Shown piece after piece: positions 1 to 64,000 of a DNA stretch of 64,000 nucleotides. Each line of letters starts with the position of its first letter. The first letter of the stretch is position 1. The stretch covers positions 204,740 through 268,739 of IMG/VR virus record IMGVR_UViG_3300032296_003307; one strand, given 5' to 3'. The notes under the pieces are model-generated. The model searched no databases. It was not told the origin of the DNA and saw only the letters and a program-made list of their open reading frames with translations. The translations under genes and the position numbers were made by a program.

Positions 1-542
1 CAGTTGTTGATGTAAATGGACTATATGCTTTATTTATCGGTGATTCACATACGGCAAATCACGAAAGTGGTTGGCAAACTGTTTTGTGTGAATCTACAGG
101 AATGAAAATGAATAATATTTCCATAGGTGGTAAAACAACGTATTGGATGCAAATAACCGCAAAAACTAATGTGACATCACACTACGATTATTGTTTCATT
201 TATGGTGGTGCAAATGACATGTATTCACAAGGTATTAAACCTGAAACCGCATTACATAACGTTCAAAAAATCGTTGATTTGTGTAATCGTATGAAAGTTC
301 ATGCCGTGGTTATTACAGGGTTTGACCCCGTAAAATGCACAAGAACAAATAACCCACAATACCCATCAAGGTATTCCAAATTACAAGAGTTATTTATGGA
401 CTCAATCAAAGGTGCGGATGTTATTGACACAAGAGTTGTGGATAGAAAAGATTGTTGGGATAACCTTTGTCATATGGCTCCATCAGGACACAAGAAAATT
501 GCGGATAAAATTATTTTGGACATGAAATTTAAAAGAAAATGA
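1..542 (+). CDS. SGNH/GDSL hydrolase family protein (5'-truncated)
   Basis: The frame is open from the window start (VVDVNGLYALFIGDSHT...), giving block I GDS, block III GANDM and C-terminal DNLCH (DxxH). The ORF-track start at 84 is internal. Confidence 0.85.
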   Translation, partial: VVDVNGLYALFIGDSHTANHESGWQTVLCESTGMKMNNISIGGKTTYWMQITAKTNVTSHYDYCFIYGGANDMYSQGIKPETALHNVQKIVDLCNRMKVHAVVITGFDPVKCTRTNNPQYPSRYSKLQELFMDSIKGADVIDTRVVDRKDCWDNLCHMAPSGHKKIADKIILDMKFKRK

Positions 543-943
543 AAAAACTAATTTTCGTATTGCTCCTATTTCCAATCTTATGCTTTAGTCAACCAAGAAT
601 TTGTTGGGGAGGAACTGCGGGATATTCTACGGTTCCAACACAGGAGGTTTTTGTTTGGGGAACATTTGTAAATTACGAATTTAATAAAAAGAATTTAGTG
701 ACTCCTTTACTTGGTATTGGAATTGTAAGTTGGAATAGTCCGACAGTAAATCAAAGATACTTTATTCCTCAGGCACAAGTTGGCGTGGCAACAAAAGACG
801 GGTTAGTGTGTTTTTTTGGTATGACAGAAAAAAAAGAAGCCTCATTCGGGGTTGGGTTTTATACAGGATATCAACAATTTAGAATAGAATATAGTGAAAC
901 ATCAAAAACAATAATGTTTGGCACTGGTTACATATTGAAATAA
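539..943 (+). CDS. Secreted/outer-membrane hypothetical protein
   Basis: Signal peptide MKKLIFVLLLFPILCFSQ, then beta-strand-like alternating residues ending in FGTGYILK. Confidence 0.55.
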   Translation: MKKLIFVLLLFPILCFSQPRICWGGTAGYSTVPTQEVFVWGTFVNYEFNKKNLVTPLLGIGIVSWNSPTVNQRYFIPQAQVGVATKDGLVCFFGMTEKKEASFGVGFYTGYQQFRIEYSETSKTIMFGTGYILK

Positions 944-951
944 TTATAAAG

Positions 952-1575
952 ATGGAATATACATTAAAAGGTTATGGTTGGTCCATGGAAGCCGTGGGTA
1001 AAGCAATCACAGATGAACAGATTGAAATCATTAAGAAAAAATTAGAAGAAGAAGGTAATCCTGAACTTTGGACAATCCGACACGATTTTGACGAATTGCT
1101 CGGAATTGATATATGGGATGGCGATTTATTTCACATATCAAAACCTTTGGATAATGGTACTGCTCGTTTTGAATTAGTCGGTACAGACGATAAGGTCATT
1201 TTTGAGTTTGGTATTGAAGACGTATCAAGCATTTATGCCATTATGGACAACTACGATGAAATATATGGATTAGAAGAACAAGACGCATATCCAAAACCTA
1301 GTGGTCCAAAACACGTATATTTGTCTATTGACGAAAGTAAGGGTGGTTTGATGAGTTGGGTTTTTGAATCAGATGAAGAACCAAAAATTGAAGATTTCCA
1401 TTTTTCTACAGGATGCGTGGCAACACCTAAAGGTGATTGGGACTATCTTGATAAGGTTTTCTTTAAGGGTCAACCAATTGAAGTTTACGATTGGCTTGAT
1501 AATTGGGGTAAAGGTGCGACTATCGAGATTTACTCTTGGGATGACCAAGACGGTGATTACTCAACAATTTCTTAA
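952..1575 (+). CDS. Hypothetical acidic protein
   Basis: 207-aa ORF, co-oriented with its neighbours, A-rich leader. Confidence 0.7.
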   Translation: MEYTLKGYGWSMEAVGKAITDEQIEIIKKKLEEEGNPELWTIRHDFDELLGIDIWDGDLFHISKPLDNGTARFELVGTDDKVIFEFGIEDVSSIYAIMDNYDEIYGLEEQDAYPKPSGPKHVYLSIDESKGGLMSWVFESDEEPKIEDFHFSTGCVATPKGDWDYLDKVFFKGQPIEVYDWLDNWGKGATIEIYSWDDQDGDYSTIS

Positions 1576-2128
1576 TCAAAAATTTTGTTTCATTTTCACT
1601 TAGATTTGTAACAAAATTTTTGATACTTTCTTGTTGGACTTCGCCAATCTCCCACACTTCATCAACATCTTCATCATTAACATCACTATCGTGATAATCG
1701 GTATCAACCAAATCACCGTAGTCATCTATGTATCCTTCACTTATTAGATAAAGTAGATTTGCCTCTAATTGAGTTGAATCCATAAAATAACCGTCAATTT
1801 CTTGTTCATAATATTTTGTGGACCATTCAGATTCATCTCTTTTGATGCGAGCGCCAAATGTTTTTTTAACAGGTACTTTCATGCTGTCTACCGTTAATGT
1901 GTCATCTTCTAAACGTTCTTTGTTTTCCGCCATCATGTTGTACCAAAAAAACATATCATCCATGTCTTCAGAGTTGGCATTTATTAACTTACCTCGTTTT
2001 TGTAAAAAATAATCAAAATCAGATTCACCCAAATCCCCATAAAAATCATCAACACTGGCATCCCCGTAGTCTTTTTTCCAAAGATTGAATAAGGTTTTTA
2101 ATTCTCTAAATAATTGTTCTTTATTCAT
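1520..2128 (-). CDS. Hypothetical acidic protein
   Basis: 202-aa ORF; its start overlaps the stop of the upstream GH19 gene. Confidence 0.65.
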   Translation of the reverse strand: MNKEQLFRELKTLFNLWKKDYGDASVDDFYGDLGESDFDYFLQKRGKLINANSEDMDDMFFWYNMMAENKERLEDDTLTVDSMKVPVKKTFGARIKRDESEWSTKYYEQEIDGYFMDSTQLEANLLYLISEGYIDDYGDLVDTDYHDSDVNDEDVDEVWEIGEVQQESIKNFVTNLSENETKFLIKKLLSNHRLGHPKSKSR

Positions 2129-2922
2129 TACGCAGTTGTTGCAATATCAAATTTTGGATTCATAGCCAATGCGGCTTTTCTTGACCAATCTGACCTTCTA
2201 TTTCCGGCGTTTATATCTGTAAAATAAATTGTTGCTGATTCTTTATCTTTAAAATCAGGTAATTTTTTTGGGTCTTTACCATTCAAGAAAAATGAGATGG
2301 CAACTTTTGCAGATATTTCCGGTTTTTCCAATAATTCAGGATTGTTTTCCAAATCCACGCCCGCTAATTTACCGTAGTGTCTATAATTTGCTCTTCCGGT
2401 AATTCCATTTAAACCACGCCCAACATATTTCCACCCATCACCTGGTTGAGTATTTCCCAATGGAACACCCGAATCCTTACCGTACACACAATCAAAAAAC
2501 TTTGGGTCATCACATTTTAAAGATTTGCACTTGGTCCCTCTAGCACCAAAAATACTAACAATTCTACTATCACTTGTGGTACAATAACCAAATTCTTTAA
2601 CAGCAACAAATCCTGATTCTTTACCAATAACAGATAAAATACCAATCTGTGCATATGGGTTTGTAATACCCATTTTTTCCATTTCTTGGATAGTCATATC
2701 GACCATTTTTGCGGCTTGACCTGAATAACTGTGTTTAATTTTTCCTGTTATTTTATTTTTTCCGATTGATTCGTTTTCTTTTGTTGATGGTGATGTTCCT
2801 CCACTATTGTTAGAAAATCCAAACATTTTTTTCGCCATACCCAACAAACTATCTTCAGGTTGTTCGTTGACACTCATGAGTTCTCTAACTCTATTTACTT
2901 CTTCAATAAGATTTTGTCTCAT
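2128..2922 (-). CDS. Glycoside hydrolase family 19 (chitinase/lysozyme-like) endolysin or virion lysin
   Basis: KESG catalytic region and GNTQPGDGWKYVGRGLNGITGRANY, the GH19 phage lysozyme signature. TATTTAT motif upstream on the sense strand (2927-2933). Confidence 0.85.
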   Translation of the reverse strand: MRQNLIEEVNRVRELMSVNEQPEDSLLGMAKKMFGFSNNSGGTSPSTKENESIGKNKITGKIKHSYSGQAAKMVDMTIQEMEKMGITNPYAQIGILSVIGKESGFVAVKEFGYCTTSDSRIVSIFGARGTKCKSLKCDDPKFFDCVYGKDSGVPLGNTQPGDGWKYVGRGLNGITGRANYRHYGKLAGVDLENNPELLEKPEISAKVAISFFLNGKDPKKLPDFKDKESATIYFTDINAGNRRSDWSRKAALAMNPKFDIATTA

Positions 2923-2970
2923 AACAATAAATAGCTTGTTTGTTTAAAAAATATTCAATACCTTTGTATT

Positions 2971-3138
2971 ATGATGCCACCAAAATATCTACAAGACCTA
3001 CTTGAAATGTATGACAAGAATCTAACAATGTTCGTAGGCGACGTACCTGTTTTGTTTTTCACCACCACAATTGTACGTGAGGAAGAAGAACCAACAAAAG
3101 CACCAAAAGATAATATTTTACAATGTTCAGCGGGATAA
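2971..3138 (+). CDS. Small hypothetical protein, 55 aa (MMPPKYLQDLLEMYDK...CSAG)
   Basis: Read by eye (below the ORF-track cutoff). Preceded by a TAccTTTG -7 element at 2959-2966. Confidence 0.55.
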   Translation: MMPPKYLQDLLEMYDKNLTMFVGDVPVLFFTTTIVREEEEPTKAPKDNILQCSAG

Positions 3139-3193
3139 CTTGACGCTTTTTTAAAATTGGATATATTTATATCAAAACAAATTAAAACTTTCA

Positions 3194-3262
3194 ATGAAAA
3201 CCATTTTCATATTCGGGACACCAGCAACAGAGGGTGATACTTCCAAAGTGGAGATGGGATAA
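3194..3262 (+). CDS. Putative attenuator leader peptide MKTIFIFGTPATEGDTSKVEMG
   Basis: 22 codons after a TATTTAT motif (3164-3170) and an A-rich leader. Its 3' end overlaps the antiterminator strand GAGATGGG. Confidence 0.7.
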   Translation: MKTIFIFGTPATEGDTSKVEMG

Positions 3263-3315
3263 TATTGTCTTTAAGACCTTAAGAAAACCCATCTCAAAAA
3301 GATGGGTTTTTTTTT
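3251..3315 (+). terminator. Intrinsic terminator with competing antiterminator
   Basis: Terminator AAAACCCATCT(3284-3294)/AGATGGGTTTT(3300-3310) plus a T9 run. Alternative 8-bp helix GAGATGGG(3251-3258)/CCCATCTC(3288-3295). Confidence 0.8.
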
Positions 3316-3322
3316 GGTTTAA

Positions 3323-3354
3323 TTTGGCAAATCAAAAATAAAGTTGTAATTTTG
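3323..3354 (+). promoter_or_regulatory. Bacteroidota housekeeping-sigma promoter (-33 TTTG / -7 TAnnTTTG) for the tRNA array
   Basis: TTTG at 3323-3326, 20-nt spacer, TAATTTTG at 3347-3354. Confidence 0.75.
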
Positions 3355-3388
3355 TATCGTTGTTGAAAGAAACATCTGAAACAACAAA

Positions 3389-3400
3389 GTTCTTTGACAT
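3389..3400 (+). promoter_or_regulatory. boxA-like antitermination element
   Basis: GTTCTTTGACAT resembles rrn boxA (TGCTCTTTAACA-type) and lies 15 nt before the first tRNA. Confidence 0.65.
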
Positions 3401-3415
3401 ATTGGAAAAACACAT

Positions 3416-3487
3416 GGCCCCTTCGTCTATCGGCTAGGACATATCCCTTTCACGGATAAAAGACGGGTTCGATTCCCGTAGGGGCTA
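3416..3487 (+). tRNA. tRNA-Glu(UUC)
   Basis: Acceptor GGCCCCT/AGGGGCT, anticodon arm TATCC-CTTTCAC-GGATA, T-loop TTCGATT. Confidence 0.95.
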
Positions 3488-3493
3488 CAAAAC

Positions 3494-3628
3494 ATCTCCG
3501 TAACTGTTAAAACGGTGAGTGGGTAAATGATGGTTGATTGGTCTGACACTACTTATACTAGTTTGTAGAGAAAAGTCAGAGCACTAAACAAGTAATTTAC
3601 AAGATGGGTTCGATTCCCATCGGAGATT
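3494..3628 (+). ncRNA. tRNA-like RNA with a greatly extended central arm
   Basis: Acceptor ATCTCCG/CGGAGAT, T-arm ATGGG-TTCGATT-CCCAT, mini D-arm ACTG/CGGT, nested helices GTAAAT/ATTTAC, TCTGAC/GTCAGA and CTAC/GTAG. Confidence 0.7.
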
Positions 3629-3634
3629 CAAAAT

Positions 3635-3708
3635 GCCACCATAGCTTTAATTGGTAGAGCACCTGACTTGTAATCAGGGGGTTGGCGGTTCGAATCCGTC
3701 TGGTGGCT
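3635..3708 (+). tRNA. tRNA-Thr(UGU)
   Basis: GCCACCA/TGGTGGC acceptor, CCTGA-CTTGTAA-TCAGG anticodon arm. Confidence 0.95.
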
Positions 3709-3757
3709 CAAACTCAAGGAGTAATTAACCTTGAACTGTCAGGTTCGAAACTGACGA

Positions 3758-3849
3758 TTGATTATGGTGTAATAGGGCACACTGGCCTTAGTTGCTTCTT
3801 AACAGAAGTGGACGGGGCTGGGGATTGGGTTCGATTCCCTTTAATCAGC
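3758..3849 (+). ncRNA. tRNA-like RNA with an elongated anticodon arm
   Basis: TTGATTA/TAATCAG acceptor, D-arm GTGT-AATAGG-GCAC, long arm CTGGCC...GCTTCT-TAAC-AGAAGT...GGCTGG, T-arm GGG-TTCGATT-CCC. Confidence 0.7.
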
Positions 3850-3853
3850 AAAT

Positions 3854-4382
3854 GACCCCACAATTAACAGTAGTACTCGACTGTTATGGTGTGTGAACCC
3901 GACTTGAAGTCTTCGGGGCTATGGGGGATAGATACACTTGACGTGAAATTTGTATAACCTCTTATAAACGGGGTTAACCGACATGGGGAAGTTCAGTCGG
4001 GTACATCGGGAACAAGTATGACTGAGTCCCCCATTATGGATTAAGGGGGTTAGGGGCTTTAATTAGTCGTAATACAATCCACAAGTTGTAGAAACACTGG
4101 ACAATTCTACAATATACACTCTTCTTCCGAGTGAGACCAGACACGTAACTATGTGGTAGGGTGAAGATGTCCTGAGGGTAATATCGTTGTTAATTGTAAG
4201 GCTTATGGTCCGAAAGGATAAGTTGAAACCCAAAGGCACAACGGTATGATAGTACAGACCTACCTTGGATGGTTACTATGTTCTGACGAATCTTGGAAAT
4301 ATAGGTAGGGATATTAATTCGCCAACTATTAAAACTTAAAGGTGTTCCTATAATGGCGTAGGGATGATTCAACACCTTTTTT
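3854..4382 (+). ncRNA. Large structured non-coding RNA candidate (~520 nt)
   Basis: No credible ORF, GC content above the flanks, many helices including a long-range 10-bp pairing 3860-3869/4188-4197. Confidence 0.6.
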
Positions 4383-4386
4383 ACAT

Positions 4387-4464
4387 CGCGGGATGGACTG
4401 GAGATGGTACCAGCTGAGTCTCATAAGCTCAATCACGGGGGTTCGAATCCCTCTCCCGCTACCA
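4387..4464 (+). tRNA. tRNA-Met(CAU), atypical (C1.U72 mismatch, encoded CCA)
   Basis: CGCGGGA/TCCCGCT-A-CCA, anticodon arm TGAGT-CTCATAA-GCTCA. Confidence 0.85.
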
Positions 4465-4467
4465 AAT

Positions 4468-4538
4468 CGTGGATTGGTGTAATGGTAACATATTGGGCTC
4501 ATAACCCAAAGTTCCGAGTTCGAGTCTCGGGTCCGCAA
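4468..4538 (+). tRNA. Initiator tRNA-fMet(CAU)
   Basis: C1.A72 mismatch and three consecutive G-C pairs in TTGGG-CTCATAA-CCCAA. Confidence 0.92.
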
Positions 4539-4544
4539 CTAAAT

Positions 4545-4584
4545 GCCGGAGGACTCCCATGATAGTCCCATGGGTCCGGCTCCA
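4545..4584 (+). ncRNA. CCA-ended tRNA minihelix-like element
   Basis: GCCGGA/TCCGGC stem stacked on CCCATG/CATGGG with a 7-nt loop, followed by T-CCA. Confidence 0.55.
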
Positions 4585-4585
4585 T

Positions 4586-4657
4586 GCGGGTGTCGTATAA
4601 AGGCTATTACTTCAGCCTTCCAAGCTGAAGATGGGAGTTCGATTCTCCCCACCCGCT
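4586..4657 (+). tRNA. tRNA-Gly(UCC)
   Basis: GCGGGTG/CACCCGC-T, TCAGC-CTTCCAA-GCTGA. Confidence 0.95.
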
Positions 4658-4662
4658 CAAAA

Positions 4663-4735
4663 GCGAGAGTGGCTCAGTTGGTAGAGCATGACCTTGCCAA
4701 GGTCAGGGTCGCCAGTTCGAACCTGGTCTCTCGCT
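4663..4735 (+). tRNA. tRNA-Gly(GCC)
   Basis: GCGAGAG/CTCTCGC-T, TGACC-TTGCCAA-GGTCA. Confidence 0.95.
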
Positions 4736-4805
4736 CGAATGTGAATCTTAAAAAGGGCACTTCCGTCTCGTTGAGCGGCACGCTGAGCCCGGATTCACAT
4801 ATCAC

Positions 4806-4877
4806 GGTCTCATAGTTAATCGGCTATAATATCGCCCTGTCACGGCGAAGTGCCGGGTTCGATTCCCGGTGGGACCG
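4806..4877 (+). tRNA. tRNA-Asp(GUC)
   Basis: GGTCTCA/TGGGACC-G, TCGCC-CTGTCAC-GGCGA. Confidence 0.95.
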
Positions 4878-5075
4878 CAAAATTCAGTCAGGGTCGAGCC
4901 ACGTTGTGCCACGACTGAATGATAGGTAAGGAAGGACAAGAGGTGGCCGTGACTACTCCTTACCGTTAATTTATGTATTTATTGGTATGTTTAAACGACT
5001 ACTAAAATACTTGGAATCAATAGAACAACACAGAATGAACGCCATTATTTTTGGTGGAAAAGGGTTGTTGTAGTT

Positions 5076-5149
5076 GGGCTGTTAGCTCAGATGGCTAGAG
5101 CACCTGCCTTGCACGCAGGGGGTCGAGAGTTCGAGTCTCTCACGGTCCA
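5076..5149 (+). tRNA. tRNA-Ala(UGC)
   Basis: G3.U70 pair, CCTGC-CTTGCAC-GCAGG. Confidence 0.95.
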
Positions 5150-5233
5150 CAAGATGAGTTTCCCTACACCTTTGGGTTAGTAACTAGTTAAAGGGGGACA
5201 AAAGTGGTATACAAGTCCACGACTCATCCACTT

Positions 5234-5310
5234 CGGGATGTTGGGGAGCCCGGTCACCCCGCCTGCTTTGGGAGCAGGAGAACTCGCAGGTTCGAATCCT
5301 GCCATCCCGA
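5234..5310 (+). tRNA. tRNA-Pro(UGG)
   Basis: CGGGATG/CATCCCG-A, CCTGC-TTTGGGA-GCAGG. Confidence 0.95.
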
Positions 5311-5354
5311 CAAAATTTTTTCAATATGTCAAAAACTTTTCTTATCTTTGTAAT

Positions 5355-5663
5355 ATGAAACAAAAAATTAATAAACTCGGTGCTTTGGTATCTGTAATGA
5401 TATGGTTTGTTCTTATAACCATCTTAGGTATCTTTTTGACTTCTTGTGGTAAGCCAAAGAACAGGATTGAAAAAGGTGATATTGTTCAGAAGTGTCAGAT
5501 TGATTCTATTAATGTTTTACCACAGCATTCAACAATCGAACCTGACAGGAAGTGTGAATATTTTACAAGTTGTGGAAGTAGAATTGTGTCACATGAAGGC
5601 GCTTTCAGGGTTGGTGATACTGTGACTTACGTATATAAGAAATCTAATAGTCAGAAAAACTGA
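5355..5663 (+). CDS. Putative lipoprotein
   Basis: The likely start is ATG 5355, after TAtcTTTG at 5343-5350. Hydrophobic stretch followed by lipobox LTSC. Confidence 0.7.
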   Translation: MKQKINKLGALVSVMIWFVLITILGIFLTSCGKPKNRIEKGDIVQKCQIDSINVLPQHSTIEPDRKCEYFTSCGSRIVSHEGAFRVGDTVTYVYKKSNSQKN

Positions 5664-6300
5664 TTAACTTTTTTATACGGTTCATAGATTCTGTCATACC
5701 GTCTTGGTAATCATATTTTCCAACATAAACGTCAGGATATTGTACGGTAATTGGATATTTTTTGCCGATTCTTTCCATAATATCATCCTGAATCGCTTCA
5801 GGACTATTCTCACTTAAATCGTCAAGTTCTGATTGAAACATACTTACTTTTTCTTCAAATTCAAAATCACCAAATTCTAAATTTGGGTAATATTTTTCAA
5901 CCACTTCATCCATTTTATTTGTATTTAAATCTCCAATAGTAACTACCGTTCCGTCGGCCATTTTTACAGTGCTGTTTGGATAAATTAAAACAGAATCTAA
6001 TTCTAAATCGTACGAAATTAAAATAGATGAAGTACGTATTGGTTCAATAGCATAATTCGTAACTTTATAAATTAATTTGGCGTAAGGGGTTTCTACAATT
6101 CCGGGGTTTTCAATTACCTCAGAAATAAGTTTAAAATAGTTTTTTTCACCACCGTAATATTCAACAATATAAGGTAAAAAATCTTCCAAGCCCCAACTTT
6201 CTTTCCCTATAAATCTTGAAACTTGATTTAAATTATATACATCAACACCTCTGGCATCCCAAAGTTTAAATAGTACTTTTTTTTCTTGGTCTGTTAACAT
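5644..6300 (-). CDS. Hypothetical protein, paralog of 6302-7084
   Basis: Shares KKxLxxxWxxxG, YYGG and PxST motifs and the C-terminal ESxxRIKxLISFSDY with its neighbour. Confidence 0.75.
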   Translation of the reverse strand: MLTDQEKKVLFKLWDARGVDVYNLNQVSRFIGKESWGLEDFLPYIVEYYGGEKNYFKLISEVIENPGIVETPYAKLIYKVTNYAIEPIRTSSILISYDLELDSVLIYPNSTVKMADGTVVTIGDLNTNKMDEVVEKYYPNLEFGDFEFEEKVSMFQSELDDLSENSPEAIQDDIMERIGKKYPITVQYPDVYVGKYDYQDGMTESMNRIKKLISFSDY

Positions 6301-6301
6301 A

Positions 6302-7084
6302 TTAATAATCTGAAAAAGATATTAAATTTTTTATTCTAATTACTGACTCGTTCAGATTTCCCAAATCAAAATCAACAATTTCAACTTTTGGTATATTTGG
6401 TTTTGGTGTAGGTGATGTTTGAACAAAAAATTTTTCTCGGGCAATTTTATTTAAGTAATCACTGGCGTTTTCTTTAATAGTTTCAATTAGTTCCTTAAAA
6501 TCTCCGTATATTTCTTTTTGATATTGTATATATTCTTCGCTACCAACTTCAATTTGAGGTAAATATTTTTCCATAAGTTGTTTGATTCCTAAATTTTTGA
6601 TTTCCAAAACAGGAATATATGTTGTTTCCCTGTTAAGGGTTGTGAACTTAAGAGTTGAACTTGGATGTAAATAAATTTTTTTCAAATACATTTTTGTGTT
6701 TTTAGGAACGCCATTATCATAGTAGGTTTGTACTAATTGTATGTCACCTAATTTTAAAAAAATGGTACCCATTGGGTTAATTAACGAACGGTCTTTTTTT
6801 GTTTCCTTTTTATAGACACCAAACTCCTGTAATATTTTTTCTTTGTATTTTTCTAATCCGCCGTAGTAATCAAAAAATAAATCGGTATAATATTCAGGTT
6901 GTAATTTATCTTTTGTGTAATAACCCACAAAACGTAAATCGCTTTCTAACCTATTTGGGTCAAAACCTTTTTTATTCCAAATAATGGATAGGATTTTTTT
7001 CTGATTTGGTGTTAATCTAGGTTCTCTTAAACCAAAAATTTTTTTTAGGTCAAATTCGTTAATTAGAGAAATTTTATTACCCAT
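6302..7084 (-). CDS. Hypothetical protein, paralog of 5644-6300
   Basis: Same shared motifs as 5644-6300. TATTTAT on the sense strand at 7091-7097. Confidence 0.75.
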   Translation of the reverse strand: MGNKISLINEFDLKKIFGLREPRLTPNQKKILSIIWNKKGFDPNRLESDLRFVGYYTKDKLQPEYYTDLFFDYYGGLEKYKEKILQEFGVYKKETKKDRSLINPMGTIFLKLGDIQLVQTYYDNGVPKNTKMYLKKIYLHPSSTLKFTTLNRETTYIPVLEIKNLGIKQLMEKYLPQIEVGSEEYIQYQKEIYGDFKELIETIKENASDYLNKIAREKFFVQTSPTPKPNIPKVEIVDFDLGNLNESVIRIKNLISFSDY

Positions 7085-7149
7085 GATTTTATAAATATTT
7101 GTTTTTTTAATTAAACTGATATATATTTGTAAGGTAATGTAATAAAGAT

Positions 7150-7278
7150 ATGGGAAAGTTCAGTTATGATGACTTTAACGAGGAAGAACAACCACGTAAA
7201 GGGTCAAGAAACGACAAAAAAGAGAGCAAGAAACCTAAACTTACAGACAAAACAAAAAAACCTAAAAAACCGAAATAA
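7150..7278 (+). CDS. Small Lys-rich basic protein (42 aa)
   Basis: MGKFSYDDFNEEEQPRKG...KKPKKPK, downstream of the promoter TTTG(7098-7101)-N20-TATATTTG(7122-7129). Confidence 0.6.
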   Translation: MGKFSYDDFNEEEQPRKGSRNDKKESKKPKLTDKTKKPKKPK

Positions 7279-7280
7279 CA

Positions 7281-7481
7281 ATGTCAAACAAAGAAAAAAA
7301 ACCAATTAATGCGGAAAATCTACAGAAGATTTCAAACGGAAATGAAATCCACATTAATATTGGAAAAAAATTCTTTGATATGGGTGATGTTGAGGTCATA
7401 GAAATACAAAGACCCAAAGAACCCGTCTACGGTGAAGATGAGTGGGATAATATACACGGAGATATAGTACACTTCACCTAA
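7281..7481 (+). CDS. Small hypothetical protein
   Basis: 66-aa ORF starting 2 nt after the upstream stop. Confidence 0.6.
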   Translation: MSNKEKKPINAENLQKISNGNEIHINIGKKFFDMGDVEVIEIQRPKEPVYGEDEWDNIHGDIVHFT

Positions 7482-7488
7482 TCAATAT

Positions 7489-7562
7489 AGACGGGTGGCG
7501 CAATAGGTTAGCGCAGGATTCTTATACAATCAAGGTTACGGGTTCAAGTCCCGTCTCGTCTA
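7489..7562 (+). tRNA. tRNA-Ile(UAU)
   Basis: AGACGGG/CTCGTCT-A, anticodon loop CTTATAC, T-loop TTCAAGT. Confidence 0.88.
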
Positions 7563-7566
7563 CTTC

Positions 7567-7640
7567 GGGCCTTTAGCTCAGTCGGTCAGAGCAGGACACT
7601 CATAATGTCAAGGTCGTAGGTTCGAACCCTACAAGGCCCA
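7567..7640 (+). tRNA. tRNA-CAU (probably Ile2/lysidine type; elongator Met not excluded)
   Basis: GGGCCTT/AAGGCCC-A, anticodon loop CTCATAA, paired 1:72. Confidence 0.85.
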
Positions 7641-7691
7641 CAAATTATAATTTTATTCCTTTTTTTATTGAGTTATCCATATTTATTTATT

Positions 7692-8318
7692 ATGGATTTT
7701 ACTCAGATTATTATTACCCTGTTAACTTCAATTACTTCTGTTATTGTTGCACTTATAACCGCAGGGTTTATTCGTAGAAAAGATGACAAAGCAAAGGCGG
7801 AAAAATCTAAAAAACAATTAATAGACCAAATTCAAAAAGACGAGTTGATTCACGCAACTCTAAGGGAAATAAGAAGAAAATATAACGCTGATAGAGTATT
7901 CATAACTCAGTTCCATAACGGAGGTACGTTTTATACTAATTCACCAATGCAGAAAGCGTCGGTAACATACGAAAGATGTTCAGATGGATTAAAAAGAATT
8001 GCTGACCAATTTCAGAATTATTTGGTGAGCAATCTTTCTTGGTACGCATCTAAAGTACTTAAAAACCAAGCTTTTTTTTATGACATTGATGAAGTTGTTG
8101 ACGATATAATAATGAAAAGTGTTTTTAAAAATTACTCTACGTGGGCACACGCCGCGGTTCCAATAATGGATAATAATAAAAATCCCATAGCGGTACTTGC
8201 CATGGATTGGGTCATATCAGAACTACCTGTTGAGTATGTCGATGATGAAGATTTTAACGATGAGTTTACCGAAGAATTTACAAAAGACGGAAATTCCTTA
8301 AAAACATACTTAATGTGA
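7692..8318 (+). CDS. Membrane-anchored GAF-like protein, candidate holin
   Basis: Start MDFTQ after TATTTAT 7680-7686. One N-terminal TM helix, then a GAF-like pattern (NADRVFITQFHNG...AVPI...PIAVLAMD). Confidence 0.55.
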   Translation: MDFTQIIITLLTSITSVIVALITAGFIRRKDDKAKAEKSKKQLIDQIQKDELIHATLREIRRKYNADRVFITQFHNGGTFYTNSPMQKASVTYERCSDGLKRIADQFQNYLVSNLSWYASKVLKNQAFFYDIDEVVDDIIMKSVFKNYSTWAHAAVPIMDNNKNPIAVLAMDWVISELPVEYVDDEDFNDEFTEEFTKDGNSLKTYLM

Positions 8319-8330
8319 TATTTATAATAT

Positions 8331-8960
8331 ATGTCTGACATTATTGCAGGAAATTTTCAGTGGAAGTCTAACGGAGGTCCTCGTAATCACCCATCAGGTT
8401 CTTGGAAATTATCTAATGCGTGGGATTTAGAGTCCAGAGAGGGTAATGATGTGTTTTCCGCTGTTAATGGAATGGTAACCGAAAAACAAAGTCCGTCAAC
8501 ACCAGGTCATCTGTATGGTACATCGATAACTATAAGAGGTGAAGGTTCCTACCCAACTATTTTTTATAGTAATTTAAGTTCTGTAAATGTTAACGTAGGG
8601 TCACAAGTTAGAGTCGGTGATAAACTAGGTGAAATTGCAAACGCGCCGGCAGGTACATCCCCTTATATACACATAGCTCTACCAATTGGAAAAGATATAA
8701 CATCGATTATAAGTAACAACGGTTCTTTTGTATCTCCATCTGGTTCATCTTCAGGTGTTGAGGATGCCGCGGTCGCCGCAGGAGCCGCAGGAGCGACTGC
8801 GTTGGCTAGTGGTGATGGTAAAAAAGATAATGGAGATGGTGGAAGTTTTATGGACAAATTTTATGGTACTTTAACCAAAGGTTTATTACCCTTTGGATTA
8901 GTTACGGGTGTTGCCGGTATGAAAGAAGAGGTCGAAAGAATTAAAGAACTTATGAAATAA
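8331..8960 (+). CDS. M23 peptidase-like protein
   Basis: DL...VFSAVNGMV...YGTSITI...YSNL...VNVGSQVRVGDKLG...PYIHI matches the M23 fold pattern; the metal-binding motifs are partly degenerate. Confidence 0.7.
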   Translation: MSDIIAGNFQWKSNGGPRNHPSGSWKLSNAWDLESREGNDVFSAVNGMVTEKQSPSTPGHLYGTSITIRGEGSYPTIFYSNLSSVNVNVGSQVRVGDKLGEIANAPAGTSPYIHIALPIGKDITSIISNNGSFVSPSGSSSGVEDAAVAAGAAGATALASGDGKKDNGDGGSFMDKFYGTLTKGLLPFGLVTGVAGMKEEVERIKELMK

Positions 8961-8988
8961 AAAAACCCACTCAGAGTGGGTTTTTTTA
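8961..8988. terminator. Bidirectional intrinsic terminator
   Basis: A-run, CCCACT-CAG-AGTGGG, T-run, between convergent genes. Confidence 0.8.
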
Positions 8989-9005
8989 ATGTTGTTAATT
9001 ACTGA

Positions 9006-9191
9006 TTACTTTTTTGTTTCTTCTTTTTTTACTTCTTTAGTACACGTGTCTTTACAAGTAGAATCTTTCTTACAAGTATCAACACATTCTTTCTTCGTTG
9101 TTGTGTCTACAACGGCTTGTTCAGTTGAGTTCGAACATGAAACGAAAGTTAACATAGTAATTGTTACGAATGCGATAAATAAATTTTTCAT
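9006..9191 (-). CDS. Small Cys-rich lipoprotein
   Basis: MKNLFIAFVTITMLTFVSC lipoprotein signal, then repeated CxDT/DST units. Confidence 0.7.
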   Translation of the reverse strand: MKNLFIAFVTITMLTFVSCSNSTEQAVVDTTTKKECVDTCKKDSTCKDTCTKEVKKEETKK

Positions 9192-9282
9192 TTTTCTTTT
9201 TATTAATTATACAAAATTAAATATATAAAAAAAAGGTAAAGTTCGCCATATTTATTGTGTATAGTAAAAATATTTATCATTT

Positions 9283-9639
9283 ATGGAACATTTAAAAAAA
9301 ATTATACACGAAAGTTTGGGACGTGTTCTCAAAGAACAAATGGCTGCCCCAATGGAGGGACAAAAACAAGCGACGCAACAACCTCAAAAATCTATTAAAC
9401 CTAAAAAAGACGAAATTAAAGTTCCTGAAAATTGTTTTGGCGGACCTAAAAAACAAGCCGGTGGTTTAGTCGCTTTAATTCAAGTATTAATGAAGGATAG
9501 TGATAGAAACGGTGAAAGAGCGGTTGAGGAAATTAAAAGATTCTCAGAAGGTAAATCTAAACCTGACCCTAAAGAAGTGGTACAAATTTTAAACAAATAC
9601 AACAAACAAAAATATTTGGGATACGCAGGTTGTTTCTAA
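9283..9639 (+). CDS. Hypothetical protein
   Basis: 118 aa; TATTTAT at 9271-9277. Confidence 0.7.
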   Translation: MEHLKKIIHESLGRVLKEQMAAPMEGQKQATQQPQKSIKPKKDEIKVPENCFGGPKKQAGGLVALIQVLMKDSDRNGERAVEEIKRFSEGKSKPDPKEVVQILNKYNKQKYLGYAGCF

Positions 9640-9658
9640 TTTAAAAAATATTAAAAAG

Positions 9659-9686
9659 AAAAGGTGGTCAATGACCACCTTTTTTT
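9659..9686. terminator. Bidirectional terminator (ends the tmRNA and the convergent CDS)
   Basis: AAAAGGTGGTCA-A-TGACCACCTTTT inverted repeat with a T-run. Confidence 0.8.
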
Positions 9687-9691
9687 GTTTG

Positions 9692-10072
9692 TGGAGGTGG
9701 AGGGTATCGAACCCTCGTCCAGTCTACCTTGACTGTAAGGTACTACACGTTTAGGTTAACATTTGCTAATGTTCCAAACTTCACAATTCCCTTATTTTAT
9801 AGTGGTTCGGTTTACTGAGAACTAATCCTCCACTTGTTTCTTTTAAGATAGAAACCACACCTCTAAAGGACTTATGTTCCTAGGTTAATGTCCTCCCGAC
9901 CTGAGTGTTATAGCGATTAGGCTACAACTGAAGCCTCTTCACGGAACAAACCGCAAGCTGCCATGTTATTTAAAACGTTGCCGTCTAATTGGTTAAATCA
10001 GTTTTTAATGAGTTAATTCAGCTCATACGTGCACCTTACCTTCAAAAATACCTGTCAAATCCAGTCACCCCC
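9692..10072 (-). ncRNA. ssrA: tmRNA
   Basis: 5' GGGGGTGACTGGATTTGAC, 3' GAGGG-TTCGATA-CCCTC-CACCTCC-A with G3.U70. Tag ORF 9982-9917 encodes (A)GNVLNNMAACGLFREEASVVA. Confidence 0.92.
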
Positions 10073-10075
10073 ATA

Positions 10076-10098
10076 TTTCAAAGAACACTACAAATATA
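10076..10098 (-). promoter_or_regulatory. Host-type -7 promoter plus boxA-like element for tmRNA
   Basis: On the minus strand, TATATTTG (10098-10091) followed by GTTCTTTGAAA (10086-10076). Confidence 0.65.
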
Positions 10099-10138
10099 CT
10101 AACACTATAAATATATTCCAAGTATTTATAAGAAACAT

Positions 10139-11971
10139 ATGAAACTTTTTTCAATACTGACCGAGTCAAAAAAATCTGACGTAAAAAAAGAATTACTGTC
10201 TAAATTTCCTGAAGCCGAAATGTATATTGACCGTGCGATTAATTCTGACCCAACAGGATTCAAATATATGGATTACATTAAACGTTCATTTATTGATTTA
10301 TATCCTATTTCTAAAAGTTGGGGTAATGAAGAAAGTCTTGTTGAATATTTTGACGATATATCTTGGTTTGAAAACAATTATAAAAGATTATCTATTGATG
10401 ATATTGATTCAATATATGAAGACGCTAAGGCGGACAACGCATCGCAAAAAATGTTGAGAAGCATTGTATCAATAAATCCAAACAAAATAAGGGATATTAA
10501 TTCTTGGGACATTAGGACGTTAAAATATGTTAGGGATTATGTTAATTCTAAAAAAACAAGAAAACAAATGGAAAAAGAAGCCAAGGAAGGTGCTGACTTG
10601 GTTTATGAATCCCCAAACAAAAAAGTTTTAGTTTTCAAAGTTAAAACACATGCCGCCGCTTGTTACTATGGTAGAAATACCAAATGGTGTGTAACAACCG
10701 CAGGACAACCTGGTCATTTTCAAAGGGAAACCCAAGATTACGATATGTATTTTGTTGTTGATAGAACAGGTGAAAGGGAAAAATTGGCGGTACAGAAACC
10801 AAAAGACAGACGCAAATCAAACTTCTTGAAAGTATGGAATGAAAAAGACGTTGAAAAGGGTCCTAATCATTTATACGATTTGTATCCTGAAGTACATGAT
10901 GTATTTGTTGGTGATTCAATGAACGAAACAATTAAGTTCTTAAAATCATTAACAACAGATAATTTGGGTAAGTACCGTTGGGATTATCCTGATGATTTAA
11001 TTACTGATATGTATTTGGCGGGTTCTACTGAAGAGGGTAATTTAAGGATAATAATTGAGATTACCTTTTCAGATAAAAGTTTTTGGGAAATGTATGATAT
11101 AAATGAATATGATAGTACATTAATTCAAACTGTCTATTCTCCTTACAACAGTTGGGATTTTTGGGACACATACACAATAAAAGAAGATTTTGAAGAAGGT
11201 TATTTGTGGAACTACGCAACCAACGAGCAACAAGAAGAAATATCAAGGTTATGTCAAATTTTATTTCCATCATATCTTGTACAATTAAAACAAAATACAT
11301 TGGACGAAATGCCTAAGGAATTTAATCAGTTAGTAGAAAAAACTTTCCCAAGAAAAATTGATAGTATGGTCTATGAGTACACAGCATCAAAGAATAATGA
11401 AGCCGAACACAACGTTAGAGATGGATTAGAAAGTGAATATTGCGACATATTCAAAGAATATAATGGTAAGGTGATGTCTTGTTTTTATAGATACGCCTTT
11501 AATGTTAATGACCTTATCAGGTTATTAGAAGATTACAAAGGTGGTGATGTTTTTGATTCTTTAAGAGCATATGTAAATAGAGTGTCTGACGCACCATATG
11601 AAATTAGTGATTGGGCTTACCAAGGTGGGGGGTCATCTGACGAATACAATGGTATGGAAAACGAATTTGACTCTTTAATTAACGCGATGCAAGAATCGGT
11701 TGATAGTAGTGAAGATGTTGAAGACATTACCCGAAAAACAGAGGAGTACAACAACTTCAACAAATTTTTAGAAAAAAATAAAATAACTGTTGGAGATTGG
11801 AATACATTACCATCGGACAATAATTTTTCCTTTAGAATTAATACAATTGACTTTAAAGAGGGTAAGGTGGACCTTCAAATCAAATCAAACGATACGGGCA
11901 ACATGAAAGAATATTTCCCCACCTACGAAGAATTTACAAGTTTATTATACAATTATCAACTTTTTAGATAA
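10139..11971 (+). CDS. Large hypothetical phage protein (AACYYGRNTKWC motif)
   Basis: 610-aa ORF; TATTTAT at 10123-10129. Confidence 0.75.
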   Translation: MKLFSILTESKKSDVKKELLSKFPEAEMYIDRAINSDPTGFKYMDYIKRSFIDLYPISKSWGNEESLVEYFDDISWFENNYKRLSIDDIDSIYEDAKADNASQKMLRSIVSINPNKIRDINSWDIRTLKYVRDYVNSKKTRKQMEKEAKEGADLVYESPNKKVLVFKVKTHAAACYYGRNTKWCVTTAGQPGHFQRETQDYDMYFVVDRTGEREKLAVQKPKDRRKSNFLKVWNEKDVEKGPNHLYDLYPEVHDVFVGDSMNETIKFLKSLTTDNLGKYRWDYPDDLITDMYLAGSTEEGNLRIIIEITFSDKSFWEMYDINEYDSTLIQTVYSPYNSWDFWDTYTIKEDFEEGYLWNYATNEQQEEISRLCQILFPSYLVQLKQNTLDEMPKEFNQLVEKTFPRKIDSMVYEYTASKNNEAEHNVRDGLESEYCDIFKEYNGKVMSCFYRYAFNVNDLIRLLEDYKGGDVFDSLRAYVNRVSDAPYEISDWAYQGGGSSDEYNGMENEFDSLINAMQESVDSSEDVEDITRKTEEYNNFNKFLEKNKITVGDWNTLPSDNNFSFRINTIDFKEGKVDLQIKSNDTGNMKEYFPTYEEFTSLLYNYQLFR

Positions 11972-11993
11972 TTTTTCGTATCTTTGTATTCAA

Positions 11994-12863
11994 ATGGAAA
12001 GATTACAATTATTAAAAGACGTTCTGTCTGTACGCACTTGCACATATCAAGAAGATTATTTGGTTGAGTTTTTGAGAAATTACTTAACAGAAAAAAATTA
12101 TGATTTTTTCATTGATGAGTTCAAAAACGTATATGTCACAAAAACTTCACCTGAGTTTGAAGGTCAACATTTTCCTTGTGTGGTTGCTCATACCGACACC
12201 GTACATTGGGGAATGAAATCAATTAATATCAAAGAAGAGATTAAATTGGATTACCAAAAAAGGGAAAAATTGTCATTAAAAGCATACGATGACGAAGGCA
12301 ATCCATCAGGTATTGGTGGCGATGATAAAGCCGGTGTATTTGGATGTTTGAGTTGTTTGGAGGATTTACCACATATCAAAGTTGCGTTGTTTGTTTCAGA
12401 AGAAACAGGTTGTCACGGTTCAAAAATGGCTAATTCTGAATTTTTTTCTGATGTTGCCTACGCCATCCAATTTGACGGACCTGAAAATTATATGATTACC
12501 GAAGTTTGTTCAGGTATCAGATTGTTTGACCGTAATAGTTACTTCTTTGATGTTATTGATGGTGTTTTTACCGAAAAAATGGAATATCACCAATACATGA
12601 TTCACCCATACACAGATGTGTCAATGCTCAAAATGAAATTTGACTTCGCATGTGTGAATATATCAATTGGGTATTACAACTACCACACCGCTCATGAATA
12701 CGTTGTTTTGGACGACGTAGAACGTGGTATTGATGTTTGTAAAACAATCATTGAAAGGTTGGGTTACGAAAAACAACTTTACGAATACAAAAAACCAACT
12801 TACAATCGCCATTTCTACGTAAAAGACGAAGATGAAGATTTTGTTCAAAGGTATTTGTTCTAA
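11994..12863 (+). CDS. Zinc peptidase, M20/M28/M42 clan
   Basis: AHTDTV, GGDDKAG, EETG, QFD and YHT metal-binding motifs. TAtcTTTG promoter at 11979-11986. Confidence 0.85.
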   Translation: MERLQLLKDVLSVRTCTYQEDYLVEFLRNYLTEKNYDFFIDEFKNVYVTKTSPEFEGQHFPCVVAHTDTVHWGMKSINIKEEIKLDYQKREKLSLKAYDDEGNPSGIGGDDKAGVFGCLSCLEDLPHIKVALFVSEETGCHGSKMANSEFFSDVAYAIQFDGPENYMITEVCSGIRLFDRNSYFFDVIDGVFTEKMEYHQYMIHPYTDVSMLKMKFDFACVNISIGYYNYHTAHEYVVLDDVERGIDVCKTIIERLGYEKQLYEYKKPTYNRHFYVKDEDEDFVQRYLF

Positions 12864-12891
12864 TTAATTATTTCGGCATATTTATTTAATT

Positions 12892-14298
12892 ATGCCAAGA
12901 TTTATTCTAACAGAACAAGAAAGAAAAAGGATTCTTGAATTATATCTAAATGAACAAGTGGCTCAAATACCATACCCAACTGGTGTTACTAAAGCCGCGG
13001 TAGACAAAATACTATCTATTTCGGCACAAAATAAAAAAGGTTTAAGAGGTTCTTATTTGGCTCCTTTACAACAACAAGAAATAGACAAAGAATTTGGTAA
13101 AGATACTTTTAAGAAATTTTTTGATGGTGGCGGTAGAGACGTTTTAGACGGAAAAAAAACATTCAAAGATAGTTCTATACCGGAAATTTTAAATTGTGTA
13201 AGATTTGATGAAAAAGATGGAGACACAATGGGAACCTATACTAACGGTAAAAAATATGTTAGAGTTTTTAATCCAAACAGTATTCAAGTTTTTTGGGAGA
13301 CAGGGGCTTTTCAACAATTTGTACGTAAATCGGATAACTCTGCAGGTTCATTAACTAAAAGTGGTACATACGCATGTAACGCACAAAAGAACGATGTGGT
13401 AATTAGCGCCACCGATACAGGTGCAAATACCGGTTCAGTAAATCTTGATTGTGTAAGATTTGATGAAAAAGATGGAGACACAATGGGAACCTATACTAAC
13501 GGTAAAAAATATGTTAGAGTTTTTAATCCAAACAGTATTCAAGTTTTTTGGGAGACAGGAGAATTTCAACAATTTGTGCGTAAAGCAGACAACTCCGCAG
13601 GTCCATTAACTAAAAGCGGAAAATGGTCTTGTAACGCAACAAAAGATAACGTTGTAATAGACACCAACCAAACCGGTTCTACATCAAACAAGACTGAGTG
13701 GATGACATATTTAACTGACTCAGTTTTTAATGGTAAATCAAAACAATATCTAAAATATAAAGACCAAGACTCTGTTTATTTCCCTGATTCTAAAACATAT
13801 TATACTGAGAAAGAATGGTTTACCGTTGATGATTCAGGAAATGTGACAAAATCAGGATATTGGTTCCAAGACAAAAATAAACCTCAAAACAGCCAGTTTA
13901 CGCAAGGTGAAGGTAAAAATCCAAATGAAAAAACTGTTACAGTTGCACCTCCTTTAGAAAATGTTGCAAAAGGAACCGCAAGTATGAAACAGGGTAACCA
14001 AGGTGATTCTGTAAAAACATTACAACAAATGTTAATAGATAAAGGATATTTAAAAATCAATAATCCAACTAATTACTTTGGTAATATGACCTACAATGCG
14101 GTTCTACAGTTCCAAAAAGACAGTCTTTTGAAAAAACAAGATGGTATCGTTGGTTATGAAACATATACTGCCTTGTATAGAGCCCCTGAAGTTCAAAAAA
14201 CACCTGATGTGAACATACAACCAAAAGGAATACAAGCTCAACCACTTTCGTCCGAAACCCCAAAGACACCTACCCAAATAACAATACCCAATAGATAA
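12892..14298 (+). CDS. Protein with a tandem-duplicated domain and C-terminal peptidoglycan-binding domain
   Basis: GNQGDSVKTLQQML...FGNMTYNAVLQFQ...DGIVGYETY matches PG_binding_1; internal 85-aa-period duplication. Confidence 0.8.
   Translation: MPRFILTEQERKRILELYLNEQVAQIPYPTGVTKAAVDKILSISAQNKKGLRGSYLAPLQQQEIDKEFGKDTFKKFFDGGGRDVLDGKKTFKDSSIPEILNCVRFDEKDGDTMGTYTNGKKYVRVFNPNSIQVFWETGAFQQFVRKSDNSAGSLTKSGTYACNAQKNDVVISATDTGANTGSVNLDCVRFDEKDGDTMGTYTNGKKYVRVFNPNSIQVFWETGEFQQFVRKADNSAGPLTKSGKWSCNATKDNVVIDTNQTGSTSNKTEWMTYLTDSVFNGKSKQYLKYKDQDSVYFPDSKTYYTEKEWFTVDDSGNVTKSGYWFQDKNKPQNSQFTQGEGKNPNEKTVTVAPPLENVAKGTASMKQGNQGDSVKTLQQMLIDKGYLKINNPTNYFGNMTYNAVLQFQKDSLLKKQDGIVGYETYTALYRAPEVQKTPDVNIQPKGIQAQPLSSETPKTPTQITIPNR
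13193..13640 (+). repeat. Direct intragenic duplication, period 255 nt
   Basis: 13193-13304 is identical to 13448-13559 (112 nt); similarity continues with mostly third-position changes. Confidence 0.95.
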
Positions 14299-14299
14299 G

Positions 14300-16306
14300 T
14301 TAAACTTTTTCTATCTTAATTATTTCGTCAAATTTCAAGACGTAATTTTCACCTTCAATTACATTACCAACCAAGTATTCTTCTGAAATATAATCTTCAA
14401 CTTCATCTTGAATCGCTCTTTTAATCGGTCTGGCACCGAATGTTTCGTCAAACCCGACTTTGGCAATATGTTCAATTATGGTATCGTCAAATTCAAAGTT
14501 AAGTTTTAATTCTGTTAACCTGTCTTTAAGTTTTACTATTTCCAATTTAACAATTTTTTCAATTTCGGGTTGTTTCAAAGAGTTAAAAACAATAACTTCA
14601 TCAATACGATTTAAAAATTCAGGAGAGAAATAATTTTTCATTTCTTTTTGAAGAATTTGACGCTTGTACTCTTCTTGTGTTGAAGAGCTTGATGCGGTTG
14701 AAAAACCAATCTGAGTTCCAAAATCTTGTAATTTTTTAACCCCTAAGTTTGAAGTCATAATAATCAAACAATTTTTAAAGTTGATTTTTCTACCTAAAGA
14801 ATCAGTTAAATGACCTTCATCTAACATCTGTAACAATGTGTTAAAGATTTCTTTGTTTGCCTTTTCAACTTCATCAAACAGAATTACCGAATAAGGTTTG
14901 TTCTTAACTTGTTCGGTTAACTGTCCACCTTCATCGTAACCAACATAACCAGGAGGAGCACCAATCAATTTGGAAATGGTGTGTTTTTCTTGAAACTCAG
15001 ACATATCTACACGGATAAGATTGTCTTCACTACCAAAGATTTGTTTTGCCAATTGTTTTGCCAAGTGAGTCTTACCAACACCTGTTGAACCCAAGAAAAT
15101 GAATGAACCGATAGGTTTATTTGGGTCTTTAATTCCCAACCTATTTCTGCGAATTGATTTTGCAATTTTGGTAACCGCCTCATCTTGTCCAATAACTTTG
15201 TCCATCAGAGATTTGTCTAAGGCAATTAAGTTTGTTTTATCATCAACAGATATTTTAGAAACAGGAATTTTAGTCATAGAAGAAACGACATCCAAAACAA
15301 GTTCAGGTAAAATCTCGCGTTTCTTTTCTGACATTTCTATCTCATACCTTTCCTTTTCATTTTCTAACTTACTGGCAATTTTTTTCTCTTTGTTCCGTAA
15401 TTCTGCCGCCTCTTCATATTTTTGTCTTTTCACAACATCTTTTTTCTTTTCACTTATTTCTCTGAGTTGTGCGGTAAGTTTTTCTATGATTTCAGGTACT
15501 TTGGCCTCTACTTGTGCACGAGCACCAACCTCATCCATAATGTCAAACGCTTTGTCAGGAAACTCTCTGTCGGTAATGTATCTATCAGCCAAATTAACAC
15601 AAAGCTCAAGTACTTCATCAGAATAACTTACTTTGTGATATTCTTGATACTTTGTTCTTAGATTTTTAAGAATTAATAATGTTTCTTTTTTTGATGGTGA
15701 ATCAACAACTACTTTTTGAAATCTGCGTTCTAACGCACCGTCTTTTTCAAAGTTTGTTCTGTATTCATCTAGTGTTGTTGCTCCGATACATTGAATTTCA
15801 CCACGAGCAAGGGCGGGTTTAAATATATTAGAGGCGTCCATAGAGCCCGATGCGTTACCCGCACCAACTATAGTATGAATTTCATCGATAAAAACAATAA
15901 TTTCGGGGTTTTTTGACAATTCTTCAATAATTACTTTTAATCTTTCTTCAAACTGACCACGATATTTTGTTCCAGCAACAATTGATGTCATATCCAATAG
16001 AACAATCCTCTTACTCAATAAGTTACGTGGACAATCACCATTAAAAATTTTCATGGCGAGACCTTCAACAATTGCGGTTTTACCACAACCTGGCTCTCCT
16101 ATGATTATTGGATTGTTTTTCTTTCTTCTTGAAAGAATTTGAGCAATTCGTTGTATTTCACGTTCTCTACCAATTACAGGGTCTAATCTACCTTCTGACG
16201 CCAATTTTATTAGGTCTTTTGAGAAGTTATCCAATACGGGTGTAGATGAACTGTTACGTCTACTTTGCGGTTTTACATTTTCGTTGTCGTCCATTGATTC
16301 AATCAT
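14300..16306 (-). CDS. clpC: ClpC/ClpA-type AAA+ chaperone lacking the Clp N-terminal domain
   Basis: Two Walker A motifs (GEPGCGKT, GSTGVGKT), pore loops KYRG and GYVG, UVR-like middle domain and IGF ClpP-docking loop. Start MIES follows TATATTTG at 16318-16311. Confidence 0.92.
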   Translation of the reverse strand: MIESMDDNENVKPQSRRNSSSTPVLDNFSKDLIKLASEGRLDPVIGREREIQRIAQILSRRKKNNPIIIGEPGCGKTAIVEGLAMKIFNGDCPRNLLSKRIVLLDMTSIVAGTKYRGQFEERLKVIIEELSKNPEIIVFIDEIHTIVGAGNASGSMDASNIFKPALARGEIQCIGATTLDEYRTNFEKDGALERRFQKVVVDSPSKKETLLILKNLRTKYQEYHKVSYSDEVLELCVNLADRYITDREFPDKAFDIMDEVGARAQVEAKVPEIIEKLTAQLREISEKKKDVVKRQKYEEAAELRNKEKKIASKLENEKERYEIEMSEKKREILPELVLDVVSSMTKIPVSKISVDDKTNLIALDKSLMDKVIGQDEAVTKIAKSIRRNRLGIKDPNKPIGSFIFLGSTGVGKTHLAKQLAKQIFGSEDNLIRVDMSEFQEKHTISKLIGAPPGYVGYDEGGQLTEQVKNKPYSVILFDEVEKANKEIFNTLLQMLDEGHLTDSLGRKINFKNCLIIMTSNLGVKKLQDFGTQIGFSTASSSSTQEEYKRQILQKEMKNYFSPEFLNRIDEVIVFNSLKQPEIEKIVKLEIVKLKDRLTELKLNFEFDDTIIEHIAKVGFDETFGARPIKRAIQDEVEDYISEEYLVGNVIEGENYVLKFDEIIKIEKV

Positions 16307-16343
16307 ACCACAAATATACAACTATGTTTCATATTATCAACTA

Positions 16344-16380
16344 TGACAATTTGTCTTTATTATATGACAAAATGTCATAT
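16344..16380. promoter_or_regulatory. Tandem TGACA-N3-TGTC(A) operator-like palindromes between divergent clpC and the UVR gene
   Basis: TGACAatt TGTCT (16344-16356) and the perfect ATATGACA-aaa-TGTCATAT (16362-16380). Confidence 0.6.
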
Positions 16381-16443
16381 TTTCTTTTTTGGTATAATTT
16401 TATATAATTGTAAGGAAAATAAAAGAAATAAAAAAATAAAAAT

Positions 16444-16902
16444 ATGTTTAACAGAAATTTTAAATTAAAAGATTGGTTAAAAGAATTTGACGACATTTAT
16501 GAGTCATTAAGTAAATCCGCTTGGGAAATTAAAAACGAAATGGGTTTAGAAGAAAACACTGAATCGGGTGAAAATGAAAACGGTAAGTGGAAAAGAACTA
16601 CCTATACCACACCTGGTAAAAATGGTATAACATACACAGTGACAACTTATCATGTTGGTTCTGATAAAACCGAAACAACTGAAAAAGAAACCGAGATTTA
16701 TATGTTGAAAAAAGAACTTGCTCAGGTAGTGGAAAAACAAGATTTTGAAAAGGCGGTAGAGTTGAGAGATAAAATTAAAAAACTTGAAACATCAAACAAA
16801 GAAATCACTAAATTAGAATCTGATTTGAAATCTGCAATTGACAAAGAAGATTTTGAAACGGCAATCAAACTACGGGACAAAATCAAAAAAATGAAATCCT
16901 AA
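16444..16902 (+). CDS. Double UvrB/UvrC (UVR) motif protein, McsA-like C-terminus
   Basis: LxxxVEKQDFEKAVELRDKIK and LKSAIDKEDFETAIKLRDKIK. Confidence 0.85.
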   Translation: MFNRNFKLKDWLKEFDDIYESLSKSAWEIKNEMGLEENTESGENENGKWKRTTYTTPGKNGITYTVTTYHVGSDKTETTEKETEIYMLKKELAQVVEKQDFEKAVELRDKIKKLETSNKEITKLESDLKSAIDKEDFETAIKLRDKIKKMKS

Positions 16903-16905
16903 TTT

Positions 16906-16935
16906 TAACCCCCGACTTAGTTTCGGGGGTTTTTT
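16906..16935 (+). terminator. Intrinsic terminator
   Basis: AACCCCCGA...TCGGGGGTT followed by a T-run. Confidence 0.8.
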
Positions 16936-16948
16936 ATATTTATATTAT

Positions 16949-17323
16949 ATGAAACTTTGGGAAAAATATTTAGATACGACCAAAAAGGATTTGGCCATTC
17001 TGAATGAATACAGAAAAATGAGAAAAATTTTACAGGATTATGATACCGAAGAATGGCAATTATCTAAAGGAATTAATATCCCAACAGAAGCATATTTTAT
17101 TAGGTCTCAAATAGTTGAACGACTTACAAGCTTAAGAAGTATGTTAGAAAAATTGGGTTTAACTAACACCGAAGAAGAACAGTCGGATTTTACTACCTAC
17201 ATTATGACTAAATTTTCAGAAATAGATAAAGAAATACCTTTACAAAAAGGAAATGAACCCGATAATATAAGCGGAGAAAAAATATGGCAATCAAGAGTCA
17301 AACAATCGAAGGTACAAAGATAA
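16949..17323 (+). CDS. Hypothetical protein
   Basis: 124 aa; TATTTAT at 16937-16943. Confidence 0.65.
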   Translation: MKLWEKYLDTTKKDLAILNEYRKMRKILQDYDTEEWQLSKGINIPTEAYFIRSQIVERLTSLRSMLEKLGLTNTEEEQSDFTTYIMTKFSEIDKEIPLQKGNEPDNISGEKIWQSRVKQSKVQR

Positions 17324-17526
17324 TTAATGAAATAGTTTCAACAAACTTGGTTAAAACTACGTATGACGTAGAAGAAAACAGTTTAATTGCGGAATTTAAA
17401 AATGGTGTACAGTACATATACGAAAAAGTTCCCCATGAACTATACGTAAGGTTTAGAAACGCAGAATCGCAGGGAAATTTTTTTAATACACAAATATCTA
17501 AAAAATATAAATACAAAAAACTTTAA
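17284..17526 (+). CDS. KTSC domain protein
   Basis: STNL..TTYD.EENSLIAEFKNG.QYIYEKVP..LY..F.NAESQGNFFN..I matches the KTSC pattern. Confidence 0.85.
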   Translation: MAIKSQTIEGTKIINEIVSTNLVKTTYDVEENSLIAEFKNGVQYIYEKVPHELYVRFRNAESQGNFFNTQISKKYKYKKL

Positions 17527-17548
17527 CATTTCCTTGTATTTATTATGG

Positions 17549-18301
17549 ATGGCAATTGATAAAGAAATAATTAACTCTTTTGAACCCAAGGATAAATTAA
17601 ATCCAAAAATTTGGTATACACCAAAAGGGGAAGATACACCAAAATTACAACCTGAAGTTAGAACCGCATTACTTAAATCGGCTCAACTTTTTATTGAGTA
17701 CGTAAAAGTAGATTTTTTCTTTTCGGATATTATTATGCCTGGTTCTTTAGCAAATTACAATTGGTCAAAGTATTCAGATGCGGATGTTCACATCATTGTT
17801 AATTTAGACCAATTTGATAGAGATGAAATTCCTTTATACCAAGAGTTATTTAAAATTAAAAAAACACTTTTTAATAATACTCATAACATTAAAGTTAGGG
17901 GATATGATGTTGAAATGTATATCGAAGATAGTTCTGTCCCAAGATTTTCAGAAGGAACATACTCAATAATGTTTGATGAATGGATTTCGGTTCCAAAAAA
18001 AGAAGAATTTAAAATAGATAAAGAACTTTTAAAAAAGAAAACTAAGAATTGGATGGACCAAATTGATTTGGTAATTAGCCAAACAAAAAAAGAAGATGTT
18101 GATGATATACGTGATTTGTTTAAAAAGATTGATGATAAGTTAAAAAAATATAGAACGGAAGGTCTTAGACAAGGTGGTGAGCAATCTTATGAAAATTTAG
18201 TATTTAAAATTTTAAGAAGAAATGGGTATATTGGAAAGATGAAAGACTACGAAACTGAATTCGTTGATAAAAAGTTATCGGTTGAACAAACTGAAGAATA
18301 A
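17549..18301 (+). CDS. Pol-beta-superfamily nucleotidyltransferase
   Basis: GSLANYNWSKYSDADVH (GS...DxD) and a third acidic residue in YDVEMY. Start MAIDK follows TATTTAT at 17537-17543. Confidence 0.75.
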   Translation: MAIDKEIINSFEPKDKLNPKIWYTPKGEDTPKLQPEVRTALLKSAQLFIEYVKVDFFFSDIIMPGSLANYNWSKYSDADVHIIVNLDQFDRDEIPLYQELFKIKKTLFNNTHNIKVRGYDVEMYIEDSSVPRFSEGTYSIMFDEWISVPKKEEFKIDKELLKKKTKNWMDQIDLVISQTKKEDVDDIRDLFKKIDDKLKKYRTEGLRQGGEQSYENLVFKILRRNGYIGKMKDYETEFVDKKLSVEQTEE

Positions 18302-18341
18302 TTAAATATTCATTAAGTAACGCATATTTATATAGAAAAAA

Positions 18342-19358
18342 ATGGCTTTAGTAACATATACCATAGCACCATGTGCAGGAGGGAGCACATTAGATGTTGA
18401 ATTTAGTGGCTCATCTTTACCCGTGGTCGGCGGGAATTATTATTTAACCTTTACAGGTGCGACAACTCAAGGTTGTTATGAAATTGTTGATACTTCAGAA
18501 CCAGGAACTGGTTCGGATAAAGTTGATACTATGTCAACAAATTATGGTGATTGTGCGACTTGTTTGACGGCAAATCCAACCCCAACCCCAACACCAACAG
18601 TATCCTTGACTCCATCGGTAACCAAGACACCAACCAATACCCCGACTCAAACCAAAACACAGACACAAACACCAACTAAAACACCAACCCAAACTAAAAC
18701 ACCTACAAACACTCCAACACCTACCACAACACCTTCTACTTGCTTTTCAGCAATAACCGACACTACAAATTGGTATTATACAGATTGTTGCGGTAACTTT
18801 CAAGGAGGAAATGAAATAGGTATTACTGTTTGTGTTGATAGTACTAAACCTAATTCGGGTTTGGCAATTTTGGTAGATTTTCCGTGTAGTCAATCATGCC
18901 CTACACCAACACCAACAGCTTCAGTAACTAAAACACCAACAAACACACCAACTAATACACCAACTAAAACATCAACACCAACTAATACACCAACTAAAAC
19001 TCAAACACCTACAAAAACAACAACAAACACACCAACACCTTCACAAACACAAACTAAGACACCAACTAATACACCAACACCAACCAATACACCAACTAAA
19101 ACATCAACCCCAACAATAACACCAACTAAAACCCCTACACAAACGTCAACACCTACACCCTCATTTACTCCCTTTTATTCGATTGAAACAGGTTCTGAGT
19201 ATTTTATGTGTGTAATTTGTCCCGACGAAGGATTAACAGGTTATACCTATACACCAACAACAGTTCCACATCCAGCAGCAGCAAACGCACAGGAAAACGT
19301 AACTATATACCAAAGAGGTGCAGTCGTAATTGGCGGACCTGATGGATTAAACTCATAA
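18342..19358 (+). CDS. Thr/Pro-repeat (mucin-like) protein with small Cys-rich modules; putative virion surface protein
   Basis: Two long (TPT/TKT/TNT)n tracts separated by Cys-rich motifs. Confidence 0.7.
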   Translation: MALVTYTIAPCAGGSTLDVEFSGSSLPVVGGNYYLTFTGATTQGCYEIVDTSEPGTGSDKVDTMSTNYGDCATCLTANPTPTPTPTVSLTPSVTKTPTNTPTQTKTQTQTPTKTPTQTKTPTNTPTPTTTPSTCFSAITDTTNWYYTDCCGNFQGGNEIGITVCVDSTKPNSGLAILVDFPCSQSCPTPTPTASVTKTPTNTPTNTPTKTSTPTNTPTKTQTPTKTTTNTPTPSQTQTKTPTNTPTPTNTPTKTSTPTITPTKTPTQTSTPTPSFTPFYSIETGSEYFMCVICPDEGLTGYTYTPTTVPHPAAANAQENVTIYQRGAVVIGGPDGLNS

Positions 19359-19382
19359 TAAAATAAAATAAAAAACTATATC

Positions 19383-20720
19383 ATGGCAGATTTAAAACCA
19401 ATCGGTAGTGAAAAACTCCAAGGACAGGATAAAATTTCAAGAATTTTGCAAATTGCAAATTATAAAGAAGTCCGCCCTTCAAATATAAACGAAACATCCA
19501 AAGATGAATATAGTAGAACTTTGGCTGATGGTAATGAATACCATATTGTAAAAGAAAAATTGGGTTACGTTATCAAGAAAAAAGTTAACGAGTCTTTAGA
19601 ATACATAGACCAAATGCAAAATAGAAAGCATTACGACTCATATGGTTCCGCACTTAAAAGACTAAACTTAATGATTAAAGAACAAAACATACTCCATGGT
19701 AATGATGAGGGTATCTCTTTGTTTGGTGAACAGAAAAAATTTGTACTAAAAACACCAAAACCAAAAGCACCTGAGGGCGATGATACACCAGCACCACCAA
19801 TGGCAGATGTTCCGCCAGCACCCGCAGAACCGGGCGGAGGAACAGGTCTATCATATGGCGGAGATACACCACCAACAGGAGGAGATGATATGCCACCTCC
19901 ACCACCTGGTGACGAGATGGGCGGTGATTTAGCACCTGAACCTGGTATGGGTGATGAAGGTGATTTGGCTCCTGATATGGGTGGAGAAGAGGGAGATATT
20001 GAACCTGCGGAACCTGATGACGAAGGCGAGGTTACAATGAAAACGATTCAAAAATTAACAGGTAAACTTGGTCAAAAAATCAGAATGATTAACGATTCTG
20101 TCGGAATGACTTCTGATGACGTAAAGTATGTAATTAACTCAATATTATCGGCTTTAAATGTTTCTTTACTCGATGAAGACGACAGACAAGACATCATTGA
20201 CAGATTAGAAGAAATGCCTGAAGATATGGGCGATGAAGGAGATGAATCAGGATTGATACCTGAACCTGACGGTATGGACATTGGTGATGAAGGAGATGAA
20301 GGAGGGTTAATTCCTGAACCAGAAGGAGAAATGACTGAAGAAGTCCCTACTTACGGTAAAGGATACAAACCCGGCGACAATCATCCTTACACTACAAAAG
20401 TTAGTAAAATAATGGATTCTGTTTTTGCAGAATCTAAAGTAGATAAAGTTCTTAAATCATACTTCAATATTTCTGAGTCAGAAAAAAAATTCAAGAAAAA
20501 TATTGAGATTCAAAAGGGTGTGGAAAGAGCGGATAAAATTAAAAGAACTTTAGGTCAGATAAAGAAACTTAGTGAGACCGTTGAGCAACAAATGGCATCT
20601 GAATTTATAATTAAAGAAAATTCTGAATTTACATTAGTTGGTAAAACCAATAAAGATAATTTAATTTTTGAACACGAGGGAACTCAAATCAAAATCACAC
20701 CAAGAGGCGAAATTCTATGA
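19383..20720 (+). CDS. Hypothetical protein with a Pro/Gly/acidic disordered linker (head module)
   Basis: 445-aa ORF in the run leading to the terminase. Confidence 0.75.
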   Translation: MADLKPIGSEKLQGQDKISRILQIANYKEVRPSNINETSKDEYSRTLADGNEYHIVKEKLGYVIKKKVNESLEYIDQMQNRKHYDSYGSALKRLNLMIKEQNILHGNDEGISLFGEQKKFVLKTPKPKAPEGDDTPAPPMADVPPAPAEPGGGTGLSYGGDTPPTGGDDMPPPPPGDEMGGDLAPEPGMGDEGDLAPDMGGEEGDIEPAEPDDEGEVTMKTIQKLTGKLGQKIRMINDSVGMTSDDVKYVINSILSALNVSLLDEDDRQDIIDRLEEMPEDMGDEGDESGLIPEPDGMDIGDEGDEGGLIPEPEGEMTEEVPTYGKGYKPGDNHPYTTKVSKIMDSVFAESKVDKVLKSYFNISESEKKFKKNIEIQKGVERADKIKRTLGQIKKLSETVEQQMASEFIIKENSEFTLVGKTNKDNLIFEHEGTQIKITPRGEIL

Positions 20721-21115
20721 GTCATCTAATCTATGTAAATGGTTTAGGACCTAATTACAAAGGTGATAATATGTATGAGTTCATATTTAGTGACGAATTT
20801 GATGTTTGGGGGGAAGGATGGGATAGAAAACCGGCACACGGAGCTCCTCTTCCCCCCGAACTTAACTACATAAAAAAAGTTGGAGTTCTTAAAAATACCG
20901 AAATAATATTAGAATTAATTCAAAACTCCGATTATTTTGCGGTTACAGATGCTATGGAGGATGTAATTGCATTAGCCTGGGAAACTGATGAATCATGTGA
21001 AAACGAAAAAAGATTAGTTTTTAAGTTTGGCGATTCGGAAGATACCATAAAAGACAAGTTGTACGAAAGAGATTTGTTAATACATTTTGAAAAAGAAGAA
21101 ATCTATGAGAGCTAA
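20717..21115 (+). CDS. Hypothetical protein
   Basis: ATGA overlap with the upstream gene. Confidence 0.75.
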   Translation: MSHLIYVNGLGPNYKGDNMYEFIFSDEFDVWGEGWDRKPAHGAPLPPELNYIKKVGVLKNTEIILELIQNSDYFAVTDAMEDVIALAWETDESCENEKRLVFKFGDSEDTIKDKLYERDLLIHFEKEEIYES

Positions 21116-21965
21116 TAAAATAAAATTTTTAATGGAAAACGGATTACCGTCAAATTTCCTAATAAATTTAACTGACAGTCAGTTAAATACTTTACACAAC
21201 AGATATTTGAGTGAACAACCCCAAACTAAGGGTACTCTAAAAGTGCCTGCCGGTTCACAAGCTGAAAAAGACGCTCAAGCAAAAAAAATACCTTACATGA
21301 CTTATGAAGAAGAAATGAGAGAAACCGAAGAAGACCCAATGGACTTTGAAAAAGGGGCTAGAAGTCAAGATGCAAAACAAGTTGGTCCCGCATCTGATGA
21401 CGGGTTTGGTAACTATGACGACGGTACGGGTGAGTTCACCGAAGGTAAGAAAAAATCCAAATATAACGCTTGGGCAATCTGCACATCACAAATGGGTAAA
21501 GAGTTTAAAACCACTGAAAGAAGTCAGTGGTCAGCAAAACAAAAAAACAAATACGAAAGATGTGTAAAAGATGTTAAGCAATCGTTGAAGGAAGGAAAAG
21601 ACCCTTACGTATCTTTGTTGGAATCAAAAGTGATGAACATGGTACAATCAAATATCCTTCCTGGTATGACTAAAAATGATTTGATAAAAATGGTTAAAGA
21701 AAACATGCAAATGGTTAGTTTCAAAAAATTGGACAAACCAATTGGAAAAATGTATTCTTCTAAAAAATCAAATCCTATGGAGACAGTAATGGCGGAACCC
21801 GCAACAAAACCAAAAACAGCACCTCCTAAAATTAAACCAGGAACAAGACCAAAGACAACACCAAATCCCTACCAACCACCAAAAGAAACACCAAAAGAAA
21901 AACCAAGAGCAGAAGACTATAAGTCAATGTTTATTCAGGCATTAAATCAATTATTGGGTAAGTAA
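21105..21965 (+). CDS. Hypothetical protein
   Basis: Likely start MRANK; Pro/Lys-rich tail. Confidence 0.7.
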   Translation: MRANKIKFLMENGLPSNFLINLTDSQLNTLHNRYLSEQPQTKGTLKVPAGSQAEKDAQAKKIPYMTYEEEMRETEEDPMDFEKGARSQDAKQVGPASDDGFGNYDDGTGEFTEGKKKSKYNAWAICTSQMGKEFKTTERSQWSAKQKNKYERCVKDVKQSLKEGKDPYVSLLESKVMNMVQSNILPGMTKNDLIKMVKENMQMVSFKKLDKPIGKMYSSKKSNPMETVMAEPATKPKTAPPKIKPGTRPKTTPNPYQPPKETPKEKPRAEDYKSMFIQALNQLLGK

Positions 21966-21969
21966 TAAA

Positions 21970-23469
21970 ATGGCAAAAAAATTAAGAACTGAAGCACCTA
22001 TGGATTTTGGGGATATGCCCGAAAGACCCGCAAGAGGAATCCAAAGAAGATTGGCTAGCGGAGAAACTATTTTCCAAGGTAATCCCGCAATTCCTCAAAC
22101 AGGTGGGGATACTTCTTACCTTGAGAAAAATGCAAGTCAAAGATTTGCTGAAGTTATTCAAATGGCGCGTAGATTTACAGGTAGGGATGACCTATCGTCA
22201 AGTGCGGTAATCAATATGTTGGCAATGCAATTGATGAGAGATGTTCAAACAGTGATTAACTTAGAAACATCAAATCAACAAACCGCACAAGAATTGATTA
22301 ATTATGCTATAGATATTATCCAAAAAGAGTATAAGATAACCGATTGTTCTTACTTGTTTGATGTTGGTTTTGTTGATTTATATGGAATCCCTTCGTCAAC
22401 ATTTAGAACAAGACCTGAACCAAGAAGACAACAACCTGAACCGGAACCTGAGGATGACGAAGAAGAACAAAATGAACCTAATTTTGATTTCCCTTCTTTT
22501 GAAACTCCCGAGATAGAAAGAACCGATGAAGATTTTGTATTGGAAAAACACAAAAGACAAATTATTAACTCTTTAATTCAGGGAGCTGCAAAAAAATTCC
22601 ATTGGATAATATTAGACCCAGAAGTTGCCACGGCATTAAATGCCATTAGCCCTCAATTACAACCCGCATACACAAGAATTATGGCAATAAACGATTTGTT
22701 GTATTGGACTATGGACGATATGATACAACAAATGTCGGGTTCAGGTGAAGGCGCTGGCGGTTCTTCTGAAGCTAATTATGACGAAGAAGAAGGATATCCT
22801 GAATGGAGAGCCGGTCAAACATACAACAAAAGAGACATTGTTCAATTTAATGGTGCGGAATATTTGTGTAAGACAGAACAAGTAACATCAAATATAAATC
22901 CTGAAGATGATGACACAAATTGGTGTCCAAAACCAGGTGTTAAATTAACTGTTAGGGCAACGACATTTGTAATTATGGTTCACGAATTAGGTAAGGCGGT
23001 TGAGTCTGCGTTGGGTAGATTTGGATTACCTGAAAATCCTATATTAGCGGCGGATGTTATGGGTCAAACTGATACTATGATGGCAGAACCTGACCAATTA
23101 AGATTGGGTCCAAAAATGGTTGAGAAGTTAAGGAGTTTATTGCCAAATGAACTATATGATGAAGATGCGGGAGATTTGATGAACTGGTTTAAAATGTATT
23201 TTTACAAAAAACCCGCACAGGAATTCTTAGAATTGGTTAAAAATGTTTTGTCTGACAATCCAAGAGATAATGATAAGGCGAAACGAGAGTTTGAATATGT
23301 TTTAAGGGATGCTAAAAAGGCTCGTGAGACTTATTTAAGTGGTGGAGACGATGAAGAAGACTACTATGGTGATGATGACGATGAAACACCACCATCAGGT
23401 CCTGATGATGAAGGTTTTGATGACTTGGATTCAATGTTAAAAGGTCTCGGAATAGATACCTCCAAATAA
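21970..23469 (+). CDS. Hypothetical protein with an inserted CBM5/12-like (chitin-binding type 3) module
   Basis: YPEWRAGQTYNKRDIVQFNGAEYLC...P....NW matches the CBM5/12 aromatic pattern. Confidence 0.65.
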   Translation: MAKKLRTEAPMDFGDMPERPARGIQRRLASGETIFQGNPAIPQTGGDTSYLEKNASQRFAEVIQMARRFTGRDDLSSSAVINMLAMQLMRDVQTVINLETSNQQTAQELINYAIDIIQKEYKITDCSYLFDVGFVDLYGIPSSTFRTRPEPRRQQPEPEPEDDEEEQNEPNFDFPSFETPEIERTDEDFVLEKHKRQIINSLIQGAAKKFHWIILDPEVATALNAISPQLQPAYTRIMAINDLLYWTMDDMIQQMSGSGEGAGGSSEANYDEEEGYPEWRAGQTYNKRDIVQFNGAEYLCKTEQVTSNINPEDDDTNWCPKPGVKLTVRATTFVIMVHELGKAVESALGRFGLPENPILAADVMGQTDTMMAEPDQLRLGPKMVEKLRSLLPNELYDEDAGDLMNWFKMYFYKKPAQEFLELVKNVLSDNPRDNDKAKREFEYVLRDAKKARETYLSGGDDEEDYYGDDDDETPPSGPDDEGFDDLDSMLKGLGIDTSK

Positions 23470-23476
23470 TAAGAAT

Positions 23477-23507
23477 AACCCTATATTTATTGATATAGGG
23501 TTTTTTT
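23477..23507 (+). terminator. Terminator-like hairpin containing the TATTTAT motif, directly abutting the terminase ATG
   Basis: AACCCTATAT-ttattg-ATATAGGGTT plus a T-run ending at 23507. Confidence 0.7.
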
Positions 23508-25280
23508 ATGGCAATAACTAAAGAACAGTTACTTTTAGAGAAAGCGAGATGTATTAAAAGTACATACTACGCACTTAAAACGTACTTACAAACTTACGAC
23601 AACACACAATCAAAATATGTTCCGTTGGAACTATTTCCTGACCAACAAAGGTTAATTGAAGATTATGATAAATATAACGAAAACATTGCGTTAAAGTATC
23701 GTCAGGCGGGTGTGTCTACGGTAACCGCCGCTTGGGTGTCTAAAAAATTAGTCTTCGCTAATTCACAACAACCTGAAAAAATATTGATAATCGCCAACAA
23801 GCTTGACACCGCAGTGGAAATGGCAAACAAAGTTAGAGAATTTACCGAACAATGGCCCAAGTGGTTGAATGTTGGTTTTTCTCCTGAAAAAAATGCAGCA
23901 AGACATTTTAAGTTAACAAATAAGTGTGAAGTAAAAGCGGTGGCAACATCAAAAGACGCACTTCGTGGTTATACCCCAACCATACTTATATTTGATGAGG
24001 CGGCTTATATAGACGCTGACGATGATTTTTGGGCGGCTTGTATGGCATCACTTTCCACAGGTGGTAAAGTGATTGTAATTTCAACCCCAAACGGATATGA
24101 CCCAATTTATTACAGTATTTACGAACAAGCAAACAAAGGGGTTAACGAATTTAAAATTTCCGACATGTATTGGTACCGTGACCCAAGATACACGAGGGAT
24201 TTATACATGGTAAAAACAGAAAGTTTGGTTGATTATCTATTAGATAGAAACAATTTTCCAAACACAGAAATACTGGATTTAAGTGGTAATCCATTTGAAA
24301 GGGATATTGAAAAGGTTCAAGAGTTAATTTCCCAAGGGTACAAACCATGTTCGGCTTGGTTCGAATCCATGGTTAAAAAACTTAAATTTGACAAAAGAAA
24401 AATATCACAGGAATTAGAATGTAATTTTTTGGGTTCAGGTGATAACGTATTTGATTCTAATTTGCTTCACAAAATTTCCGAAACTATGATAAAAGAACCG
24501 TCATCAAAAATGATGACAAATAGTTTGTGGATTTGGAAAGAACCTATTATGGGTCACAAATATGTTATGGGTGTCGACGTATCTCGTGGCGACTCTGAAG
24601 ACTTTTCATCAATCCAAATTATCGATTTTGATGAAAGAGAACAAGTATTGGAGTATGTTGGAAAAACACCTCCTGATATGTTGGCTGAAATTGCCTACAA
24701 ATGGGCTACTATGTATTCGGCGTATATTGTAGTCGATATTACCGGTGGTATGGGGGTTGCCACATCAAGAAAACTACAAGAACTTGGATATAGGGATTTA
24801 TATGTTGATGGTGTTGAAATGGGAAATAAATGGAAATACGACCCAAAGACCGCTGATAAAATACCTGGCATCAACTTCAATTCTAAACGTGTTCAAATTA
24901 TCAGTTCGTTTGAAGAAGGAATTAGACATGGTTTTAAAATCTATTCATTAAGATTATTGAATGAAATGAACACGTTTGTTTATATAAATGGAAGACCCGA
25001 CCACATGAAAGGTCAGCATGATGACTTGTTAATGAGTTTGGCAATGGCGATTTATGTAAGTGAAATGTCATTCACTCAATTGAAAAAAGTGGACGATTTA
25101 ACAAAAGTTATGTTAGAATCTTGGACAGTAAATAAACACGATAATTCCGCAATAACCGATTTTAATCCAAATATACCGGTATTTGTTAATGACGATAATA
25201 AGAATATTTTTAGAAATCAACCGACAAGACAAGATTATCAAGATTATAGATGGGTCTTCGGAGGAATGGGGTTTAAATAA
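23508..25280 (+). CDS. terL: Terminase large subunit (T4 gp17-like)
   Basis: LKYRQAGVST ATPase motif, ILIFDEAA Walker B, ISTPNG coupling motif, nuclease motifs GVDVSRG and HDDL. Confidence 0.95.
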   Translation: MAITKEQLLLEKARCIKSTYYALKTYLQTYDNTQSKYVPLELFPDQQRLIEDYDKYNENIALKYRQAGVSTVTAAWVSKKLVFANSQQPEKILIIANKLDTAVEMANKVREFTEQWPKWLNVGFSPEKNAARHFKLTNKCEVKAVATSKDALRGYTPTILIFDEAAYIDADDDFWAACMASLSTGGKVIVISTPNGYDPIYYSIYEQANKGVNEFKISDMYWYRDPRYTRDLYMVKTESLVDYLLDRNNFPNTEILDLSGNPFERDIEKVQELISQGYKPCSAWFESMVKKLKFDKRKISQELECNFLGSGDNVFDSNLLHKISETMIKEPSSKMMTNSLWIWKEPIMGHKYVMGVDVSRGDSEDFSSIQIIDFDEREQVLEYVGKTPPDMLAEIAYKWATMYSAYIVVDITGGMGVATSRKLQELGYRDLYVDGVEMGNKWKYDPKTADKIPGINFNSKRVQIISSFEEGIRHGFKIYSLRLLNEMNTFVYINGRPDHMKGQHDDLLMSLAMAIYVSEMSFTQLKKVDDLTKVMLESWTVNKHDNSAITDFNPNIPVFVNDDNKNIFRNQPTRQDYQDYRWVFGGMGFK

Positions 25281-25306
25281 ATCAATATCAAATTATATTT
25301 AAAGAT

Positions 25307-27124
25307 ATGAGCGATAATTTAACAATATGGCAAAGGCTGAGTCAGACATTTGGTCCTGATTCACTTCTTGGTCAAGATTCACCAGTATACAAATACGATA
25401 AGAAAGAATTACTTAGAACTACAGATAGAGCTCAATATGAGTTAGAAAAACTACAGGCACAACAAACTGCGTTTCTATCTAATCAATGGGCGAAGATTGA
25501 AAACAATCTGTATCAACAAGCCGTATATTACGAACCAACAAGACTTTCTGCGTTTTATGACTACGAAAGTATGGAATATACTCCTGAAATTTCTGCGGCG
25601 TTAGATGCGTACGCCGAAGAATCTACTACTGTAGATGAAGATGGTTACATGTTACAGATTTATTCCGAATCAAAAAGAATAAAATCAATATTAACCGATT
25701 TGTTTAACAATGTAATGGACATTAACACCAACTTACCTATGTGGACAAGAAACACATGTAAGTATGGTGATAATTTTGTGTTCTTAAAATTGGACCCTGA
25801 AAAAGGAATTGTGGGTTGTTTCCAACTACCTAATATTGAAATGGAGCGTATTGAGAGAGGTATGACACCACAAACAGTGGCAACCGCAGAGAACGAACAA
25901 AAAGCCCTTAAGTTTGCGTGGAAGAACAAACAAATGGAATACCAATCTTGGGAGGTTGCTCACTTCCGTTTATTGGGTGACGATAGAAGATTGCCTTACG
26001 GAACATCTATGTTGGAAAAAGGAAGAAGAACATGGAAACAGTTAGTATTGGCTGAGGACGCAATGTTAATTTACAGAACATCAAGAGCACCTGAAAGACG
26101 TGTATTCAAGGTTTACGTTGGTAACATGGATGACAAAGACGTTCAACCATATGTTCAAAAATTTGCAAACAACTTTAAAAGAGACCAAGTTACCGATTCA
26201 AAAACAGGTAACGTAGACATGAGATTTAACCAAATGGCGGTTGACCAAGATTATTTTGTACCTGTACGTGACCCTGCCGCGCCAAGTCCAATCGATACTT
26301 TACCAGGAGCGCAGAACTTGGCAGAAATTGCTGATATTGAATACATTCAGAAAAAATTATTAACCGCATTAAGAATTCCTAAAGCGTTTTTAGGTTTTGA
26401 AGAAGTTGTGGGTGACGGTAAGAATTTGTCTTTGTTAGATATTCGTTTTGCTCGTACAATTAACAGAATACAAAAATCCATGATTGCAGAACTTAATAAA
26501 ATAGCAATTATACATTTATTCTTGTTAGGGTTCGAAGATGAATTAGGTAACTTTACTTTAGGGTTGACAAACCCATCTAAACAGGCAGACTTGTTAGCGA
26601 TTGATGTTTGGAAAGAAAAAATGTTACTTTATAAAGATGCGGTAACACCAATTGAAGGTATTGCACCAACATCACAATCTTGGGCTAAAAAACATATACT
26701 TGGTTTTTCTGACGATGAGATAAAATTAGATTTACAACAACAAAGATTAGAAAAGGCAGTTTCTGCTGAACTCACAAATACCGCAACTGCAATTCCAAAA
26801 ACAGGTTTATTTGATAATGTTGACAAACTGTACGGTCAACTTAGCGGTAAAACAGGTGGAGCGGTTCCAACACCGGGAGCGGAATTAGGTGGAGCACCTC
26901 CTGATTTAGGTGGCGGAGCACCACCACCACCTCCGCCTCCACCTCCTCCTGGTGGTGAGGAACTTGCTGCGGGTGGCGGAACGTTACCCGAAGAGAAAAT
27001 GGATAAAATAAACATTCTATTGGAAGGAGACTTTTTGACCCCAAATGATTTCTTAGATTTGGGTAAAGCTAAAAATTCTCTGAATGAAATGGATGACGAA
27101 TTAAACAGAATATTAAAATCGTAA
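25307..27124 (+). CDS. Portal protein (T4 gp20-like)
   Basis: LAEDAMLIYRTSRAPERRVFKVYVGNM, DYFVP, IDTLPG and ALRIP are gp20 motifs. Confidence 0.95.
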   Translation: MSDNLTIWQRLSQTFGPDSLLGQDSPVYKYDKKELLRTTDRAQYELEKLQAQQTAFLSNQWAKIENNLYQQAVYYEPTRLSAFYDYESMEYTPEISAALDAYAEESTTVDEDGYMLQIYSESKRIKSILTDLFNNVMDINTNLPMWTRNTCKYGDNFVFLKLDPEKGIVGCFQLPNIEMERIERGMTPQTVATAENEQKALKFAWKNKQMEYQSWEVAHFRLLGDDRRLPYGTSMLEKGRRTWKQLVLAEDAMLIYRTSRAPERRVFKVYVGNMDDKDVQPYVQKFANNFKRDQVTDSKTGNVDMRFNQMAVDQDYFVPVRDPAAPSPIDTLPGAQNLAEIADIEYIQKKLLTALRIPKAFLGFEEVVGDGKNLSLLDIRFARTINRIQKSMIAELNKIAIIHLFLLGFEDELGNFTLGLTNPSKQADLLAIDVWKEKMLLYKDAVTPIEGIAPTSQSWAKKHILGFSDDEIKLDLQQQRLEKAVSAELTNTATAIPKTGLFDNVDKLYGQLSGKTGGAVPTPGAELGGAPPDLGGGAPPPPPPPPPPGGEELAAGGGTLPEEKMDKINILLEGDFLTPNDFLDLGKAKNSLNEMDDELNRILKS

Positions 27125-27135
27125 TATTTATTATC

Positions 27136-27843
27136 ATGAACTTCGGAGAAAAATTTAGTAAAATAGAGTTTTTGTTGTCAGAATCTTACGTTAACAAAAA
27201 CTTAAAAAATGATATCAAAAAATTCCAAAAATTAGTTTTGGAAAATAAAAACGTTGCAAAAATGTATTTTTTGTATTCGGAGCTATCTAAACAACAAGGA
27301 TTTGATAAGAATTTTGCTGAAGATTTTATTACGGAATCTCTTTCACAAATTAAAGATTTATCATCTAAAACAAACTTCAAATCAATCAATCCTTGGATTT
27401 CTAAAGTTGTTTGTGAGAATAGATATTCTGATATAGATAATTTGATAAACAATGACCCTCTGAAATTAAAAGAAAAAATATTAGCAAAATCAAAAATAGT
27501 TGAGTCGTTGACCAAAAAATCAATTCAAAAAGAAAGTGTTAATATTCCTTTAAGTTCAGTTGAGGTTATCAGAAAAAATGTGGTAAAAAACTATATCGAT
27601 TCATTAGATGAATCCACTCAGAATAGTTTAAAAAATCTTTTATCTAAAGACGACAAAGAATTAAAAAATTTATTTGAAGATGTTAAGTCAAAAACTTTAG
27701 ATAAATTAATGGTCGTTTCTGAAGGTAACCACGACGAACTTACCAAGAACAAAATCAACGAAACTATTACGCATGTTAAGAAAGAAGAGTACAACAAATT
27801 CAACTACGTTAGATTAAAGAATCTATACGAAAATTTAGGTTGA
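27136..27843 (+). CDS. Hypothetical protein (head module)
   Basis: 235 aa; TATTTAT at 27125-27131. Confidence 0.75.
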   Translation: MNFGEKFSKIEFLLSESYVNKNLKNDIKKFQKLVLENKNVAKMYFLYSELSKQQGFDKNFAEDFITESLSQIKDLSSKTNFKSINPWISKVVCENRYSDIDNLINNDPLKLKEKILAKSKIVESLTKKSIQKESVNIPLSSVEVIRKNVVKNYIDSLDESTQNSLKNLLSKDDKELKNLFEDVKSKTLDKLMVVSEGNHDELTKNKINETITHVKKEEYNKFNYVRLKNLYENLG

Positions 27844-28032
27844 TTAGTCGTTACTCTGTTTTGATTGTTTGTATTTCGCCTTTTTCATTTTTTCACGTTT
27901 CAAGGTCGTCTTTTTAACGTATTCTGTACGTTTTCTCAACTCCTCATTTTGTTTGGTTTTAATAACCTTACCTTTTAACGTTTTTAAGGCTTTTTCTAAA
28001 TTAGTGTTTTTGTCTATGTTTACTACTAGCAT
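27844..28032 (-). CDS. rpsU: Ribosomal protein bS21 (Bacteroidota type)
   Basis: MLVV..NLEKALKTLKGKV.KTK..EELRKR.EYVK.T..KR...KKAKYKQ matches the bS21 pattern. Confidence 0.9.
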   Translation of the reverse strand: MLVVNIDKNTNLEKALKTLKGKVIKTKQNEELRKRTEYVKKTTLKREKMKKAKYKQSKQSND

Positions 28033-28129
28033 ATATACTAAATAATACGAAAAGTGGAAAAAGTTTGACTGATGAATATACTATGTGTATATTTTTAAAA
28101 AATAAACTTTTCTATTATGATATTTTTTA

Positions 28130-28573
28130 ATGAAAAAAGGCAAAACAGCAAAAATAATAGGTTTTGAATCTATTAAAGTTATTTATGGTACAGTTGATTC
28201 GAAAAACCTAAAATCCGTTTATCTAAACATTCAAACATGGGCAAATCCAATACAGACATCAGAAAATTGGGACAGAGTTGTAGCGAATTTAAGTAGAAAC
28301 ATAAAATTAAACATTTCAGATATTTTAGATACAACATTATTTAATACAAATTTTATTGTTGATTTAGATTTAAGAACAAGCGGAATACAAACAGGTAAAA
28401 AAAGTTTTACAAATTTAGAGGTTACTTTTTTCTTAAATAAAGAAATTGATTTTAAATCTACAGAACTAAAAGACAAATTAAAAAAATTGACAAAATACAT
28501 TTATCAAGAAAATTTAAAGAAAAACACTCACTTTGATTTTACTATTTCTAAATCCGAAAAACAAACAATTTAA
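28130..28573 (+). CDS. Hypothetical protein
   Basis: 147 aa, divergent from bS21. Confidence 0.75.
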   Translation: MKKGKTAKIIGFESIKVIYGTVDSKNLKSVYLNIQTWANPIQTSENWDRVVANLSRNIKLNISDILDTTLFNTNFIVDLDLRTSGIQTGKKSFTNLEVTFFLNKEIDFKSTELKDKLKKLTKYIYQENLKKNTHFDFTISKSEKQTI

Positions 28574-28601
28574 TCTTCCATTATATTTATAACTAAAAGT
28601 T

Positions 28602-29312
28602 ATGAAGATTTTAGGACCAAACGATACGGGGCGTGGTATTTTGATTGAGTACGATGCGGGATACATTTCCCCAACCGAAAAACACAACCTTCATTTGATG
28701 GAGCAAATGAAGAAGGACATGTTAGATTATTCAAAACCATTTGAATTCTATGCCGTACTACAAAAATACAACACACCAAATAGAAACGGAAGAATATATC
28801 CTGAAAGGATTTTGAAAAGAGAATCGGAAAATTATAAAAAGATGATTCAAAAAGGTACCTCTTTATCAGAGTTGAACCACCCTGAATCATCTTTAATTGA
28901 TTTGGACCGTGTATCACACATTATCACTGACATTTGGTGGGATGGTATAATTTTGATGGGTAAATTAAAATTATTGACTTCGCCAGGTTTTCATGAAAGA
29001 GGTATTGTTTCAACCAAGGGAGACCAAGCGGCTAACTTACTAAGACAGGGGGTTACTTTAGGTATTTCTTCTCGTGGAGTTGGTTCGTTAAAAAAAGTAG
29101 GTGAAAGAAATGAAGTGCAAGACGATTTTGAATTAATTTGTTTTGATTTAGTATCGTCACCGTCTACACCTGGCGCGTATCTATTCTTGGACCCAAAAGA
29201 AAGAAGTAATTTTGAAGAAAATTTGGAAGAAGAAATACAAAGGAAATCGCAAGGCTCAATTGATAAATCAGTTGACTTAATGAAGAAATTAACCGATTAT
29301 TTATCAAAATAA
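28602..29312 (+). CDS. Prohead core protease (T4 gp21-like)
   Basis: NRNGRIYP, ELNHP, VSH, GISSRGVGS and FDLVSSPSTPGA motifs. Confidence 0.95.
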   Translation: MKILGPNDTGRGILIEYDAGYISPTEKHNLHLMEQMKKDMLDYSKPFEFYAVLQKYNTPNRNGRIYPERILKRESENYKKMIQKGTSLSELNHPESSLIDLDRVSHIITDIWWDGIILMGKLKLLTSPGFHERGIVSTKGDQAANLLRQGVTLGISSRGVGSLKKVGERNEVQDDFELICFDLVSSPSTPGAYLFLDPKERSNFEENLEEEIQRKSQGSIDKSVDLMKKLTDYLSK

Positions 29313-29322
29313 ATTAATTGAC

Positions 29323-29535
29323 ATGGACGAAAAATATTTTGTAGCAAAAATCACTTATGATTTACCCGATGAAGAATCAGGAAAGATTAAAAAAATTAGA
29401 GAAGAAAAACTCGTTAAAGCATTCTCTGTTACTGATGTAGAAGCTAAAGTAACAAGTAGATACCAAGGGTTTCAACACGATTGGAGAATAACATCGGTAT
29501 CTGAAAGTAAAATTGACGAAGTGATAGAAGCGTAA
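29323..29535 (+). CDS. DUF4494-like small protein
   Basis: YFVAKITY...KKIREEKLVKAFSVTDVEAKV...ITSVSESKIDEV resembles Bacteroidota DUF4494 (from recall). Confidence 0.6.
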   Translation: MDEKYFVAKITYDLPDEESGKIKKIREEKLVKAFSVTDVEAKVTSRYQGFQHDWRITSVSESKIDEVIEA

Positions 29536-29537
29536 TC

Positions 29538-29563
29538 AAAACCCCTCGAATCGAGGGGTTTTT
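29538..29563 (+). terminator. Intrinsic terminator
   Basis: AAAACCCCTCGA-A-TCGAGGGGTTTT inverted repeat with a T-run. Confidence 0.8.
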
Positions 29564-29646
29564 TGTTTTTATTGGGTTCTTAAATCAAAGAATCTAACTT
29601 TTTTCAAGTTGGGGTATATTTATTATATACAATTTAATAACTTGAA

Positions 29647-31290
29647 ATGACTGAAAAAGATTTAGTTCAGGAAGCATTACAACAAATGAAAAATTTGGAG
29701 GACGTAGTGCAAGAAAATGCAAAAGGAATACTTGGAGCAACAATGGCTCAAGAAATCTCAGAATTAGTAAAAGAGTCTTTAATTAAAGAGACTAAGAAAA
29801 AAGAGTCAATGGAACAGGATGAAGACGAAATGCCTGATGACACGGATGACATGGATGACACTATGGATTCATTATCACCTGAAGGTGACGATGATGATTT
29901 AGGTGCTGATGATGACGACGTAGATTCGATGGGAATGTCACCTGATTCGATGATGGAACCAGAAGATGATGATGTAATTGACGCAACAGGATTAGACGGC
30001 GAAAAACTTTGGAACTTATTTAAGAAAATCGACCCTAACAAAGACCAAATTTTAGTTCAAAATGATGGTGACAACATTCACATTAAAGATGATGAAAACG
30101 ATGTTGAATACATCCTTAGAATGAACGAAAGTTATGACGATGTTTATGAAGATGATTATTCTAATGTAGATGATATTTATTCTGAAGTATTCAACGAAGA
30201 CATGGGATATGATTTAGAAGAAGATGAAGACGGAATGGGTATTGAAGATGCCAATGTTGATATATTCAGCGAAGACATGGGATATGACCCCGAAGATTCA
30301 GAAACCGTTTACGAAATCACTATGGACGAAGAAATGGACGAGGAAATGGATGAAGACATGGGTTATGACTCAGGTGAGTTTGATGAAACCATCTATGAAA
30401 TTACCATGGACGAAGAAATGGACGAAGAAATGTACGAAGAAATGGATGAGGAAATGGACGAGGAAATGGACGAAATGTACCACGATGATGTCAATGAAGC
30501 AAAATACATGATAAAACCTGTTATGGGTAAAATGAAGAATAAGGGCGAAGCTAAAGAAAATAAAACCATGAAATCAGCAATGAGAGGTTTGAAGAAAGGT
30601 GAAACAAAAGAAGGTAATTATATGTCAAAACCAATAAAACCAACTAAACAAACCAAAGTTGATGGATATAAAAAAGAAACTTTACCCGAAAAAGGAATCA
30701 GTAACGTTGTAAAGAAAGAAACTAAAGAAGGGTCATTTGTAACAAAACCAAAAGGTGTTGGTATGAAACCTGGACAAAAGAAATTCGAATACAAAGAAGC
30801 TGCAAGAACTTACGGTAATGGTTCTAAAGAAGGTCGTGGTTTAAGAAAAGGAATTACACCAAATAGAAATTTTGTTTATGAAAATGAAGTTTTACAACAA
30901 GAGATTGAGACTCTAAGAGAAAAAAATGAAGAGTACAGAAAAGCACTCAACGTTTTTAGAGAAAAACTTAATGAAGTTGCGGTGTTTAATTCAAACTTAG
31001 CATACGCGACTAGGTTGTTTACAGAACATTCAACATCTAAAACTGAAAAGATTAATATTCTTAGAAGATTTGATGATGTAGAAACACTTAAAGAATCTAA
31101 ATCGTTGTATTCCGCTATTAAAAACGAGTTGTCACAAACAACAAACAATAAAGTTGTTACAGAATCTATCGAAAGAAAGATTGAAAAAACAGCATCAACA
31201 GGCTCAGCAACTAATTTGATTGAGTCTAAAACTTACGAAAATCCTCAGTTTTTAAGAATGAAAGATTTGATGGGTAAGTTACAAAAATAA
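29647..31290 (+). CDS. Prohead core/scaffolding protein (gp22-like by position)
   Basis: Located between protease and MCP; highly acidic (EMDE)n repeats and a C-terminal coiled coil. Confidence 0.75.
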   Translation: MTEKDLVQEALQQMKNLEDVVQENAKGILGATMAQEISELVKESLIKETKKKESMEQDEDEMPDDTDDMDDTMDSLSPEGDDDDLGADDDDVDSMGMSPDSMMEPEDDDVIDATGLDGEKLWNLFKKIDPNKDQILVQNDGDNIHIKDDENDVEYILRMNESYDDVYEDDYSNVDDIYSEVFNEDMGYDLEEDEDGMGIEDANVDIFSEDMGYDPEDSETVYEITMDEEMDEEMDEDMGYDSGEFDETIYEITMDEEMDEEMYEEMDEEMDEEMDEMYHDDVNEAKYMIKPVMGKMKNKGEAKENKTMKSAMRGLKKGETKEGNYMSKPIKPTKQTKVDGYKKETLPEKGISNVVKKETKEGSFVTKPKGVGMKPGQKKFEYKEAARTYGNGSKEGRGLRKGITPNRNFVYENEVLQQEIETLREKNEEYRKALNVFREKLNEVAVFNSNLAYATRLFTEHSTSKTEKINILRRFDDVETLKESKSLYSAIKNELSQTTNNKVVTESIERKIEKTASTGSATNLIESKTYENPQFLRMKDLMGKLQK

Positions 31291-31324
31291 AAAAAATAAA
31301 CATAAAAATTAAATAAAAATAAAA

Positions 31325-33208
31325 ATGGGAGCATTATTAGATTCAGGTCTTGTAGGTAACATTGGTCTTAAGCATCTTAAGGTTATCAAAGAAGACACTA
31401 TTAACAAATGGGATAAACTAGGTTTCTTAGAAGGTCTAAGAGGTCACTTAAAAGAAAATGTTGCGCAGTTGTACGAAAACCAAGCGTCTTTCTTAATTAA
31501 CGAAGCGGCTTCAACCACAGATTCAGGTTCTTTTGAAACAGTTGTATTCCCAATCGTGAGAAGAGTATTCTCTAAACTTTTGGCTAACGACATCGTTTCT
31601 GTACAAGCAATGAACTTACCTATCGGTAAATTGTTCTACTTTGTACCTAAAATTCAAGGTTACTCAGGTGGTACTTTGACATCTCCAGCATGGGGTGATG
31701 CACAATCAGGTCAGCACTACGCACCAATGGGGTCTCCAGGAAACTACCCAGGTAATCCTGATTCAGGTTATTTGGCGGCAGACAGCACAGGTGACTACAA
31801 TCCTTACTACAAGAAAAATCTTTACGATTTATTCTATGAAGGTAACGAAGCTGACTTGGACCCTCCAGGGTTGTTTGACTACTCTAAAGGTAGATGGTCC
31901 GCAATCACTTCAACTACTTTGACTCAGAGATGGGTTGGTAGCAACTTAGTTGATTGGGGTGTAAGTGCTAGCACAGAATATAGAAAAATTATTCTTAAGA
32001 TGTGTGGATTTGCTGATACAGGCGCAGGTAAATTAATCGGTCCTAACGGTAACGAAATGGACACTGAAGAATTCTTGGCTAGTTTACAAATCAGAACTTT
32101 GAAATCTGCAGGTTCTTCAGGAACAGGTTCTTTCTCAGGTCTTTCTATGTCAGACATCAATGGTGTTTCTAACCCATTGTTATTCAGAGTTGTAACTCAA
32201 ATCTACGGTCAAGGTATTGTACAGTACGGAGGTTACGCATCAACTTCATGGGCTTCTACAGGTTCAGGTGGAAAATTCTGGAATACTTGTGACGCTAACG
32301 GTTGTATTTACTTGGAAGTTGATTTACAACAACCAGTATGTATTGATTGTGCAACTAACTCACTTGATGGTTACTCAGGTTACACTACAGGTGGTGAAGG
32401 GTTAGCACCTGACGCTTCATTCTTCGCAGTATTTAGAAGATATGAAGAGTTAGAATTTGAAGATAAAATTGGTGAAGTTTCTTTTGATTTGGAATCTGTA
32501 ACAGTTTCCGTAACTGAAAGAAAATTGAGAGCTCAGTGGTCTCCTGAATTAGCACAGGACGTTGCAGCATTCCATAACATCGACGCTGAGGCTGAATTAA
32601 CAGCTTTATTGTCAGAACAAATCGCGGCTGAAATCGACAGAGAAATCTTAAGAGATTTGAGAAAAGGTGCGGCTTGGAACTTAAGATGGGATTACAACGG
32701 ATGGAAGAGACTTTCTCAGACTACATCATACACACAAAAAGATTGGAACCAAACTTTGATTACCGCAGTTAACCAAATCTCAGCACAGATTCACAAATCT
32801 ACTTTGAGAGGTGGAGCTAACTGGATTGTTGTGTCTTCTGAAATTAGTGCAATTTTTGATGATTTGGAATACTTCCACGTGTCAAACGCAGCACCTGAAC
32901 AGGACCAATATAACATGGGTATTGAAAGAGTAGGTACTTTGGCAGGTAGATACCAAGTTTACAGAGACCCTTACTTCCCAGCTAACCAAGTGTTGTTGGG
33001 TCACAAAGGAACATCTTTGTTAGACACAGGTTACATATACGCACCATATGTACCTCTACAATTAACTCCAACAATGTATAACCCATTCAACTTCACACCT
33101 ATCAAGGGTATCATGACAAGATACGCTAAGAAGATGGTTAACAACCGTTTCTATGGTAGAATTACAGTTGACGGCGTAAGAACATTTGACTTGAGAGAAT
33201 TGAGATAA
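31325..33208 (+). CDS. Major capsid protein (T4 gp23-like)
   Basis: PIVRRVF, VSVQAMNLP, RKLRAQWSPELAQD, DAEAELT, EIDREI, YAPYVPL and P.KGIMTRY motifs. Confidence 0.97.
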   Translation: MGALLDSGLVGNIGLKHLKVIKEDTINKWDKLGFLEGLRGHLKENVAQLYENQASFLINEAASTTDSGSFETVVFPIVRRVFSKLLANDIVSVQAMNLPIGKLFYFVPKIQGYSGGTLTSPAWGDAQSGQHYAPMGSPGNYPGNPDSGYLAADSTGDYNPYYKKNLYDLFYEGNEADLDPPGLFDYSKGRWSAITSTTLTQRWVGSNLVDWGVSASTEYRKIILKMCGFADTGAGKLIGPNGNEMDTEEFLASLQIRTLKSAGSSGTGSFSGLSMSDINGVSNPLLFRVVTQIYGQGIVQYGGYASTSWASTGSGGKFWNTCDANGCIYLEVDLQQPVCIDCATNSLDGYSGYTTGGEGLAPDASFFAVFRRYEELEFEDKIGEVSFDLESVTVSVTERKLRAQWSPELAQDVAAFHNIDAEAELTALLSEQIAAEIDREILRDLRKGAAWNLRWDYNGWKRLSQTTSYTQKDWNQTLITAVNQISAQIHKSTLRGGANWIVVSSEISAIFDDLEYFHVSNAAPEQDQYNMGIERVGTLAGRYQVYRDPYFPANQVLLGHKGTSLLDTGYIYAPYVPLQLTPTMYNPFNFTPIKGIMTRYAKKMVNNRFYGRITVDGVRTFDLRELR

Positions 33209-33220
33209 TCATTCTTAACT

Positions 33221-33253
33221 TAAAAAAAGGGTCCAAAAAGGACCCTTTTTTTT
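33221..33253. terminator. Bidirectional terminator after the major capsid gene
   Basis: AAAAAAAGGGTCC-aaaaa-GGACCCTTTTTTT. Confidence 0.85.
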
Positions 33254-33492
33254 TATTCTTTTTTTTCTTCATTATCAACATTTTCTTGATAAGAAATTTT
33301 TCTAATTAATTTAGAAACAATTTCGCTTTCTATCAAAGTAAACGCACCTCGAGTAAATGAAGATTCTAACGCTTTAATTATTAAAAATCTAACTTGTTCG
33401 TCATCCATGTTATCGATTAATTTATTTAACTGAGTTGACGATTCCCAACTAATTGTATCGAATAACATATTTATATTTTTTTTATTGCTCAT
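33253..33492 (-). CDS. Small hypothetical protein
   Basis: The likely start is MSNKKNINML at 33492; the longer ORF-track call overlaps the divergent gene. Confidence 0.65.
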   Translation of the reverse strand: MSNKKNINMLFDTISWESSTQLNKLIDNMDDEQVRFLIIKALESSFTRGAFTLIESEIVSKLIRKISYQENVDNEEKKE

Positions 33493-33517
33493 AATCTGAT
33501 ATTTATTAATATAAGAA

Positions 33518-34195
33518 ATGTCTAACAAAAAAACAATATCAGAGATAACGGGCACGGGCGGTTCAGGTTCTTTCAAAATTCCTTTGAATTTGGCACCTAG
33601 AATGTGGACAAAAGAACAGATGGGTGCGTTTACAGAACCAGTATCACACTACTTAAACCCAAACGTCGCATATGATAGTTATGACGGGACATTAAAAATG
33701 AGTAAACAGGAAATAAACAAACAAGAAAAAAAGGCTAAAAAAATGGCTAATTTTATGAAAAAAATTGAAAACGAGTTACCAAAGGGGACTCCTAAGTACA
33801 TACAAACCCAAGCTAATTTACCCAAAGACGAATATAAACCCGTACTACAAGAAGATTTAGCGGTTTGGTTCGGTAAAAAGAAAAAAGGTAAAGGTAGCTC
33901 CCAACCACAAGGACCATGGGTTAATATTTGTAGAAAAAAAGAAGGCGGTGGTCATCCACCTTGTGGCAGACCAGATGCCGACCCTAAAGGATACCCAAAG
34001 TGTAGAGCTGCCGGAGTGGCGGCAAAAATGACAGATTCGCAAAAAAAATCCGCATGTGCTCAAAAAAGAAGAGAAGAAAAAAAGGACACACAATCAGGTA
34101 AAGGTCAAAAACCGGTTATGACCTCATACAAACCTAAAAATGAATCTTTAAGAGAAATTATTGTTTCTATTCTTAGAGAAGAAACTTCTATTTAA
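33518..34195 (+). CDS. Hypothetical protein with a Cys-containing basic C-terminal module
   Basis: WF...WVNIC...PCGR...YPKCR...CAQKR; TATTTAT at 33500-33506. Confidence 0.7.
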   Translation: MSNKKTISEITGTGGSGSFKIPLNLAPRMWTKEQMGAFTEPVSHYLNPNVAYDSYDGTLKMSKQEINKQEKKAKKMANFMKKIENELPKGTPKYIQTQANLPKDEYKPVLQEDLAVWFGKKKKGKGSSQPQGPWVNICRKKEGGGHPPCGRPDADPKGYPKCRAAGVAAKMTDSQKKSACAQKRREEKKDTQSGKGQKPVMTSYKPKNESLREIIVSILREETSI

Positions 34196-34598
34196 TATTA
34201 TCCGAAATAGTTTTAAGTGAGTGCTTAATGTTTGAAGTTATTTCGCTTTCAAATTTTTGTCTTCTTGTTTCTAACTCCGTATTAAATAAATTAGTAACCA
34301 CCTCTATACCTTTTCCTTCTATTACTAAAGAATAACTATAAACGTGATTAATTATGTTTACATGCCTACCCTCAATAATTACATATATATCTAATTCATC
34401 ATTTCTTATATACCTTTTGTTTGATAAGGGCGTTATTAATAACGTAGTTTGTTCTAATGGTATTAGTTTTTTACATATTTCAACACATTGACGTTCGTGT
34501 TGACTTTTAACCAATCTTGTTGGGTCACTAATTTTGTGTAGTTTAATCCCTTGTTTCTGTACAAACCTTTTTAGTTTGTGAAGTATATTTCTTGACAT
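34188..34598 (-). CDS. Hypothetical protein
   Basis: 136 aa; host-type TACATTTG at 34617-34610. Confidence 0.7.
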   Translation of the reverse strand: MSRNILHKLKRFVQKQGIKLHKISDPTRLVKSQHERQCVEICKKLIPLEQTTLLITPLSNKRYIRNDELDIYVIIEGRHVNIINHVYSYSLVIEGKGIEVVTNLFNTELETRRQKFESEITSNIKHSLKTISDNIK

Positions 34599-34639
34599 AT
34601 GTTTAAAAACAAATGTAAATATAAGATAAAAAAATTAGA

Positions 34640-35119
34640 TTAACAATATGTACCTGAACATCTTTTTTTTCCATCTAAACCAGGCATTTTTCCTTTACAT
34701 ACTTGAACCGCATATCCGTTTGCGTAAGCCGAAGGGTATACGTCAAATTTGGCTTTAGCTGCAGATTTACCTCTTGCACATAACTTAGTGCCTGTTTTTT
34801 TTCTACCCTCAGTCATAGTATCAATCATTTGGTCATCCATTTCTTCATCATCGGAACCTTCCGTTTCATTCATTAAAAAATCAAATACTTGGTCCATATT
34901 GTTTTTTGCTTCGGCAATATGGTCTTGAGCCCAATCATGACCATTATCTAAAATACCTTCAATTACGGATTTATCCATATCAAGAAGTATTTCGCACTGT
35001 CTTTTCATTTGTTCTAAATTGGAAAAAAACATATACCTGTTTGATTCTACACCACCACCTTCATTAAGAAGTTTATTTATTATTCTTTTTAAATCGTTTT
35101 CTGATAATTTTGTTCTCAT
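34640..35119 (-). CDS. Hypothetical protein (C-terminal CARG...YPSAYANG...C motif)
   Basis: 159-aa ORF overlapping the upstream stop. Confidence 0.7.
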   Translation of the reverse strand: MRTKLSENDLKRIINKLLNEGGGVESNRYMFFSNLEQMKRQCEILLDMDKSVIEGILDNGHDWAQDHIAEAKNNMDQVFDFLMNETEGSDDEEMDDQMIDTMTEGRKKTGTKLCARGKSAAKAKFDVYPSAYANGYAVQVCKGKMPGLDGKKRCSGTYC

Positions 35120-36627
35120 TTTGAGTTTACTATTTGGAATTTTAATTGTTTTTTATAAGTATCTACTTGACCACTAGAATTAACTTTTATATCTATAAAA
35201 TATTCGTTTGGTATTTTGTCTCTAGTGTCAAAAATAAAATAATACTCATTTGGTGTTCTGTTTATATTTGTCCAATCTTGAACTAATACTTCAGTAGTGC
35301 CTTCCATTACGTATACCCTATACTGTGCGGATATCTTTTGTAATGTCTCTTGAGCCGAGTATGCTTTTTTAATTGTTACCCCAACTTTTCTGACATCTGT
35401 ATCTAATATTTTTTCACTTTGTTTTATACCGTAAAAATCAAACCCAAAGATTGATGGGTCTTTACTGTATTGACCAACAATACCAAAAGTAGTTATGGCT
35501 TTTAACGCAAATTGGTTTTCAATTGTCCCTAAATTCGCACCATCTAAAATAACATCTGACCATTTGTCGTAAAATAAACATGGTGTTGTGTACCCTGTAA
35601 TTGCCGGTACAGTTACTTCGTAAACCCCCTTTGTCTTTAGACATGTTGTGAGTCCACTTAAATAAGAAGGTATATCTCCATAAGGGTCTTCAATATTAAC
35701 AACAGGTTCAGTGTCTAAATTTGACAATTCTCCCGCATCATTATAAACATACAAATACAATTTATTTTGTTTTTTTTCTACAAAATTATTTCTGTCATCG
35801 TCTATTAAGTCATCGTAAGTGGTTAAAAGATACGGTTCATAAAAAGTTTGTGTGTACTTAGTAAAAAAACCAACAGAATAATTTGTGGTTAAACCCGTGA
35901 TTATTTCAAAAGCGGGTTTGTAAGCGATTATCCAACCAGTAACACCTGTTAAAGAACCGTTTAAAATGGAATTTATTTCGTTGGACATATCAAACTCAAT
36001 ATCCTCATTTCCTAATTCAAAATGTTGTGTATCAACAATTGTTAGGTTTTCATAATTCTGACCTGAAAAAGACGATGTGTTTAAATTGCTGTAAATTCCC
36101 GGTGTTTGCCAATTTTCAATCGTACTCCTTTGGAAAAAATTACTTGGTCTGTCAGAATAAGTGTCTGTATCAAAAAAAGTGTTGTTAGTAAATGACGCTA
36201 AATAATTATTGTTTGTTTTTGTCAAATTATTAAAGTCGTATCCAACACCCTCGTCCCACGTTTGTGTGGTTCCACTACTTGTTAGTGGTATTCTGATTAA
36301 TACTAAATCAAATGATGTTGCTCTTTGTGAACCTGTCGAAGTTGTGGTATTTAATAAAGCCTCGTCAAAAGAAGAGGTGTTTCTCATTTTTAATGTATGT
36401 GTCATAGAAGAAAAAGAGGTACATCCTGTTGAAATTTCTCCTGACGCAATTTTTTCTTCTAATAAAGTTAAATCAATATCAAAAATAAATCTAGTGTAAC
36501 TAATCGGTTCTAATGCGAGTTGATTTGACCCAAAAGTTAATTCAGTTACGGGGTTTCTAGCCGTATTGGTATATGCGCCAAATATGATAGTATTATTTCT
36601 GTTAAAATATGAATTTAAAATTGACAT
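35116..36627 (-). CDS. Putative virion structural protein (beta-rich)
   Basis: 503 aa, Thr/Asn-rich, next to the baseplate spike gene; TATTTAT at 36639-36633. Confidence 0.6.
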   Translation of the reverse strand: MSILNSYFNRNNTIIFGAYTNTARNPVTELTFGSNQLALEPISYTRFIFDIDLTLLEEKIASGEISTGCTSFSSMTHTLKMRNTSSFDEALLNTTTSTGSQRATSFDLVLIRIPLTSSGTTQTWDEGVGYDFNNLTKTNNNYLASFTNNTFFDTDTYSDRPSNFFQRSTIENWQTPGIYSNLNTSSFSGQNYENLTIVDTQHFELGNEDIEFDMSNEINSILNGSLTGVTGWIIAYKPAFEIITGLTTNYSVGFFTKYTQTFYEPYLLTTYDDLIDDDRNNFVEKKQNKLYLYVYNDAGELSNLDTEPVVNIEDPYGDIPSYLSGLTTCLKTKGVYEVTVPAITGYTTPCLFYDKWSDVILDGANLGTIENQFALKAITTFGIVGQYSKDPSIFGFDFYGIKQSEKILDTDVRKVGVTIKKAYSAQETLQKISAQYRVYVMEGTTEVLVQDWTNINRTPNEYYFIFDTRDKIPNEYFIDIKVNSSGQVDTYKKQLKFQIVNSK

Positions 36628-36639
36628 CTATTATAAATA

Positions 36640-38163
36640 TCAATTCATTCTAATATTTTCATTCAGTATGGTTTGGTTTGCATTGTTTAATTCAAATAAA
36701 ATTTGTTGGACTGTTGTACCATCAGTACCTACGGGTACCGCAGCCAATCCATGATATGAGTGAACGTGAGATATCATAAATTTTATGACCAAATTAAGAA
36801 GACTTATTAATTCTTCACCTCTTACCATAGAACTTGTATTTGGTAAAATATTGTCTAAAATTTGTGATTGGTTAATTCCATATATTGTGTTTTCAATATC
36901 TAACTCTTTTGCCAAGTGTGATAATAATAAAACATTATCGGCACCTAAAATTCCGTAAGTTACAGGGTTTGTTGTGTTTTCAGTTTCTTGGATTTCACTA
37001 AAAACCGTTTTTGTTGGTTTTCCGGTTGCGTTTTCACTTAACACAATACCAAAACCATTGTCTTGATTACTTGGGTTATCGTAGTCGGCATCTAAAAAAG
37101 AAATGTTGTTGTAAAATCTATTAAAATTATTCTCAGATACATTACCATCTACAGAAGTAATTGTTGTAATATTTGGTTTAAAAATAAAAGGAAATCTATT
37201 TTCTGATAAATCGGGACCGCTTTCACCTGTATCAGGAATTGTTAAATTATTCCAAGCAACATCAGATATAAAATTATTTATTATTTCTACCGCATCGTCA
37301 AAACTTTCATTTTTAAATTGTTGTGTATAATATATTTGAGAAATAGAACTTAAATCAGAATTAAAAACTATTGTTTCTGTGGTTGCACTTCTTGATAATG
37401 GTAATTTATATAAATTTACACTACCTGTAAACCTACCCAATAAATTATCTAAATTTTGTATATCCCATTCTACCAAATATCTAACAAATAATTCATCATC
37501 TTCTAATCTAAACGTTTTTCTTGGGGGTTGTTTAATTAAAGTTTCCTTAAAATTTGTTAGTTGTAAAAATGACCTCCTCGTGTACCCTATTGGGTAATCA
37601 TGAACAGATAGATTTTGTGTTTTACCTGCTCTAACTAATACTTCTTCTGCCTTTACAATTACATCCGCAGAACCTCTGCCTATAATACCGTAATCCTCAG
37701 GTTGAGGAAAGATTCCCTCTGATTGGGGGTTGTTGTATTCCCCTTCACTATTTTTAAGTTCTAATGTTGGTAAAATTTGAGGACCTTCACCTGTTTGTTG
37801 TTTCATCGCTTGGAAGTTCTCAAAAGGAATTGCCATTGGAGAGGAATATTGACCAGGAACATAATAAGCGTCTTGCCAAGGATACAATGAGTTTTGATAA
37901 AAAATGTTAATCCTTTCACCCTCAATCATGGGTAAACTTAAAAACAGTGGAACCAAAGGTCTTACCACCAAAGGGTCTATGGGACCTTTTCTTGGGTCTG
38001 TATTCCATTTGTATTTTCCATCAATACCATAAGCCTCAATAACCGCTAATATTGATTTATCTTCAGGTTCGGCTCTTACCCTACCCAAATCCAATGGGTC
38101 TTGAACATCAACGACCAAAGCGGGAAATATTATTCGGTATTCGTTTTTAACTATATCAGGCAT
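36640..38163 (-). CDS. Baseplate hub/central spike protein (gp5/VgrG-like)
   Basis: N-terminal OB-fold motif VVDVQDPLDLGRVRA and C-terminal HVHSYHG metal-binding tip motif. Confidence 0.7.
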   Translation of the reverse strand: MPDIVKNEYRIIFPALVVDVQDPLDLGRVRAEPEDKSILAVIEAYGIDGKYKWNTDPRKGPIDPLVVRPLVPLFLSLPMIEGERINIFYQNSLYPWQDAYYVPGQYSSPMAIPFENFQAMKQQTGEGPQILPTLELKNSEGEYNNPQSEGIFPQPEDYGIIGRGSADVIVKAEEVLVRAGKTQNLSVHDYPIGYTRRSFLQLTNFKETLIKQPPRKTFRLEDDELFVRYLVEWDIQNLDNLLGRFTGSVNLYKLPLSRSATTETIVFNSDLSSISQIYYTQQFKNESFDDAVEIINNFISDVAWNNLTIPDTGESGPDLSENRFPFIFKPNITTITSVDGNVSENNFNRFYNNISFLDADYDNPSNQDNGFGIVLSENATGKPTKTVFSEIQETENTTNPVTYGILGADNVLLLSHLAKELDIENTIYGINQSQILDNILPNTSSMVRGEELISLLNLVIKFMISHVHSYHGLAAVPVGTDGTTVQQILFELNNANQTILNENIRMN

Positions 38164-38374
38164 TGTTTCTATTTCTGAATTCTTTATGTATTATATCATA
38201 CATTGTTTCGATGTTGTCCAAATGATGTGTCAATTGAACTATGGTTTCTTTTGTTTGGTCAAAGTCTTCTCTTAAAAAGTCCATCGCCTTTATTAAGTCA
38301 GAGTTTGGTCTATCGTTAACTTCTTTGACAATTGTTGTCAATTCTTCCACTGTTATTTTTCCTAAGTCAATCAT
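38156..38374 (-). CDS. Small coiled-coil protein
   Basis: 72 aa, overlapping both neighbours. Confidence 0.65.
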   Translation of the reverse strand: MIDLGKITVEELTTIVKEVNDRPNSDLIKAMDFLREDFDQTKETIVQLTHHLDNIETMYDIIHKEFRNRNNA

Positions 38375-40296
38375 AATATTATTCCTGATTTTGTTACAAA
38401 CCCAACTTGGCTTATCAAACCTATATCTGCCGCGGTTATTAATTGTTTTGTTACTGAATTGGCATCTCTTTCCGCTTCAACGCCGGTGATTTCTGCTAAT
38501 TTAGCCAAAAGACCAATATTTGGAGAACCATCGGGCATCGGTCCAGTTGGTATTCCAATTTTTTGATATTCTTCTAAAACATTCAAAAACGCTCTTGTGT
38601 TATCAAAACCTCCTCTGGCATCCGCCAACGCTAGAAGTGGTGCAGGTACGTTTATCAGACCTTGCCTTAGAGCAAGTCGTATTGCGTTTAGTATACTATC
38701 AATTAAATTTTTACACTTTCTATAATCACTAATAACGCCAGCAACAAGAACCCCCGCATCTATAATCTGTAGTAATTGTAATATAACTTTTACTTTTTTG
38801 TTTTTTTTATTTTTTAAAATGTCTTTTGCAATGACTCTTAAAAGGTCCTTAATGTCTTTTATTATTAAATCGTATAAAATTTTCACAAATAATGCACCCA
38901 ATTTAGAAACGACATTTATAACAAGTGTTTTGAATTTTTTAGAAAAATCAACTAACCCTGTTATAGTGTCGACTACTGATTGTTGTAACGATTTTAACAT
39001 AATCATCATAGGTAATAACACCTTGGGTGATAACATTGCCTTAAATATTGATATCGCAACTTCTTTAATAAATTTTGTATTGATAGATATTTTTAATGTC
39101 TCTTGCTTGGGCCAACCGGGACTATCTCCTATATTATCAAACACTTTATTAACTAATTCGTCTAACTTTCCTGGTGCCGCTTGGTCATCTAATAGTGTTA
39201 AATTTTTATAGATACCTTGTGTGTTTACCGGTAAATTTACAACGTCGCAGTCTTGAAACTGTATTACACCTAATTTTACATCGTTTATTGTTGCGTCTAT
39301 GTCACGTAAATCTATATCAGTCATTTCAAAAAACTGCTCATCAACACCATCTAATTCAGGTACTTTTGACGTTCCTGCAACGTCTATTTCTTTTCTATCA
39401 TCAAAACATAATCCTAACACTCTTTGAAGAATTAAACTGAATTTTTTTTCTTCTTGTATTTTTTCAGAAGGGGCGTCCGAAACTATATAATCAAAATTTA
39501 ATAGATTATTCAGAATAGATGTCCAAAGAGCTCTCATATCTAATATTTTAATTGTTTGAAAATAGTCATTTATAAAATCACTAATTAAATTTTCGGAACC
39601 AATTCTGTCCTTTAAAGTGACTCTATAACTTTCAATTGAGTCTATGTATTGAATATCAAATAACTCTCTACCTGTAAATCCATAATATATTTGTCCGTTG
39701 GTTACGGAGTATTCTTGTCCGGTCATGATTAACTCAAACAATTCACGATTCATCGCAAACGGTGTTTGTTGTACCACAATAGGATAAGTTTCGTAATGTA
39801 ATGCGCCCACTTTAGAATCAGGAGCGTCGTATAACGCTCCGAAAAGGTCAATAGATTTAATTGGTATATCTAAGACTTGTGAGTTGTATTTTTGTTGTTG
39901 GTCACACCCTAATAATTTTTTTAATTCTTGTAGAAATATTGTTTCCGCCTGTCCTTGGACCCTATTAACAGCCTCTACGTATTTATTTCTCAAAAAATTA
40001 GTGGTCTCACCCATGGTTTTTCCACTTACGTTGCCAGGTGCGCCTTGTAATTTCAATAAGTCAAAAAGTCTGTCTGATTGGGTTTTGACATCCCTCTCAA
40101 ATCTTTTTTTTCCTGTCGCTTTTTGTAATTGGTCTATTTGAGTAACTAACTTTGTTTTAGATTCTTGAAACTCTTTTTGTTTTCCGTTAGCATCTTCAAT
40201 AGCCTCTTTATACGCAACTTTAACCTCCTTATAGGTTTTTGATGCAACTACTTTGGATTCTACTTCACCATATGTTTCTTTTAAATCTATTGGCAT
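38371..40296 (-). CDS. Large helical hypothetical protein (possible tail/baseplate component)
   Basis: 641-aa ORF in the same operon as the spike gene. Confidence 0.7.
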   Translation of the reverse strand: MPIDLKETYGEVESKVVASKTYKEVKVAYKEAIEDANGKQKEFQESKTKLVTQIDQLQKATGKKRFERDVKTQSDRLFDLLKLQGAPGNVSGKTMGETTNFLRNKYVEAVNRVQGQAETIFLQELKKLLGCDQQQKYNSQVLDIPIKSIDLFGALYDAPDSKVGALHYETYPIVVQQTPFAMNRELFELIMTGQEYSVTNGQIYYGFTGRELFDIQYIDSIESYRVTLKDRIGSENLISDFINDYFQTIKILDMRALWTSILNNLLNFDYIVSDAPSEKIQEEKKFSLILQRVLGLCFDDRKEIDVAGTSKVPELDGVDEQFFEMTDIDLRDIDATINDVKLGVIQFQDCDVVNLPVNTQGIYKNLTLLDDQAAPGKLDELVNKVFDNIGDSPGWPKQETLKISINTKFIKEVAISIFKAMLSPKVLLPMMIMLKSLQQSVVDTITGLVDFSKKFKTLVINVVSKLGALFVKILYDLIIKDIKDLLRVIAKDILKNKKNKKVKVILQLLQIIDAGVLVAGVISDYRKCKNLIDSILNAIRLALRQGLINVPAPLLALADARGGFDNTRAFLNVLEEYQKIGIPTGPMPDGSPNIGLLAKLAEITGVEAERDANSVTKQLITAADIGLISQVGFVTKSGIIL

Positions 40297-40297
40297 A

Positions 40298-40660
40298 TTA
40301 TTTCATTTTAAAAGAGGTGTTTATGTCATCCAAATCTTTTTGAAGTAATGTTTTGAGCATTTCTTCATCGGAATCAGTTAACATTAACGATTCTTCTTGT
40401 TTTGATTTCTCCCAAATTGATGTTTGTAATTTAGCTAAAGTTAATTTTTTTTCTACAACTTCATTTATTATTTTTTGTTGTTTTTCTAAAACAGGACCAA
40501 TAAGAGTCATATCTTCAGGTTCCTTTAGAAATGCTAACATTTTATTTTGAACTCTTAATGCGGTTGTTCTTTGTTCAACAAGTTCATTATATACTTCTTG
40601 AAGTAATGACAATATTGAGTCCTTTGAGGTATCAATTTCTTTCTTTTTTGGTCTTGGCAT
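40298..40660 (-). CDS. Hypothetical coiled-coil protein
   Basis: 120 aa; TATTTAT at 40671-40665. Confidence 0.7.
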   Translation of the reverse strand: MPRPKKKEIDTSKDSILSLLQEVYNELVEQRTTALRVQNKMLAFLKEPEDMTLIGPVLEKQQKIINEVVEKKLTLAKLQTSIWEKSKQEESLMLTDSDEEMLKTLLQKDLDDINTSFKMK

Positions 40661-40686
40661 ATCTATAAATACTTTTCCTACGATTT

Positions 40687-41430
40687 TTAATCTAACATAC
40701 CATTTAAAACAAAGTAGTACATTTTTTTGAACTTTTTAATTGAGCCTCTTATTTCTTTGGTTGATAAGTTAGTCATTTCTCTTAAAGACAACAATATAAC
40801 ATTTTTATTAAACTTGTTATTCTCATTCCCTAAAAATATTTCTTTGTAATTCTCAAAAAGGTCTTGAAGTGCAAATCCTAATTTTTTTTCATTTTCAGTC
40901 AATTCATTTTGGTCCATCATTCTTTTTAATTCGTCTACAAATTTACCTATTACGTCTTGAGCATCAACAATTTCATACTCCAAATAATAAACCATGTCAG
41001 GTCTATTTTCTAAATTTGTTGATATGTCTTCATACGATACTTTACGATTAGTTTCTTTTTGGTCCTTAATGATTTGACCCATTAAATAATTCTTGCAAAT
41101 TGTACCAAAATATGAATAAGCCTTCTTTTCTTTAGAAGGCTTAAACTTATCAATTTTGGTCATTAAAAAAGAGTGAGTATCCGTATGAATTTCCTTAAAG
41201 TCCATGTCTTTACGATATAACTTGTATCTTCTTATTATTGAAGATATCATTTTATCTAATGGACCTCTTAGGTATTGATTGTAAATCTCGTTCTTTTCGT
41301 TAAATGTTGTTGCGGTTAGATACATTCTAACCGCCATTTCTTCTTCTACATCAAAGTAGTTTTCTTTTGTGGCTTTACGCCCCCTTTTTCTCGAAAGAAC
41401 TGTCGTTGTAGTCGTTTCATACGTGGACAT
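40687..41430 (-). CDS. Phage sigma factor (T4 gp55-like late sigma)
   Basis: ENYF...KIDKFKPSKEKKAYSYFGTICKNYLMGQIIKDQK resembles sigma region 2 and gp55 (NF...AYxTQxxxNAFxxRIKKE). Confidence 0.65.
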   Translation of the reverse strand: MSTYETTTTTVLSRKRGRKATKENYFDVEEEMAVRMYLTATTFNEKNEIYNQYLRGPLDKMISSIIRRYKLYRKDMDFKEIHTDTHSFLMTKIDKFKPSKEKKAYSYFGTICKNYLMGQIIKDQKETNRKVSYEDISTNLENRPDMVYYLEYEIVDAQDVIGKFVDELKRMMDQNELTENEKKLGFALQDLFENYKEIFLGNENNKFNKNVILLSLREMTNLSTKEIRGSIKKFKKMYYFVLNGMLD

Positions 41431-41432
41431 TA

Positions 41433-42233
41433 TTATACTTGAGGTTCATATTTTATGCCTCTATCGTCTGTAAAATAAAATTCTTTCTTAGATGTTTCAA
41501 TCCAAAATTTAACTTCATTTTCAGTCATGGGTTGAGTTCCGTTTTTGTAGTTCCAAAAAATACTACCCTCTCTCATGTTCAAGTGTTTGTACCCAAACTT
41601 AGGTATTGTCATAATACGTAAAGAATGATATGTCATTCTCAAGAAGAATTCATATCCAAAAGTCAATTTTACACTAGGCTTTAGTTTTCCGAATTCGACA
41701 AATTTATTTTTTTTCATAACCGCACCTGAGATTTGAAAGTTTTGATAACTTTGTAAAATATCATTAGACAATATCCCTATTTCCTGTGCAAAATTAGCCG
41801 CAAATGTGGCTTCATTTGTAAAACCAGCAAAAGTACCTTTTGTATCTACGTCAATTACGATAGGTAAAAAAATGTCAGTTTGTTCGTAGAAATTGTAATA
41901 TTTTTCTACATTGTCCAACCAAATTGGTGATAATTCGTCATCAAATTCTAAAATAGTAAACCACTCTGAGTTGCAATTTTCGACACCAAAATTAACTTGA
42001 GAACAAAAATTAGGTTCATCAGAATACTCTAATAGGTTTACCGTTAAACCTGAATAATCAAATGATTTTAATTTTTCAATTAATGGTTCTTCTTTAGTAT
42101 GTACAATTACTAACTCTTTAGGTTGTTTTCTTTGTTGTAAAACCGAGTTAACACAACTTTGTAAATAATCATCAAAACCTTTGGTTAATGCGGATTTTAT
42201 GGGTAGTATAACTGAAATATCTATATTTTTCAT
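41433..42233 (-). CDS. Glycosyltransferase, GT2 family
   Basis: ISVILPI...SVLQQ...ELVIV...NFGV...ILEFDD. Confidence 0.8.
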   Translation of the reverse strand: MKNIDISVILPIKSALTKGFDDYLQSCVNSVLQQRKQPKELVIVHTKEEPLIEKLKSFDYSGLTVNLLEYSDEPNFCSQVNFGVENCNSEWFTILEFDDELSPIWLDNVEKYYNFYEQTDIFLPIVIDVDTKGTFAGFTNEATFAANFAQEIGILSNDILQSYQNFQISGAVMKKNKFVEFGKLKPSVKLTFGYEFFLRMTYHSLRIMTIPKFGYKHLNMREGSIFWNYKNGTQPMTENEVKFWIETSKKEFYFTDDRGIKYEPQV

Positions 42234-42237
42234 AATC

Positions 42238-43296
42238 TTAGTTTGTTTCTTTAATTCTGTTTAATTGTTCTTGGAAATTATTAAGTCTTGCGTCAAAAAT
42301 ATTCATAAAACAATCTAATACTTTTTCCTCAAAAACATTTTTATCCGAAAATTTATTTGCGGTTTCTTTTCCGTCTTGAATTAGTTTCGGTGAAATATTA
42401 TCCTCCAACCAATTTAGGGTAAAATCTGCAATTACGTCTGTAAAATTTATTGGGTTGTCTATCCACACTCCATTCTCTTCGGTCATCCAGTCATGTTTCA
42501 AATAAGGTATTTTACCAATTACAGGAACTCCAACTTTCATACTTTCCAAAGGAAATGAGCCCCAAGTACTTGTTGGGTCAATCCAAACAGACAAGAATGA
42601 TTCTTTGATAGAAGTGGCGAAATCTTGTTCAGATAAACCTCTTAAATCTCTAAAAGTAATCCATCTATACTGAGGAAATTTTAAATAAAACTCTTTAATC
42701 AAGTTTATTGCATCTCTTTGGTCTCTTGAGTGTACACCAATTATTGGTTTTGCGGGAACCACCTGCTCTTCAAATTTATCTGAAATCAAAGGTTCAATAA
42801 TGTCGTAAGAAACATTTCTCATTACCTTAGATATTTGTGACTTAGCACTTTCACTTGTGGTAATACATTTTAAGAAACCAAAATCAGGCCAAGTGGCACC
42901 TGGTTGTAATGTTTCTAAAACATGGTCGTAAGCCTGAGCAATCACTATTTTACCACAAGGTAGGTTTTTTACCTGTTCCATTACGAAACCAAATATTTCG
43001 GGTAGAACTAACAAATCTTCAGGTGCCACTGACAAATTACCCCCCTCAATTGGTTGATGAGGTAAGTCATCATATTTAGCGTCTAACCAAGAAGACACAG
43101 GTGTGTAGTCAGGTTTTTCAGTCAACATTATTGCGTTGTAACCGTTGTTTTTTAATGTAAGTGCAAAATCATAAATGTATCTTATTGATGCCTTTGCGTT
43201 ACCTTTTGTTTCTTGAACGAAGAAATAAATCCTTGCGTTTTTATTTACGATTTGTTCAATTGATTTTTCTAACTTTAAAACTAATTCGTTTTCCAT
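42238..43296 (-). CDS. Glycosyltransferase, GT-B fold
   Basis: DLLVLPE and WGSFPLESMKVGVPVIG (GT4-like nucleotide-binding motif). Confidence 0.75.
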   Translation of the reverse strand: MENELVLKLEKSIEQIVNKNARIYFFVQETKGNAKASIRYIYDFALTLKNNGYNAIMLTEKPDYTPVSSWLDAKYDDLPHQPIEGGNLSVAPEDLLVLPEIFGFVMEQVKNLPCGKIVIAQAYDHVLETLQPGATWPDFGFLKCITTSESAKSQISKVMRNVSYDIIEPLISDKFEEQVVPAKPIIGVHSRDQRDAINLIKEFYLKFPQYRWITFRDLRGLSEQDFATSIKESFLSVWIDPTSTWGSFPLESMKVGVPVIGKIPYLKHDWMTEENGVWIDNPINFTDVIADFTLNWLEDNISPKLIQDGKETANKFSDKNVFEEKVLDCFMNIFDARLNNFQEQLNRIKETN

Positions 43297-43297
43297 A

Positions 43298-43570
43298 TTA
43301 TAAACTTTGTATCATTTTGTGTTTAAGAAGTGTGTTCCAAGCAATTCTGAATGGGATTGTTAAGTTATTAGATGCTCTTGACCCCAACATTTCGTCCGTC
43401 TCTTCTTGTTCTGTAAGAACAATCTCCATCATCATTTTTACCAATTCATATCTTACGATGGAAATACTTTGTTCTGTTTCACCTGTTGTAGGCTCTTTCG
43501 ATTCAATATTCAAATACTCGTTGATATTGTTTAAATCGAAATAATAATTTTCACCCATTAACTGTATCAT
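43298..43570 (-). CDS. Hypothetical protein
   Basis: 90 aa within the operon. Confidence 0.65.
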   Translation of the reverse strand: MIQLMGENYYFDLNNINEYLNIESKEPTTGETEQSISIVRYELVKMMMEIVLTEQEETDEMLGSRASNNLTIPFRIAWNTLLKHKMIQSL

Positions 43571-44156
43571 GTTCTGTTATTTTTTCTAAAATAATATCTA
43601 ATTCCTTAAAATTAGAAATAGTAAATTCGGTATCAATGTCTTTATTATAGACCATATCATATTTAATCATGGTTTTCCCATGATTATTTTGTAATAAATT
43701 TGGATTTGTAGTTACAATAACATCCATTTCAGACCAAACTTCATTTTCATTAAATTTGTTTATGAATATTATTTTATCACACTGACACGCAAATTTTGAG
43801 ATAAAAAATAATGTTGCGGGTTTCGCTTTACCGATGTCATCTGAAAACAAAATGAATCTATGTTTTTCTTTGTATTTTTGATAGATTTCGTCATAATCAT
43901 AAAAAGTTGACATTTCAGTCGATGGGGCGTGACCAAATATCTGCATTACAAATTCTTCATATAAAAAACTATAAAATTCTTCGTCGTCTTTGAAGTTGAA
44001 ATGATTACCGAATTCAAATGATGTTACAGGTAAATTCATCTCATAAACAAACTCAGGTTCTTCACCCATTTCATCAATTAAGTATTTTTGATAAACTTGT
44101 TCTATTTTGGCAACAACGTCCCTTAGAACCCCATTTATTTCTATTGCGATGTTCAT
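43551..44156 (-). CDS. HAD/NT5C-like 5'-nucleotidase homologue with a degenerate motif I
   Basis: MNIAIEINGVLRD (canonical IxIDxDGVLxD) and C-terminal YN motif. Confidence 0.6.
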   Translation of the reverse strand: MNIAIEINGVLRDVVAKIEQVYQKYLIDEMGEEPEFVYEMNLPVTSFEFGNHFNFKDDEEFYSFLYEEFVMQIFGHAPSTEMSTFYDYDEIYQKYKEKHRFILFSDDIGKAKPATLFFISKFACQCDKIIFINKFNENEVWSEMDVIVTTNPNLLQNNHGKTMIKYDMVYNKDIDTEFTISNFKELDIILEKITEHDTVNG

Positions 44157-44878
44157 TCTTCGTATCTTTTAAGAATTTTAGTTATAAGAGGATTTCTTAC
44201 AATATCTTTTTCATTAAATTCAAAGACACCTATATCATCCATATCTTTAAATTTATTTATTGCATCCCATAAACCTGATTGAGTTTTATCTTTGTACCTA
44301 TCCGTCTGTTCCAAATCTCCTGAAATAAAAAATTTACTATTAAAACCAATCCTTGTTAACAATAATTTCATTTGATTAGGTGTACTATTCTGACCTTCTT
44401 CAAAAATCAAAATTGTGTTATCTATGTTCCAACCTCTTATGTATGCCAACGCTTGAACTTCTATAAAATCAGATTGTATTAATCTTTCTCGTGTTTCTTT
44501 ACCTATTAATTTATTTAAAAGATAATACGAGGGACTGATGTATGGGTCTAATTTTTCTTCTAACGAACCGGGTAACGAACCTAACTTTTCTTCCGCTTCA
44601 ACCGCAGGTCGTACAATCATTAATTTTTCATAAGGACTGTTTGGGTCTGATAATAAATCTACAGCGGCTTTCATGGCTATGTATGATTTTCCTACACCGG
44701 CGGGACCAGAACAAATAGTGATTTGATTCTTTCTAAGAATATCATAATAAATTTTTTGATTTTCTGTTAAGAATTTTTCTTTTGTTTGTTTTTTTAGAAT
44801 TGTGACTAAAAGTTCTTTTTTATTTTTTTGTGATAATTCTTGTACAATCGGAGTTGTTACTTTTTTCTTTTTTTCCAT
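44153..44878 (-). CDS. phoH: PhoH family ATPase
   Basis: GPAGVGKS, RPAVE..EKLGSLPG, AYIRG, EEGQN, LTRIG, GDLEQ and DIVRN motifs. Confidence 0.95.
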   Translation of the reverse strand: MEKKKKVTTPIVQELSQKNKKELLVTILKKQTKEKFLTENQKIYYDILRKNQITICSGPAGVGKSYIAMKAAVDLLSDPNSPYEKLMIVRPAVEAEEKLGSLPGSLEEKLDPYISPSYYLLNKLIGKETRERLIQSDFIEVQALAYIRGWNIDNTILIFEEGQNSTPNQMKLLLTRIGFNSKFFISGDLEQTDRYKDKTQSGLWDAINKFKDMDDIGVFEFNEKDIVRNPLITKILKRYEE

Positions 44879-44879
44879 T

Positions 44880-45875
44880 TTAGTTAGTTATTATTTTATT
44901 TTGATTTTGATTATAAAATTCAAACCAATAATCAATCATTTCATTCAACATCGTTTCAAAGTTGTACTTGGGTTCCCACCCTGTATGGTTTTTTAATTTT
45001 TCAGGACTACCTTTTAAATTGTTTAGTTCTTCCGGTCTTAAAAATTTTTCATCAATTACTACATAATCTTGATAAGATAAATTAAGTCTGTGGAACACGT
45101 ATTCGCACAAATCTCGAACGGTATGTGAAACGCCCGTTGCACAAACATAATCGTCAGGAGATTCTAATTGTAGTATCATCCACATCGCTTCAACATAATC
45201 TTTAGCGTGACCCCAATCACGACTGGCATCTAAATTACCTAACGCTAATTTATTTGACAATCCTAATTTTATCTTAACGGCTTCTTTCACCACTTTATTA
45301 GTAACAAAATTAGTTCCTCTCCTTGGCGATTCGTGGTTAAAAAGAATGCCGTTCGATATGAACATGTCGTAAGAATTTCTATAGTTTCTTGATATGTTAT
45401 ATGAAAATACTTTTGCACATCCATATGGAGATACTGGGTTCATCTGTGTTGTTTCTCTTTGGAACCCGTCAGGGTCTATAGAGTTTCCAAACATTTCAGA
45501 TGATGATGCTTGGTATATTTTTGTGTTGGGTTTTATTAATCTTACCGCCTCTAAAAGATTTAATGTTCCTAAACCAGTTACGTTTGCGGTGTATATGGGT
45601 TGGTCAAAAGATATTCTAACGTGTGACTGAGCAGCCAAATTATATATTTCATCTGGTTGTGTTTTTTTGATTACTGTCATTAATGATGAAAGGTCAGTCA
45701 TATCCGCATAAAATAATTTAACATCATCGTAAACATTTCCAAGTCTTGCTGTTTGATTCTCTGCAACTGAATTTCTTTTTAAAGTACCAAAAACTTCGTA
45801 ATTTTTTTCTAATAATAATTCGGCCAAATAAGAACCGTCTTGTCCATTAATGCCGGTAATCAAAGCTTTTTTCAT
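44880..45875 (-). CDS. gmd: GDP-mannose 4,6-dehydratase
   Basis: ALITGINGQDGSYLAE, YNLAAQSHV, QASSSE, SPYGCAK, NHESPRRG and RDWGHA. Confidence 0.95.
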   Translation of the reverse strand: MKKALITGINGQDGSYLAELLLEKNYEVFGTLKRNSVAENQTARLGNVYDDVKLFYADMTDLSSLMTVIKKTQPDEIYNLAAQSHVRISFDQPIYTANVTGLGTLNLLEAVRLIKPNTKIYQASSSEMFGNSIDPDGFQRETTQMNPVSPYGCAKVFSYNISRNYRNSYDMFISNGILFNHESPRRGTNFVTNKVVKEAVKIKLGLSNKLALGNLDASRDWGHAKDYVEAMWMILQLESPDDYVCATGVSHTVRDLCEYVFHRLNLSYQDYVVIDEKFLRPEELNNLKGSPEKLKNHTGWEPKYNFETMLNEMIDYWFEFYNQNQNKIITN

Positions 45876-47023
45876 ATTGTTTCGTTCACTATTTCTATTA
45901 TGTAATCTAATTCACCTTTAGTCATTTGGTGGTTATTTGGTAGATAAAGACCATATTTATGAACCTTAAACGCCTTTGGCAATTCTTGTTTATCGTACCT
46001 TTCAAACCAAAATGGGTGTTCGTTTATTGAACCACATATCAAAGGTCTACACTCGACACCCTTAACATTTAGGTTATGAACCAATAACTCTAATTTACTT
46101 GTTATTATTGGATAAGAAAAATTAGATATAAATGTATTTTCACTTGGTTTAATTTTCCATTCATGATTTATGATACCCTCATGATAAATTTTATAATTTT
46201 TATTCCTGTTACTCACTATAGAATCTAACTTTTTTAGTTGTTCTAATCCAATAAATGCTTGTAAATCTGTTGCTCTTAGATTAAATCCCGGATAATAAAA
46301 TGTGTACAAAGAACGAAAATCAGAAATTTTATATTTGTTTCTTAATTCTTCTTGTTTTTGTTTTGGTAAATCTCTGTCCCACCCATGAGAACGAATTGAT
46401 AAAAGTATATGGTATAACTCCTCGTCATCTGTAGATATCATACCACCTTCAATTGTTGACATATGATGACCAAAATAAAAAGAAAATGTGGACATGTCCC
46501 CAAACGTACCTAATTTTTTTTCCTCATATTCAGAACCAATCGATTCACAAGTATCTTCAATAAGTTTAATATCGTGTTTTACACACAAATCAACTATTTC
46601 TTTCATGTGGTTTGGAAAACCTAAAACATGAACTAAAATAATACTGGAAGGGTTGTGTTGTTCTATTATTTTTTTTAAGTGTTCAATATCTAAACCCAAG
46701 TTATCTTCATCACATTCGCACATTATTGGTTCTAACCCAAGTTGTATTGCTGGTGTTACTGTGGTTACCCAAGAAACTGAAGGAACAACAATTTTTTTAT
46801 TTCTTAATTTACCTGAGATAAGTAATGCGTATACAGATGCTAAATTTGCCGAAGAGCCTGAGTTTACAAAAACCGAGAATTTTCTACCTAACCATTCAGA
46901 CCATTTTTTTTCAAACTCTACAGTTAAATCACCTTTTGTTAATTTTGGGTTATGTTGCAACCATTCAATCAACTTGGATATGTCCTGATTGTCTATTGTG
47001 TCTTTAACCAATTTTATATTCAT
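45872..47023 (-). CDS. PLP-dependent DegT-family enzyme of the ColD/E1 3-dehydratase type
   Basis: VNSGSSAN, EDTCES and SFYFGHHMSTIEGG, with His at the position where aminotransferases have the Schiff-base Lys. Confidence 0.8.
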   Translation of the reverse strand: MNIKLVKDTIDNQDISKLIEWLQHNPKLTKGDLTVEFEKKWSEWLGRKFSVFVNSGSSANLASVYALLISGKLRNKKIVVPSVSWVTTVTPAIQLGLEPIMCECDEDNLGLDIEHLKKIIEQHNPSSIILVHVLGFPNHMKEIVDLCVKHDIKLIEDTCESIGSEYEEKKLGTFGDMSTFSFYFGHHMSTIEGGMISTDDEELYHILLSIRSHGWDRDLPKQKQEELRNKYKISDFRSLYTFYYPGFNLRATDLQAFIGLEQLKKLDSIVSNRNKNYKIYHEGIINHEWKIKPSENTFISNFSYPIITSKLELLVHNLNVKGVECRPLICGSINEHPFWFERYDKQELPKAFKVHKYGLYLPNNHQMTKGELDYIIEIVNETI

Positions 47024-47798
47024 AGATGTCTTTTTTTGTTAGGTTTAAAAGCTCATTATAATCAGATGTTTTTATACAAGAATAATAACTATTACGTTTG
47101 TTTAATAAATTGTTAGAGTCGTCATACTCCAAATATTCTTCGATATTTTTTCCTGTTTGTGTGTATAAATCTACAATAAATTGTTTTACATTATATAATT
47201 CTCCGCTTCCGATAATTAGGTCTGATTCTGCACTTATAGATTTTTCTACAACAATTTTTGGGTGTATCAAGTCCCTTTCAAAGTCGATGTTACCTATTTT
47301 TATTTTTTGATTAAGTATTAATGAGTCAAATATTTTCTTAAATAGAAACCCGTCTTTTCTAAATGGTGAATTGAAATTAAACGGATATATTATTACAACG
47401 TTATTGTAATCTTTTTTATTTTTGTTTATTTCGTTGCACATCATTTCTTTGGATTTTATGTATGGAGTCTCAAAATAATTGTAAGGTGTTTCTAAATTTA
47501 TACACCCGTCATGTTTGTTCCATAATTCCGATGTTGAATAAACAACTATTTTTCTGCAAAAATCTTTCAATCTGTTTATAACATCTAAAGTATATGATAC
47601 GTTAACTTGAAAAAACAAAGAATCATTATCCTTTAAAAAAGTTCTTTGTTCGGCAAACAATAAAAAAATCTTATCGTATTTTTTTTTCTGTATTTTTTCA
47701 AAATCTAAATTTCTTGATGAAATAAAATCAAAATTATTTTTTGGAAAGTACGTTGAAAGTTGTGATGTGTTACCAATCACTAAGTTTTGATTGGTCAT
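47004..47798 (-). CDS. NAD-dependent epimerase/reductase (extended SDR)
   Basis: Degenerate GxxSQL Rossmann motif, STSE, PYIKSK (YxxxK) and RDLIH. Confidence 0.7.
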   Translation of the reverse strand: MTNQNLVIGNTSQLSTYFPKNNFDFISSRNLDFEKIQKKKYDKIFLLFAEQRTFLKDNDSLFFQVNVSYTLDVINRLKDFCRKIVVYSTSELWNKHDGCINLETPYNYFETPYIKSKEMMCNEINKNKKDYNNVVIIYPFNFNSPFRKDGFLFKKIFDSLILNQKIKIGNIDFERDLIHPKIVVEKSISAESDLIIGSGELYNVKQFIVDLYTQTGKNIEEYLEYDDSNNLLNKRNSYYSCIKTSDYNELLNLTKKDIYEYKIG

Positions 47799-48397
47799 AA
47801 TTTAAACGTTTCGTTATACGGGCTTTTTTTGTTTACGTATATTTCATGTGAATTTGCGACTATTCCCTTTCTTTCAAAACCTAAGTGTTCAAGAAACGAA
47901 AAATCTTGGTCAACTCCTAATGCTTTGTGATTTTCTACATCCAAAACATGAATAAAAACATCATCAAAATTAATCCCCTTTAACACCTGATTTTCATAAC
48001 CCTCAACGTCTAAACACATAAAATGCACCTCAGTGATGTTGTGTTTATTTAATAATTTAGACAATTGTATTGCGGGATGCGGTTTAGGATTCCAAGACTT
48101 GTTATGAATATTAAGTACACCACCAATCATATAATGACTAAAATCCCCTTCAATATAATCTAATTTGTAATCATCAGATACTAATACATAGTTTTCTACT
48201 ATTGTGTTTGGTCTGTAAATTTTGTACTTGTGGTTAAAATCCATTTTAGGTTCTACAACTAAACCAGTCCATCCGTTCCTTTCTAACGTTGCCGTATTAT
48301 TTTGGTCTTCAGGGTCTGAACCGCCCGCTTCAACAAAAAATTTATTTGTACCTAAATTTTTTATTATAATACCATCAATTCCAAATTGAGCTCCCAT
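47795..48397 (-). CDS. FkbM family methyltransferase
   Basis: FFVEAGG...SNT-like NNT..LE..GWTGLVVEP and LDVEGYE. Confidence 0.85.
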   Translation of the reverse strand: MGAQFGIDGIIIKNLGTNKFFVEAGGSDPEDQNNTATLERNGWTGLVVEPKMDFNHKYKIYRPNTIVENYVLVSDDYKLDYIEGDFSHYMIGGVLNIHNKSWNPKPHPAIQLSKLLNKHNITEVHFMCLDVEGYENQVLKGINFDDVFIHVLDVENHKALGVDQDFSFLEHLGFERKGIVANSHEIYVNKKSPYNETFKL

Positions 48398-48440
48398 ATA
48401 AAATAATTTAATTAAAAATCAAAAATTATCAATCTAAGAA

Positions 48441-49454
48441 TTATTTTCTTCTATATTTTACATTTGACTTGTCGTAGATATTATCAATCAAAGAAATTAC
48501 ATTTAGAGTTTCTTTCATTTTAAATTCCTCCAAGTTTTGATATACAAAAGGGTGATTTGGACATGACCCTTCATATGACCCATAGTTATTTGGTTCATTA
48601 GATATTTTGTATTTTTTTCTTATTTTTTCAAATTCAGATTGTGAACCTTGTGACAATAAGTTTGCTGACTCAACAATATTCATTGCTTTACCACCAATCT
48701 TGACAAATCCGTTTGAACCTATTACTGATAGTGAGCATTCTAAATTTCTAGGTTCTGCAGCAATTGTTATTTCACACGTACCACCAAAAGAACCAAAATC
48801 AAATATGGAATAAATGGTGTCCTCAATATCCACATTTGAATGTTTCATATTATATAACTTAGAACTATGAACCTCTGGTAACCCAAAAACAAATTGTAAA
48901 ATGTCTAAATAATGTATTCCTACTTCGTAAAGAGTGCCTCCACCAACAGATGGAATTGCTCTCCACCCACTGAAATATTCTAGTGGTCTTTGCCATCTTT
49001 GAACTAAGTTCACCGAACGGATATCACCTAATAAATTATTCTCTATTGTTTCTTTTAACAGTTGTACTGTTGGATTTAATCTAACTTGTAAAACACAATA
49101 TGCATCTCTATTGTATTTTTCACTCACCGAGATAATTTTTTCAACTTCATCAACAGAAAAAGAAACAGGTTTTTCAACTAAAACATCACAATTATTTTCT
49201 AACGCAAAAATAGATTGGGTGGTATGTAGTGAATTTGGTGTTGCTATGGTCACAAAATCAACTTTACCTGATTTAATCATTTCTTTATAATCAACAAACC
49301 AATCCACACCAAACTTTTCGCCAATTTCTTGTGCGATGTGTTCTTGTATGTCACACACCGCAACTAATTTAAAATTTTTATTTGCCTCAATCGATTCAAT
49401 ATGTCGTGGTAGTATAGCACCACATCCTATTATCCCTACTTTTTTTGTTTTCAT
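48441..49454 (-). CDS. Gfo/Idh/MocA oxidoreductase (WbpB/WlbA-like sugar 3-dehydrogenase)
   Basis: VGIIGCGAI, ATPNSLH, VEKP and GIHYLD motifs; likely start MKTKK. Confidence 0.85.
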   Translation of the reverse strand: MKTKKVGIIGCGAILPRHIESIEANKNFKLVAVCDIQEHIAQEIGEKFGVDWFVDYKEMIKSGKVDFVTIATPNSLHTTQSIFALENNCDVLVEKPVSFSVDEVEKIISVSEKYNRDAYCVLQVRLNPTVQLLKETIENNLLGDIRSVNLVQRWQRPLEYFSGWRAIPSVGGGTLYEVGIHYLDILQFVFGLPEVHSSKLYNMKHSNVDIEDTIYSIFDFGSFGGTCEITIAAEPRNLECSLSVIGSNGFVKIGGKAMNIVESANLLSQGSQSEFEKIRKKYKISNEPNNYGSYEGSCPNHPFVYQNLEEFKMKETLNVISLIDNIYDKSNVKYRRK

Positions 49455-49455
49455 A

Positions 49456-49932
49456 TTATAATATTTTTCTAACAACTTTAATTGGATTTCCGTAAGCTAA
49501 AACCGAATCAGGTACGTTTTTTGAAACCACACTTCCAGCACCAACTAAAGAATTTTCACCAATTATTACACCGCAAATTATAACTGAATTTGCACCGATA
49601 GAACACCCATCTTTAAATATTGTTTTTTTAAACCGATATGGTTTTTTCCAATCCCCGTTTACTTTCGGATATAAATCATTTGTTGTTACTGTGTTTGGAC
49701 CTAAAAAAACATTATTACCAATTTCAACACCTTCGTAAATTAACGAATGATTTTGTATTTTGCAGTTATCCCCAATTACAACATTAGGTCCTATGTGAAC
49801 ACCCTCTCCAATTACACAGTTTTTACCTATGGTTGAATTTTCACAGATGTGGCTAAATGCCCAAATTTTTGTATTTTCCCCAACGTTTTTTGTTTCTACT
49901 ATTGCGGTATCATGTATAAAAACATTTTCCAT
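49456..49932 (-). CDS. Hexapeptide-repeat N-acetyltransferase (WbpD/WlbB-like)
   Basis: FIHDTAIV, TKIWAFSHI, CKIQN, TNDLYP, SIGANS and YGNP. Confidence 0.88.
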   Translation of the reverse strand: MENVFIHDTAIVETKNVGENTKIWAFSHICENSTIGKNCVIGEGVHIGPNVVIGDNCKIQNHSLIYEGVEIGNNVFLGPNTVTTNDLYPKVNGDWKKPYRFKKTIFKDGCSIGANSVIICGVIIGENSLVGAGSVVSKNVPDSVLAYGNPIKVVRKIL

Positions 49933-49933
49933 A

Positions 49934-50722
49934 TTATTTAACTTTTTTATTTATTTGGTCAATCCAATATTCGTAATCAATCAATTCTTTACTGTTGTTT
50001 TTAACTTTTCGTATTTCTTTTTTAACAAGTTCAATATTATTTAAATCTATCGGGTTGTTCAAGAAAACTATTGGTAAAAATTTATACAGGGCGTTATATA
50101 TGGCGTCATACTTTGTCCTGTCACCAACACAAACAGGAATGCAGTCCAAATAAAGCGCCTCATAGGTTCTGATACACTCTAATCCGTTACCTGTTGGGGA
50201 AACCACTCCAATATACTCTTTCATTTTTTTAACGTATTCACGGTATGTTAATCCATACTCAAAGTCTATATTTTGTGATACCATGCAAATTTGTTTTATT
50301 AAATTCCTATAGTTTGGGTTGGTATAAACATTAAAATTTGCATACAATTTTTCATAAATTGGTTCTTGGTTTATTATCTCTTCTCCAGTTAAAAACGGTA
50401 ATTTTTCAAAAATGGCGTCGTTAATCATACCGTGACCTTCTCTTTTAGGTGCGTATTGATTTTCAACACCAATTGGTATTGGTGTTACAATGCTATTGTA
50501 TACGGTAGAATTTGTTGCAAATATGTGTTTTACGTTGTGTGGTTTTTGTTTAAGAATTTCTTCAGTAAAACTTATATCACCATTCATAATTAACATTACA
50601 ACCTTGTGAGGTATTGTTGACACCCTTCTGAATTCAGGTATTACATGGTCTATCTTACAAAAAACAATTCTTTCATCGTCGTGTAACTCAGAAAACCTGT
50701 TCATTTGAATTAAATTGTTCAT
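49934..50722 (-). CDS. Exostosin/GT47-like glycosyltransferase
   Basis: PIPIG and VSPTGNGLECIRTYEALYLDCIPV; likely start MNNLIQ. Confidence 0.65.
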   Translation of the reverse strand: MNNLIQMNRFSELHDDERIVFCKIDHVIPEFRRVSTIPHKVVMLIMNGDISFTEEILKQKPHNVKHIFATNSTVYNSIVTPIPIGVENQYAPKREGHGMINDAIFEKLPFLTGEEIINQEPIYEKLYANFNVYTNPNYRNLIKQICMVSQNIDFEYGLTYREYVKKMKEYIGVVSPTGNGLECIRTYEALYLDCIPVCVGDRTKYDAIYNALYKFLPIVFLNNPIDLNNIELVKKEIRKVKNNSKELIDYEYWIDQINKKVK

Positions 50723-50723
50723 C

Positions 50724-51512
50724 TTATATAAAGTAGGGTATTTTATCAAATAAAGTATCTAAATAATTTTTGTGTTCACTGTATGGTCTTACAGAATGGC
50801 ACTCTATATAAAAATTTTTATTTAAAAGAATTTCGTTGTAGGGTACCTCAATATTTCTGTAACAATCGACTCTCCTCTTTAAAAAATCCGATGATTTACT
50901 AAGTGCGGATATTCTTTTTCTATAAGGAAAATTCATTAGTTTTTTACAACTGTATGCCTCGTCCATACCCCACTTATCACCCCACATTGTGATTACACCA
51001 CTATTTTCTAATTTTAATATTTCTTCTTCAAAAGTATCTTCAAAATCATAAACATCCCAAAACGTACTACCTTTTGCAATGTGATATGCGGAAGGGCTGT
51101 ATCCATTTTCATACCATGTTAATTTAGATTTACCCTCTAATTTATATTGGTCGTCTATCAACATAACATAGTTATCATCAGGAACGTCTTTTATAGTATC
51201 TCTTAAGAAGTAGGTACCTAAAGGTATTTGGTCAATACCCATAATAGCACAAACATCATCCTCAAAAAATTTTGTAAAATAAAATAAACCCCAAGTATAT
51301 TGCCAAGGTTTGATATCAGGAACCGATGGTTGTACTAAAATTTCCCCATATTCAGTAGATAAATTAATTTCATCTAATTCTTCTTGTGTTCCGAAAAATA
51401 TTAAGGTTGGTTTAATACCAAACTTTTCTTTATACGTAAAAGAAAGTTTGTTCCAAAAATCATAATACAATGGATTGTTATTTGTTGATAATATAACTCT
51501 ATCTACTTTCAT
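50724..51512 (-). CDS. Putative glycosyltransferase
   Basis: Cluster context, GIDQIPL (DxD-like) and WGMDE. Confidence 0.5.
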   Translation of the reverse strand: MKVDRVILSTNNNPLYYDFWNKLSFTYKEKFGIKPTLIFFGTQEELDEINLSTEYGEILVQPSVPDIKPWQYTWGLFYFTKFFEDDVCAIMGIDQIPLGTYFLRDTIKDVPDDNYVMLIDDQYKLEGKSKLTWYENGYSPSAYHIAKGSTFWDVYDFEDTFEEEILKLENSGVITMWGDKWGMDEAYSCKKLMNFPYRKRISALSKSSDFLKRRVDCYRNIEVPYNEILLNKNFYIECHSVRPYSEHKNYLDTLFDKIPYFI

Positions 51513-51515
51513 AAC

Positions 51516-52325
51516 TTAATTAATTGTTGTTCTGTGACTTCCGTGATAATACGAAATGTCTTTATTTTCCTCATAGTTTTTATTGTCTATTAGTGTTGAT
51601 AATATAACACCCCAAACAGGTAAGTCACCCCACCTATTACTATAAATCCCGTGTGAATCGTCCACCTCATCTAAAAACATACATACAATGTCATTATCTA
51701 AAAAGTATTGAATGTCTACTATCATAAAGTTGGTATACGGACACTTAATTTCTTCAAATGATTTATATGGAGAAATACCGTTAACTGAAATAAAACTCTC
51801 CCAAAGATTTTTTAAACCAACAATGACATAATCCTCGTCTTGTCCTTGAAACATTGGTGAGGAGAAATATATTTCATTCTCCGTCATACGTTTTATTGTA
51901 TTTGGGTCAAACTTGGTTACGACACAATCTTCATCAATTCTTATGATGTATTTGTAATTGGATAAATAATCCAAAAAATCCATAGACCAAAAATGACACA
52001 TGTGTTTGTATCCTAATGGAAAGGCCATTGACTGTGGTGTTGGTGGGCATAACAACATATTTATTTTGTTTTTCTTGTCGTCAAAAGCTGTTTTTGGGTA
52101 TGCCTTTTTAATATCAATAAACGTTAAGTTTAACCCTTTGCTATTGGACGAAATAAATGTTTGGTGTTCTTTGGTTATATTTCCTTCGTGAAAAAGTATT
52201 ATGTCATATTTTTCACTTGTTTTAGAAATAATGTTATCGTATATACTTTTGTTTCTAAGTATAAGATTTTGATATCCATTTAAGTCTTGATATCCTCTAG
52301 TTAATGCAACTATAGCGTTTTTCAT
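51516..52325 (-). CDS. GT15 (Kre2/Mnt1-like alpha-1,2-mannosyltransferase) homologue
   Basis: GYKHMCHFWS, YKYIIRIDED, YTNF and GIYSNRWGDLP match the GT15 signatures (YRHMCRF, YYWRVEP, RWGDA). Confidence 0.75.
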   Translation of the reverse strand: MKNAIVALTRGYQDLNGYQNLILRNKSIYDNIISKTSEKYDIILFHEGNITKEHQTFISSNSKGLNLTFIDIKKAYPKTAFDDKKNKINMLLCPPTPQSMAFPLGYKHMCHFWSMDFLDYLSNYKYIIRIDEDCVVTKFDPNTIKRMTENEIYFSSPMFQGQDEDYVIVGLKNLWESFISVNGISPYKSFEEIKCPYTNFMIVDIQYFLDNDIVCMFLDEVDDSHGIYSNRWGDLPVWGVILSTLIDNKNYEENKDISYYHGSHRTTIN

Positions 52326-52330
52326 AAAAA

Positions 52331-53761
52331 TTATGACATGTTGTTTGTTGTGAGTTTACCCATAATAGATTCGGTATCAACATAATGACCTTGAGTCTTG
52401 TGAGAATCCATTTGAAAATGTTTTAGAAAATTTGCAGTCAAGGCCATTTTTTTTCTATTGAATAATGAAAACAACGTTATTGAGCGCTCGTGATAGTGTC
52501 CTGCGTTTTTATCGTTTCTGAACTTAGTAACCAAAGGAACTACCCAATTCATGTACTTATCAAACACGTCTTTTCTAAATGTGGTATTGGATGTTGCAGA
52601 CCAATGTTGAACTGTTCCTTTTTGAACTGCTGCTTCAACACTGTTTTTTAAATCTAACCCATAGACTGATTTCATTGCTTCGTCCAAACCATTTATAAAT
52701 GGGGCGTGTTTGATAAACATGTTGTGATTTGCAGGGTATGGTATATACCCAATCATGTCTGTTTTTTCATAATAAAACTTAAACATGTTTGTTTCAAAAT
52801 CAGGTACATAGTTAATATCATACTCAAAAAGATTAACATATTCACTGTCAATTAAGTTGTGTTTCCATAAAGTATACCAACCAGTGAAAGAAGTTAATTG
52901 AGGATAGTTTTCCAAATTGCCTTCATAATTTCTAGAAATAATTATGTTTGGAACGTCCGTTAATTTGTCTATAGGTCTGTTCCCAACAAAAACATACTTG
53001 TAACTACTAAAACCAATAAATTTTTTTATTCTTTCAAACTCCAATAATAAATCTTGGTCGTGAATAAAAATAAAAGTTTTGACATATTTTTCAGGTTCGG
53101 TAATGTCTATAGGAAGTTTTTCTGAAAATTTTTCAACAAAAGATTCCCTATTAGATTCCCACTGTTCATTTGTTTGACCCACTGACAAATGAGTTACTCT
53201 AATGTCAGTACATATACCTATTTGAACGTTTTTAATGTAGTTTCTAAAACAGAAATCAATATCATAGAAATGAAATCCTTTTACAGACTCATCAAAATTT
53301 TCAACTATGTTTTTTTTGTTTACCGCAAAAAACAATCCATCCACAATAATTGTGGGTTCTAATTTGTTACCAATATCTTTAGAGTATTTGGACTCCCACT
53401 TCTTACCTTCCGATTCATGATTTACGATACCATACATGGCAGATGTCATTTCCCACCACCTACCTGTTTCGGGTAGATATTTTGTCCCTGCTAAACCTAT
53501 AATCCCATATTCAGGGTTTTTGTTGAAGTGTGATTTTAGTTTGTGAGCCCAACCATTAGTATCAAATTTTAAGTCGTCGTGACAAAAAACAACAATATCA
53601 TATTCAGATTGTTCTAAAATTTTGTTATAGACTTCCGTCAAAGAATATTGACCATTATTTTCTATCGGAATAATTTGAATTTTTTTATTACCAGATGTTT
53701 TCTTTAATTGTTCGATGTATTTTTCATCGATTTTACGAGTGCTATATCCTATTGTAATCAT
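52331..53761 (-). CDS. Two-domain glycosyltransferase (GT2-like N-domain plus a second GT-A-like domain)
   Basis: SLTEVYN, VFCHDD, GIIGLAG, VDGLF and FHFYDID; the second half has FEYD and HER. Confidence 0.8.
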   Translation of the reverse strand: MITIGYSTRKIDEKYIEQLKKTSGNKKIQIIPIENNGQYSLTEVYNKILEQSEYDIVVFCHDDLKFDTNGWAHKLKSHFNKNPEYGIIGLAGTKYLPETGRWWEMTSAMYGIVNHESEGKKWESKYSKDIGNKLEPTIIVDGLFFAVNKKNIVENFDESVKGFHFYDIDFCFRNYIKNVQIGICTDIRVTHLSVGQTNEQWESNRESFVEKFSEKLPIDITEPEKYVKTFIFIHDQDLLLEFERIKKFIGFSSYKYVFVGNRPIDKLTDVPNIIISRNYEGNLENYPQLTSFTGWYTLWKHNLIDSEYVNLFEYDINYVPDFETNMFKFYYEKTDMIGYIPYPANHNMFIKHAPFINGLDEAMKSVYGLDLKNSVEAAVQKGTVQHWSATSNTTFRKDVFDKYMNWVVPLVTKFRNDKNAGHYHERSITLFSLFNRKKMALTANFLKHFQMDSHKTQGHYVDTESIMGKLTTNNMS

Positions 53762-53764
53762 ATT

Positions 53765-54490
53765 TTAATTATACATAAAATCTCTTGCTAATGTATCTTC
53801 AACATCACAAAAATCAAATTTAGTTTGATGCCACTGCTCAGGTTTTTTAGTAGGACCATTATCTGACTGACCTCTTTCACACCTGATTATCCAATCTTCT
53901 AATGTTTTGTGATGGTAATGATTTAATTGTGCGGTGTCAATAGTTCCCTTATCATTGTAAGGACCAACAAAAAATTTTTTATTCGTATCCATTAAAGGAA
54001 CATTTGGATTGTGAGGAAGTACCATACGACCTCCTGATGACATTTTTAATATTGTTTTAACATGTCTATCAACATCTTTTTGTTTAATAGTAAATTGTTT
54101 TAATAGAGAATTAGAATTTTCGTCTCGTTTTAATTTACCATTAGCACCAAAAAATTGCCAGTTTATTCCAATTCCGCTTGGGTTATTATATTCTTCTAAA
54201 AATGAGTTAATGTTTTCGTGTTTTTTTAACACTAGAAATTCGTCGCAATCAAAAAAAGCCGCCCACTCGTATTCTGTTTTATATGTGTTTATAAAATGAT
54301 TATAAACTTCCATCTGTTTACGGTGCCCGTCATATTGTATTTTTTTTAAGTAAGGACGATTTATCTTACATCTCCAATCATTTTCATAGATTACAATTTC
54401 ATCAAATCCTAATTTATGATTGTAATCAATCCATTCTTCAATGTAATTGTCTTCGTCTTTCGCAATACAAATTAGTGCCGATTTTTTCAT
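53765..54490 (-). CDS. Glycosyltransferase (GT92/GT2_4-like)
   Basis: CIAKDE..YIEEWI.Y...LGFD and WAAFFDCDEFL. Confidence 0.8.
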   Translation of the reverse strand: MKKSALICIAKDEDNYIEEWIDYNHKLGFDEIVIYENDWRCKINRPYLKKIQYDGHRKQMEVYNHFINTYKTEYEWAAFFDCDEFLVLKKHENINSFLEEYNNPSGIGINWQFFGANGKLKRDENSNSLLKQFTIKQKDVDRHVKTILKMSSGGRMVLPHNPNVPLMDTNKKFFVGPYNDKGTIDTAQLNHYHHKTLEDWIIRCERGQSDNGPTKKPEQWHQTKFDFCDVEDTLARDFMYN

Positions 54491-55080
54491 AATCCCGTAC
54501 TCCCAAATCCATTTTCACCTCTTTCTCCACTGTCTATGTTTTTACTTTCTTTTATTACCACAACCTCACCATCCAAAACAGGTGACAAAACCGCTTGAGC
54601 TATTTTATCTCCTGATTTAATATGATAGTCTTCTTTATTTGTGTTAAAAATTATCACCATAACCTCTCCCGTATAACCTCTGTCTACAGTACCGGGAGAA
54701 TTTAAAACCATTAATCCTTTTTTAGACGCCAAACCGCTTTTAGAACGAATTTGCATTTCGTATCCAACAGGTATCTTGAATTTTAATCCTGTACCAACAA
54801 CCGCTCTTCCTAGTCCTGGTATGTTAACATCGTTAATTGCGTGTAAATCAAATCCACTATCAGACGGATAATTGTACAATGGTGTTACTGCGTTATCTTT
54901 AATTTTTTCATAGACTAATGTATGTCTATATCTGTCAACTTTAAAATTCCTTTCAAGTTCTTCTAAGTCTAAACCATCTAATAGTTGAGCATCACTTTCA
55001 GATATATCTTCTTTTATGGTTTGTTCTAACTCCTCTAGTAATTTTTTTAGTTCTTTTTCTAATTCGTCTCCGTAAATCAT
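54487..55080 (-). CDS. dut: Trimeric dUTPase with an acidic N-terminal extension
   Basis: SGFDL, RSKSG, NSPGTVDRGYTGE, KIAQ and RGENGFGSTG. Confidence 0.95.
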   Translation of the reverse strand: MIYGDELEKELKKLLEELEQTIKEDISESDAQLLDGLDLEELERNFKVDRYRHTLVYEKIKDNAVTPLYNYPSDSGFDLHAINDVNIPGLGRAVVGTGLKFKIPVGYEMQIRSKSGLASKKGLMVLNSPGTVDRGYTGEVMVIIFNTNKEDYHIKSGDKIAQAVLSPVLDGEVVVIKESKNIDSGERGENGFGSTGL

Positions 55081-55781
55081 TATCTTAAATTTTTTAATTT
55101 ATCTATTAGTTTAACCAACACAAGGACATCTCTTTCACAGTATTGACAAATCGCATCTAACATATCGTCTAACCAATATGCGTCATGTACTCGGTTACCG
55201 GTAACTTCACCTTCCTTTGATGACTCAACACCCATGGCGGCACACATTAATTCCAAAGACGCCAATCCCCAAGGATTACCCGCTCTCCACACTTCTAATG
55301 TGTCAATTGCTTTAACTTCCCATGGTTTTGTATCATGACGAGGTAATAGTTTTGAAGGTTCAATACCATTAATCATCATTCGTTTAATCATTACAGGGAT
55401 GTCAAAGTTTTTAATATTGTGACCACACATCCAAAAATTCAAATTGTGACACCTTTCAAAAAGATGGTTAACTTCTTTTAACAATTCATATTCATTATGG
55501 TTTTTAAGGACCTGAGAACGAACTTTACCTTCCTTATCAACAAACGCCATACACACACAAACAATCTTAGAAAATTCAGGAACCAATGCCGCTCTATTGT
55601 GGTAAACATCTTTCGATGGTAAACCCGCATCTTCAGGATAACGCTTCAAAAACCAATCAAAATAATTGTGAAATTGTTTGTGAAGCATTGGGTATTTTTC
55701 CTGTAAGTCTTCGTATGTTGATGTTATTCCGACAGTTTCTATGTCTAAGAATAAAATGTTTTGTAATGGTATGTCTATCAT
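55080..55781 (-). CDS. DEDDy 3'-5' exonuclease (PolB-exo-like)
   Basis: FLDIET, GHNIKNFDIP, IDT and YCERD. Confidence 0.88.
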   Translation of the reverse strand: MIDIPLQNILFLDIETVGITSTYEDLQEKYPMLHKQFHNYFDWFLKRYPEDAGLPSKDVYHNRAALVPEFSKIVCVCMAFVDKEGKVRSQVLKNHNEYELLKEVNHLFERCHNLNFWMCGHNIKNFDIPVMIKRMMINGIEPSKLLPRHDTKPWEVKAIDTLEVWRAGNPWGLASLELMCAAMGVESSKEGEVTGNRVHDAYWLDDMLDAICQYCERDVLVLVKLIDKLKNLR

Positions 55782-56992
55782 AAAATTGATTTGTAAAACT
55801 CTGCTCTTGTTTTTGTTACTGTATTTAAATCGTAAGTGTCTTTTACCGTTTCATATAATCTTTCACCCATATCTTTAACCATATTGGGATTATTGATTAA
55901 TTTTTTAATGAACTTATACCAATCACCATGATTTCTGTTTTCATCAACTAAAAGTGCGTTTCCGTCAACAAAGTTACCATTTTTTAGACAATGTTTCAAA
56001 TCAATAGTGTAGGGACCTACATTTGATGCGATAAGAGCCTTTTTGTAAAATCCCGCTTCAATAACTTTTAATTGAGACTTCATTCTGTTGAATACGTGAT
56101 TTTTAATTGGTGCTAATGACACATCAAATTTTGAGTAATTTTTTGCGTATGAAGTTACAGGTCTTGTCCAAACCCTTTGGTAAAAATTATTATCCCATTT
56201 AGTTGGACCTTCAAATTCTTTCCATTTCATAAGTTCAGTTTTATAGTCCGCCTCAACCATTTTATAATTGTTTGTAACAATTTCTTCATATCTAGCCCAA
56301 ACAGTTTCATGAGGTTCAATTGGTCTTCTTTTCTGTTCTCCCGTGTCTTTGTTAATTTCAGTTACAACTCCTCTAATGTCAAAACCACATAAATAAAACT
56401 GTGTTTCGTTTCTATGAGACTCCAAGTAATTACCTAACCCCTCTATTAACGCCATGTCGTGTAAATGTGAAGAACCTCCTAACCAACCAATTCTTAATTT
56501 ATCGGACTCTAAAGTAGGTTCCATAAACTGACCTTCCTTTGGATTAATTGCGTTAGGAAAAACAACAACATTTTTATTTAATTTACTAATTTCATCTGCG
56601 AAAATTTTTGTAGTTGTCATGACATAACCCGCAACCTTTAAATTTGCCATAATTTTTTCGTGAATTTTTTGTTGCACAATAATTTGATGTATTGGGTGTT
56701 CTTTTGTAGGTAACCAATAATCATCTAAATCCATGATAGTTTTAATTCCCATCATGTTTAGTATTTCTATAAATGTTTTTGCTTTATCATAATCACCACC
56801 TATAGTTCTATGAAAATGAACTATTTGATAGTTAGACCAAAAAGACAAATCGTCCATATTTGGTTCATACTCAATATCTACGTGAAAATCGTTTGGATAT
56901 AAGTTTTGTAAAAAAATGTGAGGGTCGACCGACCTAAACTTACCTACGCCTGTTTTATCTGAAGGCACTACTAAAACTTTAATTTTTGACAT
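55778..56992 (-). CDS. Glycosyltransferase, GT-B fold
   Basis: MDLDD, IGWLGGSSH and DVSLAPI...FNRMKSQLKVIEAG. Confidence 0.8.
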   Translation of the reverse strand: MSKIKVLVVPSDKTGVGKFRSVDPHIFLQNLYPNDFHVDIEYEPNMDDLSFWSNYQIVHFHRTIGGDYDKAKTFIEILNMMGIKTIMDLDDYWLPTKEHPIHQIIVQQKIHEKIMANLKVAGYVMTTTKIFADEISKLNKNVVVFPNAINPKEGQFMEPTLESDKLRIGWLGGSSHLHDMALIEGLGNYLESHRNETQFYLCGFDIRGVVTEINKDTGEQKRRPIEPHETVWARYEEIVTNNYKMVEADYKTELMKWKEFEGPTKWDNNFYQRVWTRPVTSYAKNYSKFDVSLAPIKNHVFNRMKSQLKVIEAGFYKKALIASNVGPYTIDLKHCLKNGNFVDGNALLVDENRNHGDWYKFIKKLINNPNMVKDMGERLYETVKDTYDLNTVTKTRAEFYKSIL

Positions 56993-57041
56993 CTTATTCT
57001 TTTCAGAAAAAGATACAAAAAATTACGTAAAAATCAAAAGA

Positions 57042-57632
57042 TTACTTAAGTTTTTTAATTTTAGAGATTTTTCCTTCAAAAATATGTTGACCAACTCTGA
57101 ATGAAAATAAATCATTTGATTTTGATGTTGACTCAACTAATAAACCGCTTTCAGATAAAATCTCACGTACGGCTTCTTTTACCATCTTTTTAATGTTTTG
57201 TGTTTCAGAGACATTTTGTCTTTGAGGTTGTCCTTGAGGTTGTTTCTTTACGGTTGTTTCTTCTTCTGAAAACAAATCTTTTTTCATTAATCTCGCCGCT
57301 TTGTTAACCAATTCATCACTTATTGATGGTCCCGCCATGGACGCAGGAGGTGCGATTGGATGCTCAATCATCAGTCTTTTTATTTCGTCAGGTAATTTAG
57401 AACTCATAATTCTATCCTTAGTTTGTGGAACTGGTGTTGAATTTTGTTTTTGTATTACCGCTTGTTCTGACATTAAAAAATCTTGTGGTATATTATACGA
57501 AGCTTGAGGTGTGTCAAAGTTTTCTACTATTGGATTAGAAACTGATTTATTGGCTCTAGGTGTATCGTTGTGTCTATCCATTATTTTTTTAGACACCATT
57601 AATTTCTGCATTAAAGAATTTTCGTCCATCAT
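57042..57632 (-). CDS. Hypothetical protein
   Basis: 196-aa ORF. Confidence 0.7.
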   Translation of the reverse strand: MMDENSLMQKLMVSKKIMDRHNDTPRANKSVSNPIVENFDTPQASYNIPQDFLMSEQAVIQKQNSTPVPQTKDRIMSSKLPDEIKRLMIEHPIAPPASMAGPSISDELVNKAARLMKKDLFSEEETTVKKQPQGQPQRQNVSETQNIKKMVKEAVREILSESGLLVESTSKSNDLFSFRVGQHIFEGKISKIKKLK

Positions 57633-57644
57633 ATTACTATATTA

Positions 57645-58025
57645 TCAAAATTTACTATTAATTATAACACGATTCATGCTTTTGTCACCATTAAAATTGT
57701 ATCCTGGTCTTGGAGTGTTAAATTTTTCTGTTGTTGGTTTAAACGACATTATTTTATCTAATCTAAATAATCTCCAAGAAGGTAAAGGTAAAACACCTAA
57801 GTACGCTTTGTGAGACGAGCCTTCATAGTCCCAAGCTCTTAAAACCAAGTTATTCGCCTTAGAATACCCTAAACATACAGGTTCTATTAAACGCAGACCT
57901 TTACCGCCAGGTTCGTCCCCGTCATAATAGATTACCGTGATATCTTTGTTTTTTATTGCTTTTTGAACGTCATTCAAATTAGCAACCTCCAACAGAATAC
58001 CTTTTAAGGTGTTTGTTAATTTCAT
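57645..58025 (-). CDS. Stand-alone WYL-domain protein
   Basis: AI.....V.IYY......G.R.IEP..LG......LRAW......WRLFRLDKI. Confidence 0.75.
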   Translation of the reverse strand: MKLTNTLKGILLEVANLNDVQKAIKNKDITVIYYDGDEPGGKGLRLIEPVCLGYSKANNLVLRAWDYEGSSHKAYLGVLPLPSWRLFRLDKIMSFKPTTEKFNTPRPGYNFNGDKSMNRVIINSKF

Positions 58026-58315
58026 TAAAAATCGGGATACCTTTTATTCTTATTGTATTTGTTTATTTTTATTTCAAGTTTTCTTTCAACTACATCTATA
58101 CTAGTACCCGCATCTTCATTGAAGATATCTAAAAATACTCCTGTACCCCTACCCAAAGTATCTCCATCGGCAATTGCGTCAGGTGAAGTAACTGAGTATT
58201 CGTCTGCTTTAGGCGTGTAGTCGTTTTTAACTTGGTTTACAACTCTTTGTCTGTCAGCAATTGCGGTTAACAAGTTAGTTGGTTGTGAATAATCTAAAGG
58301 GATTAAAGTTGCCAT
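58025..58315 (-). CDS. Hypothetical protein
   Basis: 96 aa, overlapping both neighbours. Confidence 0.65.
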   Translation of the reverse strand: MATLIPLDYSQPTNLLTAIADRQRVVNQVKNDYTPKADEYSVTSPDAIADGDTLGRGTGVFLDIFNEDAGTSIDVVERKLEIKINKYNKNKRYPDF

Positions 58316-58779
58316 AAATTTTCCATTAATTGATTTATCCTTTTGAGGCTGTTTAGTGCTTGCTCATTCATGTGTTTATCAACACCTGATTTGTGCGATT
58401 TTGATGGGGAATTGTTCATGTTTGATAATTGAGGTGAATAGTCTCTGTCCATTTGCATTCCCGTTTCTCTTTTGTTTCTGTCGGTCATTTCTAAACCTCT
58501 ACGAGCACCTGATAAGATAGATTCAACAAATTGTTTCATTTTAAGACCCCCATTTAAATTAAATTCAGGTCCATTTTGGTCACCTTTAAAAGAATCGAAA
58601 AAATTTTTAATTCTTTTTGCTTGTTGATATGTCATAGAGGTAGACCCTTGTAATTGTCTATTTCTTTCAAACCCGTCCTTACCTTGACCCGCAGCGCCGT
58701 GTTGTCGATACATATCTATAAGATGTTTTCTAACATCTTCAGGCATTTCGAATTTTTGACCATATAAATTACTATTCAT
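58303..58779 (-). CDS. Hypothetical protein
   Basis: 158 aa. Confidence 0.7.
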   Translation of the reverse strand: MNSNLYGQKFEMPEDVRKHLIDMYRQHGAAGQGKDGFERNRQLQGSTSMTYQQAKRIKNFFDSFKGDQNGPEFNLNGGLKMKQFVESILSGARRGLEMTDRNKRETGMQMDRDYSPQLSNMNNSPSKSHKSGVDKHMNEQALNSLKRINQLMENLWQL

Positions 58780-59620
58780 TCTTTAATAACATCATTAAAT
58801 CTCTAACAGACAAACCTTCCTTATTTGCCATTTTTTTCAACGCTTTAATATTCCTTCTTAACATAGAACTCGCGTCAATATCTTTTTTAGATATTTCGTG
58901 GTCATCCGTTTTTTTATGTAACAAATCTTCAATCATCTTCATCATCTTTTGTTTTTGTATTTCTGATAAAGTTGCTTTTGTTACAAAATTTTTATCTTTA
59001 TAATATTTTGAGCTTTTATCTCTTTTACCTGAAGGGTCTTTACCAAACTGTTTTGTTCTGTTATACGCCTCTTCGGGTTCCATTTCCATCTTATCTTTTA
59101 AGTACTTAAATGTTTCTTTTCCGTCTAATTCTTCGGTTTCTTCATATCCAAAGGCGTCCGAATAATCAACTTCTTGGATTGTTGGTTCGTCTTCTGTTGA
59201 TTCTCCATAATACACACGATAAGTTCCTGTGTATGGTGGTTTTGGCGTTCTTGTCGCTCTTACTGTTTGGTCCATAGTTTTTCTCGGATGCATTGACATA
59301 TCTAAAATTGGTGTAGAAGAGTCACTCATGGTTCCGTCAAAATCAATTAACTCTGAAACTTCTCCATTTTTTTTACTAACACGTGTAATAATTTTTTTCA
59401 AATCATCTATTGTGTATTTTTTGTCTTTTTGTTTACCCAAGTTAGAAACAACTTTTTTTAATTCCTTTTGATTTTTTTTAGGAACAGAAATTTTTTCGTC
59501 TTTTTTTCTTGCTTCAGAAAGTGTTCTTTGTACTGAAAAATAGACATCAATAGTATTTGCATTCTCCTTTAAGAAGAAGTAATACGGTTCAGCATAATAT
59601 TCTTTATTAAGTTCTATCAT
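58772..59620 (-). CDS. Hypothetical protein
   Basis: 282 aa; TATTTAT on the minus strand at 59638-59632. Confidence 0.7.
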   Translation of the reverse strand: MIELNKEYYAEPYYFFLKENANTIDVYFSVQRTLSEARKKDEKISVPKKNQKELKKVVSNLGKQKDKKYTIDDLKKIITRVSKKNGEVSELIDFDGTMSDSSTPILDMSMHPRKTMDQTVRATRTPKPPYTGTYRVYYGESTEDEPTIQEVDYSDAFGYEETEELDGKETFKYLKDKMEMEPEEAYNRTKQFGKDPSGKRDKSSKYYKDKNFVTKATLSEIQKQKMMKMIEDLLHKKTDDHEISKKDIDASSMLRRNIKALKKMANKEGLSVRDLMMLLKNE

Positions 59621-59663
59621 AATTACTAACTATAAATACATCATTAAAGGTATTTATTTTATA

Positions 59664-62291
59664 ATGGCTTATCAAAACATCAATCAATACGTCTATAACA
59701 AGTGGTATTTATTGGGAGTATACACTGGTGATGACATCTCCTTAGCGTCCGACGAAAGAAATTACAACGAAGAAGTTGTTTTTTCTACCGACATTATAGG
59801 CGTTGATGATGGTAATCTTCTACCAATAAATATCAACTTTAACAGTACTGCAAATACTCAGACTTTTGATATTTCTTATAATTCATACAACTTTAACAAT
59901 ATTATAGTCTCGTCCAATTATTGGACGCCTGAAAATTTTGACCCGAATTGTATAACAGCACAAACAATTTGTGACATTGGTTTGACAGGCACTGATAACG
60001 GTTTGGTTACCGGAATGACAGGTCAATCCATTACTATAACAAATGGGGTATTGACCGGCTCATCAAAATTTAATAGATATACTTTTGGTAGACAAATGAA
60101 GTTTCACCAAGTTACAGGATATACTGCAAGTCCAAACGTTAGATTTTCAGGTGTTCCTTCAGGTGCGACATATGCGATTGTAACAAAATCAGCCAGTACA
60201 ATAGGGACTTATCAAGAATTTTATGGTGGTTTTTATCAAGGTTTTTATTCTTTATTTGGATACGAATATGACGTATTACCATACAGACAACATAGAGGTT
60301 GGACTGTTGAAATGTTGTTAAAGCCGAGATTATCTGATGAATATTCTCCGCCGTCAGGATATGCAACTTTAAACGGATTTTATCCGCAAAACAAAAATAT
60401 TTTCTTTTACTTAGGAACTAGAGCGGAAAACAAATATTGGCATCACGCTGACGGAACAAATTCTGGTGATACAGGTTACACAAGAGTAACTTCGGGTCTA
60501 ACAACTCTTCTTACTTGTGCTTGTGCAGACACGGGAGTTACCAACTCAAGCTGTATTCATGTATACCCCCCAACAGGATATACAACCGCACATACCACTT
60601 GTGATTGTGTGTGTACTTGTGGGTATTGTAACACACTTGTTCCCGAACCCGAAGACGACCCGTTATACGATTCAATGTCAAACGCTCTTGCGTTGAGATT
60701 GAGTGGTGACCCAGGAAACCCACATATATGTGTTAGGGTACTTAGGATGACAGGTGATTGTGTAACCACCGGTACTTGTGTCACAGGTGAAACTTCTTTA
60801 ACAGGTTATACGTTTGAGGAATTTTGTTCTTCTAAAGGAATATACGATTACTGTACAGGAACGACTTATTTAGAACAGGAACACTGGTTTCAGGTAGACG
60901 CCGTTTTTGAAAGAAAATATTGGTTTGACGAATGTGATTTATATTATAGGGGTGGTTTAGGAACGATTACATCATATCCTTTTTCCGCAACTGTTGTAAA
61001 TCAAACACTATCGTTAATCCAACCACCAACAACACATGAGAATATTGTCCCCCCAAAATTAGAAATTGTTGAATTAAATAATATGTGGTTACTTGAAAAG
61101 GACTACAGAAAAGGTACATTTAAAATTTACGTAAATGGAATGCACATTTTTTCTATTGAGGATTTTGAGGAAATCATACCTAGAGGATTATCAACAAGAA
61201 AAGAAAGACAAGTAGGTGTTCCTTTTAATATATCAATTGGGGGAGGAACACAAGGTCTACACGATAATTTAGTATTCAGTGGTTTACCCACAGGAATTAC
61301 AAACAACTATATTCAAGACCCTGAGTTATTTCCTGACAATATTCTTAGTGCCACTACCTTGAGTGGTCTTAACACTAATATTTTAATTGAAAAATATTTT
61401 GCGGGAAATTTTGAGGGGGGTATTTCTCAGTTTAGGTTTTACAACAAACCTTTATCTGTACCTGAAATACAACACAATTACAGAATATTAAATACTGACT
61501 ACGAATTATTTAATGAGTTCTGTCCAACTTGCCCACCAGTTCCAACACCTACACCAACCCCAACTGTAACTCAAACCCAAACTTCAACTCCAACACCAAC
61601 ACCTACCGAAACTGTAACACCAACAGTAACTCAGACACCGACAACAACACCAACGCCTTCAGTTACACCGGGAATTACACCTACAATGACATCGTCACCA
61701 ACACCAACACCGTCTTCAACTCCTGTGTTCGATTTCGGATACTTGTTCATAGAACCACAATCAGGTTCAACAAATATTGGTCAATACTTGTACGATTTGG
61801 GTCTAAACTTCTTCGGATTTACAAACTTGTCATCTCCAGATACTTCTGATGCATCTCAATTTAACATAGATATGAATAGATATGTTGACTTCAGTGGTTG
61901 GACTTCAGGACTGTTCCCATCTGTAAGAAGTCAGTTTATACCTCAAACATCAGGTGGTGTTGATGGATATGGAAATGCAATAGTTGCTTACAACTTCACA
62001 ACACACGAAGTTCCTGCTAACACAGTAATCGGTCCTGCTTGGTTTATTTGGATACTTCCTGTTGATTCAACTAATAACCAAATCCAAACCATGATTGATT
62101 ACAATAACAGTGGTAATCCAAATGATTTGACTGGCGTTAATACCGAAGGAACATTAAGAGCAAATACATTTACATACTCAGGTAGTACAATACCGCCTGA
62201 TACATATAGAGTTTACACAACATTTACTGACGTTGCGTTCTATCTAAACAATACCGATGATATTTATTTCAAAGGAAACTCAGTTTCATAA
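59664..62291 (+). CDS. Large beta-rich putative virion protein (LamG/ConA-like features, Cys cluster, PT-repeat linker)
   Basis: WTVEMLLK, KIYVNG and FEGGISQFRFYNKPLS.PEI..NY are LamG-like; a (PT)n tract precedes the C-terminal domain. Confidence 0.65.
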   Translation: MAYQNINQYVYNKWYLLGVYTGDDISLASDERNYNEEVVFSTDIIGVDDGNLLPININFNSTANTQTFDISYNSYNFNNIIVSSNYWTPENFDPNCITAQTICDIGLTGTDNGLVTGMTGQSITITNGVLTGSSKFNRYTFGRQMKFHQVTGYTASPNVRFSGVPSGATYAIVTKSASTIGTYQEFYGGFYQGFYSLFGYEYDVLPYRQHRGWTVEMLLKPRLSDEYSPPSGYATLNGFYPQNKNIFFYLGTRAENKYWHHADGTNSGDTGYTRVTSGLTTLLTCACADTGVTNSSCIHVYPPTGYTTAHTTCDCVCTCGYCNTLVPEPEDDPLYDSMSNALALRLSGDPGNPHICVRVLRMTGDCVTTGTCVTGETSLTGYTFEEFCSSKGIYDYCTGTTYLEQEHWFQVDAVFERKYWFDECDLYYRGGLGTITSYPFSATVVNQTLSLIQPPTTHENIVPPKLEIVELNNMWLLEKDYRKGTFKIYVNGMHIFSIEDFEEIIPRGLSTRKERQVGVPFNISIGGGTQGLHDNLVFSGLPTGITNNYIQDPELFPDNILSATTLSGLNTNILIEKYFAGNFEGGISQFRFYNKPLSVPEIQHNYRILNTDYELFNEFCPTCPPVPTPTPTPTVTQTQTSTPTPTPTETVTPTVTQTPTTTPTPSVTPGITPTMTSSPTPTPSSTPVFDFGYLFIEPQSGSTNIGQYLYDLGLNFFGFTNLSSPDTSDASQFNIDMNRYVDFSGWTSGLFPSVRSQFIPQTSGGVDGYGNAIVAYNFTTHEVPANTVIGPAWFIWILPVDSTNNQIQTMIDYNNSGNPNDLTGVNTEGTLRANTFTYSGSTIPPDTYRVYTTFTDVAFYLNNTDDIYFKGNSVS

Positions 62292-62302
62292 GTAATAGTA
62301 TA

Positions 62303-64000
62303 ATGAGTAATTTACCATATAAGAATCCGTTAACCGCACTTCAGTTAAACAGTCAACAATCAATACCAAGAAACGTAAATAGAGGTGTATCTTTTTCCGT
62401 GCTCAATACGGGTGGATATATGGAAGTGTACACTCTTGGTGATTTAATATGGAATTACTCGGGTGAAACTCTTCAAACAATTACCGGTTCAACAATACCA
62501 ATAGATTTTTATAAAGGGGGAAACACAGCATTTCAACCCGATGTGTTAACTCTTAACTCGGACAACATATCTACAGGTCGTAGAAAATTGGGTATGTTAG
62601 CATATGTTTATGAAACGGATTTAATATATCAGTTTCACATTGACAATTATGATGCGTTATGGAGTGGTGCCACAGGAGCGACAGGTGTAGGTGGTCCAAC
62701 TGTGATTCAAAATCAATTTGGAACTACGGTTAAAAATAATTCTGTTGCGGGTCAAAATTTTATTAATGCATGGACCGCATCTACTATTGAAGGTGTTGGG
62801 GGAGTGTCAAGAAGTAATGCAAGGTGGAGAGTATTTAGCGGGTCACTTGCGGTAATAACAGGTGGAACGGTTAGTGGTGGAACCACACTTATTTTAGATA
62901 CTAACTACGGTACTCAAATAGAAGTAACAGGATTTACTTCAGGTACTACTGTAACGGGTGGCACATATGACTATACCACAGGAAATTTAACATTAGACAA
63001 TTCTAACGGTACATTTGAAATAATTTCGGGTGTGACCGGTGTTTTAATAACAGGAGGCACATATTTTAGCGGGACCTCCACATTAGATTTGTTTGATTCA
63101 ACAGGAGGCACCATATCAATAACAGGTGTTACCGCAGGTACTTCAGGTACTTCAGGCACTTCGGGTACAAGTGGTACTTCGGGTACTTCCGGTACAAGCG
63201 GTACTTCAGGCACTTCGGGTACAAGTGGTACTTCGGGTACAAGTGGCACTTCAGGAAGTTCAGGAACAAGTGGGTCTTCGGGAAGTTCAGGTTCAAGTGG
63301 TACTGATGGTAGCTCAGGTACTTCAGGAACTAGCGGAACAAGCGGCACAAGCGGTTCTTCAGGAAGTTCAGGAACAAGCGGTTCTTCAGGAAGTTCAGGA
63401 ACAAGTGGTACTTCGGGAAGTTCGGGTTCTTCGGGATTGAGTGGTGTTGATGGAACTTCAGGTACATCAGGTTCAAGCGGAACTAGCGGAACAAGTGGTA
63501 TAAGTGGTTCTTCGGGAAGTTCAGGTACTAGTGGTTCTTCAGGCTCTTCCGGAACTAGCGGAACATCGGGAACTAGCGGAACAAGCGGCACAAGTGGTTC
63601 TTCAGGAAGTTCAGGAACAAGTGGTTCTTCAGGAAGTTCAGGTTCATCAGGAACATCAGGGACTAGCGGAACATCAGGTTCATCAGGAACATCAGGAACT
63701 AGCGGAACATCAGGTTCTTCAGGTACTAGTGGTTCTTCAGGTACTAGTGGTTCATCAGGCACTAGTGGTTCATCAGGCACTAGTGGTTCTTCAGGAAGTT
63801 CAGGTTCATCAGGAACATCAGGTTCTTCAGGCTCAAGCGGTACTAGTGGTACATCGGGAACTAGCGGAACAAGTGGTACAAGCGGCACATCAGGTTCTTC
63901 AGGGAGTTCAGGTTCTTCAGGTTCAAGTGGTACTAGCGGAACAAGCGGCACTTCAGGAACAAGTGGCACATCAGGTTCTTCAGGAAGTTCAGGTTCTTCA
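62303..64000 (+). CDS. Putative fibre protein with Gly-(Ser/Thr)-Ser triplet repeats (3'-truncated)
   Basis: Frame reads open from ATG 62303 (MSNLPYKNP...) to the window end. It is absent from the ORF track because it has no stop in the window. Confidence 0.85.
   Translation, partial: MSNLPYKNPLTALQLNSQQSIPRNVNRGVSFSVLNTGGYMEVYTLGDLIWNYSGETLQTITGSTIPIDFYKGGNTAFQPDVLTLNSDNISTGRRKLGMLAYVYETDLIYQFHIDNYDALWSGATGATGVGGPTVIQNQFGTTVKNNSVAGQNFINAWTASTIEGVGGVSRSNARWRVFSGSLAVITGGTVSGGTTLILDTNYGTQIEVTGFTSGTTVTGGTYDYTTGNLTLDNSNGTFEIISGVTGVLITGGTYFSGTSTLDLFDSTGGTISITGVTAGTSGTSGTSGTSGTSGTSGTSGTSGTSGTSGTSGTSGTSGSSGTSGSSGSSGSSGTDGSSGTSGTSGTSGTSGSSGSSGTSGSSGSSGTSGTSGSSGSSGLSGVDGTSGTSGSSGTSGTSGISGSSGSSGTSGSSGSSGTSGTSGTSGTSGTSGSSGSSGTSGSSGSSGSSGTSGTSGTSGSSGTSGTSGTSGSSGTSGSSGTSGSSGTSGSSGTSGSSGSSGSSGTSGSSGSSGTSGTSGTSGTSGTSGTSGSSGSSGSSGSSGTSGTSGTSGTSGTSGSSGSSGSS
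63137..64000 (+). repeat. 9-nt-period coding repeat (GTS/GSS)n
   Basis: About 95 consecutive Gly-X-Y triplets with varied synonymous codons. Confidence 0.95.

What the first reader, a model, noticed from the sequence alone, without database searches (positions are those of the whole stretch)
41433..64000. Glycosylation cluster plus Ser/Thr-rich putative surface proteins: a possibly glycan-coated virion
Seen: about eight putative glycosyltransferases of several folds with sugar-modifying enzymes (41433-56992), and three proteins with long Ser/Thr tracts (18342-19358, 59664-62291, 62303 onward). No flippase, polymerase or lipid-carrier transferase is evident in the window. Inference: the acceptors are soluble, most simply phage fibres or capsid as in giant viruses. 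DNA hypermodification or host-surface remodelling are alternatives.
Basis: inference. Interest (0 to 1): 0.6.

Follow-up and report, generated by a model that had tools for sequence, protein, structure and literature searches.

The report
Jumbo phage's own variable glycosylation island
A widespread freshwater jumbo phage encodes its own sugar-building toolkit (at least seven soluble glycosyltransferases and a rare deoxysugar pathway) beside mucin-like and collagen-like fibre proteins, so it may coat its own particle in sugars as giant viruses do, but the acceptor is not shown.

Summary
Window 41433-56992 lies in one long minus-strand operon. It encodes seven supported glycosyltransferases (three GT-B, four GT-A) and one further lead. 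It also encodes a Gmd/ColD/short-SDR route to a GDP-3,6-dideoxyhexose (colitose-like), an FkbM methyltransferase, a WlbA/WbpB-like 3-dehydrogenase and a hexapeptide acyltransferase.

The three Ser/Thr-rich proteins are real but of two kinds: Pro-Thr tracts (18342-19358, 59664-62291) and a proline-free G-[ST]-[ST] collagen-like fibre (62303 onward).

The window is the end of a 268.7-kb freshwater jumbo phage. Its whole genome has no initiating phosphoglycosyl transferase, flippase, polymerase or ligase, and no protein with more than four hydrophobic segments.

New context:
- The cluster has a conserved frame in 25 or more relatives, around a hypervariable island.
- One island enzyme is a homologue of chlorovirus A075L, a capsid-glycan xylosyltransferase.
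- A second sugar cluster lies elsewhere in the genome.
- Pro-Thr tract proteins recur next to the capsid and fibre genes across the clade.

DNA glycosylation is unlikely: the only thymidylate-synthase-family gene is an ordinary ThyA.

Virion glycosylation is the best reading (about 0.45) but is untested. Remodelling of host surface glycans remains a serious rival.

The parts
41433..42233 (-). GT2-family glycosyltransferase (GT-A), conserved across the clade
   Evidence: Pfam PF00535, 30.3 bits against a cut-off of 23.3. Orthologues are 53-60% identical in 25 or more related loci.
42238..43296 (-). GT-B glycosyltransferase (GT1/GT4-like), conserved
   Evidence: Orthologue profile against PDB 8xsg: 1.4e-13. 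Atlas 0.98-0.99 to Glycos_transf_1 clusters. No Pfam hit by single sequence.
43298..44156 (-). Two conserved ORFs of unknown function (90 aa and 201 aa)
   Evidence: Orthologues occur in the relatives. No hit in Pfam, NCBIfam or PDB.
44153..44878 (-). PhoH-like ATPase embedded in the cluster
   Evidence: Pfam PF02562, 2.5e-62.
44880..45875 (-). GDP-mannose 4,6-dehydratase (Gmd)
   Evidence: PF16363 at 1.3e-117. TIGR01472 scores 395.6 bits, just under its 415 cut-off.
45872..47023 (-). ColD-like GDP-4-keto-6-deoxymannose 3-dehydratase
   Evidence: PDB 2gms/3gr9 (ColD) at 4e-71. The His-His motif aligns with the ColD active site, where aminotransferases have Lys.
47004..47798 (-). Short divergent SDR; candidate ColC-like epimerase/4-reductase
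   Evidence: Pfam Epimerase and GDP_Man_Dehyd over aa 36-229. The STSE and YxxxK motifs are present, and the N-terminal Gly-rich motif is degenerate. Function is inferred.
47795..48397 (-). FkbM-family methyltransferase (island gene)
   Evidence: PF05050 at 1.1e-10. Only weak (27-28% identical) matches in three of the related loci.
48441..49475 (-). GFO/WlbA/WbpB-like nucleotide-sugar 3-dehydrogenase (island gene)
   Evidence: PF01408 plus its C-terminal domains. NF040723, UDP-GlcNAc 3-dehydrogenase, at 1.7e-33. PDB 3q2i at 1.2e-36 and WbpB 3oa2 at 7.5e-17.
49456..49932 (-). Left-handed beta-helix (hexapeptide) acyltransferase (island gene)
   Evidence: PF00132 at 6.8e-30. NeuD/PglB/VioB subfamily at 5.4e-24.
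49934..50749 (-). GT114 (A075L-like) inverting GT-B glycosyltransferase
   Evidence: A three-sequence profile hits PDB 8q8i/8avq/8asa at 4.8e-28. D58 and the Arg of the NG...R..E.LY motif align with the catalytic Asp73 and Arg208 (PMC11571054).
50724..51512 (-). Unknown island ORF; weak lead to a GT-A nucleotide-sugar transferase
   Evidence: Atlas 0.94 to GT8, GT6 and Nucleotid_trans clusters, with only 129-136 shared features. No Pfam, PHROG or NCBIfam hit.
51516..52325 (-). GT15-like glycosyltransferase (island gene)
   Evidence: PF01793 at 8.5e-9, 35.7 bits against a cut-off of 25.
52331..53761 (-). Conserved GT2_5 glycosyltransferase with a poorly conserved C-terminal half; borders the variable island
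   Evidence: PF13712 at 1.1e-30. In the orthologue alignment only aa 1-217 are conserved.
53765..54490 (-). GT2_4/GT92-like glycosyltransferase, specific to this genome
   Evidence: PF13704 at 9.2e-14 and PF01697 at 1.7e-11. No counterpart in related loci.
54487..55781 (-). dUTPase and 3'-5' exonuclease, conserved framework genes that are not glycan enzymes
   Evidence: PF00692 at 9.4e-24 and PF10108 at 1.4e-12.
55778..56992 (-). Highly conserved GT-B (GT4-like) glycosyltransferase
   Evidence: phrog_7162 at 6.3e-45. At least 8000 relatives in metagenomes, and the 120 best listed are 64-100% identical. AF2 pLDDT 79; Foldseek matches to GlgM, PglA, MshA and BshA at E 7e-14 to 1e-9.
57042..59620 (-). 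Five small conserved ORFs at the head of the minus-strand operon, function unknown
   Evidence: Syntenic orthologues in L002, L007 and L022. No family hits for 57042-57632 or 58772-59620, the two of the five that were scanned.
59621..59663 (.). A 43-bp divergent control region with the genome's position-locked GTATTTAT motif facing both ways
59664..62291 (+). 875-aa protein: large N-terminal part, a 71-74-residue Pro-Thr tract (about aa 619-692), and a conserved 185-aa C-terminal beta domain. Candidate virion/fibre-associated acceptor.
   Evidence: Translation. The C-terminal domain, preceded by a Pro-Thr tract of 30-210 aa, is found just upstream of the fibre gene in about 70 related loci. 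AF2 pLDDT is about 89 for aa 690-875 only.
62303..64000 (+). Fibre protein: 270-aa N-terminal domain followed by at least 296 aa of proline-free G-[ST]-[ST] collagen-like repeat, cut by the contig end
   Evidence: Pfam Collagen at 3.8e-40. Tail-fibre PHROGs at 9e-36. Relatives carry runs of up to 2055 aa or more.
18342..19358 (+). 338-aa protein: small Cys-containing domains separated by two Pro-Thr tracts (153 tract residues)
   Evidence: It lies in the same plus-strand block as terminase, portal, prohead protease and the major capsid protein.
40687..41430 (-). Conserved 247-aa protein with faint sigma-70 similarity, last gene of the tightly packed block
   Evidence: TIGR02937 at 5.4e-4, below its cut-off. 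Orthologues are 58-76% identical.
3635..5311 (+). Part of the tRNA array, including tRNA-Thr(UGU) and tRNA-Pro(UGG), which match the preferred codons of the Pro-Thr tracts
   Evidence: ARAGORN. ACA is 60% of tract Thr codons against 45% elsewhere. CCA is 64% of tract Pro codons against 39% elsewhere.

Best explanation
The phage carries a self-contained, cytoplasmic glycan-assembly system.

Inferred steps:
- The phage starts from host GDP-mannose and UDP-sugars.
- It makes unusual donors: a GDP-3,6-dideoxyhexose through Gmd, ColD and a short SDR, plus 3-keto or acylated and O-methylated sugars.
- A set of soluble glycosyltransferases then builds an oligosaccharide. Four are conserved across the clade, and a strain-variable set sits in the island.
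- The most likely acceptors are the phage's own Thr/Ser-rich virion proteins: the Pro-Thr tracts of decoration or fibre-associated proteins, and the proline-free G-[ST]-[ST] collagen-like fibre. These would be modified before assembly, giving a strain-variable sugar coat.

Shown here: the enzymes, their solubility, the frame-plus-island anatomy, and the candidate acceptors.

Not shown: the donor chemistry beyond ColD, and above all the identity of the acceptor.
For: 1. Seven supported soluble glycosyltransferases and six sugar-modifying enzymes lie in one operon.
2. The whole genome lacks Bac_transf, WecA-type, Wzx and Wzy/ligase families, with positive controls. It has no protein with more than 4 hydrophobic segments, so it has nothing of its own to build or export a lipid-linked glycan.
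3. The frame is conserved in 25 or more relatives around an island of 4-12 genes. The island swaps GT11, GT10, GT6, GT25, GT31/Fringe and GT2 enzymes, FkbM methyltransferases, epimerases, dehydrogenases and HldE-like genes. This is the pattern of the clade-specific clusters that glycosylate Megavirinae fibrils (PMC10117803).
4. The island enzyme at 49934-50749 is a GT114 homologue of PBCV-1 A075L, which builds the capsid-protein glycan (PMC11571054).
5. Candidate acceptors are many and conserved in position. There are six Pro-Thr tract proteins with 416 Ser/Thr in tracts. A Pro-Thr tract gene follows the capsid gene directly in seven related loci. The architecture 'variable domain, Pro-Thr tract, conserved C-terminal domain' sits directly before the fibre gene in about 70 loci.
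6. The fibre collagen repeat has no proline. From my own knowledge, Thr glycosylation can replace hydroxyproline in stabilising a triple helix, as in Riftia cuticle collagen. BclA of Bacillus, a collagen-like surface filament, is O-glycosylated with rare deoxy-amino sugars (PMC7793302, PMC6222408).
7. The glyco operon and the operon for the Pro-Thr protein and fibre start back to back in a 43-bp gap, each behind the same motif.
8. Phage tRNA-Thr(UGU) and tRNA-Pro(UGG) match the codons favoured in the tracts.
9. Phage-encoded virion glycosylation has a precedent in mycobacteriophages, cited through PMC12619734; the original paper is not held in the library.
Against: - No result shows a sugar on any protein. 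None of the glycosyltransferases belongs to a family specific for protein acceptors: the nearest folds of 55778-56992 are generic GT4 enzymes that act on lipids, sugars or small molecules.
- Pro-Thr tracts work as plain linkers in many unglycosylated proteins.
- The Pro-Thr proteins were not shown to be virion components. There is no PHROG function, and the fold matches are weak, Z 5.3 or less.
- Soluble glycosyltransferases are also what one expects for enzymes acting on host undecaprenyl-linked intermediates.
- The operon also holds PhoH, dUTPase and an exonuclease, genes usually expressed before the late genes. The temporal class of the shared motif is unknown.
Confidence: 0.45

Rival explanations
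1. Host-envelope remodelling. The phage glycosyltransferases act at the inner face of the membrane on host undecaprenyl-linked O-antigen, capsule or protein-O-glycan precursors. The host's own initiating transferase, flippase and ligase finish the job. The infected cell then displays an altered surface, which could exclude superinfecting phages or stop progeny from sticking to debris.
For: - The enzyme families are the ones found in O-antigen and capsule loci: Gmd/ColD, WbpB-like, hexapeptide acyltransferase, and GT2, GT4, GT11 and GT25.
- Colitose is known from O-antigens (PMC7685785, found).
- The anatomy of a conserved frame around a variable centre is that of bacterial surface-polysaccharide loci.
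- Peripheral glycosyltransferases need no membrane segment.
- ColD-like genes also occur in T4-like cyanophages, 38% identical. From my own knowledge, 'LPS genes' in those phages have long been read this way.
Against: - The phage has no initiating transferase, flippase, polymerase, ligase or GtrA/GtrB-type membrane protein, so every membrane step would have to be borrowed.
- Known serotype-converting phages are temperate and carry membrane enzymes.
- About a tenth of the genome is an expensive investment for a lytic cycle.
- This reading does not explain the abundance and conserved placement of Pro-Thr tract and proline-free collagen-like proteins.
Confidence: 0.3
2. DNA hypermodification. The glycosyltransferases decorate modified bases of the phage genome to evade restriction, as in T-even phages and the systems described by Pyle et al. 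2024.
For: - dUTPase and an exonuclease sit inside the cluster.
- Phage glycosyltransferases with a GT-B fold include DNA glucosyltransferases.
- Distant homologues of 55778-56992 (about 26% identical, two copies per genome) occur in Phapecoctavirus and Campylobacter phages, where their function is unknown.
- The moraphage paper lists DNA glucosylation as one possibility (PMC12619734).
Against: - The only thymidylate-synthase-family gene is an equivalog-level ThyA (TIGR03284, 294 bits against a cut-off of 108), so there is no dCMP or dUMP hydroxymethylase.
- There is no C5-methyltransferase.
- No Tet/JBP hit was found, though that search's control did not ring.
- Seven to ten glycosyltransferases, deoxysugar pathways and O-methyltransferases are far more than any known DNA glycosylation system uses.
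- The best fold matches of 55778-56992 are GT4 enzymes, not T4 alpha- or beta-glucosyltransferase.
Confidence: 0.05
3. Another acceptor. The pathway makes a soluble or secreted glycoconjugate, such as a glycosylated small molecule or a cytoplasmic or released polysaccharide. Or it glycosylates host proteins as part of takeover.
For: - GT4-like folds include enzymes that act on small molecules, such as MshA, BshA, GlgM and the methylmannose polysaccharide synthase.
- FkbM and TylF methyltransferases and 3-dehydrase enzymes are also typical of natural-product sugar tailoring.
Against: - No aglycone or polyketide/NRPS genes were seen in the parts annotated.
- No exporter is present.
- The strain-level hypervariability points to a surface-exposed product under diversifying selection.
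Confidence: 0.12

Closest known systems
Autonomous glycosylation of giant viruses (Megavirinae fibrils; chlorovirus PBCV-1 capsid protein Vp54)
   Same: - Virus-encoded nucleotide-sugar pathways for rare bacterial-type sugars.
- Several soluble glycosyltransferases.
- Gene clusters that differ between clades or strains (PMC10117803).
- A direct GT114/A075L homologue in the island (PMC11571054).
- Collagen-like and fibre proteins as plausible carriers.
   Different: - This is a tailed bacteriophage with a gp23-like capsid protein and a bacterial host.
- The sugars differ: a 3,6-dideoxyhexose route through ColD.
- The putative acceptors are Pro-Thr tracts and proline-free G-[ST]-[ST] repeats, not GMC-oxidoreductase fibrils or Vp54 N-glycan sites.
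- Glycosylation of the virion is not demonstrated here.
Mycobacteriophage virion glycosylation (Freeman et al. 2023, as cited in PMC12619734)
   Same: Phage-encoded glycosyltransferases thought to act in the cytoplasm on phage structural proteins.
   Different: - Those phages carry a few glycosyltransferases and no sugar-nucleotide pathways (my own knowledge).
- There the glycans sit on C-terminal tails of the capsid and tail-tube subunits.
- Here the capsid protein has no such tail. The candidates are separate tract proteins and fibres, and the system is five to ten times larger with a hypervariable island.
Colitose branch of O-antigen synthesis (Gmd-ColD-ColC; E. coli O55/O111 type)
   Same: Gmd and a ColD-type PMP-dependent 3-dehydratase, with the His active site, in adjacent and overlapping genes. 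Relatives carry GT11 enzymes, the family that includes colitosyl- and fucosyltransferases (the family role is my own knowledge).
   Different: No clear ColC: the next gene is a short, divergent SDR. There is no Wzx/Wzy or initiating transferase. The carrier is unknown.
BclA-type collagen-like glycoprotein filaments of the Bacillus exosporium, and serine-rich-repeat adhesins
   Same: Repetitive Thr/Ser-rich surface filaments that are O-glycosylated inside the producing cell by soluble glycosyltransferases, with strain-variable rare sugars (PMC7793302, PMC6222408; the serine-rich-repeat proteins are from my own knowledge).
   Different: No sequence relation to those glycosyltransferases was tested or found. 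The repeat here is G-[ST]-[ST] without proline, not GPT.
'Moraphages', aquatic jumbo phages with predicted Bacteroidota hosts (PMC12619734)
   Same: - Aquatic jumbo genome.
- PhoH, dUTPase, exonuclease, a ClpA-like ATPase and a sigma-like factor among conserved genes.
- Four glycosyltransferase orthogroups in the core.
- An Hc1 histone-H1-like gene.
   Different: That paper leaves the role of the glycosyltransferases open. In the parts read here it does not describe the deoxysugar pathway, the variable island or the Thr-rich proteins.

Membership tests
Lipid-linked surface-polysaccharide pathway (Wzx/Wzy or ABC type) | Initiating phosphoglycosyl transferase (Bac_transf or WecA/MraY type) | tested here: not met
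   PF02397 and PF00953 have no match in the 268.7-kb genome. The controls rang in 10 and 12 of 14 genomes.
Lipid-linked surface-polysaccharide pathway (Wzx/Wzy or ABC type) | Flippase, polymerase or ligase (polytopic membrane proteins) | tested here: not met
   PF01943 and PF04932 are absent. No ORF has more than 4 hydrophobic segments. Host-encoded supply is not excluded.
GDP-colitose pathway | GDP-mannose 4,6-dehydratase | tested here: met
   PF16363 at 1.3e-117. TIGR01472 scores 395.6 bits, which is 19 bits under the equivalog cut-off.
GDP-colitose pathway | ColD 3-dehydratase with His in place of the Schiff-base Lys | tested here: met
   PDB ColD/WbdK at 4e-71 over 376 residues, with the HH motif aligned.
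GDP-colitose pathway | ColC bifunctional 5-epimerase/4-reductase | tested here: inconclusive
   The adjacent 264-aa SDR keeps STSE and YxxxK. It matches only the central part of the Gmd and epimerase models and has a degenerate nucleotide-binding motif.
CAZy GT114 (A075L) | Sequence homology over the GT-B core, with the catalytic Asp and the phosphate-binding Arg | tested here: met
   Profile E 4.8e-28 over 220 residues. D58 and the Arg of the conserved motif align with Asp73 and Arg208 (PMC11571054). Donor and acceptor were not tested.
Virus-encoded virion glycosylation (giant-virus or mycobacteriophage type) | Virus-encoded glycosyltransferases and sugar-nucleotide enzymes | tested here: met
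Virus-encoded virion glycosylation (giant-virus or mycobacteriophage type) | Glycan covalently attached to a virion protein | not testable with these tools
   This needs virion glycoproteomics or heterologous co-expression.
Glycosylated DNA hypermodification (T-even / hmC / hmU type) | dCMP or dUMP hydroxymethylase, or a TET/JBP oxidase with a C5-methyltransferase | tested here: not met
   The single thymidylate-synthase-family gene is an equivalog ThyA. There is no C5-methyltransferase. Tet_JBP gave no hit, but its control was silent, so that part is inconclusive.
Serotype-converting gtrABC-type phage modules | GtrA flippase and GtrB bactoprenol glycosyltransferase (membrane proteins) | tested here: not met
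   No polytopic membrane protein is present, and none of the GT2 proteins has a membrane segment.
Collagen triple-helix repeat proteins | Uninterrupted Gly-X-Y periodicity | tested here: met
   PF01391 at 3.8e-40. At least 296 residues of G-X-Y. X and Y are atypically almost only Ser/Thr, with no Pro codons. Trimer formation was not tested.
Moraphages (PMC12619734) | Phylogenetic placement by TerL, MCP and PolB with the published genomes | not tested
Only shared traits were checked: the Hc1 gene, PhoH, dUTPase and a ClpA-like ATPase.

The most novel reading that the evidence does not exclude
A cosmopolitan clade of freshwater jumbo phages builds its own strain-variable glycocalyx. Mucin-like Pro-Thr tract decoration proteins and proline-free G-[ST]-[ST] collagen-like fibres, the latter stabilised by Thr/Ser glycosylation instead of hydroxyproline, would be O-glycosylated in the host cytoplasm. 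The enzymes would be four conserved phage glycosyltransferases plus a hypervariable island that supplies 3,6-dideoxyhexoses and methylated or acylated sugars. This would be the bacteriophage counterpart of the glycosylated fibril layer of giant viruses, with an O-antigen-like 'serotype' locus carried by the virus itself.
Probability: 0.35. Interest if true: 0.8.

Novelty: new variant of a known kind. Interest (0 to 1): 0.58.

Why it matters
Glycosylation of a virion by the virus's own enzymes is established for giant viruses and for a few mycobacteriophages. It is not known as a large, variable, pathway-complete system in tailed phages of environmental bacteria.

This clade is abundant. It has more than 598 capsid-gene relatives in IMG/VR and at least 8000 copies of one glycosyltransferase in metagenomes. 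This exact island occurs in freshwater samples from nine or more studies.

If its particles carry strain-specific sugar coats, that would affect how phages stick to particles and hosts. It would also affect how they resist proteases and grazers, and how 'auxiliary' sugar genes in viromes should be read. Such genes are at present annotated as LPS or cell-wall genes.

Even if the acceptor turns out to be the host surface, two points are new at the annotation level:
- the frame-plus-island anatomy;
- the phage-borne ColD and E1-type 3-dehydrases.

The first point gives a concrete locus for typing these phages.

Tried and rejected
- **Near-DNA search of the cluster against cultured phages:** no match. 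The terminase and capsid proteins are only 25-47% identical to the closest records: uncultured huge phages, Flavobacterium phage immuto and Microcystis phage Mel-JY01.
- **Host hint from the island GFO gene in bacterial genomes:** only two hits, at 35-36% identity. Uninformative.
- **Single-sequence PDB searches:** nothing for 55778-56992 or 52331-53761, and nothing for the 43551-44156 profile.
- **AF2 of the whole 875-aa Pro-Thr protein:** aa 1-689 came out below pLDDT 50, and only the C-terminal domain is confident. Fold searches gave only weak galectin/ConA-like matches for aa 211-505 and beta-sandwich matches for aa 688-875, with Z 5.3 or less. This is below the level that means more than a common arrangement. 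BFVD returned only uncharacterised proteins of uncultured phages. A virion role for this protein is therefore not established.
- **Does the 5'-open 120-aa ORF at the contig start complete the collagen-like fibre?** No fibre of 71 relatives matches it. Left open.
- **T4 late-promoter motif TATAAATA:** not enriched, 13 sites against 9.1 expected.
- **The DegT-family gene as a perosamine-type aminotransferase:** considered and rejected, because the ColD match is far stronger and the Lys is replaced by His.
- **Not attempted:**
  - Complex prediction, because a disordered tract with an enzyme is outside what that test detects;
  - Read laying;
  - the large representative-protein search, which the claim did not need;
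  - correlating island type with fibre type across relatives, because the two loci are 5-15 kb apart and linkage would confound the result.
- No alternative genetic code was used.

Full report
**What the window is.** The 64-kb window is the last quarter (204740-268739) of a 268,739-bp IMG/VR virus record with 32.4% G+C and a CheckV completeness of 100%. It encodes:
- a large terminase, a portal, a T4-type prohead protease and a gp23-like major capsid protein;
- a 12-gene tRNA array;
- on the minus strand, a block of 31 tightly packed genes that holds the finding.

The phage is a distant T4-like jumbo myovirus. Its clade is very common: more than 598 capsid-gene relatives at 73-90% identity in IMG/VR. 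This very cluster is held almost word for word by freshwater, reservoir, lake, estuary and lagoon metagenomes of nine or more studies.

Several traits fit the recently named aquatic 'moraphages', whose predicted hosts are Bacteroidota (PMC12619734). These are an Hc1 histone-like gene, PhoH, dUTPase, a ClpA-like ATPase and several conserved glycosyltransferases. I could not test membership.

**Checking the observation: the enzymes.** Seven glycosyltransferases are supported between 41433 and 56992.
- Four are GT-A: 41433-42233 (GT2), 51516-52325 (GT15-like), 52331-53761 (Glyco_tranf_2_5) and 53765-54490 (GT2_4/GT92). All score above the Pfam cut-offs.
- Three are GT-B.
  - 42238-43296 has an orthologue profile that hits the 8xsg glucosyltransferase at 1.4e-13, with protein-atlas support.
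  - 49934-50749 is described below.
  - 55778-56992 hits phrog_7162 at 6e-45. Its AF2 model (pLDDT 79) is matched best by GT4 enzymes such as GlgM, PglA, MshA and BshA.
- 50724-51512 is only a lead to a GT-A enzyme.

- Gmd at 44880-45875 is followed, with overlapping stops and starts, by a DegT-family protein. This is not an aminotransferase. It is a ColD-type 3-dehydratase: 4e-71 to the E. coli ColD structures, with the His-His active site.
- Next comes a short SDR that keeps the catalytic Ser/Tyr/Lys motifs.
- Together these predict a GDP-3,6-dideoxyhexose, either colitose or an isomer. The last step is inferred.
- The island adds an FkbM methyltransferase, a WlbA/WbpB-like 3-dehydrogenase and a hexapeptide acyltransferase. 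No aminotransferase for that branch was found.

No nucleotidyltransferase exists in the genome, so the phage starts from host GDP-mannose and UDP-sugars.

**Checking the observation: the Ser/Thr-rich proteins.** They are real but of two kinds.
- 18342-19358 and 59664-62291 carry Pro-Thr tracts of the form TPTxTPT.
- 62303-64000 is a tail-fibre-like protein. Its distal part is a Gly-X-Y collagen repeat in which X and Y are almost only Ser or Thr, with no proline. The contig ends inside this repeat.
- Outside the window, the genome has three to four more Pro-Thr tract proteins at 132 and 163-172 kb.
- In total, 793 residues lie in such tracts, against 23-118 after shuffling within proteins.

**Absence of lipid-carrier machinery.** There is no Bac_transf, WecA/MraY-type, Wzx or Wzy/ligase family, and positive controls rang in most reference genomes. 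No protein has more than four hydrophobic segments. None of the cluster proteins has a membrane segment.

**Anatomy across relatives.** The ColD gene retrieved 49 viral loci, 24 of them at 65-78% identity. Mapping the window's proteins on them shows a conserved frame, in this order:
1. five small ORFs;
2. the GT4-like enzyme;
3. exonuclease;
4. dUTPase;
5. the GT2_5 enzyme;
6. a variable island of 4-12 genes;
7. the short SDR (in some relatives);
8. ColD;
9. Gmd;
10. 0-10 variable genes;
11. PhoH;
12. two small ORFs;
13. the GT-B enzyme;
14. the GT2 enzyme;
15. a faintly sigma-like protein.

In this phage the island is 47795-52325 plus 53765-54490. Its genes have no counterpart in the related loci, apart from 49934-50749 (about 31% identical in three of them) and weak 27-28% matches to the FkbM gene 47795-48397 in three others.

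Eighty-three non-redundant island proteins of relatives fall into 46 families. A Pfam scan of them finds:
- glycosyltransferases of families GT11 (6), GT2 (6), GT10, GT6, GT25 and Fringe/GT31;
- FkbM methyltransferases, epimerases and UDP-glucose/GDP-mannose dehydrogenases;
- HldE-like kinase/nucleotidyltransferase pairs.

So closely related phages carry different glycan-building sets in one conserved slot, as bacterial O-antigen loci and Megavirinae glycosylation clusters do (PMC10117803).

**A link to a viral capsid-glycan enzyme.** A profile of 49934-50749 and its two phage orthologues hits PBCV-1 A075L at 4.8e-28. The catalytic Asp and a phosphate-binding Arg align. A075L is the beta-xylosyltransferase that extends the fucose of the N-glycan on the chlorovirus major capsid protein, and it founded family GT114 (PMC11571054). 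In two relatives the orthologue lies next to the deoxy-fucose-like pathway genes. This is homology to a family, not proof of the acceptor.

**A second cluster.** Outside the window, at about 94-105 kb, lies a further set:
- a GT1-like protein and two GT2 proteins;
- a second DegT-family enzyme, closest to the E1 CDP-hexulose 3-dehydrase (9e-60);
- a split transketolase and an SDR;
- TylF-type and FkbM-type methyltransferases.

Roughly a tenth of the genome is devoted to glycans.

**Candidate acceptors across the clade.**
- In seven related loci, the gene directly after the capsid gene encodes a small Cys-containing domain followed by 50-600 residues of Pro-Thr tract. The tract proteins at 163-172 kb of this genome begin with a similar small domain.
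- In nearly all of about 70 loci found with the fibre's N-terminal domain, the gene directly before the fibre gene has the architecture 'variable N-terminal part, Pro-Thr tract of 30-210 residues, conserved 185-residue C-terminal domain'. This is the architecture of 59664-62291.
- The fibres share the N-terminal 180-270 residues and then diverge. Many carry proline-free G-[ST]-[ST] runs, up to 2,055 residues or more, and assemblies often break there.
- Phage tRNA-Thr(UGU) and tRNA-Pro(UGG) decode the codons that the tracts prefer: ACA 60% against 45% elsewhere, and CCA 64% against 39%. This suggests that these proteins are made in quantity.

**Regulation.** A motif, (A/G)TATTTAT, starts 11-13 nt before the start codon of 42 genes, the sum of the counts at those three offsets. 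Its core is 16-fold enriched in upstream gaps. It occurs on both sides of the 43-bp gap between the glyco operon and the operon for the Pro-Thr protein and fibre. It also occurs before 18342 and the prohead protease gene. Inside the glyco operon the gaps are 5 nt or less, except for three without the motif. The two operons thus probably share a control region and a promoter type, but the temporal class is unknown. The T4 late motif is not enriched.

**Weighing the explanations.**
- **DNA glycosylation** is unlikely. The only thymidylate-synthase-family gene is an ordinary ThyA. There is no C5-methyltransferase. The system is far larger than any known DNA glycosylation system.
- **Virion-protein glycosylation** explains most features. 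It accounts for soluble enzymes without any export machinery, the giant-virus-like variable cluster, the A075L homologue, and the wealth and conserved placement of Thr/Ser-rich proteins. It also accounts for a collagen-like fibre without proline: from my own knowledge, such a fibre should be a poor triple helix unless its Thr/Ser are glycosylated, as in Riftia collagen, and it resembles the glycosylated BclA filament (PMC7793302).
- **Remodelling of host surface glycans** explains the enzyme families and the locus anatomy equally well. It needs only that the host supply the membrane steps.

No result here shows a sugar on a protein, and I could not show that the tract proteins are virion components. 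I therefore put virion glycosylation at about 0.45, host-surface remodelling at about 0.30, another acceptor at about 0.12 and DNA at about 0.05.

**Novelty and verdict.** The kind of system, virus-encoded glycosylation, is known. This would be a new variant: a pathway-complete system carrying a hypervariable island in an abundant clade of tailed phages, with 3-dehydrase-based deoxysugars and mucin-like and collagen-like candidate acceptors. The only paper found on a probably related lineage notes conserved glycosyltransferases and leaves their role open (PMC12619734).

Its inference is plausible and somewhat strengthened, but unproven.

Noticed in passing
window 59621-59663, and upstream of 18342, 28602, 12892, 40298, 9283, 16949 and others; genome-wide: A position-locked motif, (A/G)TATTTAT, starts 11-13 nt before the start codon of 42 genes. 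The 7-mer occurs in 68 of 160 upstream gaps, 16 times over background. It may be a phage-specific promoter giving very short or no leaders, or a translation signal. Its temporal class is unknown.
   Followed up: partly
genome 94,275-104,903 (locus L212), outside the window: A second glycan cluster: a GT1-like protein, two GT2 proteins, an E1-like CDP-hexulose 3-dehydrase (PDB 3bcx 9e-60), a split transketolase, an SDR, and TylF and FkbM methyltransferases.
   Followed up: partly
window 3416-5311 and 7489-7641: Twelve tRNA genes: Glu, Thr(UGU), Leu, three Met/CAU, Gly(UCC), Gly(GCC), Asp, Ala, Pro(UGG) and Ile(UAU). The Thr and Pro species match the codons favoured in the Pro-Thr tracts.
   Followed up: partly
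window 31325-33208: The major capsid protein (627 aa) matches gp23-like capsid proteins in two pieces that cover only about half of it. This implies a large insertion of roughly 250 residues relative to T4-like relatives.
   Followed up: no
window 64000 / genome position 1-363 (L132): The contig ends inside the collagen-like repeat and begins with a 5'-open 120-aa ORF. The assembly probably broke in the repeat. Whether the two ends join could not be shown.
   Followed up: partly
genome 14,917-15,072 (L211): A 58-aa Hc1 histone-H1-like protein (PF07432, 1.8e-9). Among the 14 control genomes the family rang only in Bacteroides thetaiotaomicron. This is a hint of a Bacteroidota host and a trait reported for moraphages (PMC12619734).
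   Followed up: no
window 33518-34195: A very basic, Lys-rich 225-aa protein is encoded directly after the capsid gene, at the place where some relatives carry a Pro-Thr tract gene. It has no family hit.
   Followed up: no
window 21970-23469 and 12892-14298: The 499-aa protein just before the terminase gene has a CBM_5_12 carbohydrate-binding module (7e-6). The 468-aa protein at 12892 has an endolysin-like C-terminal part.
   Followed up: no
window 14300-16321: A two-AAA-domain ATP-dependent protease/ClpA-like gene on the minus strand (phrog_4871, 2e-236).
   Followed up: no
phage collection, e.g. NC_026927 at 162915-164069: ColD-like 3-dehydratase genes, about 38% identical, are present in 54 records of Synechococcus phage ACG-2014f, where they are annotated only as aminotransferase or hypothetical protein.
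   Followed up: no
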